Shown here: in pieces, positions 1-64,000 of the stretch
How the letters are laid out: every line of letters begins with the position of its first letter
Numbering within the stretch: the stretch's first letter is position 1
NCBI GenBank assembly: GCA_039794085.1
Contig: JBDIWC010000018.1
Span: 8,909 to 72,908 of the forward strand
Direction: 5' to 3'
From: Gemmatimonadales bacterium
GTDB lineage: Bacteria; Gemmatimonadota; Gemmatimonadetes; Gemmatimonadales; GWC2-71-9
Length of the DNA stretch: 64,000 nucleotides
Translations under genes and position numbers: made by a program
Notes under the pieces: generated by a model
Seen by the model: the letters and a program-made list of their open reading frames with translations, nothing else
Databases searched by the model: none
What the model was told of the DNA's origin: nothing

Positions 1-1671
1 CTGATCGGGGTGCGCGCCGCCCTCGACCTGATCCTCGCCGGGAAGAGCGAACGCGCCGCCAAGGCATTTCGGATCGGTCTCGTGGACGAGCTGGTCCACC
101 CGGCCCAGCTTCGGGACCTGGCGGTTCGGGCCGCCGACCGCCTGGCCCGCTCGGGTCCCGTCCGGCGGGGGGGACGAGGGGGCGTGGCCGGCTGGTTTCT
201 CGACCGGACTCGCCTGGGCCGGTGGATCGTCTACCGGCAGGCGGAACGGCAGGTGCGGCGCCGGACCGGCGGCCACTACCCCGCGCCTCTCGCGGCGATC
301 ACCGCAATCCGAACCGGGATGGAACGGGGCATGCGGGACGGACTCCGGGTCGAGGCACGGGAGTTCGGACGACTGGCCGTGTCGGAGGTCTCCCGTGAAC
401 TGGTGCGGATCTTCTTCGCCACCACCTCGCTCAAGAAGGACGACGGGGTCCCCCCGGGCACCGGAACACCCCGCACGGTCACGCGTCTCGGCGTGGTGGG
501 AGCCGGATTCATGGGAGCGGGAATCGCGGGGACGGCGGTGACCACAGCCGGCGTGGAGGTCCGCCTCAAGGATGCCGATCTTTCCCGGGTGGGGAAGGGG
601 ATGCATGCTGCGTTGGAGCAGGTCAACAAGAGAATGGCGCGGCGCCGCATCACCCGTCACGAGCACATGCGGCTCACCGCCCTCGTCAGCGGGGCGGCGG
701 ACTTTGGCGGCTTCGCCAACATGGATCTGGTGATCGAGGCGGTCTTCGAGGATCTCGAGGTCAAACGGGGTGTGGTCGCCGATCTCGAGGCGGTGCTCGG
801 GACCGGCGCCCTGATCGCCACCAACACGTCCACGATCCCGATCGGCCGCATCGCGGAGGGCGCGCGCCACCCCGAACGCATCCTGGGCATGCACTTCTTT
901 TCCCCGGTGGACCGGATGCCGTTGCTGGAGGTGATTCCCGGACCGGACACCGGACCCGATGCGATCGTCACCGCGGTGCGGTTCGGACGCCGGATGGGAA
1001 AGACCGTGATCGTCGTGGCCGACCACCCCGGGTTCTGGGTCAACCGGATCCTGTCGCCCTACCTCAACGAAGCGGGGCACCTGCTCGCCGAGGGAGTGCG
1101 CATCGAGCAGATGGACCGGGTGATGACCGCGTGGGGGTTTCCGGTCGGGCCGATGACGCTGCTGGACGAGGTGGGATTCGATGTGGGGCTGAAGGCGGGA
1201 GCCGTGATGCACGACGCGTTCGGGGCGCGCCTGGCTCCGTCTCCGATTCTGGAGCGGCTGGTGGCCGACGGGAGACTGGGGCGGAAGAATGGCCGGGGTC
1301 TGTATCGCTATTCCCGGGGGAAGAAGGCCGGGGTGGACGATTCGGCCTATCGGGTGCTGGGTGTCTCTCCGCGGGCATCGGCGGACCCGCGGCGGGTGGA
1401 GGAGCGCCTGCTCTATCTGATGCTCAACGAAGCGGCCCTCGCCTGCGCCGAGGGAGTGGTCCGGTCCCCCCGCGACGGAGATGTCGGCGCGATCTTCGGG
1501 ATCGGGTTTCCGCCCTTCCGGGGCGGGCCTCTCCGGCTCATCGACACGCTGGGAGCGGCGCGCATCGTGGAGGCACTCGACCGTCTCGCCGAGGCGCACG
1601 GCCCCCGGTTCACGCCGTGCGATTCGCTCCGGGACATGGCCCGAACCAACACCCGCTTCTACCCGGAGTAG
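1..1671 (+). CDS. fadJ: Fatty acid oxidation complex alpha subunit (enoyl-CoA hydratase/3-hydroxyacyl-CoA dehydrogenase), 5'-truncated by window edge
   Basis: HYPAP motif, [13 protein letters not shown]-binding motif, [50 protein letters not shown]. Confidence 0.92.
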
Positions 1672-4600
1672 GACACCTCGATCACGGGAGCCGGCGCGGT
1701 CCGGAGGGAACCGGGAGGTGCCCACCGGTCGAGCAGGCGTCGCAGATCGTCCAGCCGGATCGGTTTGGAGACATAATCATCCATGCCCGCCTCCAGGCAC
1801 CTCTCCCGGTCCCCTGTCATGGCGTTGGCGGTCATCGCGATGATCGGGATGCGGGAGTCTTCTCCCTCCTCCCGCTGCCGGATCAAACCGGTCGCCTCAT
1901 ATCCGTCCATCTCCGGCATCTGGCAGTCCATCACCACGAGGTCATAGGGGAATCCACGCACCATGGAGACGGCCTCGACCCCGTTGGCCGCCACGTCGGT
2001 ATGGCATCCCAGCTTCTGAAACATGCGGACCGCCACCCGCTGGTTGACGATGTTGTCCTCCACCACCAGCACCCGGGCCCCGGGAGAAACTGGCTCCGCG
2101 GGAACCAGGGACGGAGGGGAGGACGGGATCACCGATTCGTCGGGAGGGGTTTCCGCCAGGCTGTGACGGGTGATGAGATCTCCCGTCCGTCCCGTCCGTC
2201 GCCGCAGGCGGATTTCCAGCAACGCATCGACGAGGGTCGAGGTCCGGACCGGACGGCTGAGGTACGCGGAGAACCCCGCCGCATGGAACATGGCGGCGTC
2301 TCCGCGCCGGCCACTCTGGGCCAGCACCACGAGAGAGGGTCTCCCGAAACGGGGGTCGGTGCCGATGGTGCGCGCCAGCCCCCGTGCGTCCAGATCGGGA
2401 AGCGAGGAGGAGAGGAAGGCGATCTGGAACGGCGAGGGACTGCGACAGGCCACCGCGAGCCGGTCGAGAGCGGCCGTGCCGGTGGCCACGGTGTCGACCT
2501 GGAGGCCCCACGACTCGAGCTGCTCCGCCAGCACATCGCGATAGATGGCCCGGTGTTCGACGATGAGCACCCGGGTTCCCGCCAGTGCGTCGGGGGTGTG
2601 CACCGGTGGGGCATCCTGCTGCACCGGCAGGCGGAAGGTGGCCCAGAAGGTCGAACCCTCGCCCACCACGCTCTCCACTCCCATGTCCCCCCCCATCAGG
2701 TGCGTGAGGTTGCGACTGATGGCGAGGCCGAGGCCGGTGCCGCCGAACCGGCGGGTGGTGGAGGAGTCGGCCTGGGTGAAATGGGTGAACAGGAGCGCCT
2801 GCCCCTCCGGGGCGATCCCGATCCCCGTGTCCCGCACCGCCAGCCGGATCAGGGAACCCCGGGAATCGTGCTCCAGCTCCTCGACGTCCACCAGGACATG
2901 CCCCGAGGCGGTGAACTTGATCGCATTGGACAGGAGATTGGTCAGGATCTGGCGGATCCGTCCTGGATCCCCCACCACATGCTGGGGGGTGCCCGGGGCG
3001 TAGCGCAGGGTGCAGGCGAGCCCCTTCTCGTGGGCCTGGACCGCGAGCAGATCGAGCACATCCTCGGCGGCCGACCGCAGATCGAACGGCAGCACCTCGA
3101 AGGAGAGCTTCCCCGCCTCCATCTTGGAAAAGTCGAGGATGTCGTTGAGGATGGTGAGCAGACTCTCCGCCGATTGCTTGATCGTTCCGACATACTCCCG
3201 CTGGGCCGGCGTCAGGCCCGTGTCCATGAGGAGGCCGGCCATGCCGAGAACCCCGTTCATCGGTGTGCGGATTTCGTGGCTCATGTTGGCCAGGAACTCG
3301 CTCTTGCTGCGGGCGGCTCCCTCGGCCCGCTCCCGGGCCTCCGCGGCCTCGGCCGAGGCGCGCTCGAGTTCCCGTGCCGACTGTTCAAGGGCGGTTTTTG
3401 AGGATTCGAGGGTGTGAAGGTGTTTCCGCCGTTCGGCTTCAAGGCCCACATGGGTCGTGACATCCTCCATCGTGCCGATGAAGCTCGGCGGGAACCCGGG
3501 TCCGGTGAGCGTCCGGGCCCGCACGCGCACATGCATGACGTCACCGGCGGGAAGGACCAGTCGGAAGGTTTCGTCGAAGTTCCCCTGCTGTCCTGCGGTG
3601 AATCGGGACCACGAGTGCAGGACGTCGTGCGCATCGGCGGGATGGACCGCGCGCTGCCAGCCCGACCCGCGCGCCTCGTCCGCCGAGAGTCCGGTCATCC
3701 GGCTCCACTCGGCGTTGGTGTACCGGCAATCGCCGGAGGCATCCGCAACGAAGATCCCGAGGGGAAGCGCCTCCTGGATGGTGAGGAGCCGCTCCTCGCT
3801 TTGCTGTACCGCAAGTTCCGCGCGGCGGCGCTCGCCGATCTCCTCGTGCATCGTGTCCAGGGCCACGTTCATGACCGTGGCGAGACGGGTCAATTCGTCG
3901 GTGCCGGTCACGGGGAGGCGCAGGTCCCACTCGCCGCGTGCGATCCGCTGAGCCGTCGGCATCAGATCAAAGAGGGATTCCCGCAGGCGGCGGGCCAGAC
4001 GGGCAAAAACCCAGACCAGCATCACCAGGAGAGGCCCCACAACCGTCGCAAGGAGGAGGAAGCACCAGCGGACCAGCGTCATGCTCCGGTCAATGGCGGC
4101 TTCCCCTCGCCGGGTCACCAGATCGTCGAAACGGGTCAACCGGTCGCTGAGCCGCGACTTGAGGAGGGTGAAATCGTCGTCTGCCACGAGGCTGACGGCA
4201 CGACCCCTGTCCGGAGGCCCGGTGCGGGTAAAGGCGCCTGTGCTGTCGGGAAAGAGACCCTGGGCGGCCCGCACTGCTTCGGTTTCCGTGCGGGCCAACT
4301 CGGTCGCAGTGGCCCACGTATCCATCAGTACGTGGCGCTCCTCAAGAGGGAGTGCCTTGACCAGAGCGCCTCGGCCTCCGAGATCCCGATCGCTTCCAGA
4401 AAGAAACCCCGCGACCACCGTGTCGAATTCACTGCTCCAGCGTGAATCCTGCGTCCGGATCCAGGCCCGGGTCAACCGGGTTAGTTCCTCCGACACGTGG
4501 AAGAGATGATCCGACACCCGCAGGGCAGCGGCCATCTCACCGCGCGTCCGGACAATGGTATTCCGGTTGGCGGAGAGAATGGCGAGGCCGCCCGCGAGGA

Positions 4601-4685
4601 GCCCGATGACAACAACCATGCCGGCGATGCCGGCGCGGATGAGCCACCGGACGGTCGGGCGCGGAGAGAGAGCCTTCATCGACAA
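1659..4685 (-). CDS. Membrane hybrid sensor histidine kinase (HAMP-PAS-HisKA-HATPase-REC-REC)
   Basis: Two TM segments, [16 protein letters not shown]-box, [26 protein letters not shown], degenerate first REC, canonical C-terminal REC ([10 protein letters not shown]). Confidence 0.93.
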
Positions 4686-4845
4686 CCTCGGTGCCTGGCC
4701 CTCCCGGGGGAGGGCGGAATGGGTGATACCGTCAGTGTCGGCTGGTCTCCGGGGATCTTGAGAAGTTTGAAGTTCGAAGGGAGCTGGTGTCTGACTGGGG
4801 GCATCATAGGGCTATCAGCCGGGGTCAGGTCTTGTTTTCATGTAT

Positions 4846-4863
4846 TTGTGAAATATTTCACAA
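4846..4863. promoter_or_regulatory. Perfect palindromic operator TTGTGAAATATTTCACAA (Rex-type or CRP/FNR-type)
   Basis: 18-bp perfect AT-rich palindrome about 160 bp upstream of the hybrid kinase; fits TTGTGAA-N4-TTCACAA and TGTGA-N6-TCACA. Confidence 0.6.
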
Positions 4864-4870
4864 AGTGTCG

Positions 4871-5065
4871 TGCCCTTCAGGGCCTGTCGCGCGGAGCGCG
4901 CCGAGCCCCGCTTTCAAGCGGGGACTACAGGGCTCACGCGAAGACGCGAAGACGCGAAGACGCGAAGAAAAACGGAGATTCATGAAGAAGTTGCGAGATG
5001 GTCAGGGGGGACTGCCCTTCAGGGCCTGTCGCGCGAAGCGCGCCGAGCCCGGCTTTCAAGCCGGG
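4871..5065. repeat. Direct repeat of a ~52-bp hairpin-containing unit (4871-4923 and 5013-5065) flanking an (ACGCGAAG)x4 array
   Basis: TGCCCTTCAGGGCCTGTCGCGCG-AGCGCGCCGAGCCC-GCTTTCAAGC-GGG occurs twice. Confidence 0.85.
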
Positions 5066-5155
5066 AAATCACTGGGCTCGCGAGATTGCGTCGTCGGCTG
5101 CGCCTCCTCGCAACGACGGCTTCCAGTCACAAACGGTCACCTCCACCCGGAGCTC

Positions 5156-5206
5156 GGGCGACGCATGCGTCGCCCCTACACCTACTCCCTACTCCCTACT
5201 CCCTAC
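5156..5206 (-). repeat. GTAG-type REP palindrome plus (GGGAGTA)n heptamer array
   Basis: Minus strand reads GTAGGGGCGACGCATGCGTCGCCC; near-identical composite at 26686-26741. Confidence 0.8.
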
Positions 5207-6438
5207 CTCAGCCCCCGCGCCACCTCTTCCAGCAAGGCTGGCGTGGACTGCATCACCGGCACATGGGCCAGATCCTTGCGCAAGCTAGCCGCACGCTCCA
5301 GCTCTTCGGGGGTGAGGAGGAGTTCCTCACGCCGAGTCCCGCTGGCGGCCAGGTCCATGGCGGGGTAGATCCGGCGCTCCGCGAGCCCGCGATTGAGCAC
5401 CACCTCGCTGTTGCCCGTCCCCTTGAACTCCTCGAAGATGACCTGGTCGAGCCGGGAGCCGGTGTCGATCAGCGCCGTGGCGATGATCGTCAGCGAGCCG
5501 CCGCCGGTCTGCGGGTCCACTGCCCGGGCGCTTCCGAAGAACCGCTTGGGCGCCTCCATCGCCTCGGCGTCGAGACCGCCCGACAGGGTGCGGCCCGATC
5601 CCCGTTCCGTGGTGTTGTATGCCCGGGCCAGGCGGGTGAGAGAGTCGAGCACCAGCACCACGTTCCCCCCGCATTCGACCTCGCGGCGCGCCCTTTCCAG
5701 CGTCATTTCCGCCAGCATTGTGTGCTGTTCGGGGGGGGAATCGAAGCTGGACGCGATGACCTCCCCCACGCCGACCGTCTCCATGTCGGTTACTTCTTCC
5801 GGGCGTTCGTCCACCAGGAGGATGAAGAGGCGGGTGTCGGGGTAGTTGGCGGCCACGCCGGAGGCGATCGACTGGAGGATGGTGGTCTTCCCCGCCTTGG
5901 CCGGTGCCACGATGAGGGTGCGTTGGCCCCAGCCCACCGGCGCAAAGAGATCGATGGCGCGATTGATCATCCGGAAGGGCTTGGGGAGCGACTCATGATC
6001 TAGGCGCATCCGTTCCCGCGGGGCCACGGCGCGAAGCTTGGTGAAGTCGGGGCGCCTCTCGATGGCGGAGGGGTCCCGCCCGTTCACGGTCAGCACCTCG
6101 GTCACGACCCTCCCCTGCCGCCCTCCTCCCCCGTTTCCACCGCCGTTGGAACGACCCCGTCCCTGTCTTCCCCGCCCGCGGTTCCTCCGTCCCCGACCCG
6201 CCCGGCCGTTGCCGTCCGCACCGCCCGGTTCGGATGGGGAAGGCGGTCCCCCGATCTTCCCGGTCACTTCGTCGCCGGCCCGGAGTCCGAGGCGCCGGAT
6301 CAAGGCACCCGGAATGACCGGGTCGGATGGAGTCGGGAGATACCCCGCTTCCCGGGTCCGCAACACACCATCGCCACTGTTTCCCCGCGATCCGAACGCC
6401 AGCCATCCCTGGACTGCATTGCCTTCTTGAGTGGTCAC
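5203..6438 (-). CDS. rho: Transcription termination factor Rho, atypical (no N-terminal helical bundle, Gly/Arg-rich insert)
   Basis: IDLFAPVGWGQRTLIVAPAKAGKT, LVDERPEEVTDM, LDSLTRLARAYN, GRTLSGG, IFEEFKGTGNSE, SGTRREELL; GTG start at 6438 inferred. Confidence 0.9.
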   Translation of the reverse strand: MTTQEGNAVQGWLAFGSRGNSGDGVLRTREAGYLPTPSDPVIPGALIRRLGLRAGDEVTGKIGGPPSPSEPGGADGNGRAGRGRRNRGRGRQGRGRSNGGGNGGGGRQGRVVTEVLTVNGRDPSAIERRPDFTKLRAVAPRERMRLDHESLPKPFRMINRAIDLFAPVGWGQRTLIVAPAKAGKTTILQSIASGVAANYPDTRLFILLVDERPEEVTDMETVGVGEVIASSFDSPPEQHTMLAEMTLERARREVECGGNVVLVLDSLTRLARAYNTTERGSGRTLSGGLDAEAMEAPKRFFGSARAVDPQTGGGSLTIIATALIDTGSRLDQVIFEEFKGTGNSEVVLNRGLAERRIYPAMDLAASGTRREELLLTPEELERAASLRKDLAHVPVMQSTPALLEEVARGLR

Positions 6439-6519
6439 CGACAGACTTCCTTTCTCCGTTGTTTCACGATGGGGCGCGCAGTGCGCCCGGTTCCCATCCC
6501 GTACCGTGGAGGATGTTTG

Positions 6520-8085
6520 ATGCGCTCTCTGGTTCCGCTCTGTGCCCTCGTGGCCGGCCTCGCACCCGCCCCCGCCGTGGCCCAGACTCTCCCGGTCGAG
6601 AGTCCGGTCCTGCGCCGGATCTGGGAGGTGGGAATGCAATCCTCCCAGGTCGACCCCCTGATCCAGACCCTCACCGATTCGATCGGTCCCCGGCTCACCG
6701 GCACGCCGGGGATGGAACGGGGCCAGGCCTGGCTTCAAGCCATGTACCGCCAGTGGGGCATCCCCGCCCGGGTCGAGCAGTATGGCACCTGGCTGGGCTG
6801 GCGACGCGGCACGACCCATGTGGACCTGATCGCTCCCCGAGTCCGCTCCCTGGAGGGCATGATGCTCGCCTGGAGCGCCGGCACCGGGGGCCGTCCGGTT
6901 CAGGGGGCCGTGGTGCTCCTCCCCGATCTTCCCGACTCGGCGGCCTACGCTGCATGGCTCCCGACGGTTCGCGGCAAGTTCGTGGCCCTCAGTGCTCCCG
7001 AGCCCACCTGCCGCCCCGAGGGAAATCTCCGGGAGTTCGGGCGACCGGAAACGGTAACGGCTCTCCTCGACCAGCGGACCCGCATCCGGAACGACTGGAC
7101 CGGCCGCGCCACCCGCACCGGATTCAACGCACGCACCCTCCCGGTCCGCCTGGAAACCGCCGGTGCGGCGGGGGTGATCACGTCGCTCTGGTCCGGAGGA
7201 TGGGGTACCACGCGCATCTTCCAGGCCCGGACCACCCGGGTTCCCACCGTGGAGCTCAGCTGTGAGGACTACGGCCTGGTGACGCGACTCGCCGATCGGG
7301 GCCAGGCCCCCACGATCCGGGTCACCGCCGATGCCGAGTTTCTGGGGGACGTCCCCGTCTACAACGTCATCGGGGAGATCCGCGGTTCCGAGCGTCCCGA
7401 CGAGTATGTCATGCTCTCGGCCCACTTCGATTCGTGGGATGGCTCCAGTGGCGCCACGGACAACGGAACCGGCACGGTGACGATGCTCGAAGCGATGCGT
7501 ATCCTCCGAGAGGTCTACCCAGCGCCCCGACGGACCATTCTGGTCGGGCACTGGAGTGGAGAAGAGCAGGGGCTCAACGGCTCACGAGCCTTCGCCGAGG
7601 ACCACCCCGAGGTGGTGCGCGGACTCCAGGCGCTCTTCAATCAGGACAACGGGACCGGTCGCGTCGTCAACATGTCGGCGTCCGGTTTGGCCGGCGCCGC
7701 GCCCCGGATTGCCGGGTGGGTCAGCCGACTGCCCACAGAACTCTCGCAGCAGATCAATCTGTCCCTGCCCGGCGGGCCCGCGGGAGGAGGATCGGACCAC
7801 GCGGCGTTCGTCTGCCACGGTGCCCCAGGGTTTTCGCTCGGTGCGCTGGGCTGGGACTATGGAAGTTACACCTGGCACACCAATCGCGACACCTACGACA
7901 AGGTGATCCTGGATGAATTGAAATCGAATGCCACCCTGACCGCAATGCTTGTCTACATGGCGAGCGAGGAGCCGGGGGAGACCTCCCGGGTCCAGCGCGT
8001 GGTGCCACCCACCCGTTCGGGGGCCCCCGGGACATGGCCCGCCTGCCAGAAACCGGCCCGGTCCTTCGCCGAATCGACCCGCTGA
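6520..8085 (+). CDS. Secreted M28 family metallopeptidase (carboxypeptidase Q-like)
   Basis: Signal peptide, IGPRLTGT, SAHFDSWD, GATDNGTG, GEEQGLNGS, SDH, WHTNRDT; GGAGGA RBS. Confidence 0.9.
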   Translation: MRSLVPLCALVAGLAPAPAVAQTLPVESPVLRRIWEVGMQSSQVDPLIQTLTDSIGPRLTGTPGMERGQAWLQAMYRQWGIPARVEQYGTWLGWRRGTTHVDLIAPRVRSLEGMMLAWSAGTGGRPVQGAVVLLPDLPDSAAYAAWLPTVRGKFVALSAPEPTCRPEGNLREFGRPETVTALLDQRTRIRNDWTGRATRTGFNARTLPVRLETAGAAGVITSLWSGGWGTTRIFQARTTRVPTVELSCEDYGLVTRLADRGQAPTIRVTADAEFLGDVPVYNVIGEIRGSERPDEYVMLSAHFDSWDGSSGATDNGTGTVTMLEAMRILREVYPAPRRTILVGHWSGEEQGLNGSRAFAEDHPEVVRGLQALFNQDNGTGRVVNMSASGLAGAAPRIAGWVSRLPTELSQQINLSLPGGPAGGGSDHAAFVCHGAPGFSLGALGWDYGSYTWHTNRDTYDKVILDELKSNATLTAMLVYMASEEPGETSRVQRVVPPTRSGAPGTWPACQKPARSFAESTR

Positions 8086-8593
8086 TGGGAGGAGCAAGGA
8101 GCAGGGAGGAGGGAGTGGGGAGAAGGGAGTAGGGAGAAGGGAGTAGGGGAGCGTTTCCCTTGCGTCGTTCCCTTGGCTGTAATTCTGTGGTTCCCGGAGC
8201 GTGGGCGAGTGGGGCATCCTGGTGGGTGCCCCGCTTCGCCCGCAACCCTGCCGATTGTTCCACCGTCAAACATACCGGTTCTTCCGAGTTTCATGCGGGC
8301 CGTGCCATGCGGCGATCGTCACTGAGCCGGGACCCAGAAATGGGTCACGCGGAGACGCGGAGGCGCGGAGATTGAGTCGATGAGATCTACCCTATGGCGT
8401 CGGGAGCAGTGCCGATTGGTGCTGGTGGTGGGTGGGGCCACCTCATTTTTTGGTTCTTCAGGAATTGGCACGGGTTCATGTCCAGCCGGAGTGCCTCACC
8501 TCCCCCAGAGCCAACCAGAAGAAGCAGAAGAAATGGGGGCACTCCCCGCTTGTGCGGCGAGGTGCTCCGGTCGTCCGGCGGGTGGGGAAATGG

Positions 8594-8697
8594 CCACAAG
8601 AGGCACAGAAGACACAAGAGGTACGAGACCCTGCGGAGGAGTGACGAACCGACGGATATCCGCGTCGTACCTTTTGTGGTTTTTGTGCTTTTTGTGG
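8594..8697. repeat. Paired inverted 9-mer triad (CCACAAGAGGCACAGAAGACACAAG ... TTTGTGGTTTTTGTGCTTTTTGTGG)
   Basis: Arms 8594-8626 and 8665-8697 are imperfect reverse complements. Confidence 0.8.
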
Positions 8698-8939
8698 TTG
8701 ACCCTCGGGTGAGGCGGGGTGCTACGCCGGTCAAACGGTTTCAAACGGTGCATTCTGGACAGTGGTTCTCTCGGTGCCACGAGGGCGCACAGAGGTGGTC
8801 CCACGGACTCGTCATCGTTGGCGCCACCAGACTGTTCGGTCTTGGGACGACGAATCCCAGATACGCACACTTTTTCCCCGACACGCACCCATCACCTGTA
8901 CGTCCAAGGTGTTCATTGACAACAGCTTGTGGCGCTGAG

Positions 8940-8955
8940 TGGCGCGCGGCACGCA
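8940..8955 (+). promoter_or_regulatory. Possible sigma54 -24/-12 promoter for the ABC efflux operon
   Basis: TGGCGCGCGGCACGCA (GG-N10-GC) about 55 bp upstream of the adaptor gene; a sigma54 activator is encoded just downstream of the operon; match is imperfect. Confidence 0.3.
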
Positions 8956-9009
8956 ACTTCCTTTATCGGCCCGGTGGCACGGATAGTCTGAACCATCGAG
9001 GAGTGAGCA

Positions 9010-10257
9010 TTGGACATACAGCGCGACCCGCCAAAGAAGACCAAACGCTGGGTCTATCTGGGGGCCGGCATCGGGGTTGTGGTGATCGGGACAGTGATGC
9101 TCGCCCGCCTCGAACCGGCCGCGCCCTCCGTTGACCGTGGCATCCTTTTCGTCGATTCCGTCATGCGGGGGGAGATGGTGCGCGAGGTGCGCGGCCCCGG
9201 CACTCTCGTCCCCGAAAATCTCCGCTTCATCTCGGCGGTCACCGCCGGACGGGTGGAACGGATCCAGCTCCTCCCGGGTGCGGAGGTGGAGGAGAACACC
9301 GTGCTGATGGAACTCAGCAATCCGGATGTCCAGATCCAGGCTCTCAATGCGGAGCGCCAGCTCACCGACGCCCAGGCGGCGGTGGTGACGCTCCGAACCA
9401 ATCTGGAGAATGGCCGACTCAGCCAGGCCTCCCTGGTGGCGGACCTGAAGCAGCAGGCGGCCGATGCCAAGCGCCGGGCTGAAGCGGGGGCGGAGTTGCT
9501 GAAAAAGGGATTAATCATTCCCCTGGACCAGATGCAGGCCCAGGACAAGGCGGAGGCCTTGGAGAGTCGGCTGCGCATCGAGAAGGAGCGACTGGAACTC
9601 CTGTCGTCCACGATCGACAGCCAGCTCAGTGTGCAGCAGGAACAGGTGGAGCGACTCAAGGCAATCACGCGCTTCCAGCAGCAGCAGGTGGTGTCGATGG
9701 TGGTGCGGGCCGGGGCATCGGGTGTGCTGCAGGAGGTCCCGTTGCAGGTGGGGCAGTGGGCCAATCCGGGAGTGGTGCTGGCGCGGATTGTCCCCGTGCC
9801 CCAGCGGCTCAAGGCGGTGTTGCGCATTCCCGAAGTCCAGGCCAAGGACATTCAGATCGGCCAGTCCGCCACCATTGACACCCGCAACGGACTCGCGCCG
9901 GGTCATGTGACCCGGGTGGATCCCTCGGTGATCAATGGAACGGTGACGGTGGACGTGGCGCTCGACGGGGAACCTCCGAGTGGCGCCCGCCCCGATCTGA
10001 GCGTGGACGGGGTGATCGAGATCGAGCGCCTGACGGATGTGTTGTACACCGGTCGTCCCGCGTACGGACAGGCCAACGCCACCGTGGGGATCTTCCGCAT
10101 CGAGCCGGATGGGTCGCACGCCGTGCGCGTCCCGGTGCAGCTCGGCCGGACCTCGGTCAACCACGTCGAGATCCAGAGCGGATTGTCCGTGGGAGACAAG
10201 GTGATTCTCTCCGACATGTCCCGGTGGGATGCCGTGGACCGGGTCCGTCTCAAGTGA
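9010..10257 (+). CDS. HlyD/MacA-like efflux periplasmic adaptor subunit
   Basis: N-terminal TM anchor, barrel-sandwich plus coiled-coil hairpin, VEIQSGLSVGDKVILSD C-terminus; TTG start. Confidence 0.9.
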   Translation: MDIQRDPPKKTKRWVYLGAGIGVVVIGTVMLARLEPAAPSVDRGILFVDSVMRGEMVREVRGPGTLVPENLRFISAVTAGRVERIQLLPGAEVEENTVLMELSNPDVQIQALNAERQLTDAQAAVVTLRTNLENGRLSQASLVADLKQQAADAKRRAEAGAELLKKGLIIPLDQMQAQDKAEALESRLRIEKERLELLSSTIDSQLSVQQEQVERLKAITRFQQQQVVSMVVRAGASGVLQEVPLQVGQWANPGVVLARIVPVPQRLKAVLRIPEVQAKDIQIGQSATIDTRNGLAPGHVTRVDPSVINGTVTVDVALDGEPPSGARPDLSVDGVIEIERLTDVLYTGRPAYGQANATVGIFRIEPDGSHAVRVPVQLGRTSVNHVEIQSGLSVGDKVILSDMSRWDAVDRVRLK

Positions 10258-10323
10258 CCCAACACCCAATACCCAACACCCAGGACCTAGGACCTAGGAC
10301 CTAGGACCCAGGACCCAGCACCC
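10258..10323. repeat. Heptamer tandem arrays (CCCAAYA)n then (AGGACCY)n
   Basis: CCCAACACCCAATACCCAACACCCAGGACCTAGGACCTAGGACCTAGGACCCAGGACCCAG. Confidence 0.85.
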
Positions 10324-10352
10324 GTCATTTGCCACCCCACCCGGAGCTCCCT

Positions 10353-11063
10353 ATGACCACCCCGGACACCCTGATCCGCCTCGAGAGCATGAAGAAGGTG
10401 TTTTACACCGACGAACTGGAAACCCATGCCCTCGCGGACATCCATCTGGAGATCCGGAAAGGGGAGTACATCGCGATCAGCGGTCCCTCGGGCTGCGGCA
10501 AGACCACCCTGCTCTCCATTCTCGGCCTGCTCGACGCGCCGACGAGCGGGACGTACATGCTCGCGGGCCAGCCGGTGTCGAGCCTGACGCCGAGCGAACG
10601 GGCCCGGGTCCGGAACCGGCAGATCGGGTTCATCTTCCAGGCCTTCAACCTGATCGGTGATCTCACGGTGTACGAGAACGTGGAGCTCCCGCTCACCTAT
10701 CGTGGGATGCCCTCGGCGGAACGCGCCCAGCGGGTGCAGAGCGCGCTGGAGAGGGTGGGAATGGCCCACCGGATGAAGCACTATCCCTCCCAGTTGAGCG
10801 GGGGCCAGCAGCAGCGCGTGGCCGTGGCCCGGGCCGTGGCGGGCGATCCCGCCATTCTCCTGGCCGACGAGCCGACCGGAAACCTCGACTCCCAGAACGG
10901 CGAAGCGGTGATGGAGCTGCTGCGCGAGCTGCACCGCGGCGGCGCCACCATCTGCATGGTGACCCACGATCCCCGCTACGCCCGCCACGCCGACCGGGAG
11001 GTCCACCTCTTCGACGGCAAGGTGGTGGAGGAGGATCACCTGGTGGAGGCCCTCGCGAACTGA
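10353..11063 (+). CDS. ABC transporter ATP-binding protein (MacB/LolD type)
   Basis: GPSGCGKTT, LSGGQQQRVAVARA, LADEPTGNLD, VTHD. Confidence 0.95.
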   Translation: MTTPDTLIRLESMKKVFYTDELETHALADIHLEIRKGEYIAISGPSGCGKTTLLSILGLLDAPTSGTYMLAGQPVSSLTPSERARVRNRQIGFIFQAFNLIGDLTVYENVELPLTYRGMPSAERAQRVQSALERVGMAHRMKHYPSQLSGGQQQRVAVARAVAGDPAILLADEPTGNLDSQNGEAVMELLRELHRGGATICMVTHDPRYARHADREVHLFDGKVVEEDHLVEALAN

Positions 11064-11105
11064 GTTCCCGGGGCGTCGACCCCTTCCTGAACGACGGAGG
11101 ACAGC

Positions 11106-13520
11106 ATGCTCGGTTCGTGGGCCACTGACCTGCGGCACGCCGCGAGGAACCTCGGACGTTCCCCCAGCCTTGCCCTGGTCATCATCCTCTCGGTGGGTCT
11201 CGGCATCGGCGCCAACACCCTGGTGTTCACCTGGATGGACGCGCTGGTGCTCCGGCCTCTCCCGGGGGTCGCCGAGGCCGACCGCCTGGTGAGGGTCAAT
11301 ACTCTGGGTACTGGAGGAGCGGTCTGGTCGATTTCCTGGCCGGCCTATCGCGACTGGCGGGTCGAGAACACGGGTCTCGATGGACTCGCGGTGTACGACA
11401 TGACTCAGTTCGGCCTGCGTACCGACGCCGGGATCGAACGGGTCTGGGGAAACTACGTGTCGGGGAACATCTTCGACGTGCTCCGTGTTCCCATGCGTAT
11501 GGGGCGGGGGTTCCACCCAGAAGAGGAGGATCAGGGGGCACCGGTGGCCGTCATCTCCCATGCCTTCTGGCGGCGACACTTCCGTTCCGATCCCGGTGTT
11601 CTGGGGCAATACCTGGTTCTGAACGGACTCTCGGTTGCGGTGGTTGGCGTCACGGAACCTCGTTTCAACGGACCCGAAGTGGGGCTGGGTTTCGACCTGT
11701 ACGTCCCGGCCACGCTGCGGGCCCGGTTTGGGAACCCCGAGATATTCGAGCGGCGCGGCAGCCAGTGGCTCTCCGGCATTGCGCGGCTCATGCCCGGCGT
11801 GACGACCGAGCAGGCCAACGCCAACCTCGATGCCGTTGCCCGTCGAATCGCCGAGGCCAACGGCCGGGTGGATGAAGGGGCCCTGGTGCAACCGCTTGGA
11901 GACGTCGGCGCCGCGGCCACCCTCAAGCCTGTCTTCCTCGCTCTGCTCGGCGTGACGGCCCTCGTCCTCCTCATCGCCTGCGCCAATGTGGCCAACCTGC
12001 TTCTGGCCCGCGCCTCGGGGCGACAGCGGGAAATCGGAATTCGCCTCGCCATCGGTGCGGGACGAGGGCGCATCATCCGGCAACTTCTGGCCGAGAGCAC
12101 GGTTCTCGCCGTGTTGGGCGGAGCGGTGGCCCTGCTGTTGGTGGCCTGGGGACGGGACCTGCTCGCTGCACTGATCCCGGCGGGTCCTTTCCCTCTCAAC
12201 CTCGACGTGCGGGTGGACGGTCCCATTCTCGCCTTCGCCGCGGCAGTCACCGGGGCCACGATTCTGCTGTTTGGGCTGGTGCCCGCCCTGCGGGCGTCGC
12301 GCCCCGACCTGGTCCCGGTGCTGAAGGATGAGATGGGAGGCCCGCTCGGACGGTCCCGGCTCCGCAACGCCATGGTGATCGGTCAGGTGGCGCTGGCCTC
12401 GGTGACCCTGGTCGCCGCGGGTCTCTTTCTGCGGGGGCTCTCCCGGGCCAGCGAGGTGAACCTCGGGTTCACCGATCCCGATCGGGTGCTTCTGGTCTCC
12501 ACCGATCTCTCGCTCGCGGGGATGAACGACTCGGTGGCCATGATCACCATGACCCAGGCGCTGGAACGGGTGCGGCAGGTGCCCGGTGTGGTGTCCGCCG
12601 CCTGGTCCACCTTCACGCCGCTCGGGTTCGGCGGCTCCAGTTCCAGCACGATCGAGGTCGCCGGCCATGAAGCGGCTCCGGGGGAAAACATGTCGATCCA
12701 GTACGCCATCGTTTCCGACGGCTACATGGAGACGATGGGGATGACACTGCGTGAGGGAAGAGCCCTCGGCGAGGAAGATCGCCTCGGGGCCGAGCCGGTG
12801 GCGGTGGTGAACGAGACCTTCGCCCGGCGCTTCTTCAAGGGACAGGCGCTGGGACAGGTCTTCAACCAGGGTGGTCCGGACCTGCGCATTGTCGGGGTCG
12901 TGGAGGACGTCAAGGTTGGATCCCTGACGGAGGCACCGCTCCCCTTCCTCTACAGGGTGCTGGCGCAATCCCCTCGCAGGCAGGCCACGCTGCATGTGCG
13001 CGGCACGGCCGACAACGCGATGGCCCTTGCCGAGCCCCTGCGCCGGGAACTGGCCCAGGTCACACCCGACCTCCCTTTCCTCGATCCGCGGACCATGGCA
13101 GAGCAGATCGAGCCGGCCACCATTGGGCAGCGGATCGGGTCGCGCATGCTCGGCGTCTTCGGGTTTCTCTCCCTCCTGCTCGCCGGGATCGGCATCTATG
13201 CCGTGATGGCGCAGTCGGTGACCCAGCGAACCCGGGAGATCGGGGTGCGAGTGGCCCTGGGCGCCAACCGGCAAGCCCTCCTTCGGATGGTGGTGGGACA
13301 GGCGATGCGGCTGACCGCCATCGGCCTCGTGGTGGGAGGCATCCTGGGAGCCGGCGCGGGAGTCCTGCTTCGAAGCCTGATCTTCGGGGTGAGCCCCCTC
13401 GATCCGGTGACCTTCGGCGTGATGATCGTGACCTTCGGGGTGGTCGCGGTCGCGGCCAGCGCCCTCCCCGCCCGGCGCGCGGCATCGATCGATCCGGTGG
13501 AGGCCCTGCGGGCGCAGTAG
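11106..13520 (+). CDS. ABC permease, duplicated MacB_PCD/FtsX (ADOP-type)
   Basis: LGIGANT, LLIACANVANLLLAR, REIGIRLAIGA, RTREIGVRVALGA, PARRAASIDPVEALRAQ. Confidence 0.93.
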   Translation: MLGSWATDLRHAARNLGRSPSLALVIILSVGLGIGANTLVFTWMDALVLRPLPGVAEADRLVRVNTLGTGGAVWSISWPAYRDWRVENTGLDGLAVYDMTQFGLRTDAGIERVWGNYVSGNIFDVLRVPMRMGRGFHPEEEDQGAPVAVISHAFWRRHFRSDPGVLGQYLVLNGLSVAVVGVTEPRFNGPEVGLGFDLYVPATLRARFGNPEIFERRGSQWLSGIARLMPGVTTEQANANLDAVARRIAEANGRVDEGALVQPLGDVGAAATLKPVFLALLGVTALVLLIACANVANLLLARASGRQREIGIRLAIGAGRGRIIRQLLAESTVLAVLGGAVALLLVAWGRDLLAALIPAGPFPLNLDVRVDGPILAFAAAVTGATILLFGLVPALRASRPDLVPVLKDEMGGPLGRSRLRNAMVIGQVALASVTLVAAGLFLRGLSRASEVNLGFTDPDRVLLVSTDLSLAGMNDSVAMITMTQALERVRQVPGVVSAAWSTFTPLGFGGSSSSTIEVAGHEAAPGENMSIQYAIVSDGYMETMGMTLREGRALGEEDRLGAEPVAVVNETFARRFFKGQALGQVFNQGGPDLRIVGVVEDVKVGSLTEAPLPFLYRVLAQSPRRQATLHVRGTADNAMALAEPLRRELAQVTPDLPFLDPRTMAEQIEPATIGQRIGSRMLGVFGFLSLLLAGIGIYAVMAQSVTQRTREIGVRVALGANRQALLRMVVGQAMRLTAIGLVVGGILGAGAGVLLRSLIFGVSPLDPVTFGVMIVTFGVVAVAASALPARRAASIDPVEALRAQ

Positions 13521-13596
13521 ATTCCTCCCCGGGACGCCGCCGGTGCCGCAACGGGCCCGACGGTGTCCCCCGGGGCCTCCAACGGAAACGCACACC

Positions 13597-14259
13597 ATGA
13601 TCCGCCTGGTCAACATCGAAAAGTCCTATCCCACCGGACCCTCCCGGACCTGGGTGCTCCGGCAGGTCTCGATCGAGATCGCCGCAGGGGAGTTCGTCAC
13701 CATCATGGGTCCCTCGGGTGCCGGCAAGTCCACCCTGCTCGGAATCCTCGGGATGCTCGATGCCGAGTGGAGCGGGGAGTATCACCTGGATGATCACCCC
13801 GTGCATGCGATGAAGCAGCGTCAGCGAGCGGAGCTGAACAAGGCGATGATCGGATTCGTCTTCCAGCAGTATCACCTCCTCGACAGCCTCACCGTCTACG
13901 AAAACCTCGAGACTCCCCTCTCCTACCGCAACTACACCCGGTCCGAGCGGCAGTCCCGCGTGGCGGACGTACTCGATCGTTTCCGGATCGTCGGAAAGAA
14001 GGATCTTTTTCCCTCGCAGCTCTCCGGCGGGCAGCAACAGCTCGTGGGGGTGGCCCGGGCCGTCATGGCGGAGCCGAAGATCATCCTGGCGGACGAACCG
14101 ACCGGCAACCTGCACTCCACGCAGGCCCGGGAGATCATGGAACTCTTCCGAGAGCTCAACCAGGGCGGCACCACGATCGTGCAGGTGACCCACAGCGAGG
14201 AAAACGCCCGGTACGGCAACCGGGTGGTTCAGTTGAAGGATGGTTGGGTGGTAGCGTAG
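13597..14259 (+). CDS. Second ABC transporter ATP-binding protein
   Basis: GPSGAGKST, LSGGQQQ, LADEPTGNL, VTHS. Confidence 0.93.
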   Translation: MIRLVNIEKSYPTGPSRTWVLRQVSIEIAAGEFVTIMGPSGAGKSTLLGILGMLDAEWSGEYHLDDHPVHAMKQRQRAELNKAMIGFVFQQYHLLDSLTVYENLETPLSYRNYTRSERQSRVADVLDRFRIVGKKDLFPSQLSGGQQQLVGVARAVMAEPKIILADEPTGNLHSTQAREIMELFRELNQGGTTIVQVTHSEENARYGNRVVQLKDGWVVA

Positions 14260-14418
14260 GCGGTAGGCGATAGGCGGTGGGCGGTAGGGAACGTAGGCGG
14301 TAGGTGATAAGGCGGTAGGCAGTAGGGGAACATAGGCGGTAGGCGATAAGGTGGTAAACGATAGGCGGTAGGCGATAGGCGGTAGGAGGTAGCAGGTAGG
14401 GAACGTAGGCCGTAGGCG
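14257..14418 (+). repeat. Long degenerate (TAGGCGG)n heptamer array, left arm
   Basis: About 20 degenerate copies starting at the ABC ATPase stop codon. Confidence 0.9.
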
Positions 14419-14509
14419 ACGGGTGGGAGGCACAGGGGCTGCGATAAGATGATTGTGGTCGCGCGATTGTGGTCCTTCCACGAAGGGCCGGCGGTGATAG
14501 CATTCCCTG

Positions 14510-14901
14510 ATGGGGAATCAGGCGACGTCCTTCCGGGACCTGTTGGTGTGGCAGCGTGCCATGGATGCATCGGTGGAGGTGCTCCGGCTCGCCCGGATCC
14601 TCCCACGGGAGCTCCGGGATAGTCTCGGGGGCCAGATGCGCGGGCGGCGATCTCGGTCGTGAGCAATATTGCCGAGGGGCACGGCAGGCGGCACCGGAAG
14701 GAGTATATTCATCATGTTGCCATTGCCAGCGGCTCGCTGAAGGAGATGGAAACGCAGTTGCTGTTGCTGCGGAGACATGACTCGCGATTCGCGGAGGATG
14801 TCGATCGGATTCTGGCCATCACCGACGAAACGGGCAGGATGCTGACAGGACTGTATCGGGCGCTCAAAAGCCCACGGTCGACTCCTGACACCCGTGGATG
14901 A
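14510..14901 (+). pseudogene. Four-helix-bundle protein (23S rRNA IVP / bAvd-like family) with a 1-bp frameshift near 14640
   Basis: Frame 1: MGNQATSFRDLLVWQRAMD...LGGQMR. After a missing base: RAAISVVSNIAEGHGR...IASGSLKEMETQL. Together these match the family pattern FrdL.vWq.A...QmRRAA.S..sNIAEG.gR...GSl.E.etq. Confidence 0.85.
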
Positions 14902-14970
14902 TCAGGCCATCCTGTGGTTGACCCCGTCGCCTCTCGCGTCCTCTATGGCCCACCGCCAGCCGCCTTCTCT

Positions 14971-15007
14971 ATCGCCTACCGCCTACCGCCTACCGTCTAC
15001 CGCCTAT
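14971..15007 (-). repeat. (CCGCCTA)n heptamer array, right arm (reverse complement of 14257-14418)
   Basis: ATCGCCTACCGCCTACCGCCTACCGTCTACCGCCTAT directly before the ATG at 15012. Confidence 0.9.
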
Positions 15008-15011
15008 CTCT

Positions 15012-16370
15012 ATGCTCCCCACGATCTTGATTGCTGATGACCAGCCCGACGTCCTCGAGGCCCTCCGGCTCCTCCTCAAGTCGGAGGGGTACCGGACCGT
15101 CACGGCGCATGTGCCCGAGGGGGTCTTGGCCCTCCTCGAACGGGAGCAGGTGGACGCGGCCCTGATCGATCTCAACTACACCCGGGACACCACCTCGGGC
15201 CGGGAGGGTCTCGACCTTCTGTCCCGGATTCGGGCCGCCGATGCGACCCTTCCGGTCATCGTCATGACGGCGTGGGGCAGCGTGGACAAGGCGGTGCAGG
15301 CCATGCAACTCGGCGCCCGCGACTTCGTCGAGAAACCGTGGGACAACGCGCGTCTCCTCGCCACCGTGCGCACCCAGGTCGAGCTCTCCCGGGCCCTTCG
15401 GCTCGGCCAGCGGCTGGCCTCCGAGAACCAGATGCTGCGACAGGAGGGGCTTCCCGATCTGGTCGCTGAGTCGGGTGCCATGCGCCCGGTCGTGGAGATC
15501 ATGAGGCAGGTGGCGCCGAGTGACGCGAACGTGCTCATCACCGGGGAGCATGGGACCGGGAAGGAAGTGGTGGCCCGCTGGCTCCACGCCACGAGCGGAC
15601 GCGCCGAGAAGCCCCTGGTGATCGTGAACGCCGGAGGACTCTCCGAGGGGGTGTTCGAGAGCGAACTGTTCGGGCATGTGAAGGGCGCCTTCACCGATGC
15701 CAAGACCGACCGGATCGGTCGCTTCGAAATGGCCGACGGGGGAACCCTCTTCCTCGACGAGATCGCGAATATCGGCCTGGCGCAGCAGGCCCGGCTCCTC
15801 CGGGTGCTCCAGGAGGGGGAGCTGGAGCGGGTCGGGTCGTCCCGGACCCGTCATGTGGACGTGCGGGTGATCGCGGCGACCAACGCCGATCTCCCTGCCG
15901 AGGTGGCATCGGGCCGGTTCCGGGAAGATCTCCTCTTCCGGCTGAACACGATCGAGATTGCCCTCCCTCCGCTCCGGGATCGTGGAGCCGACCTCCTGCC
16001 CCTGGCCGAGTGGTTCCTGGCGCGGTTCCGCCGGAAGTACGGCAAGGGCCTGACCGGGTTTGCCGAGGATGCGGTGGCATCGCTCCGCCGCCACCCCTGG
16101 CCCGGCAACGTGCGCGAACTCGAGCATGCCGTGGAACGAGGAGTGCTGATGGCGCGGGGGACGACGATGACCGCATCCGACCTGGCCCTTCCCGGTGCTC
16201 CGCAGGAGGAAGTGTCGTCTCCCTCCGGCGGACGGACCCTGGAAGAAACCGAGCGCGAGGTGATCCGCGCGGCCCTCACCCGGCATGACGGGAACGTGAG
16301 CGCCGCCGCCGCCGAGCTCGGCCTGAGCCGGAGTGCGCTCTACCGACGATTGCAACGCCTCGGCCTGTGA
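15012..16370 (+). CDS. Sigma54-dependent response regulator (REC-AAA+-Fis HTH)
   Basis: GEHGTGKE, ESELFGHVKGAFTDA, LFLDEI, WPGNVRELEH, AAAELGLSRSALYRRL. Confidence 0.95.
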   Translation: MLPTILIADDQPDVLEALRLLLKSEGYRTVTAHVPEGVLALLEREQVDAALIDLNYTRDTTSGREGLDLLSRIRAADATLPVIVMTAWGSVDKAVQAMQLGARDFVEKPWDNARLLATVRTQVELSRALRLGQRLASENQMLRQEGLPDLVAESGAMRPVVEIMRQVAPSDANVLITGEHGTGKEVVARWLHATSGRAEKPLVIVNAGGLSEGVFESELFGHVKGAFTDAKTDRIGRFEMADGGTLFLDEIANIGLAQQARLLRVLQEGELERVGSSRTRHVDVRVIAATNADLPAEVASGRFREDLLFRLNTIEIALPPLRDRGADLLPLAEWFLARFRRKYGKGLTGFAEDAVASLRRHPWPGNVRELEHAVERGVLMARGTTMTASDLALPGAPQEEVSSPSGGRTLEETEREVIRAALTRHDGNVSAAAAELGLSRSALYRRLQRLGL

Positions 16371-16377
16371 TCTCCCC

Positions 16378-17718
16378 GTGACGGCCCGATTCGATCGGCG
16401 GCTGCTCGGGCTCGTCCTGCTGGCGGGGGCACCGGCTCTCGTGGCCGTGGCCGTTCTGCTGTGGGTTGCGTCGTACAGCGTCCTCCTCACGTTCACCGTC
16501 CTCCTCTTTCTGGTGCTGGGGTGGCTCTGGGTCGCCTTCGCCGCGCGTCGTCTCGTGGTGCGGCCCCTCCGAACCATCGGCAACCTGCTCGCGGGGCTGC
16601 GAGAGGGGCACTTCACCCTCCGGGCCCGCGGGACAACCGACGGGGATCCCCTCTCCGATGTGTTCCGCGAGGTCAATGCCCTCGGTGGCATGCTGCAGGA
16701 GCAGCGACTCGGCGCGGTCGAGGCCGACGCCCTCTTGCGGCGGGTGATGGAGGAGATCGACGTCGCGGTGTTTGCCTTTGCCGGCGATCACACCCTGCAG
16801 CTCGCCAATCGGGCCGGTCAACAACTCCTCGGGCAACCTGTGGAACGCCTGCTCGGGCGAACGGCGGAATACCTGGGCCTCGATGGGTGCCTGACGGGAA
16901 ACACTCCCCGCATGATGGAGCAGTCGTTCCTGGGAGGGATCGGTCGCTGGGAAGTCCGGCGGCGGAGCTTCCGTCAGGGGGGGCTCCCGATGGAGATGGT
17001 CGTGCTGGCCGATGTGAGCCGCGTGGTGCGAGAGGAGGAACGCCAGGCATGGCGCCGGTTGATCCGGGTGCTGAGCCACGAGATCAACAACTCGCTGGCC
17101 CCGATCAAGTCGCTGGCTGGCACCCTGGCCGCGTTGCTGGAGCGCTCCCCTCGTCCCGACGATTGCGAAGAGGATCTGGCCCGCGGGCTCGAGGTCATCG
17201 CGGCGCGCGCCGAGTCGCTCGATCGGTTCATGGCGGCGTATGCCCGGCTCGCCAAGCTGCCGGCCCCGGTGGTGGGACAGGTGGAGGTGGAGACGTGGGT
17301 GCGGCGGGTCGCGGCCCTGGAGGCCCGGATTCCGGTGAGGGTCGAACCGGGACCGCCGATGACGATTCGGGCCGATGGGGATCAGCTCGACCAGGTGCTC
17401 ATCAACCTGGTCAAGAACGCCGCCGACGCCGCCCTCGAAACCGGCGGTGACGTGACGATCGGATGGAGCGGGGGTGGGGACGCACCGGAGGTGGAGGTAT
17501 GGGTCCGGGACTCGGGGCCCGGCATCGCGTCTCCCACCAACATCTTCGTCCCGTTCTTTACCACGAAGCGGAACGGATCGGGCATCGGGTTGACCCTGAG
17601 CCGCCAGGTGGCCGAGGCACATGGGGGAACGCTGATGCTGCAGAACCGTCCCGCCGAGGAGGGGAGGGGATGCATCGCGAGCCTCCGACTGCCCTCCGGA
17701 GCCACCTCGGACGGGTAG
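16378..17718 (+). CDS. Sensor histidine kinase (NtrY-like; HAMP/PAS/HATPase)
   Basis: Two TM segments, RVLSHEINNSLAPI, NLVKNA, DSGPGI, FFTTK, GSGIGL. Confidence 0.92.
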   Translation: MTARFDRRLLGLVLLAGAPALVAVAVLLWVASYSVLLTFTVLLFLVLGWLWVAFAARRLVVRPLRTIGNLLAGLREGHFTLRARGTTDGDPLSDVFREVNALGGMLQEQRLGAVEADALLRRVMEEIDVAVFAFAGDHTLQLANRAGQQLLGQPVERLLGRTAEYLGLDGCLTGNTPRMMEQSFLGGIGRWEVRRRSFRQGGLPMEMVVLADVSRVVREEERQAWRRLIRVLSHEINNSLAPIKSLAGTLAALLERSPRPDDCEEDLARGLEVIAARAESLDRFMAAYARLAKLPAPVVGQVEVETWVRRVAALEARIPVRVEPGPPMTIRADGDQLDQVLINLVKNAADAALETGGDVTIGWSGGGDAPEVEVWVRDSGPGIASPTNIFVPFFTTKRNGSGIGLTLSRQVAEAHGGTLMLQNRPAEEGRGCIASLRLPSGATSDG

Positions 17719-17750
17719 GGCGGGAGGTGGTGAGGTGGTTTGGGGCTCGA

Positions 17751-17822
17751 GGGCGCCCCACGGGGCGCCCCTACTACCGCCTACGTTCCACCTACCGCCC
17801 ACCGCCTACCGCCTACCGCCTA
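17751..17822. repeat. GTAG-type REP plus (CCGCCTA)n array
   Basis: GGGCGCCCCACGGGGCGCCCCTAC followed by CCGCCTA repeats just upstream of the cls start. Confidence 0.8.
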
Positions 17823-17831
17823 GATTTGTTC

Positions 17832-19250
17832 ATGCTCCCCTCCCTCTGGGCCTACCTTCTCGGTGTTGGGTCGCTCGCCCTGAGCCTCGGCGTCAGCGTC
17901 CACGTGCTCCTGCACAAGCGGGAGCCGAGCGTGGCTCTCGGATGGATGGGGCTGGTGTGGCTGGTGCCGTTTCTCGGGGCGTTCCTCTACGTGGGGTTTG
18001 GCGTCAACCGGATCAAACGCCTGGCCAGGATACTTCGGGAGACGGGAGAACGTCCGATCCCCTCGGTACCGGGCGGCGCTCAGGACGTACCCGGCGTTCC
18101 CCCGGAGCACCACTGGCAAGGCCTCAAGGAGGTGCTCGATCGCGTCACCGGAGTTCCCCTGATTCCGGGCAACGCGGTTGCCCCCCTGCGGGATGGAAAC
18201 GTCGCCTATCCCGTCATGCTGGACGCAATCGAGGGAGCCACCCGCACGGTGGGGCTCTGTACTTTCATTCTCGGCAATGATCTCTGGGGCCGCCAGTTTG
18301 TGGATGCCCTGCAGAGAGCGGTGGGCCGAGGGGTCGAGGTGCGGCTGCTGATCGACGGGGCGGGGCAGTACTACACCTGGCCTCCGATTCTGAAGGTTCT
18401 GCAGGATAGTGGTCTTCCCTTCGCCCGGTTCCTCCACTCCTTCGTTCCCTGGCGGATGCCGTACATCAATCTGCGGAACCACCGGAAGATCCTGGTGGTG
18501 GATGGTCACATCGGCTTCACCGGGGGGATGAACCTGCGGGCCTCCCACGCGGGGCACCCGCCGGAGGCGGCCGACCTTCACTTCCGCATCGAGGGGCCGG
18601 TAGTGCGCCAGATGACCCGCACCTTCGCCGACGACTGGCAGTACACCACCCAGGAGCGGCTCGGCGGGGAGGGGTGGTTTCCCGACATCGCGCCGAGTGG
18701 AGCGGCTCCGGCCCGCGGCATCGTGGACGGGCCCGATGAGGATCACGAGAAGTGTCGCTGGGCCTTCTTGGCGGGACTGGGCCAGGCGCGGCGCCGGGTG
18801 CTGGTGGCGACTCCGTATTTCCTGCCCGATCAGGGACTCGTGACGGCGCTCAGCCACGCGGCGCTGCGTGGCGTGGAGGTGGACATCCTGCTCCCGGCGA
18901 CCAACAACTGGCCCTTCGTGCAGTGGGCCGCGAACCCTGTGGTGCTGCAGGTGGTACAGGAGGGGTGCCGGGTCTGGATGACGCCGGGGCCCTTCGACCA
19001 CAGCAAGTACCTGGTGGTGGATGATCTCTGGTGCCTGGTCGGGAGTGCCAACTGGGATCCGCGGAGCTTGCAACTCAACTTCGAGTTCAACCTCGAGGCA
19101 TGGGATCCGGCGCTTGCGGCGTCGCTGAGCGCGGTGGCGGCCGAACGCATGGCCGGGGCGCGAACCCTCACGGCGCATGCCCTGGAGCGCCGTCCCCTGC
19201 CGCTCAAGCTGCGGGACGGCGCCGCTCGGCTCCTCGCGCCCTACATGTGA
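17832..19250 (+). CDS. cls: Cardiolipin synthase (phospholipase D family)
   Basis: N-terminal TM hairpin, two HKD motifs (NHRKILVVDG, HSKYLVVDD), GSANWD. Confidence 0.9.
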   Translation: MLPSLWAYLLGVGSLALSLGVSVHVLLHKREPSVALGWMGLVWLVPFLGAFLYVGFGVNRIKRLARILRETGERPIPSVPGGAQDVPGVPPEHHWQGLKEVLDRVTGVPLIPGNAVAPLRDGNVAYPVMLDAIEGATRTVGLCTFILGNDLWGRQFVDALQRAVGRGVEVRLLIDGAGQYYTWPPILKVLQDSGLPFARFLHSFVPWRMPYINLRNHRKILVVDGHIGFTGGMNLRASHAGHPPEAADLHFRIEGPVVRQMTRTFADDWQYTTQERLGGEGWFPDIAPSGAAPARGIVDGPDEDHEKCRWAFLAGLGQARRRVLVATPYFLPDQGLVTALSHAALRGVEVDILLPATNNWPFVQWAANPVVLQVVQEGCRVWMTPGPFDHSKYLVVDDLWCLVGSANWDPRSLQLNFEFNLEAWDPALAASLSAVAAERMAGARTLTAHALERRPLPLKLRDGAARLLAPYM

Positions 19251-19422
19251 TGACCCTTCCCACCCGTACCCCCGTACACATACTTGTACACGTACTCGTA
19301 CTCGACCAGGAAGCGAGGGTCACGCGAAGACGCGAAGGCGCGAAAGGAACGAGCGGCTCTGAGCGTCACCCCGGCGGTGTGAAGGAGAAAGGTGGACAGG
19401 AAGCGTGAGGTCGGGAGGAACT

Positions 19423-19618
19423 CACACGAAGACACGAAGACACGAAAGGAAGTGTGAAGGAGGAAGTGTGAAGTTTGAAGGAAGAGGCGTCAGATGGTGA
19501 TGTTCACTCTCATTGGATTGGTGTGCCCCCTCCCCCGGGAAAGGATGGGTGGGGTGGCTTGGCAGTCTTCGCGGCTTCGTGTGAATCCTTCCACACGATG
19601 CCCGCCCGCGCTTCGTAC
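19423..19618 (+). repeat. Copy 1 of a ~140-195-bp composite direct repeat flanking the second M28 gene
   Basis: CACACGAAGACACGAAGACACGAA...GGATGGGTGGGGTGGCTTGGCAGTCTTCGCG...GTGAATCCTTCCACACGATGC, repeated at 21011-21152. Confidence 0.85.
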
Positions 19619-19798
19619 CCACCACGGACTCGGACAAGACGGAGGAGAGGCGGCTTGACTCCATCCCGGTGCCAACGCGATAGTTGGCGGTCACGCGGTA
19701 GAGCCGTCTCGGGACAGGGTGTCAACCAGATGGATGCGATTGACGGGGCGTGGGAGGCGCGGGAGGCGCGTCCGGCCACCGGAAACGAGAGAGGTGTC

Positions 19799-20836
19799 AT
19801 GAAGCGGCGACACATCGCACACCTGTGCGGGGCACGGGGCCGGGCTTCACTCGCCCTGGTCCTCACGGTGTCTGGAAGCACCGATGTCCGTGCCCAGATG
19901 GCCGTGCCGGACACGGCGCGTTATCGCCAGGAGATCGCCTGGCTGGCGAGCCCCGACCTCGGGGGAAGAGCTGCCGGGACGGCGGGAAGCGACAGCGCCG
20001 CCGTCTACATCGGCCGTGAGTTCCAAGCCCTGGGCCTCCTGCCGCCTTTCGTGCTCTGCGGCGACGCCGGCTGCAGCCGGAGCCATTATCAGCCGTTCCG
20101 GTTTCCCGGAGAGGATGCCGCGCGATTGAGCGCCTTCGACTCCACCCTCACCCAGAATGTGGCGGGACTGGCGGTGGGGGTCGATCCCGTGCTGCGGCGC
20201 CAGATCATTGTGGTTGGCGCCCACTACGACCATCTGGGCCGGTCGGCCGCCTGGGCTCGCGACTGGAACAACCGGGGGGCCATCCGTCCCGGCGCCGACG
20301 ACAATGCCTCCGGAACCGTGGCGATCCTCGAGCTCGCGCGACGCTTTGCGCTCAACCCTCCCTCCCGGACCATCCTCTTCGTGGCATTCGGCGCCGAGGA
20401 GGTTGGACTGGTGGGGTCGAAGGTCTTCCTGGAGGCGAGTCCAGTGGCCACCGATTCAATCCTGTCCATGCTGAACTTCGACATGGTCGGGCGGTTCCGG
20501 GACAAGCTGGAAGTCTCCGGCACCGGGACGGCGCCCTGGTGGGACGAGATCCTGACCGCCGCCGACACGGTCTTCGGGGAACGGATGGTGCGCCAGCCCA
20601 AGAGTTCGCTGAACTCGGACAACGCCTCGTTCGCGGTGCTTGGCATCCCCGTGCTCCACTTTTTCACCGGCAAACACGGCGACTATCACACGGCCTCGGA
20701 TGTGGCTGACCGGATCAATGTCGCGGGGCTCGATGATGTCATTCAGCTGGGGGAGAAGGTGCTGCGAGCCCTGACGGAAGGAGACCTGGTCGGACGCCCT
20801 CCCCGGAACGGGAAGCAGGCGGTACGACCCCGGTGA
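19799..20836 (+). CDS. M28 family aminopeptidase
   Basis: VGAHYDHLG, GADDNASGT, FGAEEVGLVGS, NFDMVGR, SDNASF, HGDYHTASD. Confidence 0.9.
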   Translation: MKRRHIAHLCGARGRASLALVLTVSGSTDVRAQMAVPDTARYRQEIAWLASPDLGGRAAGTAGSDSAAVYIGREFQALGLLPPFVLCGDAGCSRSHYQPFRFPGEDAARLSAFDSTLTQNVAGLAVGVDPVLRRQIIVVGAHYDHLGRSAAWARDWNNRGAIRPGADDNASGTVAILELARRFALNPPSRTILFVAFGAEEVGLVGSKVFLEASPVATDSILSMLNFDMVGRFRDKLEVSGTGTAPWWDEILTAADTVFGERMVRQPKSSLNSDNASFAVLGIPVLHFFTGKHGDYHTASDVADRINVAGLDDVIQLGEKVLRALTEGDLVGRPPRNGKQAVRPR

Positions 20837-21010
20837 CAGTCAGGGAGCTGGTCCGACGTGGCCGAGAAGGGTCTCACGCGAAGCCGCGAAGCCGACCCCC
20901 ATCCCCCCGTGGGCGTCATCCCGAGCGGGAGGCGAGGGATCTGAGGAGGGTGCGGGTGTACTTCCCGCCGTCCGGATCTCCCATCCGTGCCTTGCCGCAC
21001 GGACGTGTCT

Positions 21011-21152
21011 CACACGAAGACACGAAGACACGAAGAACATCGGAGCGAGAATGTGGATGGGTGTGCCCCCCAGGAAGGATGGGTGGGGTGGCTTGGCAGT
21101 CTTCGCGTCTTCGCGTGAATCCTTCCACACGATGCTCGCCCACGCTTCGCAC
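21011..21152 (+). repeat. Copy 2 of the composite direct repeat
   Basis: Matches 19423-19618 but lacks the heptamer-containing insert. Confidence 0.85.
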
Positions 21153-21288
21153 TCGCCACGGCCTCGAGGCATGGGATCCGTGTAATCTCGTTCACGTCCG
21201 ATTATCGCTCCCCCCTCCACCCCGACGCGGCGTGAGGAGTCCCCGACTATTCCTCTGAAGAGGGGCCGTCGTCGACGCCGGGATAGGA

Positions 21289-21840
21289 CTACGGTTGGAG
21301 CGTGACCGTGAAGGTGGGAGACAGTCCCGCATCCTCGATGGGACATGCCCCGTCGCCGGGGCAGCTCTGCACCCGGTAGGAGAGGCGCATTTCGCCGCTG
21401 AGGGCGCCGAGTGGTTCCTTCGTGGCGCCATCTCGGGCATTCGGCCCGAGGAGGAGGAGGGTGTCGGTGCGGGTACTCCCGGGCGGCACCAGGATCTGCT
21501 GGTCATGACCCACACAGGCCCAGAACGGACTGTAAGCGGAACCGAACGGATCCGAGGAGTCAACCAACCGGATGCCGTAGATCGGAACGGGAGTGTCCGG
21601 AAAACAACGCGCGAGATACACCGGCTCTCCCCCCTGATTGGCGAACGTCGCAATCACGGTGAATCCGTGCTCTTCGAATGTCCCGGACTCTCCGACGAGG
21701 ACGGCGGTGTAGGCTGCCCGATCAGTGGAAAGCAGCAGATTCCCGGAGTCCGGTCCGGTCGGACTTCCGGACCCGGATGTGCATCCCGCCAGGGCCAGGA
21801 TACTCGCGGCAAACAACACCTCATGCCACTGGAATGTCAT
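21289..21840 (-). CDS. Hypothetical lipoprotein
   Basis: Lipobox LAGC after hydrophobic stretch; GGAGG RBS. Confidence 0.7.
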   Translation of the reverse strand: MTFQWHEVLFAASILALAGCTSGSGSPTGPDSGNLLLSTDRAAYTAVLVGESGTFEEHGFTVIATFANQGGEPVYLARCFPDTPVPIYGIRLVDSSDPFGSAYSPFWACVGHDQQILVPPGSTRTDTLLLLGPNARDGATKEPLGALSGEMRLSYRVQSCPGDGACPIEDAGLSPTFTVTLQP

Positions 21841-21876
21841 GGACACCTCCAAGTGTTCCCATTCCCTGGGGACCGC

Positions 21877-22299
21877 TCACTCCTCCTCCAGGGTGACGAC
21901 CTCGCTGACGCGCAACTTCAGGGCGTCAGCCACCGCCTGCAGGCGCTCGATCGATACACCGGCGTAGCGTGTAGCCTCGTAGCGCTGGATCTGCTGCTCC
22001 GCCACTGCCATTCTCTCGGCCAGGGCCCTCTGTGTCAATTTACGGATGATCCGCGCCTTCACAAGCGCGTCACCGATCCCCGTGATCGAGTCCACCGTGA
22101 AGGACTCGATCGGGCCACTGCGCAAAGCCTCGTACTGAGCCAGCTGCTCTTCGAGTTCCGCGAGCTGACTCTGGGCTCCATCACGCATCGCCTGGAGCGC
22201 TTTCGGGTGCAAGCCCTCGGCGGGCGCCGCGGACAATGCCTCACGGAACTTCGCCGCCTGGGCCTGCGTGATCTGATACTGCCTCTCGTTGGTGATCAT
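21877..22299 (-). CDS. XRE-family HTH protein (putative antitoxin/autorepressor)
   Basis: MITNERQY N-terminus, coiled coil, ARIIRKLTQRALAERMAVAEQQIQRYE HTH; start overlaps upstream stop (ATGA). Confidence 0.85.
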   Translation of the reverse strand: MITNERQYQITQAQAAKFREALSAAPAEGLHPKALQAMRDGAQSQLAELEEQLAQYEALRSGPIESFTVDSITGIGDALVKARIIRKLTQRALAERMAVAEQQIQRYEATRYAGVSIERLQAVADALKLRVSEVVTLEEE

Positions 22300-22751
22300 G
22301 TCATGTCCTTGAGGTCGAGCTGCACGATTCCCTTCGGTCTTCCATCCCGGTCGTGTTGAAAGAAGTCGAGGAACCGAGTCCCCAGCCCGTCGGCGACAGT
22401 CGTCGCGAGGAAGAACTCGCCATGGAACCTGGCTTTCTGGGCTTCGCGGTGGCCCTGGAAGTTGAGCAGCACCGGGTCCAACGCTTCGAAATCCACGCCA
22501 TCAGGATCCCAGCACCCATCGAAATCGCCGGGGATCTCCTTGGATGTGACGAAGCTGCCGTCGATGAACACGCGCCGACACCCCGCCGCCCGGAGTGCTT
22601 GCAGTGCCCGCTGCAAGCCCGCAAGGATTTCGCGTCGCCGCTCGTTGGTTCCAAACCGCTCCACCACCTCCGGCCACGTGCTCCGGTGGATTCCCGGCGG
22701 AAGCTGGTGGTGACCATTCTCACCAGGGGTACTCTCCAGAGACGGAATCAC
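22296..22751 (-). CDS. Nucleotidyltransferase-fold protein (DUF6932-like), putative toxin
   Basis: LPPGIH, IDGSFVTSKEIPGDFD (GS...DxD), C-terminal PKGIV. Confidence 0.75.
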   Translation of the reverse strand: MIPSLESTPGENGHHQLPPGIHRSTWPEVVERFGTNERRREILAGLQRALQALRAAGCRRVFIDGSFVTSKEIPGDFDGCWDPDGVDFEALDPVLLNFQGHREAQKARFHGEFFLATTVADGLGTRFLDFFQHDRDGRPKGIVQLDLKDMT

Positions 22752-22775
22752 GACACAACATTATCGTTGTGTCGT
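22750..22775. promoter_or_regulatory. Inverted-repeat operator over the start of the DUF6932/XRE operon
   Basis: ACGACACAAC-ATTATC-GTTGTGTCGT with perfect 10-bp arms; loop reads GATAAT (-10-like) on the minus strand. Confidence 0.65.
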
Positions 22776-22915
22776 TCCGAAAGCAATACCCAAGCTGCCC
22801 GCGACATCGCCTGGCTCAAGAGGTTCAGTGTGCAACATCGACGAGGCCCGCCCTTGCCCGGCAGAACGACCCCCAATTCGATCCCCACCGCTCGAACCCT
22901 CATCCGCAGGACGGC

Positions 22916-22933
22916 TTGTGAAATATCTCACAA
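22916..22933. promoter_or_regulatory. Second Rex/CRP-type palindrome TTGTGAAATATCTCACAA
   Basis: One mismatch to the site at 4846-4863. Confidence 0.5.
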
Positions 22934-23169
22934 ATGTCCGCGGGAACCTTGCGCGATTCGAGATCCCCAGGTGATTATGGAAGCGTGCCCCTGAGTGGGG
23001 GTCACCGCGGCGATTTGAGGCGATTGCATCCGCGATACCAACCTGCTAAAACCGCTCCTGAGTCTCCGACGATCACCGTCGGCGCTCTTTCGGTTGTGCC
23101 GGTCGGGTGGTCGTGGTTCCAGCGTTCTCCGCGTCGCGTTCCGTTCCCATCCGACCGGAGGACCGTCCC

Positions 23170-23571
23170 ATGGACCGCGCCACCTTCATTCGTCAGACCG
23201 TGTCATCCCTCCTCATCCTTTCTGCCGTGCCCACGGTGGCCCCGGCGGCGGTCGCCGAGCCGCAGGAAACCGGGCTCCGGCGCTGTGCCCGCTGTGGATG
23301 GCGCCGGGGCCAGGTGCGATCCGACAGGCCCGACCGATCCCTGGTGCGGGTCGGGTGCCCCTGCGAGCGGGCCATCGTCTGCCTGGGCTGCGGGGAGATG
23401 GACCTCGAGCACTGGCTCGGCCCCTATTACTTCGATGAATCGAGGGGGCGGGTCATGCACAAGATGTTCATGTTTCCGGCATTGCACCGCTGCCCCGGTG
23501 GGAGGCGCTCCCCGGGACAGCGGAGGGCCGCGCCGGGCGAGCCGATTCCGGGGCCGGCTGCCGGAGGCTGA
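23170..23571 (+). CDS. Small Cys-rich hypothetical protein with export-signal-like N-terminus
   Basis: GGAGGA RBS, MDRATFIR plus hydrophobic stretch, CxxC, CxC, CxxC, HxC. Confidence 0.55.
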   Translation: MDRATFIRQTVSSLLILSAVPTVAPAAVAEPQETGLRRCARCGWRRGQVRSDRPDRSLVRVGCPCERAIVCLGCGEMDLEHWLGPYYFDESRGRVMHKMFMFPALHRCPGGRRSPGQRRAAPGEPIPGPAAGG

Positions 23572-23831
23572 CCCGTTTGAGTTCACCAGACGTTTCACCG
23601 TTGAGTTCTTCCGGCCTCGGCATGTATTCATGTCCCGCCGGAGCACCTCTCCCCATTCCCAGAGCCAACCACAAGAAGCACAAAAGGCACGAACGTCTCT
23701 CGAACCCTGGTGGGCCGCTCCGCACAGAGGGTGTGCCCTTTGTGACTTCTGTGCTTTTTGTGGCCAGGCCATTTCCCCTCGCACGGCGCGGTCAATGCCC
23801 GATCGACGTGTCTCTCACCCGCGCGACACGT

Positions 23832-23948
23832 TGAAGAGCCCCAAATGGCCGGCCGTCACAAACGCCGTGCCTCACACGGCCGACGAGGTTCCGGGCGTCG
23901 CCCCCAATATTGTTGCCGTTTGTGTCCAATGTTGTCCGTCAGGGACTA
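23832..23948 (-). repeat. ~120-nt structured element, copy 1 (second copy 63879-63998)
   Basis: Minus strand: TAGTCCCTGACGGACAACATTGGACACAAACGGCAACAATATT...GGGGCTCTTCA. Confidence 0.8.
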
Positions 23949-24344
23949 TCTGGACCTATGCGCCTCCAGTTCGATTTCGATCATGAACTCCGGCAAAGCG
24001 AGCCCCTTGACCTCCAGCCAGGTGCCAGTGGGAAAGTGCCTGGTATAGATCGTATTCCGATATGACGCGACCTCAAGAAACGTCGCCATGTTCGTCGTAA
24101 AAACGTCTTCGACGATCACGTCGTCGAAGGTACAGCCGTAGTGCTTCAATACCGTGTCCAGGTCGGCGTAGGCATTCTTCATCTGCTGCTCCAGATTGCC
24201 CACGGCCGTCGGTGTGCCTTCGGCGTCCATGCTCACCGCACCGGAGATCTTGATGTGATTCCCGATCCGTACGGCATGCGTGTAGCCGTAGGCCTTTTCG
24301 ACCTCCGGCCGCAACTGGAAGTACTCGGGCGCGTCAGCCATCAT
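23946..24344 (-). CDS. RidA/YjgF/Rid family protein
   Basis: YGYTHAVRIG, ISGAV, EVKGLALPEFMIEIELEA. Confidence 0.88.
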   Translation of the reverse strand: MMADAPEYFQLRPEVEKAYGYTHAVRIGNHIKISGAVSMDAEGTPTAVGNLEQQMKNAYADLDTVLKHYGCTFDDVIVEDVFTTNMATFLEVASYRNTIYTRHFPTGTWLEVKGLALPEFMIEIELEAHRSR

Positions 24345-24410
24345 CGTGGTTCTCCTTAATGGTCACGGTGGAGTCCCTTCGGTTTCCGGGCGTCGAGCGC
24401 CCGCCCGGGT

Positions 24411-25232
24411 TCAGACCTCTTCTCGCACCTGCGCATAGGTAAGGACGGCAAACATCCCGGTACCTCCCAGGGCATTGCCGAGAAAGGCCGGCAGGATTCC
24501 CTTGCCCACGGCCGCGAACGGATCGAGGTCGCCGTGCAGGACCAACACAAAAAGCTCGGTGGAACCGGCGACCACGTGGGACAGACCACCGAGCCCGATC
24601 ATGTAGGTCAGGATCAGGATCGTCAGCACCTCTCCACCCGCATCCATCCGCGGGAGGATCCACACGAGGGAGGCGATCAGAAACCCGGCCGGCATGCCCC
24701 AGGTCAGATGGTGGCCGGCGCTGGCGCTCCCATAGTGTCGCGCGATCGTCAGGATGCTCTCCAGATGTGGCGCGGGGACAATATCCCCAAAGACAAGCAA
24801 GGCAGCGGCCAGCAGGCAGCCCGTCATGTTCGCGCTGAAGACGATCCCCCAGAGGCGCGCTGTCCGGAGGAAGATTGTGCGAGTTGGCCGGTGGAACAGT
24901 GAGAGAATCGGCGTCACGGTGTTTTCCGTGAACAGTTGCATCCGACCGAGGATGACGATGAGAAATCCGACGGGATACCCGAGGCTCACCACGGCGGGGG
25001 TCCAGGGCGCGTCGGGCAGCACGGTTCGGAGAAAGCCCATGGACACCACGGACACGCTGATGGCGACCCCGGCGGTGACGCCTGACCACCAGAGCGCGCC
25101 AAACGAGCGGGACAGCTCATGGTCTCCCTCCGCGCGGATGGCTTCGTAGATGATGGAGGTCTTGACCCCCGTCATCTCCTCGGCCTGTGCGCGCTCCCCC
25201 TTATCGAGCCCCGATCGCTTCTGCGACATCAC
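24411..25232 (-). CDS. Formate/nitrite transporter family protein (YfdC-like)
   Basis: GYPVGFLIVILGRMQLFTENT, LSHVVAGS, LGNALGG. Confidence 0.88.
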   Translation of the reverse strand: MMSQKRSGLDKGERAQAEEMTGVKTSIIYEAIRAEGDHELSRSFGALWWSGVTAGVAISVSVVSMGFLRTVLPDAPWTPAVVSLGYPVGFLIVILGRMQLFTENTVTPILSLFHRPTRTIFLRTARLWGIVFSANMTGCLLAAALLVFGDIVPAPHLESILTIARHYGSASAGHHLTWGMPAGFLIASLVWILPRMDAGGEVLTILILTYMIGLGGLSHVVAGSTELFVLVLHGDLDPFAAVGKGILPAFLGNALGGTGMFAVLTYAQVREEV

Positions 25233-25333
25233 AGAACCCCTTTCCGGAACAATCCAGCGCCCCCCGGCTCGACGCCGGGCCAGGCGAGTCAGCGGGTGTG
25301 TGGCTGTGTGGTGTGGGACGAGTCCATGGTGCA

Positions 25334-25465
25334 GCCTAACGATCCTGTGCTGAGCGTCGAGTGCCTATTGGGTGGACGTTCGGGCGGCGCAAAGGAAACA
25401 ATCCAGACGCGCGCCCGGTCATTCCGCCATCCATCGCGCTCACGAACTCCAGCGCGTGGTAAGAC
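25334..25465 (-). mobile_element. Integron attC site ending the mrr cassette
   Basis: Minus strand GTCTTAC-CACGCG-CTGGAG ... CTCAG-CACAGGATC-GTTAGGC, 132 bp, starting 4 nt after the mrr stop. Confidence 0.8.
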
Positions 25466-25469
25466 CGCG

Positions 25470-26330
25470 TCACGACCGATACTCGTCAAAGAAAGTCTGA
25501 TTCACGTCGTATGTGGTACGCGGGTGGAGGCCGAGCTCCAGGTGCTCGAGGAGATCTACGAGTGCTTCGCCATCGACGAGTTCAATGGGCGGGACTCCGT
25601 CCCGCACTGCCTCACGTTTGGCATCCGCGGAGAACGACGCGGTTGTAAGAATGAGTCCCTTGTCGGTCCTCCCCATCATGGCGCCACGAAAGTCACGCAC
25701 GACTCCCGGCCCCACGGTGCTGGAGTATCTCTTGCACTGAAACAGAACCTTAAAGCTGACGAAGGGATTCAGCTGAAGTATCCCGATCCCATCGATACCG
25801 CCGTCGCCCGATTGTCCCGTGACTGTAACCTGCTCGAATCCAGCTTCCCTAAGGAGCCGCTGGCAAAGGCGCTCGAATCCGTTGGCCGGCAAACCCTGCA
25901 AGGTGGCCAGTACTCGGGTACGATAGTCGCCATCGGCTTCGTCCGGCGGTCGCTCTGCGGCCTGCCCAGCTTCGGCTTCGTCATCCGACCCACCCTTCCG
26001 GCCCCATTCCGCAATGACACCCCTGACCAGATGGTCGATCTCGGGGCCCGACAGACGATCGGTCGCACGCCCTTTCGCCGTGAGCGCCCAGACGCCACGT
26101 CGTGACGCATCGATATAGCCAGCCCGGACGAGATAATAGCGAGCCCATCCCACCTGATTGTCGAACCTGGATTGGCCGTTCTCAAGACGCTCCTCCAACA
26201 CGGCATCATCGACTTTCAGGTATTCGGCTACTGCTGCCCTGGTTTCCGAAGCTTTTGCGGACCCCCCAAGCTCGCGAAGGACTGCCAAGAGGGGATTGAT
26301 GTACTGGGCGAACTGAGATCCGATGGCCAT
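25470..26330 (-). CDS. mrr: Mrr-family type IV restriction endonuclease (Mrr_N + Mrr_cat), integron cassette
   Basis: FDNQVGWAR, SRRGVWALT, FERLCQRLL, DGGIDG, QCKRY, VRDFRGAM, IELVDG. Confidence 0.93.
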   Translation of the reverse strand: MAIGSQFAQYINPLLAVLRELGGSAKASETRAAVAEYLKVDDAVLEERLENGQSRFDNQVGWARYYLVRAGYIDASRRGVWALTAKGRATDRLSGPEIDHLVRGVIAEWGRKGGSDDEAEAGQAAERPPDEADGDYRTRVLATLQGLPANGFERLCQRLLREAGFEQVTVTGQSGDGGIDGIGILQLNPFVSFKVLFQCKRYSSTVGPGVVRDFRGAMMGRTDKGLILTTASFSADAKREAVRDGVPPIELVDGEALVDLLEHLELGLHPRTTYDVNQTFFDEYRS

Positions 26331-26354
26331 TCGATCCGATCGCTGTCTGACGCG

Positions 26355-26410
26355 GTCTAACTTGTTAATCGGTGGATGGGGACGTTACCACCGTCCAGAT
26401 ATGCCCGCAA
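26355..26410 (-). promoter_or_regulatory. Putative cassette promoter (TTGCGG-N17-TAACGT) and attI-like core GTTAGAC
   Basis: -35 at 26405-26410, -10 at 26382-26387, ACCGA, then GTTAGAC at 26355-26361. Confidence 0.7.
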
Positions 26411-26444
26411 GACAGGCCTCCGGTCCTTCCTCGGTGCCCGGAAC

Positions 26445-26519
26445 GTCCACCGGGCTTCGGACCACCAACCCACCCCGGTTGAGAACGGCGGTGGAGATCA
26501 GCGTGGTGCTCAGGTCGCT
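26445..26519 (-). pseudogene. intI: Integron integrase C-terminal remnant
   Basis: SDLSTTLISTAVLNRGGLVVRSPVD versus the IntI C-terminal pattern HxDVxTTMIYTHVLNRGgxgVxSPlD; catalytic Tyr position is TCC (Ser). Confidence 0.75.
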
Positions 26520-26756
26520 CCAAGCGATCACAGATCGCCTCAGAGGGTGCGCCGCAAGCAGCGCACCCACGGGTTGACACCGTCACCTTGTACGGGCCGT
26601 CTGCGAACCCCTCCCGCCCACCGCCCACCGCTGACCGCCTTTCGTTGCCACCTGGCGCTCGGGCGACGCGACCGCGTCGCCCCAAGGACGACGCATGCGT
26701 CGCCCCTACACCTACTCCCTATTCCCTACTCCCTACTCCCTTTACTTTCCCAACCC

Positions 26757-27236
26757 ATGCTCGATGCCATCATGACCTTCTTCCGGGGACACCTCGCCGG
26801 GCCCGACACCCCCACGGCCGACCCCGACGACCCCACTCGCCTGCGGCAGGCCGCCTGTGCCCTCCTGGTCGAGCTGGCCTGGGCCGACGGCGGCTTTTCC
26901 GACACCGAACGGAGTCAGCTCACCCGGTCCCTCGAAACCCGCATGGGGCTCGACCCCGACACCGCGTCCGAGCTCATCGCCCTCGCCGAGGCCGAACGGC
27001 ACACCGCGCACGATTACTACCAGTTCACCTCGCTCGTCGCCCAGCATTTCAGTGCCCGGGAAAAGCACCTCCTCCTCGAGGTGATGTGGGAACTGATCCT
27101 CGCCGACGGCACCATCAGCCGCGCCGAGGATCATCTGATTCGCCGGGTGGCTCCCCTGCTCGGCCTCGAGACCCGCAGCGTGGCCGACGCCAAGGCCCGT
27201 GTGCTCCAACGCACTCCATCCCCTCCGGGAGAATGA
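26757..27236 (+). CDS. TerB-family tellurite resistance-like protein
   Basis: AACALLVELAWADG, DYYQFTSLV, MWELILADG..SRAEDHLIRRVA.LLG. Confidence 0.85.
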   Translation: MLDAIMTFFRGHLAGPDTPTADPDDPTRLRQAACALLVELAWADGGFSDTERSQLTRSLETRMGLDPDTASELIALAEAERHTAHDYYQFTSLVAQHFSAREKHLLLEVMWELILADGTISRAEDHLIRRVAPLLGLETRSVADAKARVLQRTPSPPGE

Positions 27237-30200
27237 CCATGCTCCGTCCGCTCTTCGCCGTCTCCCTCCTGCTGTGCAGCACGACGGGACCGCTTGTGGC
27301 CCAGGATGAGGCGCCCGCCAGCCGGGGGGGACGAGCCCGGGAAAAGCCCCTCCCGCTGGAGGCGGCTCGATCGGCGCGCATCACCACCGATCAGGTCTCC
27401 TGGATGTCCCTCGACCTGAGCCCCGACGGCCAGACCCTCGTGTTCGACGCTCTCGGCGATCTCTACACCCTCCCCGTCACCGGTGACACCCCGACCCGCC
27501 TCACCTCCGGCCTCGCCTTCGACGGGCAGCCCCGGTTCAGCCCCGACGGAAAGCGGATCGTCTTCGTGTCCGACCGGAGCGGCGGGGACAATGTCTGGAT
27601 CATGTCCCTGGATGGCAAAGACACGGTGCAGGTCACCAAGGGGAACACCAACCAGTACCACTCCCCCGAGTGGACCCCCGATGGGGAATACATCGTCGTC
27701 TCCCGCTCCGGCCAGGGGGGTGCCAAGCTCTATCTCTACCATGCCACCGGCGGATCGGGCGCCCGGCTCGGCGGGCAACCCGACAATGCCCGCAGCATCG
27801 GCGCGGCCTTCGGGCCCGATCCCCGGTACATCTGGTATGCCACCCGTACCGGCGACCATACCTACAACGCCGTGCTCCCCACCTATCAGCTTGGGCTTTA
27901 CGACCGGGAAACCGGCACCCGCACCGCGATGACCTCGCGGCAGGGAGGGGGATTCCGGCCCGCGCTCTCGCCGGATGGGAAATGGCTCGCCTACGGAAGC
28001 CGCCACGACTCCAACACCGGTCTCCGGCTCCGCGATCTCGCCACCGGCGACGAACGGTGGCTCGCCTTTCCCATTCAGCGGGATGACATCGAGTCCCGTG
28101 CCACCCAGGATGCCCTCCCCGGCTACACCTTCACACCCGACAGCCGGACCGTGATCATGAGCTACCATGGGCAGATCTGGCGGGTGCCGGTGGACGGTGC
28201 CGCCGCGACGCGCATCCCGTTCACGCTGGAGACGGAGGTGGCGATCGGGCCCGAGGTCCGCTTCGACTATCCGGTGGAGGACAGCGCCCAGTTCACCGTG
28301 CGCCAGATCCGCGATGCCGTGCCCTCGCCCGATGGCCGCCGGCTCGCCTTCTCCGCGCTGGGCAAGCTCTACGTGATGGACTGGCCTGCCGGTACCCCGC
28401 GGCGGCTCACCACTCTCCCCTACGAGGAGCACTACCCGGCCTGGTCGCCCGATGGCCGGGAGATCGCCTTCGTGACCTGGGCCGATTCCTCGGGCGGGCA
28501 TCTCTACAAGGTGGCCTCCATCGGGAGTGCCCGTTCCACGCGACTCACCCGCACCGCGGGAGCATACGTCGAGACCGCGTGGTCGCCCGACGGCGCCCGG
28601 ATCGTGTCGATCAAGTCCCCGGCGCGGGAGATGCGCGAGGAGCTGCAGCGCTTCTCGCCGGGACAGGGGGCCGAGTTCGTGTGGGTCCCCGCGGCCGGTG
28701 GCGAGCTGACGGTGATTGCCCAGACCCGCGGTCGGCGGGTGCCACATTTTACAAGGGATTCCACCCGGCTCTGGGCCTACAGCGGAGGGGGCGGGCTGGT
28801 GTCGATGCGATGGGATGGCACCGATGTGAAGGAGCATCTCAAGGTGACCGGTCAGTCCCAGCCCGGGTCCACCCAGGCGCCCCCCGCCGCGCTGATCCGC
28901 ATGGCTCCCGTGGGTAATCAGGCGCTGGCTCAGGTCGGGATGGACATCTTTGTGGTGACGGTGCCGCTGGTCGGCGGGACGGTGCCGACGGTGTCGGTGG
29001 CCAACCCCGACAACGCGGCCTTCCCGGTGAAGAAGCTGACGGAGATCGGAGGCGAGTTCGCCCACTGGAGCGCCGACGGCCGGAAGGTGCACTGGTCGAT
29101 CGGGAACGCGCACCTGGTGTACGATCTCGACCGGGCGAAGGCGGTGGAGGACAGCGTGCGCGCCGCTCGGGCCACCCGCCCGGCCAACGACAGCACCGCC
29201 CGCCCGGCCAACGACACGACACGCGCCGGAGGGTACCAACCCGAGGAACGGCGCATCATCATCCGCGCGGCCCGCGACATTCCCCGCGGAACGGTCGTGC
29301 TCCGGGGAGGTCGGGCCATCACGATGCGGGGGCGGGAGATCATTGAGAACGCCGACATCGTCGTCACCGACAATCGGATCGTGGCGGTCGGAGCCCGCGG
29401 CCAGGTGACCATTCCCGCCGGCGCCCGGGAGATCGACGTGACCGGAAAGATCATCCTCCCCGGCTTCGTCGACACCCATTCCCACCTGCGGCACACGCCG
29501 GGCGTGCACAAGGATGCGCTCTGGGCGTATCTCGCCAACCTCGCCTATGGCGTCACCACCATGCGGGACCCCCAGACCGCCACCACCGACGTGCTCACCT
29601 ACGCCGACCGGGTGGACGCCGGTACCCTCCTCGGTCCCCGGGTCTACTCGACGGGCCCCGGCGTCTTTGCCGGCGAGAACATCGAGAGTCTCGACCACGC
29701 GCGGAACGTGCTCAAGCGCTACAGCCAATACTACGACACCAAGACGCTGAAGATGTACATGACGGGGAATCGCCAGCAGCGGCAATGGGTGATCATGGCG
29801 GCCCGCGAGCTCCAACTGATGCCCACCACCGAGGGGGGAATCGACTTCAAGCTGGAACTCACCCACGCGATGGACGGGTATGCGGGGCTGGAGCATTCGC
29901 TCCCCGTGGCCCCACTCTATCGCGACGTGGTGGAGCTGTTCAAGACGTCCAAGACGGCGTACACTCCGACCCTGCTCGTGTCGTACGGCGGGCCCTGGGC
30001 GGAGAACTACTACTATGCCACCGAGCAGCCGCACAATGATGCGAAGCTCCGGCGCTTCACTCCGGGGGACGAACTTGACGGGAAGACCCGCCGTCGCGGC
30101 GGGGGAACCTCCGCGGGGTGGTTCATGCCCGACGAGCATGTCTTCAACCGCCATGCCAACTTCGTGCGGGACCTGGTGGAAGTGGGGGGATGGGCCGGGG

Positions 30201-30562
30201 TCGGGAGCCACGGCCAGCTCCAGGGCTTGGGCTACCACTGGGAACTCTGGTCGGTGCAGTCCGGCGGAGCCACCCAATTCGACGCCCTTCGCATGGCCAC
30301 CATTCTCGGCGCCCAGGCACTCGGCTTCGGGAATGATCTGGGAAGTCTGGAACCGGGCAAGCTCGCCGACCTCCTGGTGCTCGACCGGGACCCAACCGAG
30401 AACATCCGGAACTCCAACTCGGTGCGGATGGTGATGAAGAATGGCCGCCTCTACGACGCGGACACCCTGAACCAGGTCTGGCCCACGGCGGTGCCCCTGC
30501 CGCCCCTCGGCTGGGGGCACGATGATCCGGATGTGAAGGCCGGGGTGGGCAGGCGGCCGTAG
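27233..30562 (+). CDS. Secreted PD40/TolB-repeat beta-propeller plus amidohydrolase fusion
   Basis: Repeated SPDG motifs, PGFVDTHSH, YGVTT, GSHGQLQG, GSLEPGKLADL. Confidence 0.92.
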   Translation: MTMLRPLFAVSLLLCSTTGPLVAQDEAPASRGGRAREKPLPLEAARSARITTDQVSWMSLDLSPDGQTLVFDALGDLYTLPVTGDTPTRLTSGLAFDGQPRFSPDGKRIVFVSDRSGGDNVWIMSLDGKDTVQVTKGNTNQYHSPEWTPDGEYIVVSRSGQGGAKLYLYHATGGSGARLGGQPDNARSIGAAFGPDPRYIWYATRTGDHTYNAVLPTYQLGLYDRETGTRTAMTSRQGGGFRPALSPDGKWLAYGSRHDSNTGLRLRDLATGDERWLAFPIQRDDIESRATQDALPGYTFTPDSRTVIMSYHGQIWRVPVDGAAATRIPFTLETEVAIGPEVRFDYPVEDSAQFTVRQIRDAVPSPDGRRLAFSALGKLYVMDWPAGTPRRLTTLPYEEHYPAWSPDGREIAFVTWADSSGGHLYKVASIGSARSTRLTRTAGAYVETAWSPDGARIVSIKSPAREMREELQRFSPGQGAEFVWVPAAGGELTVIAQTRGRRVPHFTRDSTRLWAYSGGGGLVSMRWDGTDVKEHLKVTGQSQPGSTQAPPAALIRMAPVGNQALAQVGMDIFVVTVPLVGGTVPTVSVANPDNAAFPVKKLTEIGGEFAHWSADGRKVHWSIGNAHLVYDLDRAKAVEDSVRAARATRPANDSTARPANDTTRAGGYQPEERRIIIRAARDIPRGTVVLRGGRAITMRGREIIENADIVVTDNRIVAVGARGQVTIPAGAREIDVTGKIILPGFVDTHSHLRHTPGVHKDALWAYLANLAYGVTTMRDPQTATTDVLTYADRVDAGTLLGPRVYSTGPGVFAGENIESLDHARNVLKRYSQYYDTKTLKMYMTGNRQQRQWVIMAARELQLMPTTEGGIDFKLELTHAMDGYAGLEHSLPVAPLYRDVVELFKTSKTAYTPTLLVSYGGPWAENYYYATEQPHNDAKLRRFTPGDELDGKTRRRGGGTSAGWFMPDEHVFNRHANFVRDLVEVGGWAGVGSHGQLQGLGYHWELWSVQSGGATQFDALRMATILGAQALGFGNDLGSLEPGKLADLLVLDRDPTENIRNSNSVRMVMKNGRLYDADTLNQVWPTAVPLPPLGWGHDDPDVKAGVGRRP

Positions 30563-30840
30563 TAGGGGCGGCCCGTGGCCGGGTGATCACCGGTCGTGAC
30601 AGTGCAGGAATAGGGAGTAGGGAGTAGGGAAGGGGAGAGGGGGCGTGGAAGGGATCGGAACGTCACCCCGGCGAACGCCGGGGTCCATCGTGCGGGAGGT
30701 CGGGAATGACACTGGATTCATGGCCGGAATGACGGCCTCCCCGTCGTCTGTCCTCTGTCCTCTGTCCTCTGTCCTGGGTGTCGGAGCGGCAGGCGAGAGG
30801 GGCCCGATACCAATCACCCATTACCCATCACCCATTACCC
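30562..30840. repeat. Intergenic cluster: GTAG REP, (GGGAGTA)n, CGTC-type palindrome, (TGTCCTC)n, (CCCATYA)n
   Basis: Elements at 30562, 30611, 30661, 30748 and 30818. Confidence 0.8.
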
Positions 30841-30850
30841 GAAACCCATC

Positions 30851-32764
30851 ATGACATCCCTCGGACGCAATCAGCCTTGTCCCTGCGGGTCAGGGAAGAA
30901 GTTCAAGAACTGTCACGGGCGGGAGGGGAATGCGAACCGGGGAGGGCTCTCCCTCATGCATGGGGGCGCAGCGTTGGACCGTCCGGGAGCTGACCGGAGC
31001 AGCATTCCCTCCCCTGACCCCGATTCCCGGTGGGAGGTGGACCTCCTGCCCGCCCCCATCTCCATCGGAACCGCTCCCCACTCACGCGTCGCCTGTGTGT
31101 TGGTGATGGGTGACGGATTCATCCTCTTCAGTGATTTTCTCACCGACCCGCCCAGCGAGTCGGACGACGTGGCCCGGGTGTTGATTGAGGCGGTGGAAAA
31201 GGCATCGACACGAGTGGGACGGTGGCCACGTACGATCGCGGTCCGCCGTGAGGTGATCGCCCGGGAGTTGCGGCCACTCCTCGGGGAGCGACACACGAGC
31301 GTGACCACCACGCGGTTGCCGGAGGTGGACGAGGCGGGCCGTTCGCTGATGGCACACATGAACCCCGGATCTCCGGAACGCCCCTTGGGGCTCTCCATTC
31401 CCGACAGGTGGGGGTCCTGGGGTCTTCCGACGGCGTTGGTGGGGGAATTGTTTGCCGCCTCCGCCGCGTTCTTTCGGGATCGGCCGTGGGAGCGTCTGGT
31501 CAATGCCGATCTCATGATGGCGACGACCCCGGGGGGAACCTCCTGGACCATGATCGTGCTGGGAGGAGCCGGCATGGAGTACGGCGTGGCGCTGTACGCC
31601 GATCTGGCGGACCTGGAGAGCCAGCTGACCACCGAGAGCGCGGATCCCGGATGGGAGGATGTCGTCCTCTCCCTCACCTTCCTGCGCCGGAGCGATGTGT
31701 CCCCCGCCATGCGCAAGGAGGTCCTCGCCGCCGGATGGGAGGTGGCCGGGACCGATGCGTGGCCCTTCCTCATCACGGCCAACACCCCGGGCGGCGGAAT
31801 CACCCGCGCCCAGGCAACCGACCTTCGGGACATCCTCCGCGCCCTGCCGGAGTTCTCCCGGTTTCTGGCGTCCGCCCGTGCCGAAGGAGCCGTCCCTCCC
31901 ATTGTCTGGACCGACCCGGAGATGGGGGTCTCCCTGGTGCTGGAATCGGACGGGGAGGAACCGTCTCTCTGGCCTCCCCCGGTGGCACTCGAACCGGCGC
32001 TCCCGACCGGATTGGGAGCCAACCCCGCCTCGGCGCTGCTGGTGCCGGAGGAAGGGACGTTGTCTCGGGATACGGAGGAACTCGTTGACCGATTCCAGGA
32101 GTCGCTCAGCCTCCGGTTTTCGGCGGCGACGGCGTTCCGCCATGCGGACAACGCCGATCTCTTTCTCACCTATCTGTCGGATGCGGCGGGGATTCCGGTC
32201 GAGGCGGTGACCGAATGCGACCTCATCATCTTTCTCTTCGACTGGGTGCATCGCACAGTGGTCTATCCCCCGGGAGAGATGCGGGCGATTCCCGTGTCCC
32301 TCAAACGCTTCTTCCATTTTCTGGAGACGGAACAGGAACTGCTGCTTCCCTGGGCGTGGAAGATCCTGGAGGATCGCGAGGCATTCGATATCCGGGCGGA
32401 GAGTTGCCCGGGCGGCGGGTTCGCTTTCCTGAACCCCGACCTGCAGGAATGGGTTGCGGACCTCGGAGTCGATTTGGCGGCGCGCGTCTTCCTGCCGAAT
32501 CCCGCCATGGCGGATGGCGGGGTCTGGGGCGAGATGATGGAAGTGGAGGAAGCCACCCTGTTCCACGAGCTGAGACGCCGGTGGTTGATCTGGCGGGACG
32601 AGGTCATCGCCTCGGGTGTCACCAGTCCGGGGGAGGTGCGGGAGGAACTGGCCCGGCGCCAGGCAGCGTGGGAGCGGTCGCCCCATCCGCGGCACAAGGG
32701 CAGGACCCCCCTCCAGGTCGTGCACCGCGAGCGAAAGAGGTTGGGTGGTGAAGACAGATGGTAG
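30851..32764 (+). CDS. SEC-C metal-binding domain protein
   Basis: GRNQPCPCGSGKKFKNCHG at N-terminus; remainder uncharacterised. Confidence 0.8.
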   Translation: MTSLGRNQPCPCGSGKKFKNCHGREGNANRGGLSLMHGGAALDRPGADRSSIPSPDPDSRWEVDLLPAPISIGTAPHSRVACVLVMGDGFILFSDFLTDPPSESDDVARVLIEAVEKASTRVGRWPRTIAVRREVIARELRPLLGERHTSVTTTRLPEVDEAGRSLMAHMNPGSPERPLGLSIPDRWGSWGLPTALVGELFAASAAFFRDRPWERLVNADLMMATTPGGTSWTMIVLGGAGMEYGVALYADLADLESQLTTESADPGWEDVVLSLTFLRRSDVSPAMRKEVLAAGWEVAGTDAWPFLITANTPGGGITRAQATDLRDILRALPEFSRFLASARAEGAVPPIVWTDPEMGVSLVLESDGEEPSLWPPPVALEPALPTGLGANPASALLVPEEGTLSRDTEELVDRFQESLSLRFSAATAFRHADNADLFLTYLSDAAGIPVEAVTECDLIIFLFDWVHRTVVYPPGEMRAIPVSLKRFFHFLETEQELLLPWAWKILEDREAFDIRAESCPGGGFAFLNPDLQEWVADLGVDLAARVFLPNPAMADGGVWGEMMEVEEATLFHELRRRWLIWRDEVIASGVTSPGEVREELARRQAAWERSPHPRHKGRTPLQVVHRERKRLGGEDRW

Positions 32765-32799
32765 GGGATAGGACTCCCTGCCCCGCCCCCCCCCGCGGG

Positions 32800-32888
32800 T
32801 GTTGGGTATCGGGTGTTGGGTATTGGGAACTACGGTGTGGGGCCCAATACCCAGTCCCCAGTCCCCAACACCCAGTCTCCAGCACCCG
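32800..32888. repeat. Paired inverted heptamer arrays (TTGGGTR)n / (CCCARYM)n
   Basis: GTTGGGTATCGGGTGTTGGGTATTGGG ... CCCAATACCCAGTCCCCAGTCCCCAACACCCAG between convergent genes. Confidence 0.8.
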
Positions 32889-32893
32889 GGACC

Positions 32894-34633
32894 TCAGGGC
32901 ACGAACAGCAGTCGATGCCCGAGCATCAGCCCGCCGAGCACCAGGGCCACCACGAGGGCCAGGGTGCCCAGTTCCCGACCAAGACCGGTCAGCCCCCGGA
33001 CCACGCTGCGCCCGGGCCAGATCCCGGGTGCGTCCACGGTGCGGGCAAACTCCTCGGCGTGGGCTCGATTGGCTCCGGGTCCGAGAGCGATCGCGGCCAG
33101 GGTGACGAGGAGGCTTCCGGAAGCGATCCAGACGAGTTGCCGTTCGTAGGTCACGTCGAGCGCCGCCGTCACCGCGGCAAGGGTGAGGCCGGTCACCGCC
33201 CCCGTGAGTTCGGCAAAGGCGGTGACGCGCCACCAGAGCCACCGCAGGAGGGTCGGGGCGCCGAGGGCCGCGCCCAGAGCCGCCACCCAGGTCCACGCCT
33301 GTTCAATGGTCTCGATCTGCATCGCCACCAGCAGGGCAAGCACCGCGAATGCCACCACTGTCGCCCGGCCGAGGGTCACCTGGGTCCTCGGGGAGAGGCC
33401 GGGCCGGAGGCGCAGGAACACGTCGCTCACGGCGTAGGAGGCACCCCAGTTGAAGTGGGTGTCGATGGTGCTCATGAACGCGGCGAGGATAGAGACCACC
33501 AGGAGTCCGAGCACTCCTGGTGGGAGGAGTGCGATCATGAGGGCGGGCCAGGCCGCTTCCCGGTCGGCACGCACCGTGGCCGTGAGGTCCGGGGAGAGCT
33601 GGCTCACCGTGCCGTCCCCCAGGGGGATCAGGACCAGGGCGGCGACACCCACCACGAACCAGGGCCACACCCTCACCATATATTGCAGCGCGACGAAGAG
33701 CCAGGCGGCACGCACTGCGTCGGTCTCGCTGCGGGAGGCGCTGAGGCGTTGCTGGAGATACCCCCCGCCATCCGCCGGGATGTTGGCGAATCCCTGCACC
33801 AGGAGGTACGCCCCGAGCGTGAACGCGCCGAGCCCGAGCGCGCCGGCCCAGCCGCCGTCCAGGGTGGGAAAGAGGCGGAGGAAGTCGGTGGACTCCGGGC
33901 CGTAGAGAGTCCGCAGTTGGGTGTGGAGCGCGGTCCGTCCCCCCACCGCGCGCCAGGCGGCCACCGCGAGCCAGATGCCCCCCACCATCCCGAGCGCGAA
34001 CTGGACCAGGTCGGTGCGGACGACGCCCCGGATGCCGCCCAGGGAGGAGTAGAGGGTGACGATGAGAACCAGCGCCAGGATGGTCAGGAATTCGCCGGGT
34101 CCGCCGAGAGCGCTCCCTTCGGGCACGAAGCGGGCGGCTGCGTGGGTCAGCCCGGGTGCCCACTGCTCCCAGGGCACCAGCGCGTGCGCGATCTTTCCCA
34201 TGGCCCGGAGCACCCACCCCAGGATGATCACGTTGTACACCAGGCCGTAGAGCCCCGCGCGGAATGTCCGCAGCGTCCCCGCCGCGGCATCGTCGTAGCG
34301 GCGGCTGATGAACTCGGCGTCGGTCACCACGTCGCTCCGCCACCAGCGCCGGGCAAAGACCGCCACCACCCCGGCATGCACCAGGATCCAGCTCAGCCAG
34401 AGCCAGTTGCCCGAGATGCCACGGGAGGCAATGATCCCTGCCACCACCAGGGGGGTGTCGGCGGCGAAGGTGGTGGCGGCGATCGACACCCCGGCCCACC
34501 ACCAGGGGAGCGAGCGATCGGCGAGGAAGTAGCTCCGACGTCCGGTGGAACTCCCACCCCGCATCGCGACGCCCACGCCGAGGGCAAGGAAGAGATAGGC
34601 GCCGATGATCGCCCAGTCGACCGGATGCAGCAC
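32894..34633 (-). CDS. Sodium:solute symporter (SSS) family protein
   Basis: YFLADRSLPWW, ATTFAADTPL, QRLSASRSE, AAFMSTIDTHFNWGASY; many TM segments. Confidence 0.92.
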   Translation of the reverse strand: MLHPVDWAIIGAYLFLALGVGVAMRGGSSTGRRSYFLADRSLPWWWAGVSIAATTFAADTPLVVAGIIASRGISGNWLWLSWILVHAGVVAVFARRWWRSDVVTDAEFISRRYDDAAAGTLRTFRAGLYGLVYNVIILGWVLRAMGKIAHALVPWEQWAPGLTHAAARFVPEGSALGGPGEFLTILALVLIVTLYSSLGGIRGVVRTDLVQFALGMVGGIWLAVAAWRAVGGRTALHTQLRTLYGPESTDFLRLFPTLDGGWAGALGLGAFTLGAYLLVQGFANIPADGGGYLQQRLSASRSETDAVRAAWLFVALQYMVRVWPWFVVGVAALVLIPLGDGTVSQLSPDLTATVRADREAAWPALMIALLPPGVLGLLVVSILAAFMSTIDTHFNWGASYAVSDVFLRLRPGLSPRTQVTLGRATVVAFAVLALLVAMQIETIEQAWTWVAALGAALGAPTLLRWLWWRVTAFAELTGAVTGLTLAAVTAALDVTYERQLVWIASGSLLVTLAAIALGPGANRAHAEEFARTVDAPGIWPGRSVVRGLTGLGRELGTLALVVALVLGGLMLGHRLLFVP

Positions 34634-34636
34634 CGG

Positions 34637-36862
34637 TCAGGGTCCGAGGGGGTCGAGCGTCTCCAGAAAGTCGCGGCTCCAGTCGTCCACGTCGTACCCC
34701 GACACGATCTTGGCCAGCCGCCGCATCCGCTGCCGCCTCTCGGGTTCCGGCAACCCCAGGGCGTCATGTAGATCCTTGCCCATCCCGTTGATGTCATACG
34801 GATTGGTCAGCAGGGCCCCGTGCAACTCCACCGCCGCACCCGCGAACTCGCTCAGGAGCAGGACGCCGGCCCCGTCCACCGTGGTCTGAGCCGTGATGAA
34901 CTCCTTGGCCACCAGGTTGAGCCCGTCGCGCAGCGGTGTGATCCAGGCCACGTCCGCGGCCGCGCCGTACACGATCACGTCCTCGAAGGGCAACGCCCGG
35001 AAGAGATAGTGGATGGGTGTCCAGGTCAGCGACCCGAACCGGCCGTTGATGCGGCCCACCGCTTCGTCCACCGCGGTGCGCACCTCCTCGTACACTTCCA
35101 TGCCCGGGGCGGGTGGGGTCGTCACGAACACCAGCGACACCCGGTCCCGGTGTTCGGGGTGCCGTTCGAGCAGACGCTCGAAGGCTTCGAGTTTCTGGAG
35201 CGGACCCTTCACGTAGTCGAGTCGCTCAACTGACAGGATCAGGCGCATGTCGCGGAACTGGGCGGTGATGTCGGCCAGGGCCTTCTGGTGGTCATCGCCC
35301 GCCAGGATCTCCCGGATGGCCGGCACGTTCACCCCGGCGGGATGGGCACCGAGCGTCACCACCCGGTCGCCCGCCCGCACTCGCACCGGCATCTGCGGAA
35401 CCGCGAGGGCGGTGCCCCGGATCCGGAACCGCGGGGCACACGGCATCGTCTCCAGCACGTCGACCGGGAGGTGGGATTGGAGTACGTCGAGAAAGTTCAC
35501 GGCGTATCGAGGCACATGGAAGCCGATATGGTCACATTGCGCCAGCGATCCAATGATCTGGTCTGCCCAGGGGATGACGTTGAACACCCCCGCCGGGGGG
35601 AAGGAAGTGTGGTGGAAGAAGCCGATCCGGAGATCCGGGCGGATCTGCCGCAGGAAGGCCGGCACCATCCAGAGGTTGTAGTCGTGGATCCAGACCAGGG
35701 CCCCCTCGTCCGCCTCCCCCGCGGCGGCCTCGGCGAAGCGGCGATTCACCTGGCAGAAGTGCTCCCAGTCGTCCGCGTTGAGCTGCGCGCGGTCCACGAA
35801 GGAGAAGATGACGGGCCAGAACGCCTCCTTGGAGAAGCGCTTGTAGAACCGATCCACATCCTCCGGAGTGAGGGGGACCCGGGCAGCCACCAGATTGGGA
35901 TACTGGCCTTCATCCACCAAGGCGTGGGTCACCTCGCGGGAATCCCCACGGGCATGTGTTGTCCACGCCACCCAGGAGCCGGGACGACCCGACTGAAAGC
36001 AGCCGAGGAGGGTGGGAATGATTCCGTTGGGTGACTGAGGCCGCTGACGCCGCACCTCTCCGTCGACAACCCGTTCCTCGAAGGGAAGCCGGTGATAGAC
36101 CACCACGAGCTGAGCGTCGCCCGCGGGGGTGAAGTCGTCACCGGGGGGCACCTCCCGTTCCGGATTGAGATCCAGCAGGGCTTCGAGAACGGCCCCGGCG
36201 CCCGGTGTGCCATGCTGCCGCACCCGGGTCATGGTGGAAGTGGCCTCGAAGAGTGCGGGCTCGGCATGGCCTACCACGACACCATGGAATCCTCTCCGGT
36301 ACAGGGAGAGATCGTTGAGCGTGTCGCCCGCCACGAGCACCCGGTCCATCGGAATGCCGAGATGGTGCACGAGACGCTCCACCGTCTCCCCCTTGCTCAC
36401 CCCCTCGGGCAGGACGTCGAGATACCGGCCCGCCGAGTGGAGGATGTCCACCGGAAGACCCTCGAGACGCTCCCGCACCGCGGCGATCACCTCCTCCGAC
36501 TCCACGAAGAAGGAGACCCGGCGCTCCTGTGGCACCGCCTGACGGGTCAGGCCGGGAAGAGCCCCGATCGCATCCAGCACGGCGTCCACCCCGACCCACC
36601 GCTGGTCGATCTCCAGTTGGAGCGGCATGACAGGACGGAGACCCTCGGTGGCCACGATCGTGGCTCCGACATCGGCAATGATGTACTCCGGGTCGGGGAT
36701 CAGCGGGTCGGCGAGGAGCGGCAGGACGCTCTCGATTCCTCGCCCGGTGACGAAGACGAGACGCGGAGCGTCGGGGGAGCGGAGGAACCGGTAGAGGGCG
36801 AGGCGATCGGCTTGGCGACCCCCGAGAAAGGTGCCGTCGAGGTCGGTGGCCAGCAGCTGAAT
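34637..36862 (-). CDS. ggpS: Bifunctional glucosylglycerol-phosphate phosphatase/synthase (HAD + GT20), non-canonical start
   Basis: LLATDLDGTFL and AGDTLND HAD motifs, YHRLPFEE, SPNGIIPTL, FSKEAFWP, IHDYNLW, ERLDYVKG, LRDGLNLVAKE; the frame stays open to 36883 but contains no ATG/GTG/TTG before the HAD motif. Confidence 0.88.
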   Translation of the reverse strand: MQLLATDLDGTFLGGRQADRLALYRFLRSPDAPRLVFVTGRGIESVLPLLADPLIPDPEYIIADVGATIVATEGLRPVMPLQLEIDQRWVGVDAVLDAIGALPGLTRQAVPQERRVSFFVESEEVIAAVRERLEGLPVDILHSAGRYLDVLPEGVSKGETVERLVHHLGIPMDRVLVAGDTLNDLSLYRRGFHGVVVGHAEPALFEATSTMTRVRQHGTPGAGAVLEALLDLNPEREVPPGDDFTPAGDAQLVVVYHRLPFEERVVDGEVRRQRPQSPNGIIPTLLGCFQSGRPGSWVAWTTHARGDSREVTHALVDEGQYPNLVAARVPLTPEDVDRFYKRFSKEAFWPVIFSFVDRAQLNADDWEHFCQVNRRFAEAAAGEADEGALVWIHDYNLWMVPAFLRQIRPDLRIGFFHHTSFPPAGVFNVIPWADQIIGSLAQCDHIGFHVPRYAVNFLDVLQSHLPVDVLETMPCAPRFRIRGTALAVPQMPVRVRAGDRVVTLGAHPAGVNVPAIREILAGDDHQKALADITAQFRDMRLILSVERLDYVKGPLQKLEAFERLLERHPEHRDRVSLVFVTTPPAPGMEVYEEVRTAVDEAVGRINGRFGSLTWTPIHYLFRALPFEDVIVYGAAADVAWITPLRDGLNLVAKEFITAQTTVDGAGVLLLSEFAGAAVELHGALLTNPYDINGMGKDLHDALGLPEPERRQRMRRLAKIVSGYDVDDWSRDFLETLDPLGP

Positions 36863-37019
36863 GGTGACTACTCCGTCGAGGGATCAGAGGCAGGGCGAAC
36901 CTTGGGAACCTACTCCGATCGACTCTTGAAGCAACCCAAGCGCCTTGGAGCCACCATCGGCATACGGGAGTTATCCGGGGAATCGGTAGGTGGGAAAGAA
37001 TTGAATTGAACAGAGATTG

Positions 37020-37147
37020 AACCACGAAAAGCACGAAAAAGCACGAAATAGCATGCAGGACTGTCGCGAAGCCTCAGGGAGCAAGGGGGGTTCGTGTTTG
37101 AACTGCGGGTGTGCTCCCTTTCGTGTCATTTCGTGTATTTCGTGGTT
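37020..37147. repeat. Paired inverted 9-mer triad (CACGAAAAG)x3 / (TTTCGTG..)x3
   Basis: AACCACGAAAAGCACGAAAAAGCACGAAA ... TTTCGTGTCATTTCGTGTATTTCGTGGTT. Confidence 0.85.
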
Positions 37148-37164
37148 GAAGTCTGGGAGGGGGC

Positions 37165-37710
37165 TCACCCGTGACTTACCAGTAGTAGCCAGAACTGATC
37201 CCAGGCCTCCTGGACCCGATTCTCACTGACCCCGCCGATGCGCTGCATCTGCAGGCCACTGATCGCCGCCTCCAGCAACACCGGCGGGATGGCCCGGTGG
37301 GGGAGGTCCAGGGCGTGGGCCGCGGCATGGGCCAGAGCCACCCGGTCGCCCGGTGATGAGGCCGCCGCGTCCCGGATCTCCCGATCGGTGCTGGTCGTCA
37401 GGGCAAAAAGTGCCGGTGCCTCGGAGCGCTGGACTTCTCCCTCGATCACTTCGCGGAGCGTATCGAGCGCAGCGGTCCCCTTCAGGCTCAGCGCCTCCAG
37501 CCTCCGCCGGTTCACCTCGGTCCGGAGCCGAGAGGCCACCTCTCCCAGGAGGTTCCGCCTGGTATGGAAGTAGTAGATGACGAGTCCCTTGGCGACACCA
37601 GCTCGGGCAGCGACCTGCGAAATTGACCAATCGGTCAAATTGGATTCCAGGATCAGTGAAATCGCCGAGTCGAGAATGGCAATTCTCCTTTCCATTGGTA
37701 CGACTTCCAT
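37165..37710 (-). CDS. TetR/AcrR family transcriptional regulator
   Basis: ILDSA...SISQVAARAGVAKGLVIYYF HTH. Confidence 0.85.
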   Translation of the reverse strand: MEVVPMERRIAILDSAISLILESNLTDWSISQVAARAGVAKGLVIYYFHTRRNLLGEVASRLRTEVNRRRLEALSLKGTAALDTLREVIEGEVQRSEAPALFALTTSTDREIRDAAASSPGDRVALAHAAAHALDLPHRAIPPVLLEAAISGLQMQRIGGVSENRVQEAWDQFWLLLVSHG

Positions 37711-37841
37711 CCGATTCTCTCTTTCAGGGGTGCTTTTCAGCCTGACCGTACGGTCAGACAAAGATCGCCAGAAGACCCATCGATCGGCAAGCTGATTGGA
37801 TGATTGGATGATTCGACACTGCCCCGATGTCGGGCGTTGGG

Positions 37842-37921
37842 CCCCAATACCCAATACCCAACACCCAATACCCAATACCCAACAATACCCAACACCCAAA
37901 ACCCAACTAAACCCAATACCC
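37842..37921. repeat. (CCCAAYA)n heptamer array
   Basis: About 10 degenerate copies. Confidence 0.85.
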
Positions 37922-38060
37922 GACCCGAGAGCGTCGTCGCAGGTGCCGAGCACGGGGTCTTGACAGAGGAACGTCACCATGTGAAACCTTAGGACGACCT
38001 GTGTCGTACCCTTGTGGGTGCAGCACCGACCCGAGACCCTTCTTCTCCGGAAGAGACCCA

Positions 38061-38492
38061 ATGGCGTCCGTATTCTCTCCGCTGGCCAAGAGTATTCTCG
38101 ATGCGTTCAACGAGGGCGTGATCGTCTTCGATGCGCAGGGACAGGTCATCTATGTCAATGAGCCGGCCCGGGCCTCTCTCGGCGACACTCTGGACCTCAC
38201 CCTCTCGGCCGATGAGCTCCAACCCCAGCTTGCGGAACTCGGGGGCCGGCTGCGACCCCTCCGGGTGGCCCAGCTCGAGCTCGGCGAAGCGATGTTCCTT
38301 CCCCCGGCACAAGGGACCACCACCCTCGCCGCGCGCGAACGGGACGCCATCGTGAAAACCCTCGATGCACACGAATGGCGCCTGGCTGAAACCGCCACGG
38401 CGCTCGGCATCAGCCGCACCACACTCTGGCGTCGGCTCAAGGCGTACGGCCTGCATCGGGACGGGCGCAGCAAGTGGGCCAACGCCTCCTGA
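38061..38492 (+). CDS. Small PAS-like plus Fis-type HTH protein
   Basis: ILDAFNEGVIVFDAQGQVIYVNEPA, then ERDAIVKTL...TATALGISRTTLWRRLKAYGL. Confidence 0.85.
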   Translation: MASVFSPLAKSILDAFNEGVIVFDAQGQVIYVNEPARASLGDTLDLTLSADELQPQLAELGGRLRPLRVAQLELGEAMFLPPAQGTTTLAARERDAIVKTLDAHEWRLAETATALGISRTTLWRRLKAYGLHRDGRSKWANAS

Positions 38493-40750
38493 AGGTTCCC
38501 GCCTCCACAATCCGCTGTTCCCGCACGTCTCTCCTCACCAGTGTCAGAGCGGGGATACTTTCTGTCCTGACGGTGACCTCCCCGGTGCTCCAAGCCCAGG
38601 ATGCTCCCGACCGGCCGCCCCTCGACACCGTGATCTACGCGACCGAGGAGACCCGGGCCCTCGTGGCCCGGGCGATGTCCCGTCACGCCGCTGCCGATTC
38701 CCTGGTCGCCGATTATCAGGCCCGACTGCGGTATCGGGCCTCCTTCGCCTTTGGACGCAGGCGCTGGGCCGACCCCGCCAGTGCGGCAGTGGAGGAACAG
38801 ATCGGCACCGTTTCCTGGTCCCGCCCCAACGATCTGCGGGTGGACATTGCGGGGCGGCGGGAGGAGTCGAAACTGCCGGGGATCAGCCTCAACTCGACCT
38901 TCGACGAACCGTGGTTTGTTCCCCGCCAACTGGGGGACTCGGTGCGGCTCCTCTCCAGCGAGGTGCCCGAGCGGGCCGCACTCCACCCTCTTGCCTCGGA
39001 CGGTCCGCAGTTCTACCACTACGAGGCGGTGGCGGATCAGGTCACCCTCACCCGGGCCGACGGACGGGCGGTGACGATCCAATCCGTCCGCGTCACCCCT
39101 CGTCGCGATGCCGCGTCGGTGGTGGTGGGCCGGCTCTGGGTCGACCGGGAGACGGGCGAGGTGGTCCGCTTCACCTTCCGGTTTGTCGGAACCAGTCCGT
39201 GGGACGCCCCCCGCCGGGCCACCGCGCGGGATTCCGCCCGGGCTCGGCGCAACAGCCAGCGGATCGGGCGGATTCTGACCCTCGACGTGGACCTGGAGTA
39301 TGCCCTGCAGGACGGAGGGTACTGGATGCCGTACCGGCAGATCCTCGCGGGGACGGTTCAGGTGCCGGTGGTGGCGGACATCGTGGTGCCCTTCGAGGTG
39401 ATCAGCACCTTCGACGAGTATCGGATCAACCAGGGCCGGGCGGTCACCTTTCTTCTCCCGGTGACGGAACGGGACACCAGCCGGGCGGGACGTGCCGCCC
39501 TCCGGGATTCGCTCCGCCGGATCCGCCGAGGCCAGCTCGAGCCGCCCGACAGCATCCGGTGGTGGAGCCGGGCGGGACGGTTGGCCGGGGGAGGGCGCTA
39601 CGAAATCCACCGGGCCCCGGACGATTCCCTGCGCCAGTTCAACGCCTGGGAGGACCAGCTCGACTTTGCTCCCCGGGTGGCCGACGACGCGCGGCTCCGG
39701 GAGCTGCGGGCCGAGCTGGCGGTGCGGGCGGATGAGCTTCCGGGGAGCCTCACCGGACGGCGCTCCCACGGCTTTGGCTATGAGCGGCTCGGCGGCGCCG
39801 TCCGCTTCAACCGGGTGCAAGGGTCTGCGATCGGGCTGGGGTACCGGGTTCGGGTGCCGGGGGTGCCCTTCACCACCGCCTACGGCATGGTGCGCTACGG
39901 GACCAGCGATGAGCGGGTCGTGGGCCGGCTCACCGCCGTGCGGGATGCCCCCGATGGACTCCTCCGCGTGGCCCTCTACCGGGACCTCATCGATCTCGAT
40001 CCGTTCTCCCGCGGTCTCACCCTGGCCAACTCGGTCCGGGCCCTCATCTCGGGCCGCGACGAGGCCGACTACGCCCTCGCCACCGGCGGGTCGATCGGAT
40101 ATACCCGCACCATCGGACGGGGGCTGGAACTCACCACGACGGCTCGGCTCGAGCGCCAGCGGAGCGTGGCCGGCGGGGCGGTATCCCGGCTCAACGACCT
40201 GTTCGGAGGGAGCGGGCGCTTCCGCGAGAATCCTCCGATCCGGAACGGAACCTTCGTCGGGGGACTCGTCTCGCTCGATCAGAGCACCTTTTCCAGCGGG
40301 TGGCAGCTCAACGCCGATGTACTGGCGGGGGACGGCACTGCCACGGCTCGGGTCTTCGGGACCAGCCGGTTTGCGTTCGGTGTGGACGACGGGGTCACGG
40401 TGCGGGCCCATGGAGGCGTGGCCACCCGGCCTCTCCTCCCCCAGATGGAGTTTCGGGCCGGAGGGATCGGGAGCGTGCGGGGATTCAACCACGGGACCCA
40501 GAGGGGCCAGGCCTTCTGGGCGCTCCAGGCCGACTGGGCCCTCATCCCGGCCGCCGTCCGTCCCGTGCTCTTTCTCGATGCCGGCCAGGCGGGCACTCTC
40601 CGGGATCTGGATCAACAGAAGGTGCTGGTCGGCGGAGGGGCCGGTCTCTCCATCCTGCGAGGTCTGCTCCGGTTCGATCTGAGCCATCCGATCACCCCCG
40701 ACCGGGGCGAGGGTCTCCGCCTCGATGTCCTGATCGGGGTCCTTCGCTGA
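38474..40750 (+). CDS. Hypothetical outer-membrane protein with BamA/Omp85-like C-terminal beta-barrel; start uncertain
   Basis: RFNRVQG, GGIGSVRGF, LFLDAGQ, LRFDLSHP amphipathic strands. Confidence 0.7.
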   Translation: MGQRLLKVPASTIRCSRTSLLTSVRAGILSVLTVTSPVLQAQDAPDRPPLDTVIYATEETRALVARAMSRHAAADSLVADYQARLRYRASFAFGRRRWADPASAAVEEQIGTVSWSRPNDLRVDIAGRREESKLPGISLNSTFDEPWFVPRQLGDSVRLLSSEVPERAALHPLASDGPQFYHYEAVADQVTLTRADGRAVTIQSVRVTPRRDAASVVVGRLWVDRETGEVVRFTFRFVGTSPWDAPRRATARDSARARRNSQRIGRILTLDVDLEYALQDGGYWMPYRQILAGTVQVPVVADIVVPFEVISTFDEYRINQGRAVTFLLPVTERDTSRAGRAALRDSLRRIRRGQLEPPDSIRWWSRAGRLAGGGRYEIHRAPDDSLRQFNAWEDQLDFAPRVADDARLRELRAELAVRADELPGSLTGRRSHGFGYERLGGAVRFNRVQGSAIGLGYRVRVPGVPFTTAYGMVRYGTSDERVVGRLTAVRDAPDGLLRVALYRDLIDLDPFSRGLTLANSVRALISGRDEADYALATGGSIGYTRTIGRGLELTTTARLERQRSVAGGAVSRLNDLFGGSGRFRENPPIRNGTFVGGLVSLDQSTFSSGWQLNADVLAGDGTATARVFGTSRFAFGVDDGVTVRAHGGVATRPLLPQMEFRAGGIGSVRGFNHGTQRGQAFWALQADWALIPAAVRPVLFLDAGQAGTLRDLDQQKVLVGGGAGLSILRGLLRFDLSHPITPDRGEGLRLDVLIGVLR

Positions 40751-41160
40751 GGCGGGTTCCGCGACCGTCCCTTTTGCCGTACACGTACTCGTACACGTAC
40801 TCGTACACGAGTGGGCCGTGCTCTGCCGCAATCGTCACGGGGCCGGGATCCAGGATGGGCTCACGCGCCCCTTCGCGGCTTCGCGCCTTCGCGTGAGCAG
40901 CTGTTCTCTCGCGGGCCCCGGGGTGGGCTGTTCGTGGTGTGCCAACGACCCACACTTTTCCCCGAAGAGAAGAGATCCGAATTCACTCTGCGTTATCGGT
41001 GTCATCAGCGGCTCTTGTGCCTTTTGTGCTTCTTGTGGTTGGCTTTCGGGGTGAGGGGAGGCGCTCCGGTTGGGCATGAACCGATGCGAAGGCCTGAAGT
41101 GCGCCGTGATGTTGTCCCCGGACACTTGGACCCGGGGTCCCTCCCCTCTACCTTCCCACC

Positions 41161-41682
41161 ATGCGCTCGGTGGCCCTTCTTCTGCTCCACGTGCTGGCGG
41201 TGGCGGCCTGCACCGGGTCCCCTCCGGACCGGGAGGGAGGCTCGGAGGGATCGGGACGGTTTCAGGTGACCTGGGACGGCTGGGCCAAGGGCCGCATACG
41301 GGTGGACCTGACGGGGAGCGTGTGTACCGATGACCGGCTGGTGGAAATGCTGGCGTACAAGGGTGATGCCGGGGCCGGGGTCTCGCTCTACTTCCTGGAT
41401 GAGGTGATCCCGGCCCGGTATCCGATCTTCGATCCGCTCCTCCTCGACCCTCCGCGACCGGGATCGGCGATGGCACTTCGCTGGTTTGCCGAAACGACCC
41501 TGGTCGGGCTGGAAGGATTTGAAGGATGGGTGGACGTGGAATCGGTGGCGGGAGACACGATCTCGGGCCGGTTCGAGGTTCAGCTCCGGAACCTGGAACA
41601 CACCGACACCGTGCGGGCGACGGGAACCTTTCGAAACGTACCCTTGGCCGTGGAGTCGACGTGTCACGTGCGACGCAACTGA
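41161..41682 (+). CDS. Hypothetical lipoprotein
   Basis: Lipobox VAAC; directly upstream of ispH. Confidence 0.65.
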   Translation: MRSVALLLLHVLAVAACTGSPPDREGGSEGSGRFQVTWDGWAKGRIRVDLTGSVCTDDRLVEMLAYKGDAGAGVSLYFLDEVIPARYPIFDPLLLDPPRPGSAMALRWFAETTLVGLEGFEGWVDVESVAGDTISGRFEVQLRNLEHTDTVRATGTFRNVPLAVESTCHVRRN

Positions 41683-41692
41683 GGATTCGGCG

Positions 41693-42916
41693 ATGACCAG
41701 CTCCACCTACTTCCGCAAGGGCTTCGGCCTCAAGAGCGCCATCGAAGGCCAGCGCAGCGCTGACTATCACAGTGCGGTGGTCGAGGCGATCCGGGCGGGG
41801 GGGTACCGCCTCACGGTGGGACACCTCACCTTCCATCTTGCCCGGGAGTTCGGGTTCTGCTACGGGGTGGACCGGGCGGTGGACTACGCCTACGAGGCCC
41901 GGGCCCGCTTCCCCGACAAGCGGCTCTTTCTGGTCGGCGAGATCATCCACAACCCCCATGTGAACCGCAAGATGGAGGAGATGGGGATCGCCTTCCTGGC
42001 CCGCGGGGAGGAGGGCAGTTTCGATTTCAGCGAGGTCACCGCCGACGACGTGGTGATCCTCCCCGCCTTCGGGGTCACGATCCAGGACTTCAATCTTCTC
42101 CGGTCGGTGGGGTGTGTTCTGGTCGACACCACCTGCGGCTCGGTGCTCAACGTGTGGAAGCGGGTCGAGCGCTACGCGCGGGATGGCTACACCTCGATCA
42201 TCCACGGCAAGTGGTATCACGAGGAGACCCGCGCCACCGCCAGCCAGGTGTCGAAATATCCCGAAGGGCACTACCTCGTGGTGCGCAACATGGAGGAAAC
42301 CCGGCTGGTGTGCGACTACATCGAGCACGGAGGAGATGCCCCAGCCCTGGCCTCTCGATTCGTGAACGCCACCTCACCCGGCTTCGACTTCACCCGGCAC
42401 CTCGAGCGGGTCGGGCTGGCCAATCAGACCACGATGCTTTCGGGGGAGTCCCTCGCCATCGCCGAGGAGGTGCGGCTCGCGATGATCCGCCGGTACGGCG
42501 CCGACCAGGAGGGGGATCGGGTGCGGACCTTCGACACGATCTGTTCCGCCACCCAGGAGCGACAGGACGCGGTGGAGCAGCTCCTCCGGGAATCACCCCC
42601 GGATCTCATGTTCGTGGTGGGTGGCTACAACTCCAGCAACACCTGTCACCTCGCGGCCCTCTCGCAGAAGCTTGGCATCCGCACCTTCCATCTGGAGGAC
42701 GCCGCCTGCGTGGACCTCACCACCGGTGCCATTCGCCATCAGCCGGTGGGCGCCACCGCCGAGGAGGTCACCGCCGACTGGCTGGGTGAGGCCCGGGTGC
42801 TCGGCATCACAGCCGGGGCGTCCACCCCCAACAACAAGGTCGGGGAAACGGTGATACGGATCGCCGCGGTGGCGGGGCTGGACCTGGACTCTCTCATCTC
42901 CCTGGGGGAGGGCTGA
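41693..42916 (+). CDS. ispH: 4-hydroxy-3-methylbut-2-enyl diphosphate reductase
   Basis: FGFCYGVDRA, EIIHNP, DTTC, HEET, NQTT, DTICSATQERQ, GGYNSSNT, TAGASTP. Confidence 0.96.
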   Translation: MTSSTYFRKGFGLKSAIEGQRSADYHSAVVEAIRAGGYRLTVGHLTFHLAREFGFCYGVDRAVDYAYEARARFPDKRLFLVGEIIHNPHVNRKMEEMGIAFLARGEEGSFDFSEVTADDVVILPAFGVTIQDFNLLRSVGCVLVDTTCGSVLNVWKRVERYARDGYTSIIHGKWYHEETRATASQVSKYPEGHYLVVRNMEETRLVCDYIEHGGDAPALASRFVNATSPGFDFTRHLERVGLANQTTMLSGESLAIAEEVRLAMIRRYGADQEGDRVRTFDTICSATQERQDAVEQLLRESPPDLMFVVGGYNSSNTCHLAALSQKLGIRTFHLEDAACVDLTTGAIRHQPVGATAEEVTADWLGEARVLGITAGASTPNNKVGETVIRIAAVAGLDLDSLISLGEG

Positions 42917-42958
42917 TCCGGCTCGACCCCACGGAGCGAGGTTTGGATGCTCTCAGGG

Positions 42959-42985
42959 CGTCACCCCGGCGGACGCCGGGGTCCA
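42959..42985 (+). repeat. CGTC-type REP palindrome CGTCACCCCGGCGGACGCCGGGGTCCA
   Basis: Further copies at 30661, 43851, 44641 (degenerate), 49965 and 55188 (reverse). Confidence 0.85.
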
Positions 42986-43032
42986 TTCGCTTCAATCCTC
43001 ACCCGTGGAAAGGTGTCCCCGCGAAGCGGGAA

Positions 43033-43132
43033 GCGACCTTCAGTATCGTGGCGAACTCCGGATTGCCATCCGGCGAGAGGGCCTTGGGGAGGCTCCCGTC
43101 CCAGTCCGCTCTTCCGGGCGATCTCCGTGTCG
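43033..43132 (-). pseudogene. Fragment of an addiction-module antidote (HI1420-like HTH)
   Basis: TEIARKSGLGRE / (frameshift) LPKALSPDGNPEFATILKVA. Confidence 0.7.
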
Positions 43133-43186
43133 ATGATCCAGGTACACGAAGGGCTGGAGGAGGAAAACAGATTCCGGCGCACGCCG

Positions 43187-43756
43187 TCAGTCTGCCGGGC
43201 GCAGAATCGACGGGTCCCCGGGCCGCAACTCGGTACAGGCGTCGGACTCTACCGTCCACATCGCGTTGGACACGCGCCATCGTCCGTCGATCTTGACGAA
43301 GTCGAACACATCGACACCGCAATGGGTTGTCTCGCCGTCGACCCAGAACTCATACGGCGCCCACACCACGGCGATGCCACCACGGATCATCACGGTCGGC
43401 GACCAGTACCGCTCCCGAAGGACGCGCCCATCGTCCCGGGAGGGATCTGTCCAAAAGGAGTTCGGGCGTGCCACGATCTCCATCCCGCCGCCTTCGGCCG
43501 GGCGCCAGATGCCGCTCTGGGAGTCCACCTCGAAAACCGGGCGCCACACGTAGGTCATTCCGTCCGGGGTCATCATCGCCGCCTGGGCTTCGCGATCGGA
43601 CTCGGAGATCGCCGTGACGTAGCGGTCCAGTGCCTCGAGAACGGCCGCCTCCTCGCCCGGTTGGTGCCCTTCGGCGATGTGCGGCGTGGGGGGAGCGGAG
43701 GCTCCGCAGGCGGACAGGAAGGTCATCATTGCGATCAGGAACATGCTTCGCGTCAT
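43187..43756 (-). CDS. NTF2-like lipoprotein
   Basis: Lipobox LSAC; IAVVWAPYEFWVDGETTHCGVDVFDFVKIDGRWRV. Confidence 0.8.
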   Translation of the reverse strand: MTRSMFLIAMMTFLSACGASAPPTPHIAEGHQPGEEAAVLEALDRYVTAISESDREAQAAMMTPDGMTYVWRPVFEVDSQSGIWRPAEGGGMEIVARPNSFWTDPSRDDGRVLRERYWSPTVMIRGGIAVVWAPYEFWVDGETTHCGVDVFDFVKIDGRWRVSNAMWTVESDACTELRPGDPSILRPAD

Positions 43757-43961
43757 GTCATCCTCCTGGGTATCACAAGGGTGTCCTCGCTCGCCTGACG
43801 TCTCGCCATTCTGCTGCGCACACGTGTCGTGACCCACGATCTCCTTCAGGCGTCACCCCGGCGGACGCCGGGGTCCATCCCCGTCAATTTCAATTTCAAT
43901 TCAATCCTCGCCCCGGCGAGGTGTGGACCCCGGCCAAGTGGGAACCAGGGGCATTATCTCG

Positions 43962-44333
43962 CTAGCGAGCGTCACTCTCCCGTCTTGGAGATAACGGATC
44001 CCGCGTCAGGACGAGAAGGGCGGATTCGGTGTTCGCTGCGAATGAAGACACTTCCTCCACTTTCGCGCGCAAGACAACCTCGACGTCAGCTGTCCGGCAA
44101 TTCCCCAGGCGCACCCAGATCACTTTGGGTGGGGATCCGCGAAGGAAGCTGAACTGGCGAAAGTCATCATCCTTCGTGACGATCATGAATTCTCCCGTTC
44201 GGGCGTACTGCCACACGAGTTCGTCGTCACCCACGGCAAGTCCGAGATCGCGCACGTGCGCGGAGTCCGGATACAGGTCGCCCAGTCGACGGACGAGCGT
44301 CGGCGAGAGATTTTGATCGAAGAGGAGCTTCAG
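43962..44333 (-). CDS. DUF5615 PIN-like toxin (CTG start)
   Basis: (M)KLLFDQNLSP...SAHVRDLGL, IVTKDDDF, PPKVIWVRLGN. Confidence 0.85.
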   Translation of the reverse strand: MKLLFDQNLSPTLVRRLGDLYPDSAHVRDLGLAVGDDELVWQYARTGEFMIVTKDDDFRQFSFLRGSPPKVIWVRLGNCRTADVEVVLRAKVEEVSSFAANTESALLVLTRDPLSPRRESDAR

Positions 44334-44354
44334 GTTGGGCCGCCTTGAGCCTCG

Positions 44355-44579
44355 TTACGCCGCCGGACCCACGAGTCGTCGCTCACGGTCCGCAGCAAAG
44401 GCAAGCGCCGCGTGTATGTCCTCGCGCTCCAGATCCGGGAAGTCGGCCAGGATCTCGTCCGTGCTCATGCCTCCGGCCAGGTAGTCGAGAATGTCATACA
44501 CCGTGATACGCAGGCCACGGATGCAAGGCTTGCCGCTGCGCTTGCCAGGTTCGATGGTGATCCGGTCGCGGTAGTCCAT
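44355..44579 (-). CDS. DUF433 antitoxin
   Basis: ITIEPGKRSGKPCIRGLRITVYDILDYLAGGMS..EILADFPDL. Confidence 0.92.
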   Translation of the reverse strand: MDYRDRITIEPGKRSGKPCIRGLRITVYDILDYLAGGMSTDEILADFPDLEREDIHAALAFAADRERRLVGPAA

Positions 44580-44779
44580 ACTTTCAGCATAGTCTCTGAA
44601 GGGGTGAGCCGCAAGCTGCCGGCTCCGAGACCCCCTGGGTGTCACCCCCGCGCACGCCGCCGGAGTCCATTCCCTTCAATCCTCACCCGAGGAAAAGGTG
44701 TCCCCGCAAAGCGAGGTGTGGCTCGGATGCTCTCCGGGCGTCCCCCCTGCCAAGCTTGTCCCTGGAAAGGCGGGGAGAG

Positions 44780-45925
44780 TTAACGGCCGATCCGCCCGCG
44801 CACGATGTATGGGATACCGTCCCGGTCGCGTGCTGCCAGCCATACCACGTTATCCCGAGTGACCGGACGCACCCAGGAGATGATCGCATGCGGGATGCGC
44901 ACTTCGGCGATCGCCTCGCCGCCGGCCGAATAGATCTCGAAGAGAGAGGTTTCGTCGGCGGTGCCGCGCCGGACCCAGAGACGAGTGTCATCATCGACGA
45001 AGGCGCTCTGGATCACCGGTTTGACGGTCGGGATCCGGCTCCAGTCCGGGTCCGGTTCGTTCAGGGACGCCAGGAACTTGCGTATGCCTGCGATCGCGGA
45101 ATCGCGTTCCGCCGGGGTGACGGGGAAGGGGGTGGTCCCGCGGTGGATGCGCGCCCCCGTATCGTGCTGCTCGATGCCGAGCTTGAACAGCCGGTACTCG
45201 GCCCCGGTCGGCGCGCACCAGACGGCGCCGCTGGTCCAGTCGAAGGCGAGGACAGGTCCCGGATAGAAGGGAATATTCACGGAGTACCGGGCTCCACCGC
45301 GGCCACCTTCCAGGGGCTTCCAGTAGCTGCCGTCTCCGGTTGTCCACCCAGGAGGCCGGCACGCGGGGAGCGAGACCGTATCGATACGGCTCCAGTCCGG
45401 CTCTGCTCGCCGAAGGGTGCGTTTCGGCTCGTCGCCCTCTATGCGCCCGAAGACCTCGTCCCAGATTCGGCCGGTCCGGTCTATTCCTCCGGTCCAGACC
45501 CAGCCATAACCCTGGGCTGGAGCGATCTGCTGCGTGAGGAAGTCGCCCGTCTCGCTGAAAAGGGAGAATCGGCCGTTTTGCGGATCATGCACCCAGACCA
45601 CACCATCGGGCGCCAAAGCCATCCCGTCAGGCCAGAGAAACTCTCCGGGTCCCTGACCTCGCCGTCCGATTGTGCGCAGCGGTTTTCCGAGAGAGTCAAA
45701 CACCCGAATGTTCTGGGTCGAAGCCTCCAGCGCCCAGATGTTGCCGCTCCGCGTGACGAGAACCCCTTTGAGATCGCTGAGTCCGTCGGGATCGTCTGCG
45801 CCGCCCCCAATTCGGAAGTCCTCGACGAAGTGCCACTCCCCAAGGACAGCCGGGTCCGCAGGGGAGGTGCAGGCGGGGAAGGTGGCGAGGATCGAAAGCA
45901 GTGCCAACTTGTTCGTGGTGGCCAT
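44780..45925 (-). CDS. 6-bladed beta-propeller (NHL-like) lipoprotein
   Basis: Signal ending in PAC, IRVFDSLGKPLRTIGRRGQGPGEF. Confidence 0.82.
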   Translation of the reverse strand: MATTNKLALLSILATFPACTSPADPAVLGEWHFVEDFRIGGGADDPDGLSDLKGVLVTRSGNIWALEASTQNIRVFDSLGKPLRTIGRRGQGPGEFLWPDGMALAPDGVVWVHDPQNGRFSLFSETGDFLTQQIAPAQGYGWVWTGGIDRTGRIWDEVFGRIEGDEPKRTLRRAEPDWSRIDTVSLPACRPPGWTTGDGSYWKPLEGGRGGARYSVNIPFYPGPVLAFDWTSGAVWCAPTGAEYRLFKLGIEQHDTGARIHRGTTPFPVTPAERDSAIAGIRKFLASLNEPDPDWSRIPTVKPVIQSAFVDDDTRLWVRRGTADETSLFEIYSAGGEAIAEVRIPHAIISWVRPVTRDNVVWLAARDRDGIPYIVRGRIGR

Positions 45926-45999
45926 GGAACCTGCTGGATTTGGGGTTCCGCCAGTGCAGAGGGGTAGCCAAAGGATGGTCCCCTCAGGGGCACAACCGA

Positions 46000-46063
46000 A
46001 CACCTCGGTGCCCACTATTCTGCAGGTCGATCACACCTTCCGCAAGATTACCCGGAACAGTGC
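46000..46063 (-). promoter_or_regulatory. Third copy of the cassette promoter module (TTGCGG-N17-CAGAAT-N7-ACCGA)
   Basis: GCACTGTTCCGGGTAATCTTGCGG aligns with GCAGTGTTCTGGGATTACCTTGCGG at 49716-49740. Confidence 0.6.
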
Positions 46064-46121
46064 CCGAACTCCGCCACCACCCTGCGCGTCTCTCCAGCCC
46101 ATCCCCCCGGACTCCGGGCTC

Positions 46122-46565
46122 TCAATCCCCTCGCTCGGTCGCTGCGCGATGCCAACGCTCCACGCGCAGGCCGTGAAAGGGCTCGAAGTCTCGAACGTTG
46201 TCCGTGACCAGGATGAGGCCATTGACCGCGGCGACAGCGGCGATCTGGCCGTCGGCGAACGCGGGTGTCTGTCCGGCCTTGGTGAGCCGGGCGCGCTGCG
46301 CAGCATGCCATTCCGCAGCGACCGCGTCATAAGGCAGGATCGGGAGTGCAGCGGAGACGACCTCGGCCAGGTATCGCTCAATCGCCGCGCGCTTTCGAGA
46401 GGGGCGGAGCAGCCCGACGCCGAAAGCCAGCTCGTGCCAGACGATGGAGGCTGTGGCGAGTTCACCGCCGCGCTCCCGCAGCTTGTTGACGACCGCCTCG
46501 TCCGGCTCCTTGCGCACCGGCTCGGAGAGGACATTGGTGTCGACCAAATAGCGAGGCGTCACCAC
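46122..46565 (-). CDS. vapC: VapC PIN-domain toxin
   Basis: YLVDTNVLSE, HELAFG, FADGQIAAVA, LVTDNVRDF. Confidence 0.92.
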   Translation of the reverse strand: MVTPRYLVDTNVLSEPVRKEPDEAVVNKLRERGGELATASIVWHELAFGVGLLRPSRKRAAIERYLAEVVSAALPILPYDAVAAEWHAAQRARLTKAGQTPAFADGQIAAVAAVNGLILVTDNVRDFEPFHGLRVERWHRAATERGD

Positions 46566-46840
46566 CGAGGTTCCCGCCCGGTCCCGCGGTCACGCAGATT
46601 CTCAAGCTCACCCTGATCGAGCTGAATCTCAGGCATCTCCACCTGCTCGAGGAGGGCGTCAAGCGCCACCCCGAATGAAGGGCGCCCGTGCGCCAACTGC
46701 TGGTAGCGCGCCGCCGAGACCAGGACTGCCACGGGTGTCCCCCACCGCGTGATCTGGACGGCCGCGCCCTCCTCGGCTTCCTTCACCAGACCGGGTAGCC
46801 TTGCCCGAGCTTCGGCGATCGATACGCTATGTTCCGCCAT
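46559..46840 (-). CDS. Phd/YefM-family antitoxin
   Basis: SIAEARARLPGLVKEAEEG..VQITRWGTPVAVLVS; GGAGG RBS. Confidence 0.9.
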   Translation of the reverse strand: MAEHSVSIAEARARLPGLVKEAEEGAAVQITRWGTPVAVLVSAARYQQLAHGRPSFGVALDALLEQVEMPEIQLDQGELENLRDRGTGREPRW

Positions 46841-46849
46841 GTTACCTCC

Positions 46850-46869
46850 ATGTACATCTTTATGTACAT
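46850..46869. promoter_or_regulatory. TA autoregulatory operator ATGTACAT-CTTT-ATGTACAT
   Basis: Two palindromic TGTACA cores directly upstream of the antitoxin RBS. Confidence 0.75.
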
Positions 46870-46967
46870 AGAATAGCATTACCGGTGCTCACGCGCAAGT
46901 CCTCGGATCCGCTTCCGGGCGGTAATGCCCTCCGGGCAGGGGTTCAGGACGCCTATCGCGTCCAGCC

Positions 46968-47070
46968 ACATAACGTCTCGCGTTTCGGTGGCGCGACAAG
47001 GGTGTCCCCCGAGCGCCGCCGGCGCGAGCCCACTCGCTCAGATCGCGGCAACAGCACACGCATGTTGGGC
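46968..47070 (-). mobile_element. Integron attC site (degenerate)
   Basis: Minus strand GCCCAAC-ATGCGT ... ACGCGAGAC-GTTATGT, 103 bp, about 30 nt after a stop codon. Confidence 0.7.
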
Positions 47071-47099
47071 AGCACCGTTGTCGGGAATCGAGCGAACGG

Positions 47100-47400
47100 T
47101 CAATGACCGCCACGTCGTGGGATGTAGCTCCCGTTCTCATCGAATGGCTGCGCATCACGGTGGAACCTGATCTGGCGCCACCACTCGCGTCTCGTCGCAG
47201 CACGGTCGTGAAGCGGACGGAGACTCGCTCCGGCTCCTCGCCTTTCAGCTGGAACTCTCCGGTGAAGAAGCCCCAGGCAAGCCCCACTCCGATGTCCACG
47301 GATGACTCAATCTCATCAATCGTGATTCGGTAGTACTCGACAGCAGCCAGAAAGCGGTTGATGATCTTCAGCTCCTCGGCTCTCGACTGAAACGCCCGAT
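47100..47400 (-). pseudogene. 5'-truncated, frameshifted NTF2/SnoaL-like cassette gene
   Basis: ...GLAWGFFTGEFQLKG...VRFTTVLRRDASG / WRQIRFHRDAQPFDENG; no start codon. Confidence 0.55.
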
Positions 47401-47419
47401 GAGGCTTGGTCCGCTGCCA

Positions 47420-47600
47420 CCACGGTGGCGGCGACCGCCCCGCTGGGGCGCGCGGCGTACAGCGCCTGTTGGGCAGCGCTCATCCGTGCAACATCTTCGG
47501 GCGTGGCGGTCACGTCGCTCAGATAGGCAAGGCAGCCGAGCAGATTCCAAAGGAGGGCCACGATGGTAACCGGCAGGTACCACCGCGGCACTGTCTCCAC
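47420..47600 (-). pseudogene. 3'-truncated membrane protein gene
   Basis: AAGGAG RBS, PRWYLPVTIVALLWNLLGCLAYL...QQALYAARP, then runs into unrelated sequence. Confidence 0.5.
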
Positions 47601-47721
47601 AGCCCACTCCTTCGTTCCGGTGATGGCACCCGAGCCGCTCCACTCCGCCGATCGCAGCACCGCTCATCGAGCGCAACCCCCGAACGGGCGTGAACCATTC
47701 GATTGCCCCACACGATCTCCA

Positions 47722-48459
47722 TCAGCGTCCTCGAATGAGAAACAACAGCCCTGCCGCCGTCATCGTCAACTCGATGAGGAACACGAACACATGTTCCGGA
47801 AGCCGATCGACGATCCGCTTCCCTGTCCAAGACCCGACAATCATTAGTGGACCGATTGCGAGACCCGCAAGAATGCTCTCCATCGGGAGCACGGCCGCGC
47901 CGCGGTAGGCGACAAGCTTCGTAACGTGCATCACGACTGTGGAGAGCGCCTCGGTGCCGATATATGCACACTTCACCAACCCGTAGGCGAGGAAGAACGG
48001 TGCCATGAGCGGTCCCACGCTTCCCAACAGCGCCGAGAGGAAGCTTCCGCCGGCCCCGATGAGCGCGAATGATCGCAGGGTGGGTCGTACGGTCGTTCGG
48101 GGTCCCAGCCTCCGCCAAGCCACGATGAGCAAGAGAAAAAGGCCAAGCAGGCGCGTCAGACCCTCAAGTGGTGCCCGTGCAAAGAGCAGACCGCCAAGCA
48201 GTGCCAGGGGAACGCCGCCCACTGCAAACCAGCCCACCACTCGATAGTCAAGCTCGTGCCGGTTGAACCATACGCGGCTGGCGTTACCGGTGAGTTGCGC
48301 GACTGTCAGTATCGGCACCGCGTCGCGTACGCCGAAGGCGATGACAAGCACGGGGAGCAGCACGACCGCCTCACCGAAGCCTGTCACTGCGGCGAGCGTG
48401 GACGCAAGCAGGGCAACGGCGCCGACAAGTAGTGAAGCTCCGAGGTCAATATGCGGCAT
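47722..48459 (-). CDS. Sulfite exporter TauE/SafE family membrane protein, integron cassette
   Basis: AVTGFG, GSVGPL, many TM segments; ATG lies inside the GTTATGC core. Confidence 0.85.
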   Translation of the reverse strand: MPHIDLGASLLVGAVALLASTLAAVTGFGEAVVLLPVLVIAFGVRDAVPILTVAQLTGNASRVWFNRHELDYRVVGWFAVGGVPLALLGGLLFARAPLEGLTRLLGLFLLLIVAWRRLGPRTTVRPTLRSFALIGAGGSFLSALLGSVGPLMAPFFLAYGLVKCAYIGTEALSTVVMHVTKLVAYRGAAVLPMESILAGLAIGPLMIVGSWTGKRIVDRLPEHVFVFLIELTMTAAGLLFLIRGR

Positions 48460-48531
48460 AACCGCGTATGAGTTCAGCGGCAACACAGGCGCGAATGCGC
48501 CTGTGTTGTCATCTGCAATGAGGGGTTAGGC
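48456..48531 (-). mobile_element. Integron attC site
   Basis: Minus strand GCCTAAC-CCCTCA-TTGCAG-ATGACAACACAGGCGC...GCGCCTGTGTTGCCG-CTGAA-CTCATACGCG-GTTATGC, 76 bp. Confidence 0.9.
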
Positions 48532-48579
48532 GGTCAGTCACGAATGCAGGTGGGAAGAAGAGTTGGCCACATGCTCGTG

Positions 48580-49026
48580 TCACACACCAAACTGTACGAG
48601 GTGGTGGTCGAGGTGCTTCCAGCAAAGCTGCCCCCACTCCTGCGGTGAGAGCGGGCCGAAGGTGGGGTGTACAGCACTGGCGGTGCCGCGGCCGACGCGC
48701 TCAGTGAGTTCAATGCACGCCGAGAGGTCGGCGTCCCAATCCGTTGGTTGCGAGACCAGCATCTCCGGTGCGGTCATGATCTTGCCACGAGGAGGCCTGA
48801 TGCCCGTGTTGACCACGAGGAACTTGAGGAAGGTGCGTGAAGCCAGCGTGTGAGCCGGTGCTGTCGGAACGTCGCCCAGCGCAACGCGCAGTTGATCCGC
48901 GACGTGGCAGAGCATGCGTGGTGCGTTGAGGGTGCCCCACGCCGCCTGTGCGTCAGGAGTGAGACGTCGCAGTCGCTCGAGGATGAGTGCGCGGTCTTCT
49001 TCTGCCAACAGGGTGCGGAGTGCCAC
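48580..49026 (-). CDS. DinB-like / DUF1569 family protein, integron cassette
   Basis: WGTLNAPRMLCHV, HPTFGPLSPQEWG...KHLDHHLVQFGV. Confidence 0.88.
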   Translation of the reverse strand: MALRTLLAEEDRALILERLRRLTPDAQAAWGTLNAPRMLCHVADQLRVALGDVPTAPAHTLASRTFLKFLVVNTGIRPPRGKIMTAPEMLVSQPTDWDADLSACIELTERVGRGTASAVHPTFGPLSPQEWGQLCWKHLDHHLVQFGV

Positions 49027-49042
49027 GAGGTTCTCCCTGGAC

Positions 49043-49102
49043 GCCTAGCTTTCCGATTCATCGGCGGCGCGTAGCGTCGTCCGCTGCAACAGGTTGTTAG
49101 CT
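49043..49102 (-). mobile_element. Integron attC site (60-bp, classic short type)
   Basis: Minus strand AGCTAAC-AACCTG-TTGCAGCGGACGACGCTACGCGCCGCCGATGAA-TCGGAAA-GCTAGGC. Confidence 0.88.
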
Positions 49103-49113
49103 GGCCGTTCCCT

Positions 49114-49596
49114 TCATTTGCCGGCCACGACGATATCAGCCTTAGTCGAACCAACGATGTCAAGAAGCTCCTGAGTCTCCTTCGCTGGGACGCGATGCTT
49201 CGCGAGCACCTCTTTGAAGATGGTCACCATCCGCTCCCACTCCCGTTCCGCGATGTTCAAGTGGGTGTGAGCCTCCTTCATCCCGCGACCCTGGTACTGG
49301 CAAGGGCCGCCAGTGGCTTGGCACACCATGGCCGTCACGTGGTACTTCAGATAGGGCGCTGGCACACGCTTCCTCGTGGCATCGATCGCAGGATTCGCAT
49401 TGAGGACGGCGTCCGGCACAAGGGCATCGATAAAATCGCTCACCACGACCGAAAGCGGCGCAAGGCCACCAAGCCGGTCGTAGAGGGATTGCTGTTTCTG
49501 CCCTGGCTGGCCCTGCGCGAGTGCCGAGTGGAACCCTCCTACCACAAGGGCGACGACTACAAGACCCATCCAGGGTTTCGTGCTGCGCGTGAACAT
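49114..49596 (-). CDS. Group 1 truncated haemoglobin with signal peptide, integron cassette
   Basis: SLYDRLGG, CQATGGPCQYQGRGMKEAHTHLNI; AGGAGG RBS. Confidence 0.9.
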   Translation of the reverse strand: MFTRSTKPWMGLVVVALVVGGFHSALAQGQPGQKQQSLYDRLGGLAPLSVVVSDFIDALVPDAVLNANPAIDATRKRVPAPYLKYHVTAMVCQATGGPCQYQGRGMKEAHTHLNIAEREWERMVTIFKEVLAKHRVPAKETQELLDIVGSTKADIVVAGK

Positions 49597-49666
49597 AGTT
49601 GACCTCCTTCTGCCTGTCGGGGGTGTGTCGCCCCCCGTGGCTTCGTTGTCACGTGGCCCCGCCGCA

Positions 49667-49721
49667 GGCCAGCTGAGTTATCGGTTTCAAGTATACTGCA
49701 CCAGAATTGCGCCATCCGCAA
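49667..49721 (-). promoter_or_regulatory. Putative cassette promoter (TTGCGG-N17-CAGTAT, overlapping TATACT) and degenerate attI-like core
   Basis: ACCGA motif, then CTCAGCTGGCC, which mirrors GGCCAGCTAAC at the end of the globin cassette. Confidence 0.65.
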
Positions 49722-49769
49722 GGTAATCCCAGAACACTGCGGGGGGGGCATGATCCCCCGGAACCTTCA

Positions 49770-49865
49770 TCACATACCCCCCAGAGCGTCTGCAGGGCTC
49801 CGAACCCCCCGGCCCCCCCGGTTCAGCACGTGCGTGTAGATCATCGTGGTCCGGACATCCGAGTA
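49770..49865 (-). pseudogene. intI: Integron integrase C-terminal remnant
   Basis: YSDVRTTMIYTHVLNRGGRGVRSPADALGGM*; upstream sequence is unrelated to integrases. Confidence 0.9.
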
Positions 49866-50149
49866 CCGCCGCAGTGGCGGGTCCCCGCTCTGGATTACCT
49901 CCTCTCTCCTCGGGCGCCCTGGAACCGCCTCAATCCCGGAGGCGAGGATCAGGTGCTCTCTGGGCGTCACCCCGGCGGCGGACGCCGGGGTCCATCTGCC
50001 AGCGCGCGCGTGGCGCGACTTATCGATTCTCCAGTCCTCGCCTCCGCATGCCAGCGTAGCCAGCGCGGGGAACCACCGTGTTGAGAGAACCGGAAACGGT
50101 CTGCTGTTCTGCAGCGGTGCGACCGAGGGAACCGCGAGCCAAAATGGTT

Positions 50150-50596
50150 TCAGTCGCCTTCGTCATAGTAGATGTCGGTGGAGGTCGGGAGCCTAGCCAT
50201 GCACTCCTGGAATTGTGGCGTGGCCTCGACGACCGCGGCCCACTCTTCAAGCGCGGGAAAATCGTAGGTCCAGACCTCGAGCGGGCCCAATTCCTGGAAC
50301 TGCGCGATGGGATAACAGAGCTCCATCACAATACGACCCACAAGCGTATCTTCGCCATCCCAATCGGCTTGCTCGCTGAACTGGCGCACCAGCAGGAGGG
50401 AGCCTTCGTCCCCGGCGAGTACGTTGTTCGGGAAGGCACCCCACTGGACCGACGCCGAGTCATGGCTCCCCTCCACTTCGCGATGGAGGAAAGCCTTGAA
50501 AACTCGCCAAGATTGCCACGGGTCCAAGTGCGACCGGTCAAGGCCCGCCGCTTCAACCATGCGCAACAGTTCGGGATATGCTCTTGAGTCGCGCAT
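50150..50596 (-). CDS. Hypothetical acidic protein
   Basis: AAGGAG RBS, ATG, 148-aa globular-looking ORF. Confidence 0.6.
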   Translation of the reverse strand: MRDSRAYPELLRMVEAAGLDRSHLDPWQSWRVFKAFLHREVEGSHDSASVQWGAFPNNVLAGDEGSLLLVRQFSEQADWDGEDTLVGRIVMELCYPIAQFQELGPLEVWTYDFPALEEWAAVVEATPQFQECMARLPTSTDIYYDEGD

Positions 50597-50685
50597 GGTC
50601 TCCTTGCTGGATGACGGCCAAGGGGAGGGGCCTCGTCCTGGAAGTTGGGGATCCTTCTCCTGTCCTATGTCCTATGTCCTACGTC

Positions 50686-51636
50686 CTACCCCTCCTCCGC
50701 CAACGTCCGCGTCACCGCCGCGATGGTCCTTGGAGCGCTCCCTTCGGCCCGGTTGTTGACCAGGATCCAGGCGGGGATGCGGAGTTCTCTCGCCGTCCGC
50801 GCCAGCCGGACCAGATCGCGCCGGAGCGCCGGCTGGGGCTCCCGGATCGTGTCATAGGGCGCAAACGCGTCCACCGCCTCATTGTAGGTGCGCCCCGGAC
50901 GGAGCAACGCCCGGGCAATGACGAACCCGGCGGTGATCACATCGGGGAGGTCGAGCTGTGCCCCGATCGGCGGCATCCGGGTCCAGGAGTTGACCAGGTG
51001 GGCCACGCCATGCTCCCGCAGCACGGCGAAGTAGGCCGGATGCAGGAACTCCGGGTTCCGGATCTCCACCGCGTAGGCCACGTCATGCGGAATGTGGCTG
51101 AAGAAGTGGTCGAGGCGCCCGGCAAACCGCTCAGGCGTCATGCCGTCATCCGCGATCTGCTGGAACTCGAAGATGAACACCGCCTGATGGTCCCGGAAAT
51201 GGGCCATCGCCGGACCGTGAACATCCTCCAGAAACCGCTCGACCGAGAGAAAATCGGGATTGGGCTCCCCCTTCGGTTCGTGGCTCCCCCCCCGTTTGCC
51301 GCTCCAGGTGTGCACCGTGACCCTGTCCCACACCTTGCTGATGCAGGGGAACCCGGGAGGGAGGTGCTTCGCGTAGGAGGTGAAGGTCGCCGTCGAGGGA
51401 GGGCGGTAGAAGGTCGAGTCGATGCCAACCGTGGTGAAGAGGGGGAAACGGGCGTACTCGTCGAGCAACAGAGCAGCGGCGCTGCGCGTGGGATAGGGCC
51501 GGTGATAGACCAGGCCCTCCCATCCCGGATAGGTCCACGACGAGGTGCCGAAACGGATGGAGTCCGGAATGGCCGCTCTCCAGGCGGCCAGTTGAGCGAG
51601 GTCGAGCGGCCCCCGGGCCAGATCGGACTCGGTCAC
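50686..51636 (-). CDS. DUF72 (YecE-like) protein
   Basis: FGTSSWTYPGW, TVGIDSTFYRPP, YAVEIRN, VNNRAEGSAP. Confidence 0.9.
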   Translation of the reverse strand: MTESDLARGPLDLAQLAAWRAAIPDSIRFGTSSWTYPGWEGLVYHRPYPTRSAAALLLDEYARFPLFTTVGIDSTFYRPPSTATFTSYAKHLPPGFPCISKVWDRVTVHTWSGKRGGSHEPKGEPNPDFLSVERFLEDVHGPAMAHFRDHQAVFIFEFQQIADDGMTPERFAGRLDHFFSHIPHDVAYAVEIRNPEFLHPAYFAVLREHGVAHLVNSWTRMPPIGAQLDLPDVITAGFVIARALLRPGRTYNEAVDAFAPYDTIREPQPALRRDLVRLARTARELRIPAWILVNNRAEGSAPRTIAAVTRTLAEEG

Positions 51637-52835
51637 GGGGCTCTGACCATGCGGAACAGTTGGCCGCTCCCTCCGCTCACCACCAGCAGATGCAGCTCTC
51701 CAGCGGCATCGAGACCGAAGCTGGTGAGGTTGCCGGGCACGTCGAGGTCGGAACGGTCCCGAATCTCGACCGCCCCCCCTCCGCTCCCCTGCAGGCGAAA
51801 GCTCCGGACCTGGCCGGTGCAGAAGTCTCCGTAGAAATAGACTCCGACCTCCTCTGGGAGCGCGCTTCCGCGATACACGTGCCCGCCGGTGACGGAACAG
51901 CCGCGGGAGTGGTCGTACTCCAGCACCGGCTCCACGAGTCCTGCCCGGTTGCAGTTGGTCGAGGGGCTGAAACAGAGCGTCCCCTCCATCACGTTCCAGC
52001 CGTAGTTGGCCCCCCGGCCCCCGCCGTCTGCTGCCCGGGCCACGTTGATCTCCTCCCGCCGGTTCTGCCCCACGTCGGCGATGTAGAGATCGCCGGTGCC
52101 GCGATCAAAGCTGAAGCGCCACGGATTGCGGAGGCCGATGGCCCAGATCTCGGGCCGGCCACCGGCTTGTCCCGCGAAGGGGTTGCCGGGCGCGGGCTGC
52201 ATGGTGCCGGTGGAGGGATCCACGGCGAGTCGCAGCAACGCACCCAGGAGGGTCTCGGCCCGTTGGCCGTTGTTCTCGGGGTCCCCCGCGCCACCGCCAT
52301 CTCCGAGGCCCGCATAGAGGAAGCCGTCGGGCCCGAAGGCCAGGTCGCCCCCGTTGTGATTGCTGAACGGTTGATTCACCGTGAGGCCCACCACCTCGGT
52401 GGCGGGATCGGCGCGATCGGGGTCGGCGACGGAGACCCGCATGGTGGAGAGCACGGTGCGGCCCGTGGGATCGGTATAATCGAGAACGAAGAGCCCGTTG
52501 GTCGCAAACTCCGGATGGAAGGCGAGGCCGAGGAGTCCGCGCTCCCCCGCGGTGGACACCGACGCGCGGTGGTCCAGAAAGAGTGTGGAGAGGAGCGTTC
52601 CGTTCCGGACGATGCGGATGCGCCCGTCCTTCTCGACCACGAAGAGACGGGGATCGCCGGGCGGGCTCACCAGGCCGAGGGGGAAGTCCAGGCCCCCGGT
52701 GACAAGCTCGATCGTGAGTTGGGGTGGGGGTTCCGGAGGTGGAGGGAACGGTGGTGTCGGGCCCGGATTTCCGTCCTCACCCCCGCCACAGGCGGTGACC
52801 CAGATCAGGAAGGAGAAACCGAGTGTGATCCGCAT
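51633..52835 (-). CDS. PQQ-dependent sugar dehydrogenase (GSDH) lipoprotein
   Basis: GERGLLGLAFHP, NHNGG, LGDGG, GLRNPWRFSFD, ADVGQN, NYGW. Confidence 0.92.
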   Translation of the reverse strand: MRITLGFSFLIWVTACGGGEDGNPGPTPPFPPPPEPPPQLTIELVTGGLDFPLGLVSPPGDPRLFVVEKDGRIRIVRNGTLLSTLFLDHRASVSTAGERGLLGLAFHPEFATNGLFVLDYTDPTGRTVLSTMRVSVADPDRADPATEVVGLTVNQPFSNHNGGDLAFGPDGFLYAGLGDGGGAGDPENNGQRAETLLGALLRLAVDPSTGTMQPAPGNPFAGQAGGRPEIWAIGLRNPWRFSFDRGTGDLYIADVGQNRREEINVARAADGGGRGANYGWNVMEGTLCFSPSTNCNRAGLVEPVLEYDHSRGCSVTGGHVYRGSALPEEVGVYFYGDFCTGQVRSFRLQGSGGGAVEIRDRSDLDVPGNLTSFGLDAAGELHLLVVSGGSGQLFRMVRAP

Positions 52836-52852
52836 CGACACTCTCGCGCAGG

Positions 52853-53620
52853 TCAGGGTTGGAGCGCCGCGATCACCTCGGCGTGCAGCTGCGTCGAGGC
52901 AGCGGCGATGGCGGAGGTCCCGCGGGCGGGATCCCGGCCCTGCCAGTCGGTGATGACACCTCCGGCTCCGCGGATCACCGGAATGAGAGCCGCCAGGTCC
53001 CACCGGTTCATCACCGGATCGAGCATGAGGTCGGCGCCGCCGCCCGCCACCAGCGTGTAGCCGAAGCAGTCGCCCCAGGTGCGCACCTGCCGCACCGAAC
53101 GGAGCAACCGATCGAAGGCCGCTCCATCCTGGTGTTCTGCGACGCTCAGGGTGTCGGTGCAGAGCAGGGTGGACTCGGCGAGTGACTCCGAGGGCCGGGT
53201 GCGGATGGGAGTCCCGTTGCGGGTGGAGACGGTGCCGTCCCCCTGGTAGAGGTCGCCCAGGGCAGGGAGGTGGATGGCGCCGAAGCGGGGCTCACCTCCC
53301 TGCAGAAGTCCGATGAGCGTTCCGAAGAGGGGGCATCCCGCGGCGAATGCGCGGGTCCCGTCGATCGGGTCGAGCACCCAGACCCATTCCGCGTCGGGAC
53401 GGTCCTCACCGAATTCTTCCCCGATGATCCCGTGGCCCGGCCACCGGGTGCGGATCGCGTCGCGCATGAGTTCCTCGGCCCGGGTGTCGGCCCAGGTGAC
53501 CGGGGACTGGTCCCCCTTCCACGACACCGCGAGGGCGGGTGAGCGGTAGACCGACATGATCGTCGGGCCGGTCACGTCGACCAGGCTCGTGACGAAGCGG
53601 ATGAAATCGTCGTGGTCCAT
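52853..53620 (-). CDS. hisN: Inositol monophosphatase family, probable histidinol-phosphatase
   Basis: SPVTWAD, GEEFG, WVLDPIDGTRAF, WGDCFGY, WDLAALIPVI. Confidence 0.75.
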   Translation of the reverse strand: MDHDDFIRFVTSLVDVTGPTIMSVYRSPALAVSWKGDQSPVTWADTRAEELMRDAIRTRWPGHGIIGEEFGEDRPDAEWVWVLDPIDGTRAFAAGCPLFGTLIGLLQGGEPRFGAIHLPALGDLYQGDGTVSTRNGTPIRTRPSESLAESTLLCTDTLSVAEHQDGAAFDRLLRSVRQVRTWGDCFGYTLVAGGGADLMLDPVMNRWDLAALIPVIRGAGGVITDWQGRDPARGTSAIAAASTQLHAEVIAALQP

Positions 53621-53725
53621 GCCGAAAGGTAAGGGCAGGCGAAAGCAAACCACAAAAAGCACAAGAGGCACAAGACCGCGCCACGGGGCAGGCCACTCCG
53701 CCATGGGCCTGACCTGGAACGGACG

Positions 53726-54210
53726 GGAACCACGAAATACACGAAAACACACGAAAAGAGTCCCTCCCTATCTCCGTTCGTGTCCTTTCCAGGTTGGGCT
53801 CTTCTCCAATTCCCGTGCGAACGGCATGGCCGAAGCGCGGAGATGCCCCCGCACCAGGGATCGAAACGGCTCCACCCCCGTACGCATCGGATTGGGATCC
53901 CTTCGTGGGCTCCAGGCACCGGTGCGCCCCTGCGTCCTGGCGCCTTTGCGTTGAGGCCGTTCCATGTGCTCAAGACCCGGCGGCAGGCTTCTCGCTCCAC
54001 TCGGGATGACGACTGAACAGAGATCACCTGAACTGGAGAAGAACCCCAGGTTGAATCTTCTCCCCTCCGCGGCCCTGCGCCTCCGCGTGACCCGCTGTCC
54101 TCTCGTGGGCCACGCCAGGCCCGACCCACGCAGGACCCGGAAGAGCCGACTCTGGATGAGCTGAAGGGGACGGCAGTTGTTCGTGCTTTTTCGTGCCTTT
54201 TCGTGGTTCC
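53726..54210. repeat. Paired inverted 9-mer triads enclosing nested repeats
   Basis: GGAACCACGAAATACACGAAAACACACGAAA ... TTCGTGCTTTTTCGTGCCTTTTCGTGGTTCC. Confidence 0.8.
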
Positions 54211-54295
54211 GAAAAGACCCGAAACTCGCCCGCACACAGAACCCCATCCGTCCCATGCTGGCACGGCCTCGCCGATCCCGGGTAGGTTTCGGTGC

Positions 54296-55069
54296 ATGAT
54301 GCGCGTCGTTTCCCTTGCCTGCTCGAACACCGAGATCGTCCATGCACTCGGGTGTGCCCACCTCCTGGTGGGTGTGGATGACCACTCCGATTGGCCTCTG
54401 GAGGTTGTGGAGTCGCTCCCCCGGGTCGGTCCCGATCTGCAGATCGACGTGGAGAAGGTGACCGCCTTGAAGCCCGACCTGGTCCTCGCCTCCCTCACCG
54501 TCCCGGGCCATGAGAAGGTCGTGGAGGGTCTGGTGGCGGCGGGTCTTCCCTATCTGGCACCGGAGCCGGTCAGCCTCGAAGATGTCTATCGGGACATCCA
54601 GGAGATCGGGAAGCTGCTCGATGTGCCGGACCGGGCGGACGCGGTGGTGCTCTCGATGCGTGATGCTCTCGACGCGCCGCCACTGCCGCCGGATGCACCC
54701 ACTCTCCTTGTGCAGTGGTGGCCCAAACCGGTCATCACCCCCGGTCGGCTCTCCTGGGCCACCGATGTGCTCGCCGCCGCCGGTGCCCGGGCCACACTCG
54801 GGCACGAGGAGGTGAAGAGCCGACCGATGAGCGACGACGAGGTGGTCGCGGCGGCGCCCGACGCCGTGATCGTCTCCTGGTGTGGGGTCGATCCGGCCAA
54901 GTACCGACCCGAGGTGGTGCTCCGGAATCCGGCGTGGCAGGCGCTCGGCTTCGTGCAACACCGGCAGGTGCATTGTATTGGCGAGCCGTTCCTGGGCCGG
55001 CCGGGGCCCCGCCTGGTCGAGGGGGTGCGGGCGGTGCGCCGCGTGGTGGAGGGGCTGCGGGAAGTTTGA
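54296..55069 (+). CDS. BtuF-like cobalamin/helical-backbone binding protein without signal peptide
   Basis: RVVSLACSNTEIVHALG, VGVDDHSDWP, LKPDLVL, RPGPRLVEG. Confidence 0.85.
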   Translation: MMRVVSLACSNTEIVHALGCAHLLVGVDDHSDWPLEVVESLPRVGPDLQIDVEKVTALKPDLVLASLTVPGHEKVVEGLVAAGLPYLAPEPVSLEDVYRDIQEIGKLLDVPDRADAVVLSMRDALDAPPLPPDAPTLLVQWWPKPVITPGRLSWATDVLAAAGARATLGHEEVKSRPMSDDEVVAAAPDAVIVSWCGVDPAKYRPEVVLRNPAWQALGFVQHRQVHCIGEPFLGRPGPRLVEGVRAVRRVVEGLREV

Positions 55070-55374
55070 AGTTCGAAGTGTGAAGTTCGAAGGGTGAGGC
55101 GTGAAGCCGGAGGGACCCCTGCGGGTTCTTCGCGATGACAGTCCGGCTTCCGCAACCTTCGCGCCTTCGCGCGAGACCCCCCACACATGGACCCCGGCGT
55201 CCGCCGGGGTGACGCCCCGGAGAACCGCGAGGCCCCGCGTGCTTCGTGCCTTCGTGGCTTCGTGTGAGTACGGTCGCTCACGAGATCGCCACGGACCCCT
55301 CCGGGGTCGTCCTCGCGATGACAGTCACTTCGAACTTCCAACTTCGAACTTCACACTTCGAACTTCACACTTCA
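55061..55374. repeat. Paired inverted heptamer arrays (GAAGTTY)n / (ACTTCRM)n enclosing REP-like elements
   Basis: GAAGTTTGAAGTTCGAAGTGTGAAGTTCGAAG ... CACTTCGAACTTCCAACTTCGAACTTCACACTTCGAACTTCACACTTC. Confidence 0.85.
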
Positions 55375-58300
55375 TCCCACCCGTTCGAGCCGCTCCAGAT
55401 GGGTGACCGTGACGGTGACGGCGCCGAACTCCTCCTCCACCATTCCCCGGAAGAGAAACGGACCCTGATCAAAGAGCAGGTGTCCCCGGGCCCGGTACAC
55501 ATCCGGAAAGAGGACCGCCTCGATCAGGCCCTCTCCGTCGTCGAAGGTGGCAAACTCCATCGGTTCCTCGTGGACGGTGTGCACCGGCTTGGCCGTGGTG
55601 AGCATCCCGGCCAGCAATACGGTCCTCCCCACATGCTCATGCAGGGTGGTGCTGGCCACGGTCCGGAGCCGCTGGAGCCGGTCGCGATGCAGGGCCATCG
55701 GGTGGGCTCCGGTGAGGAAGCCGAGGAGCTCATATTCCTCGCGCCGGCGCCGCTCCTCGTCGTATTCCCGGAGCCGGGGGATGGAGGGGGGAGGATCCAT
55801 GCCCGGCAAGGTGCCCGCCATCACGGCCCTGCGGGTGGTATGGCGGCGGGCCAAGGCGTCCACCCCCCAGAGGAGCATCGGGCGGGTCATGCCGCCCGCG
55901 ATGCCATCCAGGGCCCCGACTCGGATCAACAGCCGCAGGTCGTCCGGCGTGAGGCCTGACCGGCGACGGAGATCCCGGGGATCGGCAAAGGGCCCTCCCG
56001 CACCGCGGGCCGTGAGCAGTCGCTCCACCCCGGCGTGGGACAGTCCCTTCACGAACTGCAGGCCGATCTGCAGGGTGGTCCCGGCGCCGGTGCACCGGTA
56101 CTCGCTCGCGTTCACATCGGGAGGACGGATCGTGAGCCCCTCCCGGCGGGCCTCCGCCACGTAGGCAAACGGCCGGTAGAATCCGCCCCCGTTGGAGAGC
56201 ACCGCCGCGAAGAACTCTGCGGGATGATTGGCGCGGAGATAACAGGACTGCTGAGCCACCTGGATATAGGAACAGGAGTGCCCCTTGCAGAAGGAGTACC
56301 CGGCAAAGGAGAGAACCATCTCCCAGACCCGGGTGATCACCTCCGGATCTCGTCCCCGTGCCAGGGCCCCGGCCCGGAACTCCTCGGCGTACTCGGCGAG
56401 ACGCTTGTGAGGGCGCTTCTTGGACAAGGCCTTGCGGAGACCGTCTCCCGTGGCCAGTGGCATGCCGGCAAAGGCGGCGCAGACGGTCACCACATCCTCC
56501 TGATACACCATCACGCCGAACGTCTCGCTCAACACCTCCCGCAACACCGGGTCGAGCGGTTCCCAAGCCGCTCCATGCAGCCGTTCCAGGTAGGTCCGGA
56601 TGTACCGGTTCGATGCGGGACGAATGATGCTGGTGTTGAGCACCAGGAGCTCATAGGTGTCGGCCCGGCTCCGGGCGCAGAGGAGACGGGAGGCGGGGGA
56701 CTCGGTGTAGAACACCCCCATCGTCCGGCCGGTGCGGAAACAGGCCCGGGTGGCGGCATCGTCTCCCGCGTCCGCGCTGGTGTAGTCGAGGTGAATTCCG
56801 GTGTGGTCGCGGACCGCGGCGATGGCGTCGCGAATCACCGCGAGCGACCGGTTGCCCAGGAGATCGATCTTGACGAGTCCCGCGTCTTCCGCGCCGTCCT
56901 TTTCGAACTGGATCATGGGGACGGTCACGTCGGGAGCGTCGAGCAGTTCCTTCACCGCCGGCTGGGTCGGTACATGGTCGGTGAGCGCGGTGGGCACGAT
57001 CACCACCCCGCCCGGATGAAGCGACAGGTGCCGGGGCACTCCCACCAAGGGCTCCGCGATCCGGGCGTAGGTTCTCCAGCTCGGAGCCAGGTGGAGCGAG
57101 CGGAAGTTGGTGTGGGTGGCGATCAGCGTCTCCAGCGACTCCTCTCGATACCAGGGGATGCGGCGCGTCACCTCCCGGATCTCGCCGGCCGGGCGCCCGT
57201 GCACCTTGGCCACCTCGCGTAGCGCGCCCCGCAGCCGAAAACAGTTGTGGTTGGCCACCATCGCGGCGCGGGGATGGGGATAGCGGCGGAAAACATGGGC
57301 CAGAACCCGGTCCCGTTCGTCCCACGGGAAGTCGAGGTCGATGTCGGGAGGGTCGGTGCGCTCGGGGTTGAGAAACCGCTCGAAGAGGAGACCGGCGCCG
57401 AGTGGTTCGACATGGGTGATGCCGAGACAGTAGCTCACCACGGAATTGGCCACCGACCCCCGACCGCAGTGCACCGGACCATGGTCCACGATGTCCCGGA
57501 CCACGAGGAAGTAGTCGGCAAACCCCTTCAGTCCGATGATCCGGAGTTCGTGCTCCAATCGCTCCCGGGTAATGGGGGCAATGGTGCCATACCGACGGCT
57601 GGCTCCGGCAAAGGCCATCGCACGGAGGCGGCTCATGGCCTCCTCGGGTGTCGCGATCCGGGGAGGAACGATCCGGCCGATCGGAATCCGGTAACGGCAG
57701 CGATCGGCGAGGGCCTCCGCGTTGGTCAGTGCCTCGGGGCAGTCGGGGAAGTGCCGGGCCAGATCTGCCACCGGTTTGAGCCAGGCATCCCGGCCCGTGA
57801 TCTCCCCGGCGGGAAGCGCCGAGAGGGTCGTGTTGAGGGCAATGGCCCGCAGGAGGCGGTGCCGGGCCCAGTCCTCGGGATGGGCGAACATCACGGCATT
57901 GGTGGCAACCGGGGGGATGCCGAGTTGGCGAGCGGCGGCCAGGGTGCGATGCCGGGTGGGGCCCGGGATGATTTCGGCGTGGATTCCCTGGGGTCCGCCC
58001 AGTTTGACCAATCGGTCAAGAAGATCGGGATCGGGAGACATCACGGCCAGACCGTCCCGGTCGGTGGCGAGCTGTGCGCCAAGATTGAAGGCAGGGCGGT
58101 CGTTCCGGGAGGAGCCCGATCCGGCCCAATGCACGCCTGTCACCGCCCGGCAGAGCGCTCCCCATCCCTTGTCGTTTTCCGCGAGGACGGTGGCAACCTG
58201 GCCGCGGTGGGTCAGGTGGGCCCCGAGGATCGGCCTGATGCCGGCGCGCTCAGCCGCCTGCTGGAACTCCACGGCACCGTACACGCCGTTGGTGTCGGTG

Positions 58301-58410
58301 CAGGCGAGAGCGGTGAACGCCCGGGCTGCGGCCGCTTCAATCAGGGTGCCGGGACTTGAAGCTCCCTGCCCGAAGGAGAAGTGGGTGTGGACGTGGAGAT
58401 GGGTAAACAC
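55372..58410 (-). CDS. dnaE2: Error-prone DNA polymerase III alpha subunit (DnaE2 type)
   Basis: PHP domain HLHVHTHFSF, GRGSVANS, PPDIDLDF, HPGGVVI, KIDLLG, GYSFCKGH, terminal OB fold. Confidence 0.88.
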   Translation of the reverse strand: MFTHLHVHTHFSFGQGASSPGTLIEAAAARAFTALACTDTNGVYGAVEFQQAAERAGIRPILGAHLTHRGQVATVLAENDKGWGALCRAVTGVHWAGSGSSRNDRPAFNLGAQLATDRDGLAVMSPDPDLLDRLVKLGGPQGIHAEIIPGPTRHRTLAAARQLGIPPVATNAVMFAHPEDWARHRLLRAIALNTTLSALPAGEITGRDAWLKPVADLARHFPDCPEALTNAEALADRCRYRIPIGRIVPPRIATPEEAMSRLRAMAFAGASRRYGTIAPITRERLEHELRIIGLKGFADYFLVVRDIVDHGPVHCGRGSVANSVVSYCLGITHVEPLGAGLLFERFLNPERTDPPDIDLDFPWDERDRVLAHVFRRYPHPRAAMVANHNCFRLRGALREVAKVHGRPAGEIREVTRRIPWYREESLETLIATHTNFRSLHLAPSWRTYARIAEPLVGVPRHLSLHPGGVVIVPTALTDHVPTQPAVKELLDAPDVTVPMIQFEKDGAEDAGLVKIDLLGNRSLAVIRDAIAAVRDHTGIHLDYTSADAGDDAATRACFRTGRTMGVFYTESPASRLLCARSRADTYELLVLNTSIIRPASNRYIRTYLERLHGAAWEPLDPVLREVLSETFGVMVYQEDVVTVCAAFAGMPLATGDGLRKALSKKRPHKRLAEYAEEFRAGALARGRDPEVITRVWEMVLSFAGYSFCKGHSCSYIQVAQQSCYLRANHPAEFFAAVLSNGGGFYRPFAYVAEARREGLTIRPPDVNASEYRCTGAGTTLQIGLQFVKGLSHAGVERLLTARGAGGPFADPRDLRRRSGLTPDDLRLLIRVGALDGIAGGMTRPMLLWGVDALARRHTTRRAVMAGTLPGMDPPPSIPRLREYDEERRRREEYELLGFLTGAHPMALHRDRLQRLRTVASTTLHEHVGRTVLLAGMLTTAKPVHTVHEEPMEFATFDDGEGLIEAVLFPDVYRARGHLLFDQGPFLFRGMVEEEFGAVTVTVTHLERLERVG

Positions 58411-58430
58411 GGGGCCGGTCGGTTGGGTGA

Positions 58431-58450
58431 GAACCGAATATAAACCGAAA
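58431..58450 (-). promoter_or_regulatory. Putative SOS (LexA) direct-repeat box
   Basis: Minus strand TTTCGGTTTATATTCGGTTC; TTCGGTT repeated at 11-bp period, 20 nt upstream of dnaE2; resembles GTTC-N7-GTTC. Confidence 0.55.
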
Positions 58451-58451
58451 C

Positions 58452-58550
58452 TAGGACGTTAGGACTTGGGACTTAGGACTTAGGGATCTTGAGATTTCCT
58501 ATGTCCTAGGTCCTATGTCCTAGGTCCTATGTCCTAGGTCCTCTGTCCTC
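58452..58550. repeat. Paired inverted heptamer arrays (TAGGACT)n / (GTCCTAK)n
   Basis: TAGGACGTTAGGACTTGGGACTTAGGACTTAGG ... CCTATGTCCTAGGTCCTATGTCCTAGGTCCTATGTCCTAGG. Confidence 0.85.
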
Positions 58551-58768
58551 CCTCCTCAGGTGTCCAATTATTGGCCATCAGAAAGGCCGTGACAACGAGC
58601 GGGCTTTTCCCTATCTTGGTAAGAGTCAGCTCTTTCGTGGCAAAGCTCGCCACGATTTTTCCCTGCCGATGTGATTTCCGGGGTTCGAGCAGCAACACTC
58701 TGATTTTTTGACATCCTGCTGGATCTCGCACGGTGTAACATCCACCCACAGAAGAGGAATGGTGTCTC

Positions 58769-59284
58769 ATGGCCATCTGGAAAGATCAAAGCCCGCCGAA
58801 GAAGGATGTCCCCCCGGTGCAGGAGGCGGTGCCCCACAAGCCATCGCCCCTGGCCGAGCCTCGGGTCGATCTCCCCGCCGCCGAGTCTCGGCGTCCGCCG
58901 AGCGGGTCGTCCGACAAGGAGTCGTATATCGCGGCCAATCTGGTGATCGACGGAACGATCGAAGGGGCCGGCCACATCCGCATCGCGGGCCGTTTCAAGG
59001 GGGACGTTCATGTGGACGGGAACCTGACCATCGAGTCCGGTGCAAAGCTGACCGGTGGCGTGCGGGCGCACACGGTGGTGATCGCCGGTGAGTTGGAGGG
59101 CAACATCGACGGGGCCAGCCGGGTCGAGCTTCTGGAGACCGGGGTGCTGAACGGGAACCTGAAGGCGGGGTCACTGACGGTCAGTGCCGGGTCGCGGATG
59201 CGGGGCCAGGTCGAGTTCGGCTGGGAAGAGAAGGCGGCCCAGAAGACACCCCGGGTGTCGGCGGAAGCGGGCTCGGCCGCGTGA
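58769..59284 (+). CDS. Bactofilin (polymer-forming cytoskeletal protein)
   Basis: SYIAANLVIDGTIEG..HIRIAGRFKGDV...VVIAGELEGNI beta-helix repeats. Confidence 0.92.
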   Translation: MAIWKDQSPPKKDVPPVQEAVPHKPSPLAEPRVDLPAAESRRPPSGSSDKESYIAANLVIDGTIEGAGHIRIAGRFKGDVHVDGNLTIESGAKLTGGVRAHTVVIAGELEGNIDGASRVELLETGVLNGNLKAGSLTVSAGSRMRGQVEFGWEEKAAQKTPRVSAEAGSAA

Positions 59285-59655
59285 GCGGTCCGCGCCCGGC
59301 CACGGCGGGGGCCACGCGCATCTGTCCCCATTGCCGGGTGGAGATTCTCGAGAGTGCGAGCATCTGCCCGGCCTGCCGGCATCACCTGCGATTTCATCAG
59401 GGACGCTCGTCCGCGGCGATACCGAGTTTCATCCCGCTGCGGGTGGAGGGAACGATTCACCATCCCGAGGACGGAGAGACGTGGGAATACTCCGTTGTTC
59501 TGGCGGTGCGGAACGAGAAGGGAGAGGAGGTTTCGCGCCAGGTGGTGGGTGTCGGAGCGGTGCCGCCGATGGGAGGGCGGACCTTCGCCCTGACCGTGGA
59601 GGTCTTCGCTCCGGACGGGAGGGGACCGGGGGGAAGGAGGGAGATGGGAACCTGA
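59281..59655 (+). CDS. Small zinc-ribbon protein, translationally coupled to bactofilin
   Basis: CPHC...CPAC, GTGA overlap, beta-rich C-terminus. Confidence 0.75.
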   Translation: MSGPRPATAGATRICPHCRVEILESASICPACRHHLRFHQGRSSAAIPSFIPLRVEGTIHHPEDGETWEYSVVLAVRNEKGEEVSRQVVGVGAVPPMGGRTFALTVEVFAPDGRGPGGRREMGT

Positions 59656-59787
59656 GACCTCGCCCGGAAAGGCGAGAACGGGACGACCCCGGGATCTGGT
59701 CGCGCCCCTCCCGGGCGGGTATCTTGGGGCACGATCCACTCCGTTCCGGAACGCGCCCTTCCTCACGATTCCTCTCGCGAGTGCCGC

Positions 59788-60615
59788 ATGCCGACCGATC
59801 CGATGCCCGCGGGTCCCGATTCCGATTTTGAACGCGATCTCCCGAGGGTGGTCGCGGGGTCGTGGGGCACGGCTCTGCGGCTTTGCCGGAACACGGCGGA
59901 TGCGGAGGATCTCCTGCAGGACGCAGCCCTCCTCGCCCTGCGGGGCCGGGAGTCGTTCCGGCCGGGGTCGAACCTCCGGGGGTGGTACTATCGGATCCTG
60001 GTGAACCAGTTCTACACGCGGATGCGGCGGCGCACGCGGGAACCGACGGCACTGGCCGGCGAGGAATGGAATGAGGAACTGGCGGATGGGGAGTGGTCGG
60101 CGGTGGACCTGGTCGACACGGTGATGGATCGGATCGACGCCGACCGGATCCGGGCCGAACTGGACGCGCTACCGGAGGTCTACCGCGTGGCGGCGGTGCT
60201 GTATTTCAGCCAGGACCTCTCCTATCGCGAGATCGCCGAGGCCCTGGATGTTCCGGTGGGCACGGTCCGTTCCCGGCTGCACCGGGCCCGATTCCTCCTG
60301 CAGGCGGGATTGCGCGAGATGGCGGACGCCCGCGGGCTGGTCCCGGCCATGGCCCCGCAGCCGGTGAGCGGCTCGTGCCGCCTGATGATGAGCCAGCTCG
60401 ACGACTATCTCGACCGCGAACTCACCCCCCGGGACTGCGAAGTCATCGACCGGCATCTGGAGAAGTGCGACCGGTGTCGGGGCGAACTGGCCGCGCGCAC
60501 CACTCTCCAGAACCTCCTCAGGCGGACCCTGGAGAAGATTCCCTGTCCGGAACATCTGCGGAGCCGGATCATGGGGCATCTCCGCGGGGGGGATCACGCC
60601 GGAGTATCTCCCTGA
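59788..60615 (+). CDS. ECF sigma factor fused to a C-terminal zf-HC2 (ZAS) anti-sigma domain
   Basis: DAEDLLQD, LSYREIAEALDVPVGTVRSRLHRAR, then CRLMMSQLDDYLDREL...HLEKCDRC. Confidence 0.88.
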   Translation: MPTDPMPAGPDSDFERDLPRVVAGSWGTALRLCRNTADAEDLLQDAALLALRGRESFRPGSNLRGWYYRILVNQFYTRMRRRTREPTALAGEEWNEELADGEWSAVDLVDTVMDRIDADRIRAELDALPEVYRVAAVLYFSQDLSYREIAEALDVPVGTVRSRLHRARFLLQAGLREMADARGLVPAMAPQPVSGSCRLMMSQLDDYLDRELTPRDCEVIDRHLEKCDRCRGELAARTTLQNLLRRTLEKIPCPEHLRSRIMGHLRGGDHAGVSP

Positions 60616-60677
60616 CCTGTCGCGGCACCTTCCTCTCACCGCGAATACCCGTCGCCCCCTGAAGGAGGAGAACACAG

Positions 60678-61145
60678 ATGCAGCATCTCACAACGGTCTT
60701 CCTCGGAGTTGCTCTCGCCCTGGGAACATCCGGAACCGGGCAGGCCCAGGTCGCCCCCGAGGACTCCGCTGCCGTCGCCGCGGCGGTCCGCGCCTTCCAC
60801 GATGCCCTCGCCCGGGGCGATTCCGTGGCGGCGCTTGCCCTGCTGGCCGAGGACGCCGTGATCCTGGAGGGAGGGGGACGGGAGAATCGGGACGAGTACC
60901 GGGCGCACCACCTCCCGGGCGACATGCGGTTCGCCGCAGCTCTTCCCGCCCAACGCGGGCCGATCCGGGTCGTCGCCGCGGGAGACGTGGCCTGGGCCAC
61001 CTCCTCCAGTGAAACCCGGGGAACCTGGCGGGAGCGCGAGATCAACTCGACCGGGGTGGAGTTGATGGTGCTGACCCGGAGTGGGACGGGGTGGGTGATT
61101 CGGGCGGTCCACTGGTCCTCGCGCGCCCGCCGGCCCTCCCCGTGA
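60678..61145 (+). CDS. Secreted NTF2/DUF4440-like protein
   Basis: Signal peptide, FHDALARGD, ELMVLTR...WVIRAVHWSS. Confidence 0.85.
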   Translation: MQHLTTVFLGVALALGTSGTGQAQVAPEDSAAVAAAVRAFHDALARGDSVAALALLAEDAVILEGGGRENRDEYRAHHLPGDMRFAAALPAQRGPIRVVAAGDVAWATSSSETRGTWREREINSTGVELMVLTRSGTGWVIRAVHWSSRARRPSP

Positions 61146-61195
61146 GGGAGAGACCGTGGCAGACCTGGGCGCCGAACTTTCACGGAGGTGGGATC

Positions 61196-61687
61196 ATGCG
61201 AGCGGACATGCGGCGGAGGCGATGGATGGTGGGCATCACGCTGTTGGCTGGACTGGGAGCATGCGCGCCGGAAGGACGCATGCCTCCCGGCCCGGCGGAC
61301 GCCGCGATGCTGGAAGAAACCACCCGCGATATCCACCGGGCGATGCTGGCGGAGAACCGGATGGACCGGTTCGAGGAGGTGGCCGCCGCGGAGTACGTGG
61401 CGATGATTCCCGGGGGCCGCCTCGAGGATCGTGCGGAGGTGATCGCCGGCGCGGTGAATTTCAACGTGGACTCGGTCGAGATCCGGGATCTGCGGACCCG
61501 GGTTCATGAGCACACGGCGGTGGTCACGGGGGCGTGGACCGTGTTCGGAAAGCTTCGAGAGCGGGACATGACGGGGGAGTACCGCTTTCTGGTGGTCTTC
61601 GAGAGGGGGAGCGCGGGGTGGAGGCTGGTGTCGGAATCGGTGACCCGGGCCCAGCCTCTGATGGAGGCCGTGGGAGGGCCCGCGTGA
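61196..61687 (+). CDS. NTF2/DUF4440-like lipoprotein
   Basis: Lipobox LGAC, TAVVTG, YRFLVVFER..GWRLVS. Confidence 0.8.
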   Translation: MRADMRRRRWMVGITLLAGLGACAPEGRMPPGPADAAMLEETTRDIHRAMLAENRMDRFEEVAAAEYVAMIPGGRLEDRAEVIAGAVNFNVDSVEIRDLRTRVHEHTAVVTGAWTVFGKLRERDMTGEYRFLVVFERGSAGWRLVSESVTRAQPLMEAVGGPA

Positions 61688-62052
61688 GGGTGCGCACCCC
61701 AACCGAGGTGGTGCGTGCCTGGGTGGAGGCGTTCAACGCTCGTGACCTGGTGGCGCTGGGTGCCTGCTACGCCCCCGGTGCGATCAATCACCAGGTGGCC
61801 GAAGACCGCCTGGAGGGTCGGCCCGCGATCGTGTCCCGGTTCCGGGAGGAATTCGCCCGTGCGGAGATGGTCTGTCTCGTCGAGCACCTCTTCGAGGATG
61901 GCGACTGGGCCATCCTGGAATGGAGGGACCCTCTGGGGCTCCGGGGGTGCGGGTTCTTCCATGTCCGGTCGGGAGAGATCGTGTTCCAGCGGGGGTATTG
62001 GGACAAGCTGTCGTTTCTCCGGCTCCATGGTCTTCCCCTTCCGGAGCGGTGA
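61684..62052 (+). CDS. SnoaL-like / NTF2 protein
   Basis: WVEAFNARD, WAILEWRDPLGLRGCGFFHV..GEIVFQRGYWDKLSF. Confidence 0.88.
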   Translation: MRVRTPTEVVRAWVEAFNARDLVALGACYAPGAINHQVAEDRLEGRPAIVSRFREEFARAEMVCLVEHLFEDGDWAILEWRDPLGLRGCGFFHVRSGEIVFQRGYWDKLSFLRLHGLPLPER

Positions 62053-62402
62053 TCTGTCCTCCGAAACCGGACCGCCTTTCGGCCCGTAATGGCCCTCGGA
62101 TCCGGTGGGGACACTCCCCGTCGGCGGGGGTCGCCGAATGTCGGCTGGAACCAATTCAGCGCCCATCGCGTGTACTAGCCAGCAGAGGGGGGACGGACGG
62201 GGGACGGGGACCAAAAATGCCGGGGGACTGGACCCTGCGCCGCGTCCGTGTAAGTTCGTGGTAACTTGAATGCCTCTGTGCAGTTGCGGTCGCCCTCAGG
62301 GCGTGATGCGGGTCTGGTTGGAGGGGGCTTTCCAGTATGCCTCCCGGTTCACGTGCGACGGCAGTTCAGACTACAGATCTTTGACCAATTGGGGGGTCCC
62401 TC

Positions 62403-63857
62403 GTGAGTGATCGTGGGCAACAGATTTCGAACGCCCTCGTGCTGGCGGCTGGCAATGGCAAACGACTGAAGAGCCACATCCCCAAGCCGGCCCATCGGTT
62501 GCTCGGGGTTCCACTGCTCGCACGAACCCTCATGGGACTCCAGAGAGCCGGAGTGACCGATGCGTGGGTGGTGCTGGGATACGAGGCGGATCGCGTGCGC
62601 CAGGAACTGGAGGGGTTCGATCGATTGACCCTCCGGATTCACTGGTTGTACAACGAATCATGGCGGGAACCCAATGGTCTCTCCGTCCTGGCGGGTGAGC
62701 CTCATTTGAAGGGTCCCTTTCTCCTGACCATGGCGGATCACCTGTTCGATCCGGCGATCGCCGAGGCGCTGGTGCGCTCGGTGCCTGACCCCGACGGGAT
62801 CAACCTGGCCGTGGATCATGCGGTGGCGCAGGTGTTCGACATCGACGATGCCACCAAGGTGCGGGTGGAGCGGGGCTCCATCGTCGGTATCGGGAAGGAC
62901 TTGGAGCGGTACGACGCCATCGACACCGGGATCTTCCTCGCCTCTCCGGGGCTCTTTCGGGCCCTCCGCGAGTCGGTGGCCGAGGGAAAAGCGTCGCTGT
63001 CCGATGGGGTGCAACGGCTGGCGGCGGTGGGCAAGGCACGGGTCACGGATGTGAGCGGTCTGATGTGGCAGGACATCGACACGCCGGAGGCGTTTGCCGA
63101 GGCGGGGCGCAAGCTCCTCGGGACGGTTCGCAAGAAGACCGACGGTCCGATCGCCCGGTACATCAACCGCCCGGTCTCGATGGCCATCAGTCGTCACCTG
63201 GTGAAGACGGCGATCACGCCGAATCAGTTGAGCGTCCTGAACCTGGTGATCGGGCTGGTGTCGGCCGGACTGGTGGCCGTGGGTGGATACGGCTACTTCC
63301 TGGCGGGCGGCGTGCTCTTTCAGTTGGCTTCGATTCTCGACGGCGTCGACGGCGAGGTGGCGAAACTCACCTTCCGCTCCACCAAGAGCGGGGAGTGGAT
63401 CGACACCGCCTGTGACCAGATCTCGTATGTGGCCTTTCTGATTGGACTGGTCGTCGGAGTGTACCGCTCGGGTCTCCCGGACCTGTACTTCCAGATCGGG
63501 GTGCTCGGACTCGTGGCCGGGGTTCTGAGCATCGGGAACATCGCCCTCTACCTGGTGCGGCATCGGGAGTCGGGAAGCGCCCTGAGCATCCGCTACGGGT
63601 TCCAGGAGGGGTCGGGAATCGTGAGCCGGGTCATGCGATTTGTGCAGTATCTCGGCAAGCGGGATCTCCTGGCCTTCCTGGTGATGGTCCTGGCGATCGT
63701 GGGTCAGCTGCCGTTCGGCCTGGTGCTCTTCGGGATCGGGGGCACCCTGGTGCTCTTTCCCGTGACGGCGATGGCGAACTTCGGGTCCCCCGCCCCGATG
63801 CCCGCCCTGGTGCGACAGCCCTCCGCCCGGTCGGTCATCCCGGTGAGTCAGGAGTAG
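62403..63857 (+). CDS. Nucleotidyltransferase / CDP-alcohol phosphotransferase fusion (IPCT/DIPPS-like)
   Basis: LAAGNGKRL..PKP, MADH, DTGIF, WQDIDTPE, ITPNQLS, DGVDGEVAK...GEWIDTACD. Confidence 0.88.
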   Translation: MSDRGQQISNALVLAAGNGKRLKSHIPKPAHRLLGVPLLARTLMGLQRAGVTDAWVVLGYEADRVRQELEGFDRLTLRIHWLYNESWREPNGLSVLAGEPHLKGPFLLTMADHLFDPAIAEALVRSVPDPDGINLAVDHAVAQVFDIDDATKVRVERGSIVGIGKDLERYDAIDTGIFLASPGLFRALRESVAEGKASLSDGVQRLAAVGKARVTDVSGLMWQDIDTPEAFAEAGRKLLGTVRKKTDGPIARYINRPVSMAISRHLVKTAITPNQLSVLNLVIGLVSAGLVAVGGYGYFLAGGVLFQLASILDGVDGEVAKLTFRSTKSGEWIDTACDQISYVAFLIGLVVGVYRSGLPDLYFQIGVLGLVAGVLSIGNIALYLVRHRESGSALSIRYGFQEGSGIVSRVMRFVQYLGKRDLLAFLVMVLAIVGQLPFGLVLFGIGGTLVLFPVTAMANFGSPAPMPALVRQPSARSVIPVSQE

Positions 63858-63878
63858 CAGGGAGAAGGGAATGGGGAG

Positions 63879-63998
63879 TAGTCCCTTACGGACAAGATTG
63901 AACACAAAACGGCAACAATATTTGGGGCGCCCCCCGGACACCCGCTCCGGCCGTGCGTGTGACGGCGTCTGTGACGGCATCCCACTTGGGGCTCTTCA
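63879..63998 (+). repeat. ~120-nt structured element, copy 2
   Basis: TAGTCCCTTACGGACAAGATTGAACACAAAACGGCAACAATATTT...GGGGCTCTTCA. Confidence 0.8.
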
Positions 63999-64000
63999 GG

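Follow-up and report, generated by a model that had tools for sequence, protein, structure and literature searches.

The window, a stretch of 64,000 nucleotides from a Gemmatimonadales bacterium (genome G000), carries on its minus strand two stumps of a gene for an integron's integrase (intI), each followed by a promoter-like motif, an attI site and cassette genes, and the question is whether they are copies of a small integrase-less element that spreads, as an earlier note on this DNA proposed, or remains of integrons that lost their integrase. The three modules (A, B and C, Table 1) are confirmed here, although not as copies of a single mobile stump of fixed length. They are parts of co-oriented ('reverse') integrons, in which the predicted promoter and attI lie 3' of intI and outlast its deletion, and the docks of G000 represent known integron decay in a variant form rather than a novel jumping element. 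In what follows, G001 is a congener of G000, G002 and G061 are relatives, C-numbers denote loci, and T1–T4 are the four integron lineages of the G000 modules.

Promoter, attI and attC sites of the modules

As shown in Table 1, both stumps described earlier were recovered, that of B with its stop codon and that of A in decayed form. The pattern TTGCGG-N17-YANNNT-N6..9-ACCGA matches the window three times (26369-26410, 46005-46045 and 49681-49721) against 0.01 expected, and none of 100 shuffles contained three matches; the pattern was written from these very sites, and the count shows likeness, not function. The middle match corresponds to the third promoter/ACCGA copy previously placed near 46000-46063, which additionally has a few IntI-tail codons; this module C is nested at the end of the B array and is present in G001 too. 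A DNA-profile search of the genome gave 20 promoter and attI modules of four lineages at 11 loci, which agrees with the expectation of further copies; 13 of the 20 were seeds of the profiles, and seven are new, one of them weak (C22b, E 0.048). TTGC occupies the -35 position in 18 of 18 T1/T2 modules, a column left free in the search, and across the genome the -35/-10 spacing has its peak at 17. Promoters were assigned with anchors set for each lineage, an automatic picker having misplaced several; these anchors fix parts of the spacer and the -10, so that -10 conservation there is circular.

Table 1. Coordinates of modules A, B and C and their cassettes in the window (a slash marks the crossover in core sequences)
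Feature	Position	Strand	Evidence
A: 3' tail of integron integrase (lineage T1), decayed, starting at model codon 303	26438..26519	-	tail model E 2.9e-9
A: predicted cassette promoter TTGCGG-17-TAACGT	26382..26410	-	motif; 28/29 nt same as G001 ortholog
A: attI simple site, crossover G/TTAGAC at 26361	26355..26375	-	identity drop across core among T1 modules
A: first cassette gene, Mrr-family restriction endonuclease	25470..26330	-	Pfam Mrr_cat E 2e-30, Mrr_N E 1e-22
A: weak decayed attC ending Mrr cassette, R'' AAC changed	25334..25465	-	covariance model 13.6 bits, E 0.26
B: 148-aa ORF (50150-50596) without Pfam match and high-copy repeat, replacing the 5' 90% of intI seen in G001	49863..50660	-	
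B: last 30 codons and stop of integron integrase, lineage T2	49770..49862	-	TIGR02249 289-315, E 2.5e-9
B: predicted cassette promoter TTGCGG-17-CAGTAT	49693..49721	-	motif; 28/29 nt same as G001:C149
B: attI, decayed core C/TCAGCT (49677), G/TTAGGC in G001 ortholog	49671..49692	-	
B: cassette gene, bacterial globin	49114..49596	-	Pfam Bac_globin E 3.6e-10
B: attC, core changed to GCT	49043..49102	-	covariance model E 0.037
B: cassette gene, DUF1569	48580..49026	-	Pfam
B: intact attC	48456..48531	-	28.8 bits, E 3e-5; bottom-strand fold z -4.6
B: cassette gene, TauE/SafE family exporter	47722..48486	-	Pfam
B: attC	46968..47070	-	18.2 bits, E 0.017
B: Phd antitoxin and PIN toxin pair	46122..46879	-	Pfam
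C: few IntI-tail codons, predicted promoter TTGCGG-17-CAGAAT (46045-46017), attI core G/TTCGGT (46001)	45995..46116	-	
C: ORF behind module, beta-propeller protein, common to G001	44780..46015	-	

In all four lineages the pairwise identity of modules is 0.71-0.94 over the 10 nt preceding the core and 0.23-0.29 at +7 to +16 (for T1, 0.84 preceding the core and 0.29 from +7). Since identity between paralogues ends just past G/TT, these are taken to be true attI sites with different cassettes. The GTT core is intact in 11 of the 20 modules; the GTTRRRY-like core claimed for the platforms holds at A and C but not at B, whose decayed attI is predicted to be closed to new cassettes. A covariance model built from 24 attC sites of other genomes gave nine matches in the window at E ≤ 5, among which the four minus-strand sites of loci A and B ranked first, that of A being weak. 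On folding, the intact B site alone was better than shuffles, the other three giving z -1.3, -0.6 and 0.0. At B the attC-delimited cassettes lie in one orientation, and three attC without a neighbouring intI place the array among CALINs (at least two attC in the IntegronFinder definition); A, with one cassette rather than an array, would count as a single-attC element. Across the genome, a matrix trained on non-G000 sites placed 10 of 12 scored attC in the 0.9% of sequence downstream of modules, with 0 in the reversed genome at that threshold, and a strict pattern gave seven matches vs 1 in shuffles. A genome-wide covariance search, which scored 150 of 3255 candidates, gave at least nine matches and missed the window sites; a loose heuristic with 802 candidates, mostly false, was dropped. 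The cargo of the modules includes Mrr, TIR and FRG proteins and many toxin-antitoxin pairs.

Orientation and decay of the integrases

Orientation was scored at 98 full-length IntI loci: attC lies on the same strand, downstream, at 33 of them and on the other strand, upstream, at 13, with no orientation call for 52. In kin genomes all 12 determinable loci are co-oriented. The IntI tails and attI of the window share one strand, which is the reverse-integron layout, and integrase-less promoter and attI platforms in co-oriented integrons are upheld in this respect. On a quick IntI tree the orientation label switches a single time (SH-aLRT 89), a count as low in 0 of 500 shuffles; the co-oriented part of the tree includes, with the kin integrases, a contig titled Treponema denticola, a row itself without orientation call. 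It has been reported that chromosomal integrons with inverted integrases occur in T. denticola, in Chlorobium phaeobacteroides and in Blastopirellula marina (PMC3607928, 10.1101/427781, PMC4889954), and the relevant part of PMC4889954 describes the reverse group as paraphyletic.

The full-length intI that the earlier note sought in this genome did not appear: none is intact in the G000 assembly, whose completeness of 94.7% means that one could be missing, and the best match, at C22, has a deletion of ~73 nt and a frameshift. The G000 assembly lacks a full-length integrase beside attI, the mark of a functional platform; the orthologous loci of G001 carry one (TIGR02249 447 and 444 bits against a cut-off of 265). 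These two intact G001 integrases stand beside stumps and belong to lineages T2 and T3, orphan attI sites of both lineages occurring in G000 and G001. Because no intI is intact in the assembly, the G000 arrays are likely frozen and their att sites decaying.

The B tail shares 80 of 84 nt with the full-length intI that G001 carries at the orthologous site, and window positions 50661-53796 and 49678-49875 flank that gene in G001:C149; judged by this alignment, B is an in-place remnant, with full-length intI at the same chromosomal position in G001. No contig among those listed spans the B junction with 31 letters on each side, and in the contigs of runs X1-X3 the 5' part of the G001 T2 intI is uncovered and the flank covered, a hole that proves nothing. 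Similarly, the intI of C22, with its frameshift, is orthologous to G001:C154. The tail of A has the same left junction as its ortholog G001:C230 and matches it at 65 of 82 nt, against 28 of 29 nt for the promoter block, which suggests that the promoter is kept while the tail drifts, selection probably retaining the former. A reading of N-terminal intI debris 5' of A (WVR) proved to be a palindromic repeat without profile match.

Decay was uneven across the genome. A and B tails both start at position 303 of the 330-position IntI model, so that the near-identical cut noted earlier is correct for this pair, but the left edges of the nine tail-bearing G000 copies are heterogeneous (codons 97, 198, 234, 236, 246, 278, 295, 303 and 303), and further modules carry almost no tail, with edges extending beyond the stop. 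Six N-terminal intI remnants were found in G000 at E ≤ 0.0014; in the family, 15 of 60 scored copies have an N-terminal remnant and a gap, two of the 15 being near-full genes. The modules at C2, C29, C38, C45 and C33 have no upstream intI debris, and those at C29 and C38 are absent from G001, points that weigh against loss in place as the whole account. Local tandem duplication is visible at C8, C14, C33 and C38; C11 and C14b each show the left arm of an attC joined to mid-intI sequence. Two stumps of G061 share a non-intI upstream sequence, and truncated platforms can therefore be copied after truncation.

Origin of the modules

The modules are probably attI sites and predicted cassette promoters left over from several co-oriented integrons whose integrase genes were disrupted or lost by deletion, in most cases in place; continued expression of the cassettes behind them is the likely reason for their retention. 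In relatives, intI, the -35/17/-10 motif and attI appear in this order on one strand ahead of the array, and deletions in intI therefore spare promoter and attI. At least four integron lineages are present in G000, several once full-length at more than one site, as N-terminal remnants and orthology with intact G001 genes show; independent frameshifts, internal deletions and 5' deletions have worn intI to differing lengths, down to none. The promoter rather than the tail may be under selection, and platforms with an intact GTT core could still take cassettes given a compatible IntI in the cell, as in G001. Expression of captured genes from the docks likely continues, and an integrase from another source may reload them; such service in trans is plausible, given that integrase-free modules with one common junction bear different cassettes and that G001 keeps intact integrases beside stumps.

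Other origins have to be weighed against this one. It is extremely improbable that host promoters of the ordinary kind or chance matches explain the modules, or that their breaks are assembly artefacts: 25 of the 36 TTGCGG-17-TANNNT matches in the genome lie outside modules, some non-integron genes use the motif too, and MAG contigs break at repeats, but homology ends at G/TT, attCs cluster behind the modules, IntI tails precede them, and modules A, C and C33a and loci B and C22 have orthologs in the independently assembled G001. The strict model of the earlier note, a short non-autonomous element cut at one codon and spreading as a unit, is very unlikely. It draws on the shared codon 303 of A and B, on recurrent tail remnants in the family (23 of 60 scored copies with a left edge at codons 293-308), and on tail-model matches starting at position 4 or later (14/126 kin vs 3/105 in one family of proteobacteria; p 0.02 by Fisher's test, with non-independent kin). 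The copies of the edge cluster look like independent deletions because their flanking sequence differs; random erosion does not fully account for the cluster, part of which may arise because tails below ~15 codons escape the protein model. A and B are 59% identical, each clusters with a full-length integrase other than that of its counterpart (support 0.97 and 0.98), their flanks differ, and B is orthologous to a full intI; lineage and orthology already refute the strict model for this pair. Tails range from ~230 codons to none, and heterogeneous edges with N-terminal remnants are what its own refutation test had named. The shared fixed ends and single origin of a MITE-like element are likewise lacking, with four lineages and differing left edges and flanks.

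A rather unlikely route, though one with more in its favour, is that IntI itself moves promoter-attI units as attI-terminated, promoter-bearing cassettes, excised by recombination of attI with an attC or secondary site lying upstream and reinserted elsewhere, giving a distributed network of docks served in trans. Some modules lie right behind attC, module C in G001 within ~15 nt of an attC core, C8c at ~30 nt and a G002 T1 module at ~10 nt; C33a, C33c and G001:C131a have one common upstream junction without an intI tail, and C33c and C131a diverge exactly at the core into different cassette-type cores and genes. In addition, the Phd/PIN pair and a DUF2442 cassette occupy different platforms in G000 and G001, the former at G001:C8:587-1400 (87% identical), adjoining the flank of the G000 C8 locus. 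It has been reported that IntI1 excises attI-ORF-attI and attC-ORF-delta-attI units (PMC12901181) and that IntI inserts at non-att genomic sites (10.1101/2022.09.11.507474). However, the modules have no common left boundary, no GTT was seen at the left junctions inspected by eye, the attC arm-intI fusions fit tandem duplication and deletion, an exchange of cassettes at the core is also expected from homologous recombination among paralogous modules, and the copies at B, C22 and C8/C14 (T4) were once whole integrons at their sites. More broadly, it is conceivable, although we hold it only tentatively, that the dock is a separable unit multiplied by IntI and local duplication, so that one resident or passing integrase feeds ~20 capture sites that are expressed and belong to several lineages. 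In such a distributed integron, many of the 'CALINs' and single cassettes of these phyla would be active satellites, not debris.

Relation to known integrons

It has been reported that 15 of 279 CALINs lie near an intI pseudogene (PMC4889954), that about a third of intI genes are pseudogenes and 20% of hosts have several (PMC2426708), and that IntI1, when active, imposes a cost and becomes inactivated during serial transfer (PMC3510236). Like CALINs and intI pseudogenes (PMC4889954; PMC2426708; Xanthomonas, 10.1101/2025.06.18.660453), the G000 loci have attC-delimited cassettes without a working integrase nearby, intI lost via frameshift or deletion, and possible mobilisation in trans; unlike CALINs, they retain their own attI and predicted promoter, many with just one recognisable attC, and often a 3' piece of intI that is too short to be picked up by the usual detection of pseudogenes. 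As in the reverse integrons of T. denticola and others, intI is transcribed toward attI and cassettes, but those are described, in the accounts used here, as one per genome, whereas in G000 the 20 modules are spread over 11 loci, with intI intact at none of them. Similarly, class 2 integrons with inactive IntI2 (PMC12901181) keep attI without a working cognate integrase, another IntI using it. Copies of attI inside arrays also recall the delta-attI cassettes of class 1/2 integrons, which are 11-238 nt fragments on mobile integrons according to the same source, whereas the internal G000 copies are whole chromosomal promoter and attI units.

The modules offer a concrete way in which an integron can become a CALIN with attI and a predicted promoter retained, one of the origins named in PMC4889954, traces of which, in the section concerned, were rarely found. 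With the co-oriented layout, a new cassette behind any surviving dock would take the best-expressed first position, and many short arrays could therefore replace one long silent array. Reverse integrons are suggested to be common in little-studied phyla (33 of 46 determinable loci, in an IntI-biased sample), and it is suggested that integron finders miss such docks. The G000/G001 pair is direct test material: the T2 and T3 integrases of G001 are intact, and both genomes have the matching orphan attI sites.

Integrons mobilised by MITEs or IS are known, and like them some G000 modules adjoin high-copy repeats; unlike them, the platform edges show no repeat enrichment (a repeat within 300 nt of 5 of 21 edges vs 32% of 691 control intergenic starts), and repeat-mediated mobilisation was rejected. 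Microhomology between the N-terminal ELG..EV and C-terminal ELLGH.DV codons, judged by eye, fits the G002:C14 junction only, and GTT-like words before intI start codons, considered as cassette-style left ends, are equally readable as -10 boxes of leaderless promoters. At C38 and C8, direct repeats of ~100-400 nt of flank can be seen by eye.

Promoter-attI modules in the window and across the genome

The window (contig C18, 8909-72908, of genome G000; assembly 4.16 Mb, GC 66.8%, completeness 94.7%) contains the two IntI tails, three promoter-ACCGA modules and attC sites described in the earlier note, all of which are present in the sequence, while its GTTRRRY-like core with attC-delimited genes at each locus holds only in part, as module B has a decayed core and module A a single weak attC. 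Module C retains a few IntI-tail codons. As the same note had expected, further copies of the promoter module exist: profiling the DNA that follows the intI stop codon turns up 20 modules, which represent four integron lineages (T1-T4) and lie at 11 loci on 10 contigs. Thirteen of these modules are profile seeds and 7 are new (E 7e-21 to 0.048), with two weaker T2-like matches (C33:15563 and C55) left out of the count. T1 comprises window module A, C2 and C29; T2 comprises window modules B and C, C38 and C33 (four); T3 comprises C8 (three) and C22; and T4 comprises C14 (two), C11, C8, C45 and a second module on C22. No intact intI was found in this 94.7% complete assembly by TIGR02249 profile search, which returned 19 pieces, and the best match, on C22, carries a ~73-nt deletion and a frameshift.

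The GTT core is kept in 11 of the 20 modules. Core-anchored paralogue identity is 0.71-0.94 over the 10 nt before the core and 0.23-0.29 from +7 (23 modules, G000-G002), and this collapse past the core indicates that each module took up a different cassette at G|TT. Scored with a matrix derived from 39 attC of other genomes, G000 has 12 matches at or above the threshold of 26, against none in the reversed genome; 10 of these 12 are no more than 5 kb downstream of a module, and such zones make up 0.9% of the genome. Genes downstream of the modules belong to families such as Mrr, TIR, FRG, HigBA, ParE, DUF433/DUF5615, DUF4160 and DUF2442, though in one set of 39 proteins many, apart from 14, have no family.

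Coordinates of modules, remnants and neighbouring features (Cn, contig, of G000 unless stated; Ln, analysed stretch; G001, congener; G002, G073 and G113, relatives)
Feature	Location	Observation
Module A	window ~26355-26519, minus	
Module B	window ~49671-49862, minus	
Module C	window ~45995-46116, minus	
attC with decayed cores	window 49043-49102; 25334-25465	
TTGCGG-17-TATGCT	window 44560-44612	Six bases ahead of the ATG of a DUF433/DUF5615 pair; likely a leaderless host-type promoter, not an integron module
REP-like and heptamer tandem repeats	window 26600-26740; 43850-43900; 49950-50000; 50660-50690	High-copy; 20-mers occurring at least 8 times cover 1.6% of the genome
T2 promoter modules without intI tail	C33:9200-15600	Four to five, spaced 1-3 kb, each with a toxin-antitoxin or cassette-type gene behind it; attC not detected here
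T4 intI in three overlapping pieces	C11:26300-40300	Over 14 kb, split by IS-like sequence; block absent from G001
Second, very decayed IntI tail	C22:55300-55715	Directly upstream of the near-full-length intI; preceding fragment presumably a RAYT/TnpA-like transposase, by motif
Mid-gene intI fragments without module	C5:83635-83731; C8:2277-2329	The C8 fragment sits where G001:C64 has a T3 stump and cassettes
attC-like sites without nearby module	C37:5423-5534; C59:14738-14855	
Cassettes in first position after each of the two intact G001 integrases	L110:6143-8017; L115:1533-3651	Restriction-modification pairs (EcoRI-family and Bpu10I-family)
Toxin-antitoxin cassette plus attC	L119:2950-3700 (G002:C210)	Between intI stop and promoter-attI module; both junctions read G|ATAGGC; insertion apparently at a secondary site that lies upstream of attI
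Near-identical stumps	L250/L251 (G073:C678, G113:C728)	Same non-intI upstream sequence, small contigs; either a shared element or binning overlap

Origin of the integrase stumps

The earlier note had taken stumps A and B for copies of one small spreading platform, which the comparison with relatives contradicts: they are 59% identical and have different full-length relatives (A clusters with full-length genes of G002 and G033, 0.97; B with that of G001:C149, 0.98), and B is orthologous to a site with intact intI. The flank at window 50661-53796 and the module at 49678-49875 match G001:C149 on both sides of this gene, whose place is occupied in G000 by an orphan ORF and a repeat; the cassettes are globin, DUF1569, TauE and Phd/PIN in G000 versus a methylase-EcoRI-family pair in G001, and the whole B-C region is absent from G002. 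Stump A is orthologous to G001:C230 with an identical left junction, so its deletion is older than the G000/G001 split. Nor are the stumps cut at nearly the same codon genome-wide, since the left edges of the nine tail-bearing G000 copies span 97-303. Six N-terminal remnants (C22, C14 (two), C8 (two) and C11) indicate that whole intI genes formerly stood on these contigs, and local duplication is seen at C8 (a flank fragment repeated ahead of a module), C33 and C38.

A 32-residue tail model matches at least 86 of 131 family genomes, at least 24 of them twice or more, with the most in G000 (at least 8 among the matches listed). Among 69 broken or partial copies, 60 were scored (profile match plus at least 600 nt upstream), with left edges at or before codon 60 in 9, at 61-199 in 8, 200-270 in 9, 271-292 in 8, 293-308 in 23 (a cluster that is partly a detection edge) and beyond in 3; an N-terminal piece plus gap is retained in 15. 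The control, a proteobacterial family drawn from a locus scored divergent, has tail matches in 83 of 131 genomes, at least two of them in 16 genomes; carrying several intI is therefore not peculiar to the co-oriented layout. Matches starting inside the tail number 14/126 in kin (without G000) versus 3/105 in the control (p 0.02, kin not being independent), and 3'-only remnants are thus somewhat commoner in co-oriented kin. The tail is dispensable, since many modules keep less than 40 nt of it, and it drifts: between A and its G001 ortholog 65/82 nt are identical, compared with 28/29 in the promoter block.

Integrase loss and possible cassette exchange

Building on the anatomy, orthology, heterogeneity and attI crossover pattern established here, it is probable that several lineages of whole reverse integrons (intI upstream of attI and cassettes on one strand) were gained or duplicated, and that their integrases, whose cost has been demonstrated for IntI1 (PMC3510236), were lost by independent deletions. 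Promoter and attI would have survived, as they lie 3' of the gene, and are likely retained for cassette expression from the predicted promoter; intact docks are likely reloaded whenever a compatible IntI is present; promoter activity, selection and service in trans are the steps we infer.

As for service in trans, modules C33a, C33c and G001:C131a have one upstream junction in common, which lacks intI; C33c and G001:C131a part at the core, each having its own core sequence and genes, and C57 and C178 of relative G061 behave in the same way. Two cassettes occupy different platforms in G000 and G001, and in G001 stumps and tail-less modules occur beside intact integrases of T2 and T3. These observations fit IntI action after local intI loss, yet recombination between paralogous modules would yield the same picture. 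The decayed cores of module B and two attC suggest little recent recombination activity in G000.

Co-oriented layout in relatives and beyond

Full-length intI above the TIGR02249 cut-off occurs in 70 of 131 family genomes, and the order in relatives on one strand is intI, promoter motif, attI and cassettes, the same layout as in Treponema reverse integrons (PMC3607928, 10.1101/427781). From 104 loci, 6 yielded no full-length gene, and the remaining 98 were scored as 33 co-oriented, 13 divergent and 52 undetermined; the label switches once on the IntI tree (quick tree, support 89), where kin integrases intermix with Gemmatimonadota-titled rows, which makes Gemmatimonadota the probable phylum of the host. 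Reverse integrons, intI pseudogenes, multiple intI per genome and CALINs are already published (PMC4889954, PMC2426708, PMC8618304, 10.1101/2025.06.18.660453, 10.1101/2022.02.06.479319), and a search of literature mostly outside subscription journals found no publication that describes reverse integrons with many promoter-attI docks dispersed in a genome. The reverse layout may reach far beyond the handful of species that the cited papers name. By record titles, co-oriented integrons occur in Acidobacteriota, Coriobacteriia, Eisenbacteria, Elusimicrobiota, Nitrospirota, Myxococcota, Cyanobium and Gemmatimonadota, and divergent integrons mostly in proteobacterial records. Several kin intI have, 6-8 nt ahead of the start codon, -10 boxes similar to that of the likely leaderless promoter at window 44560-44612.
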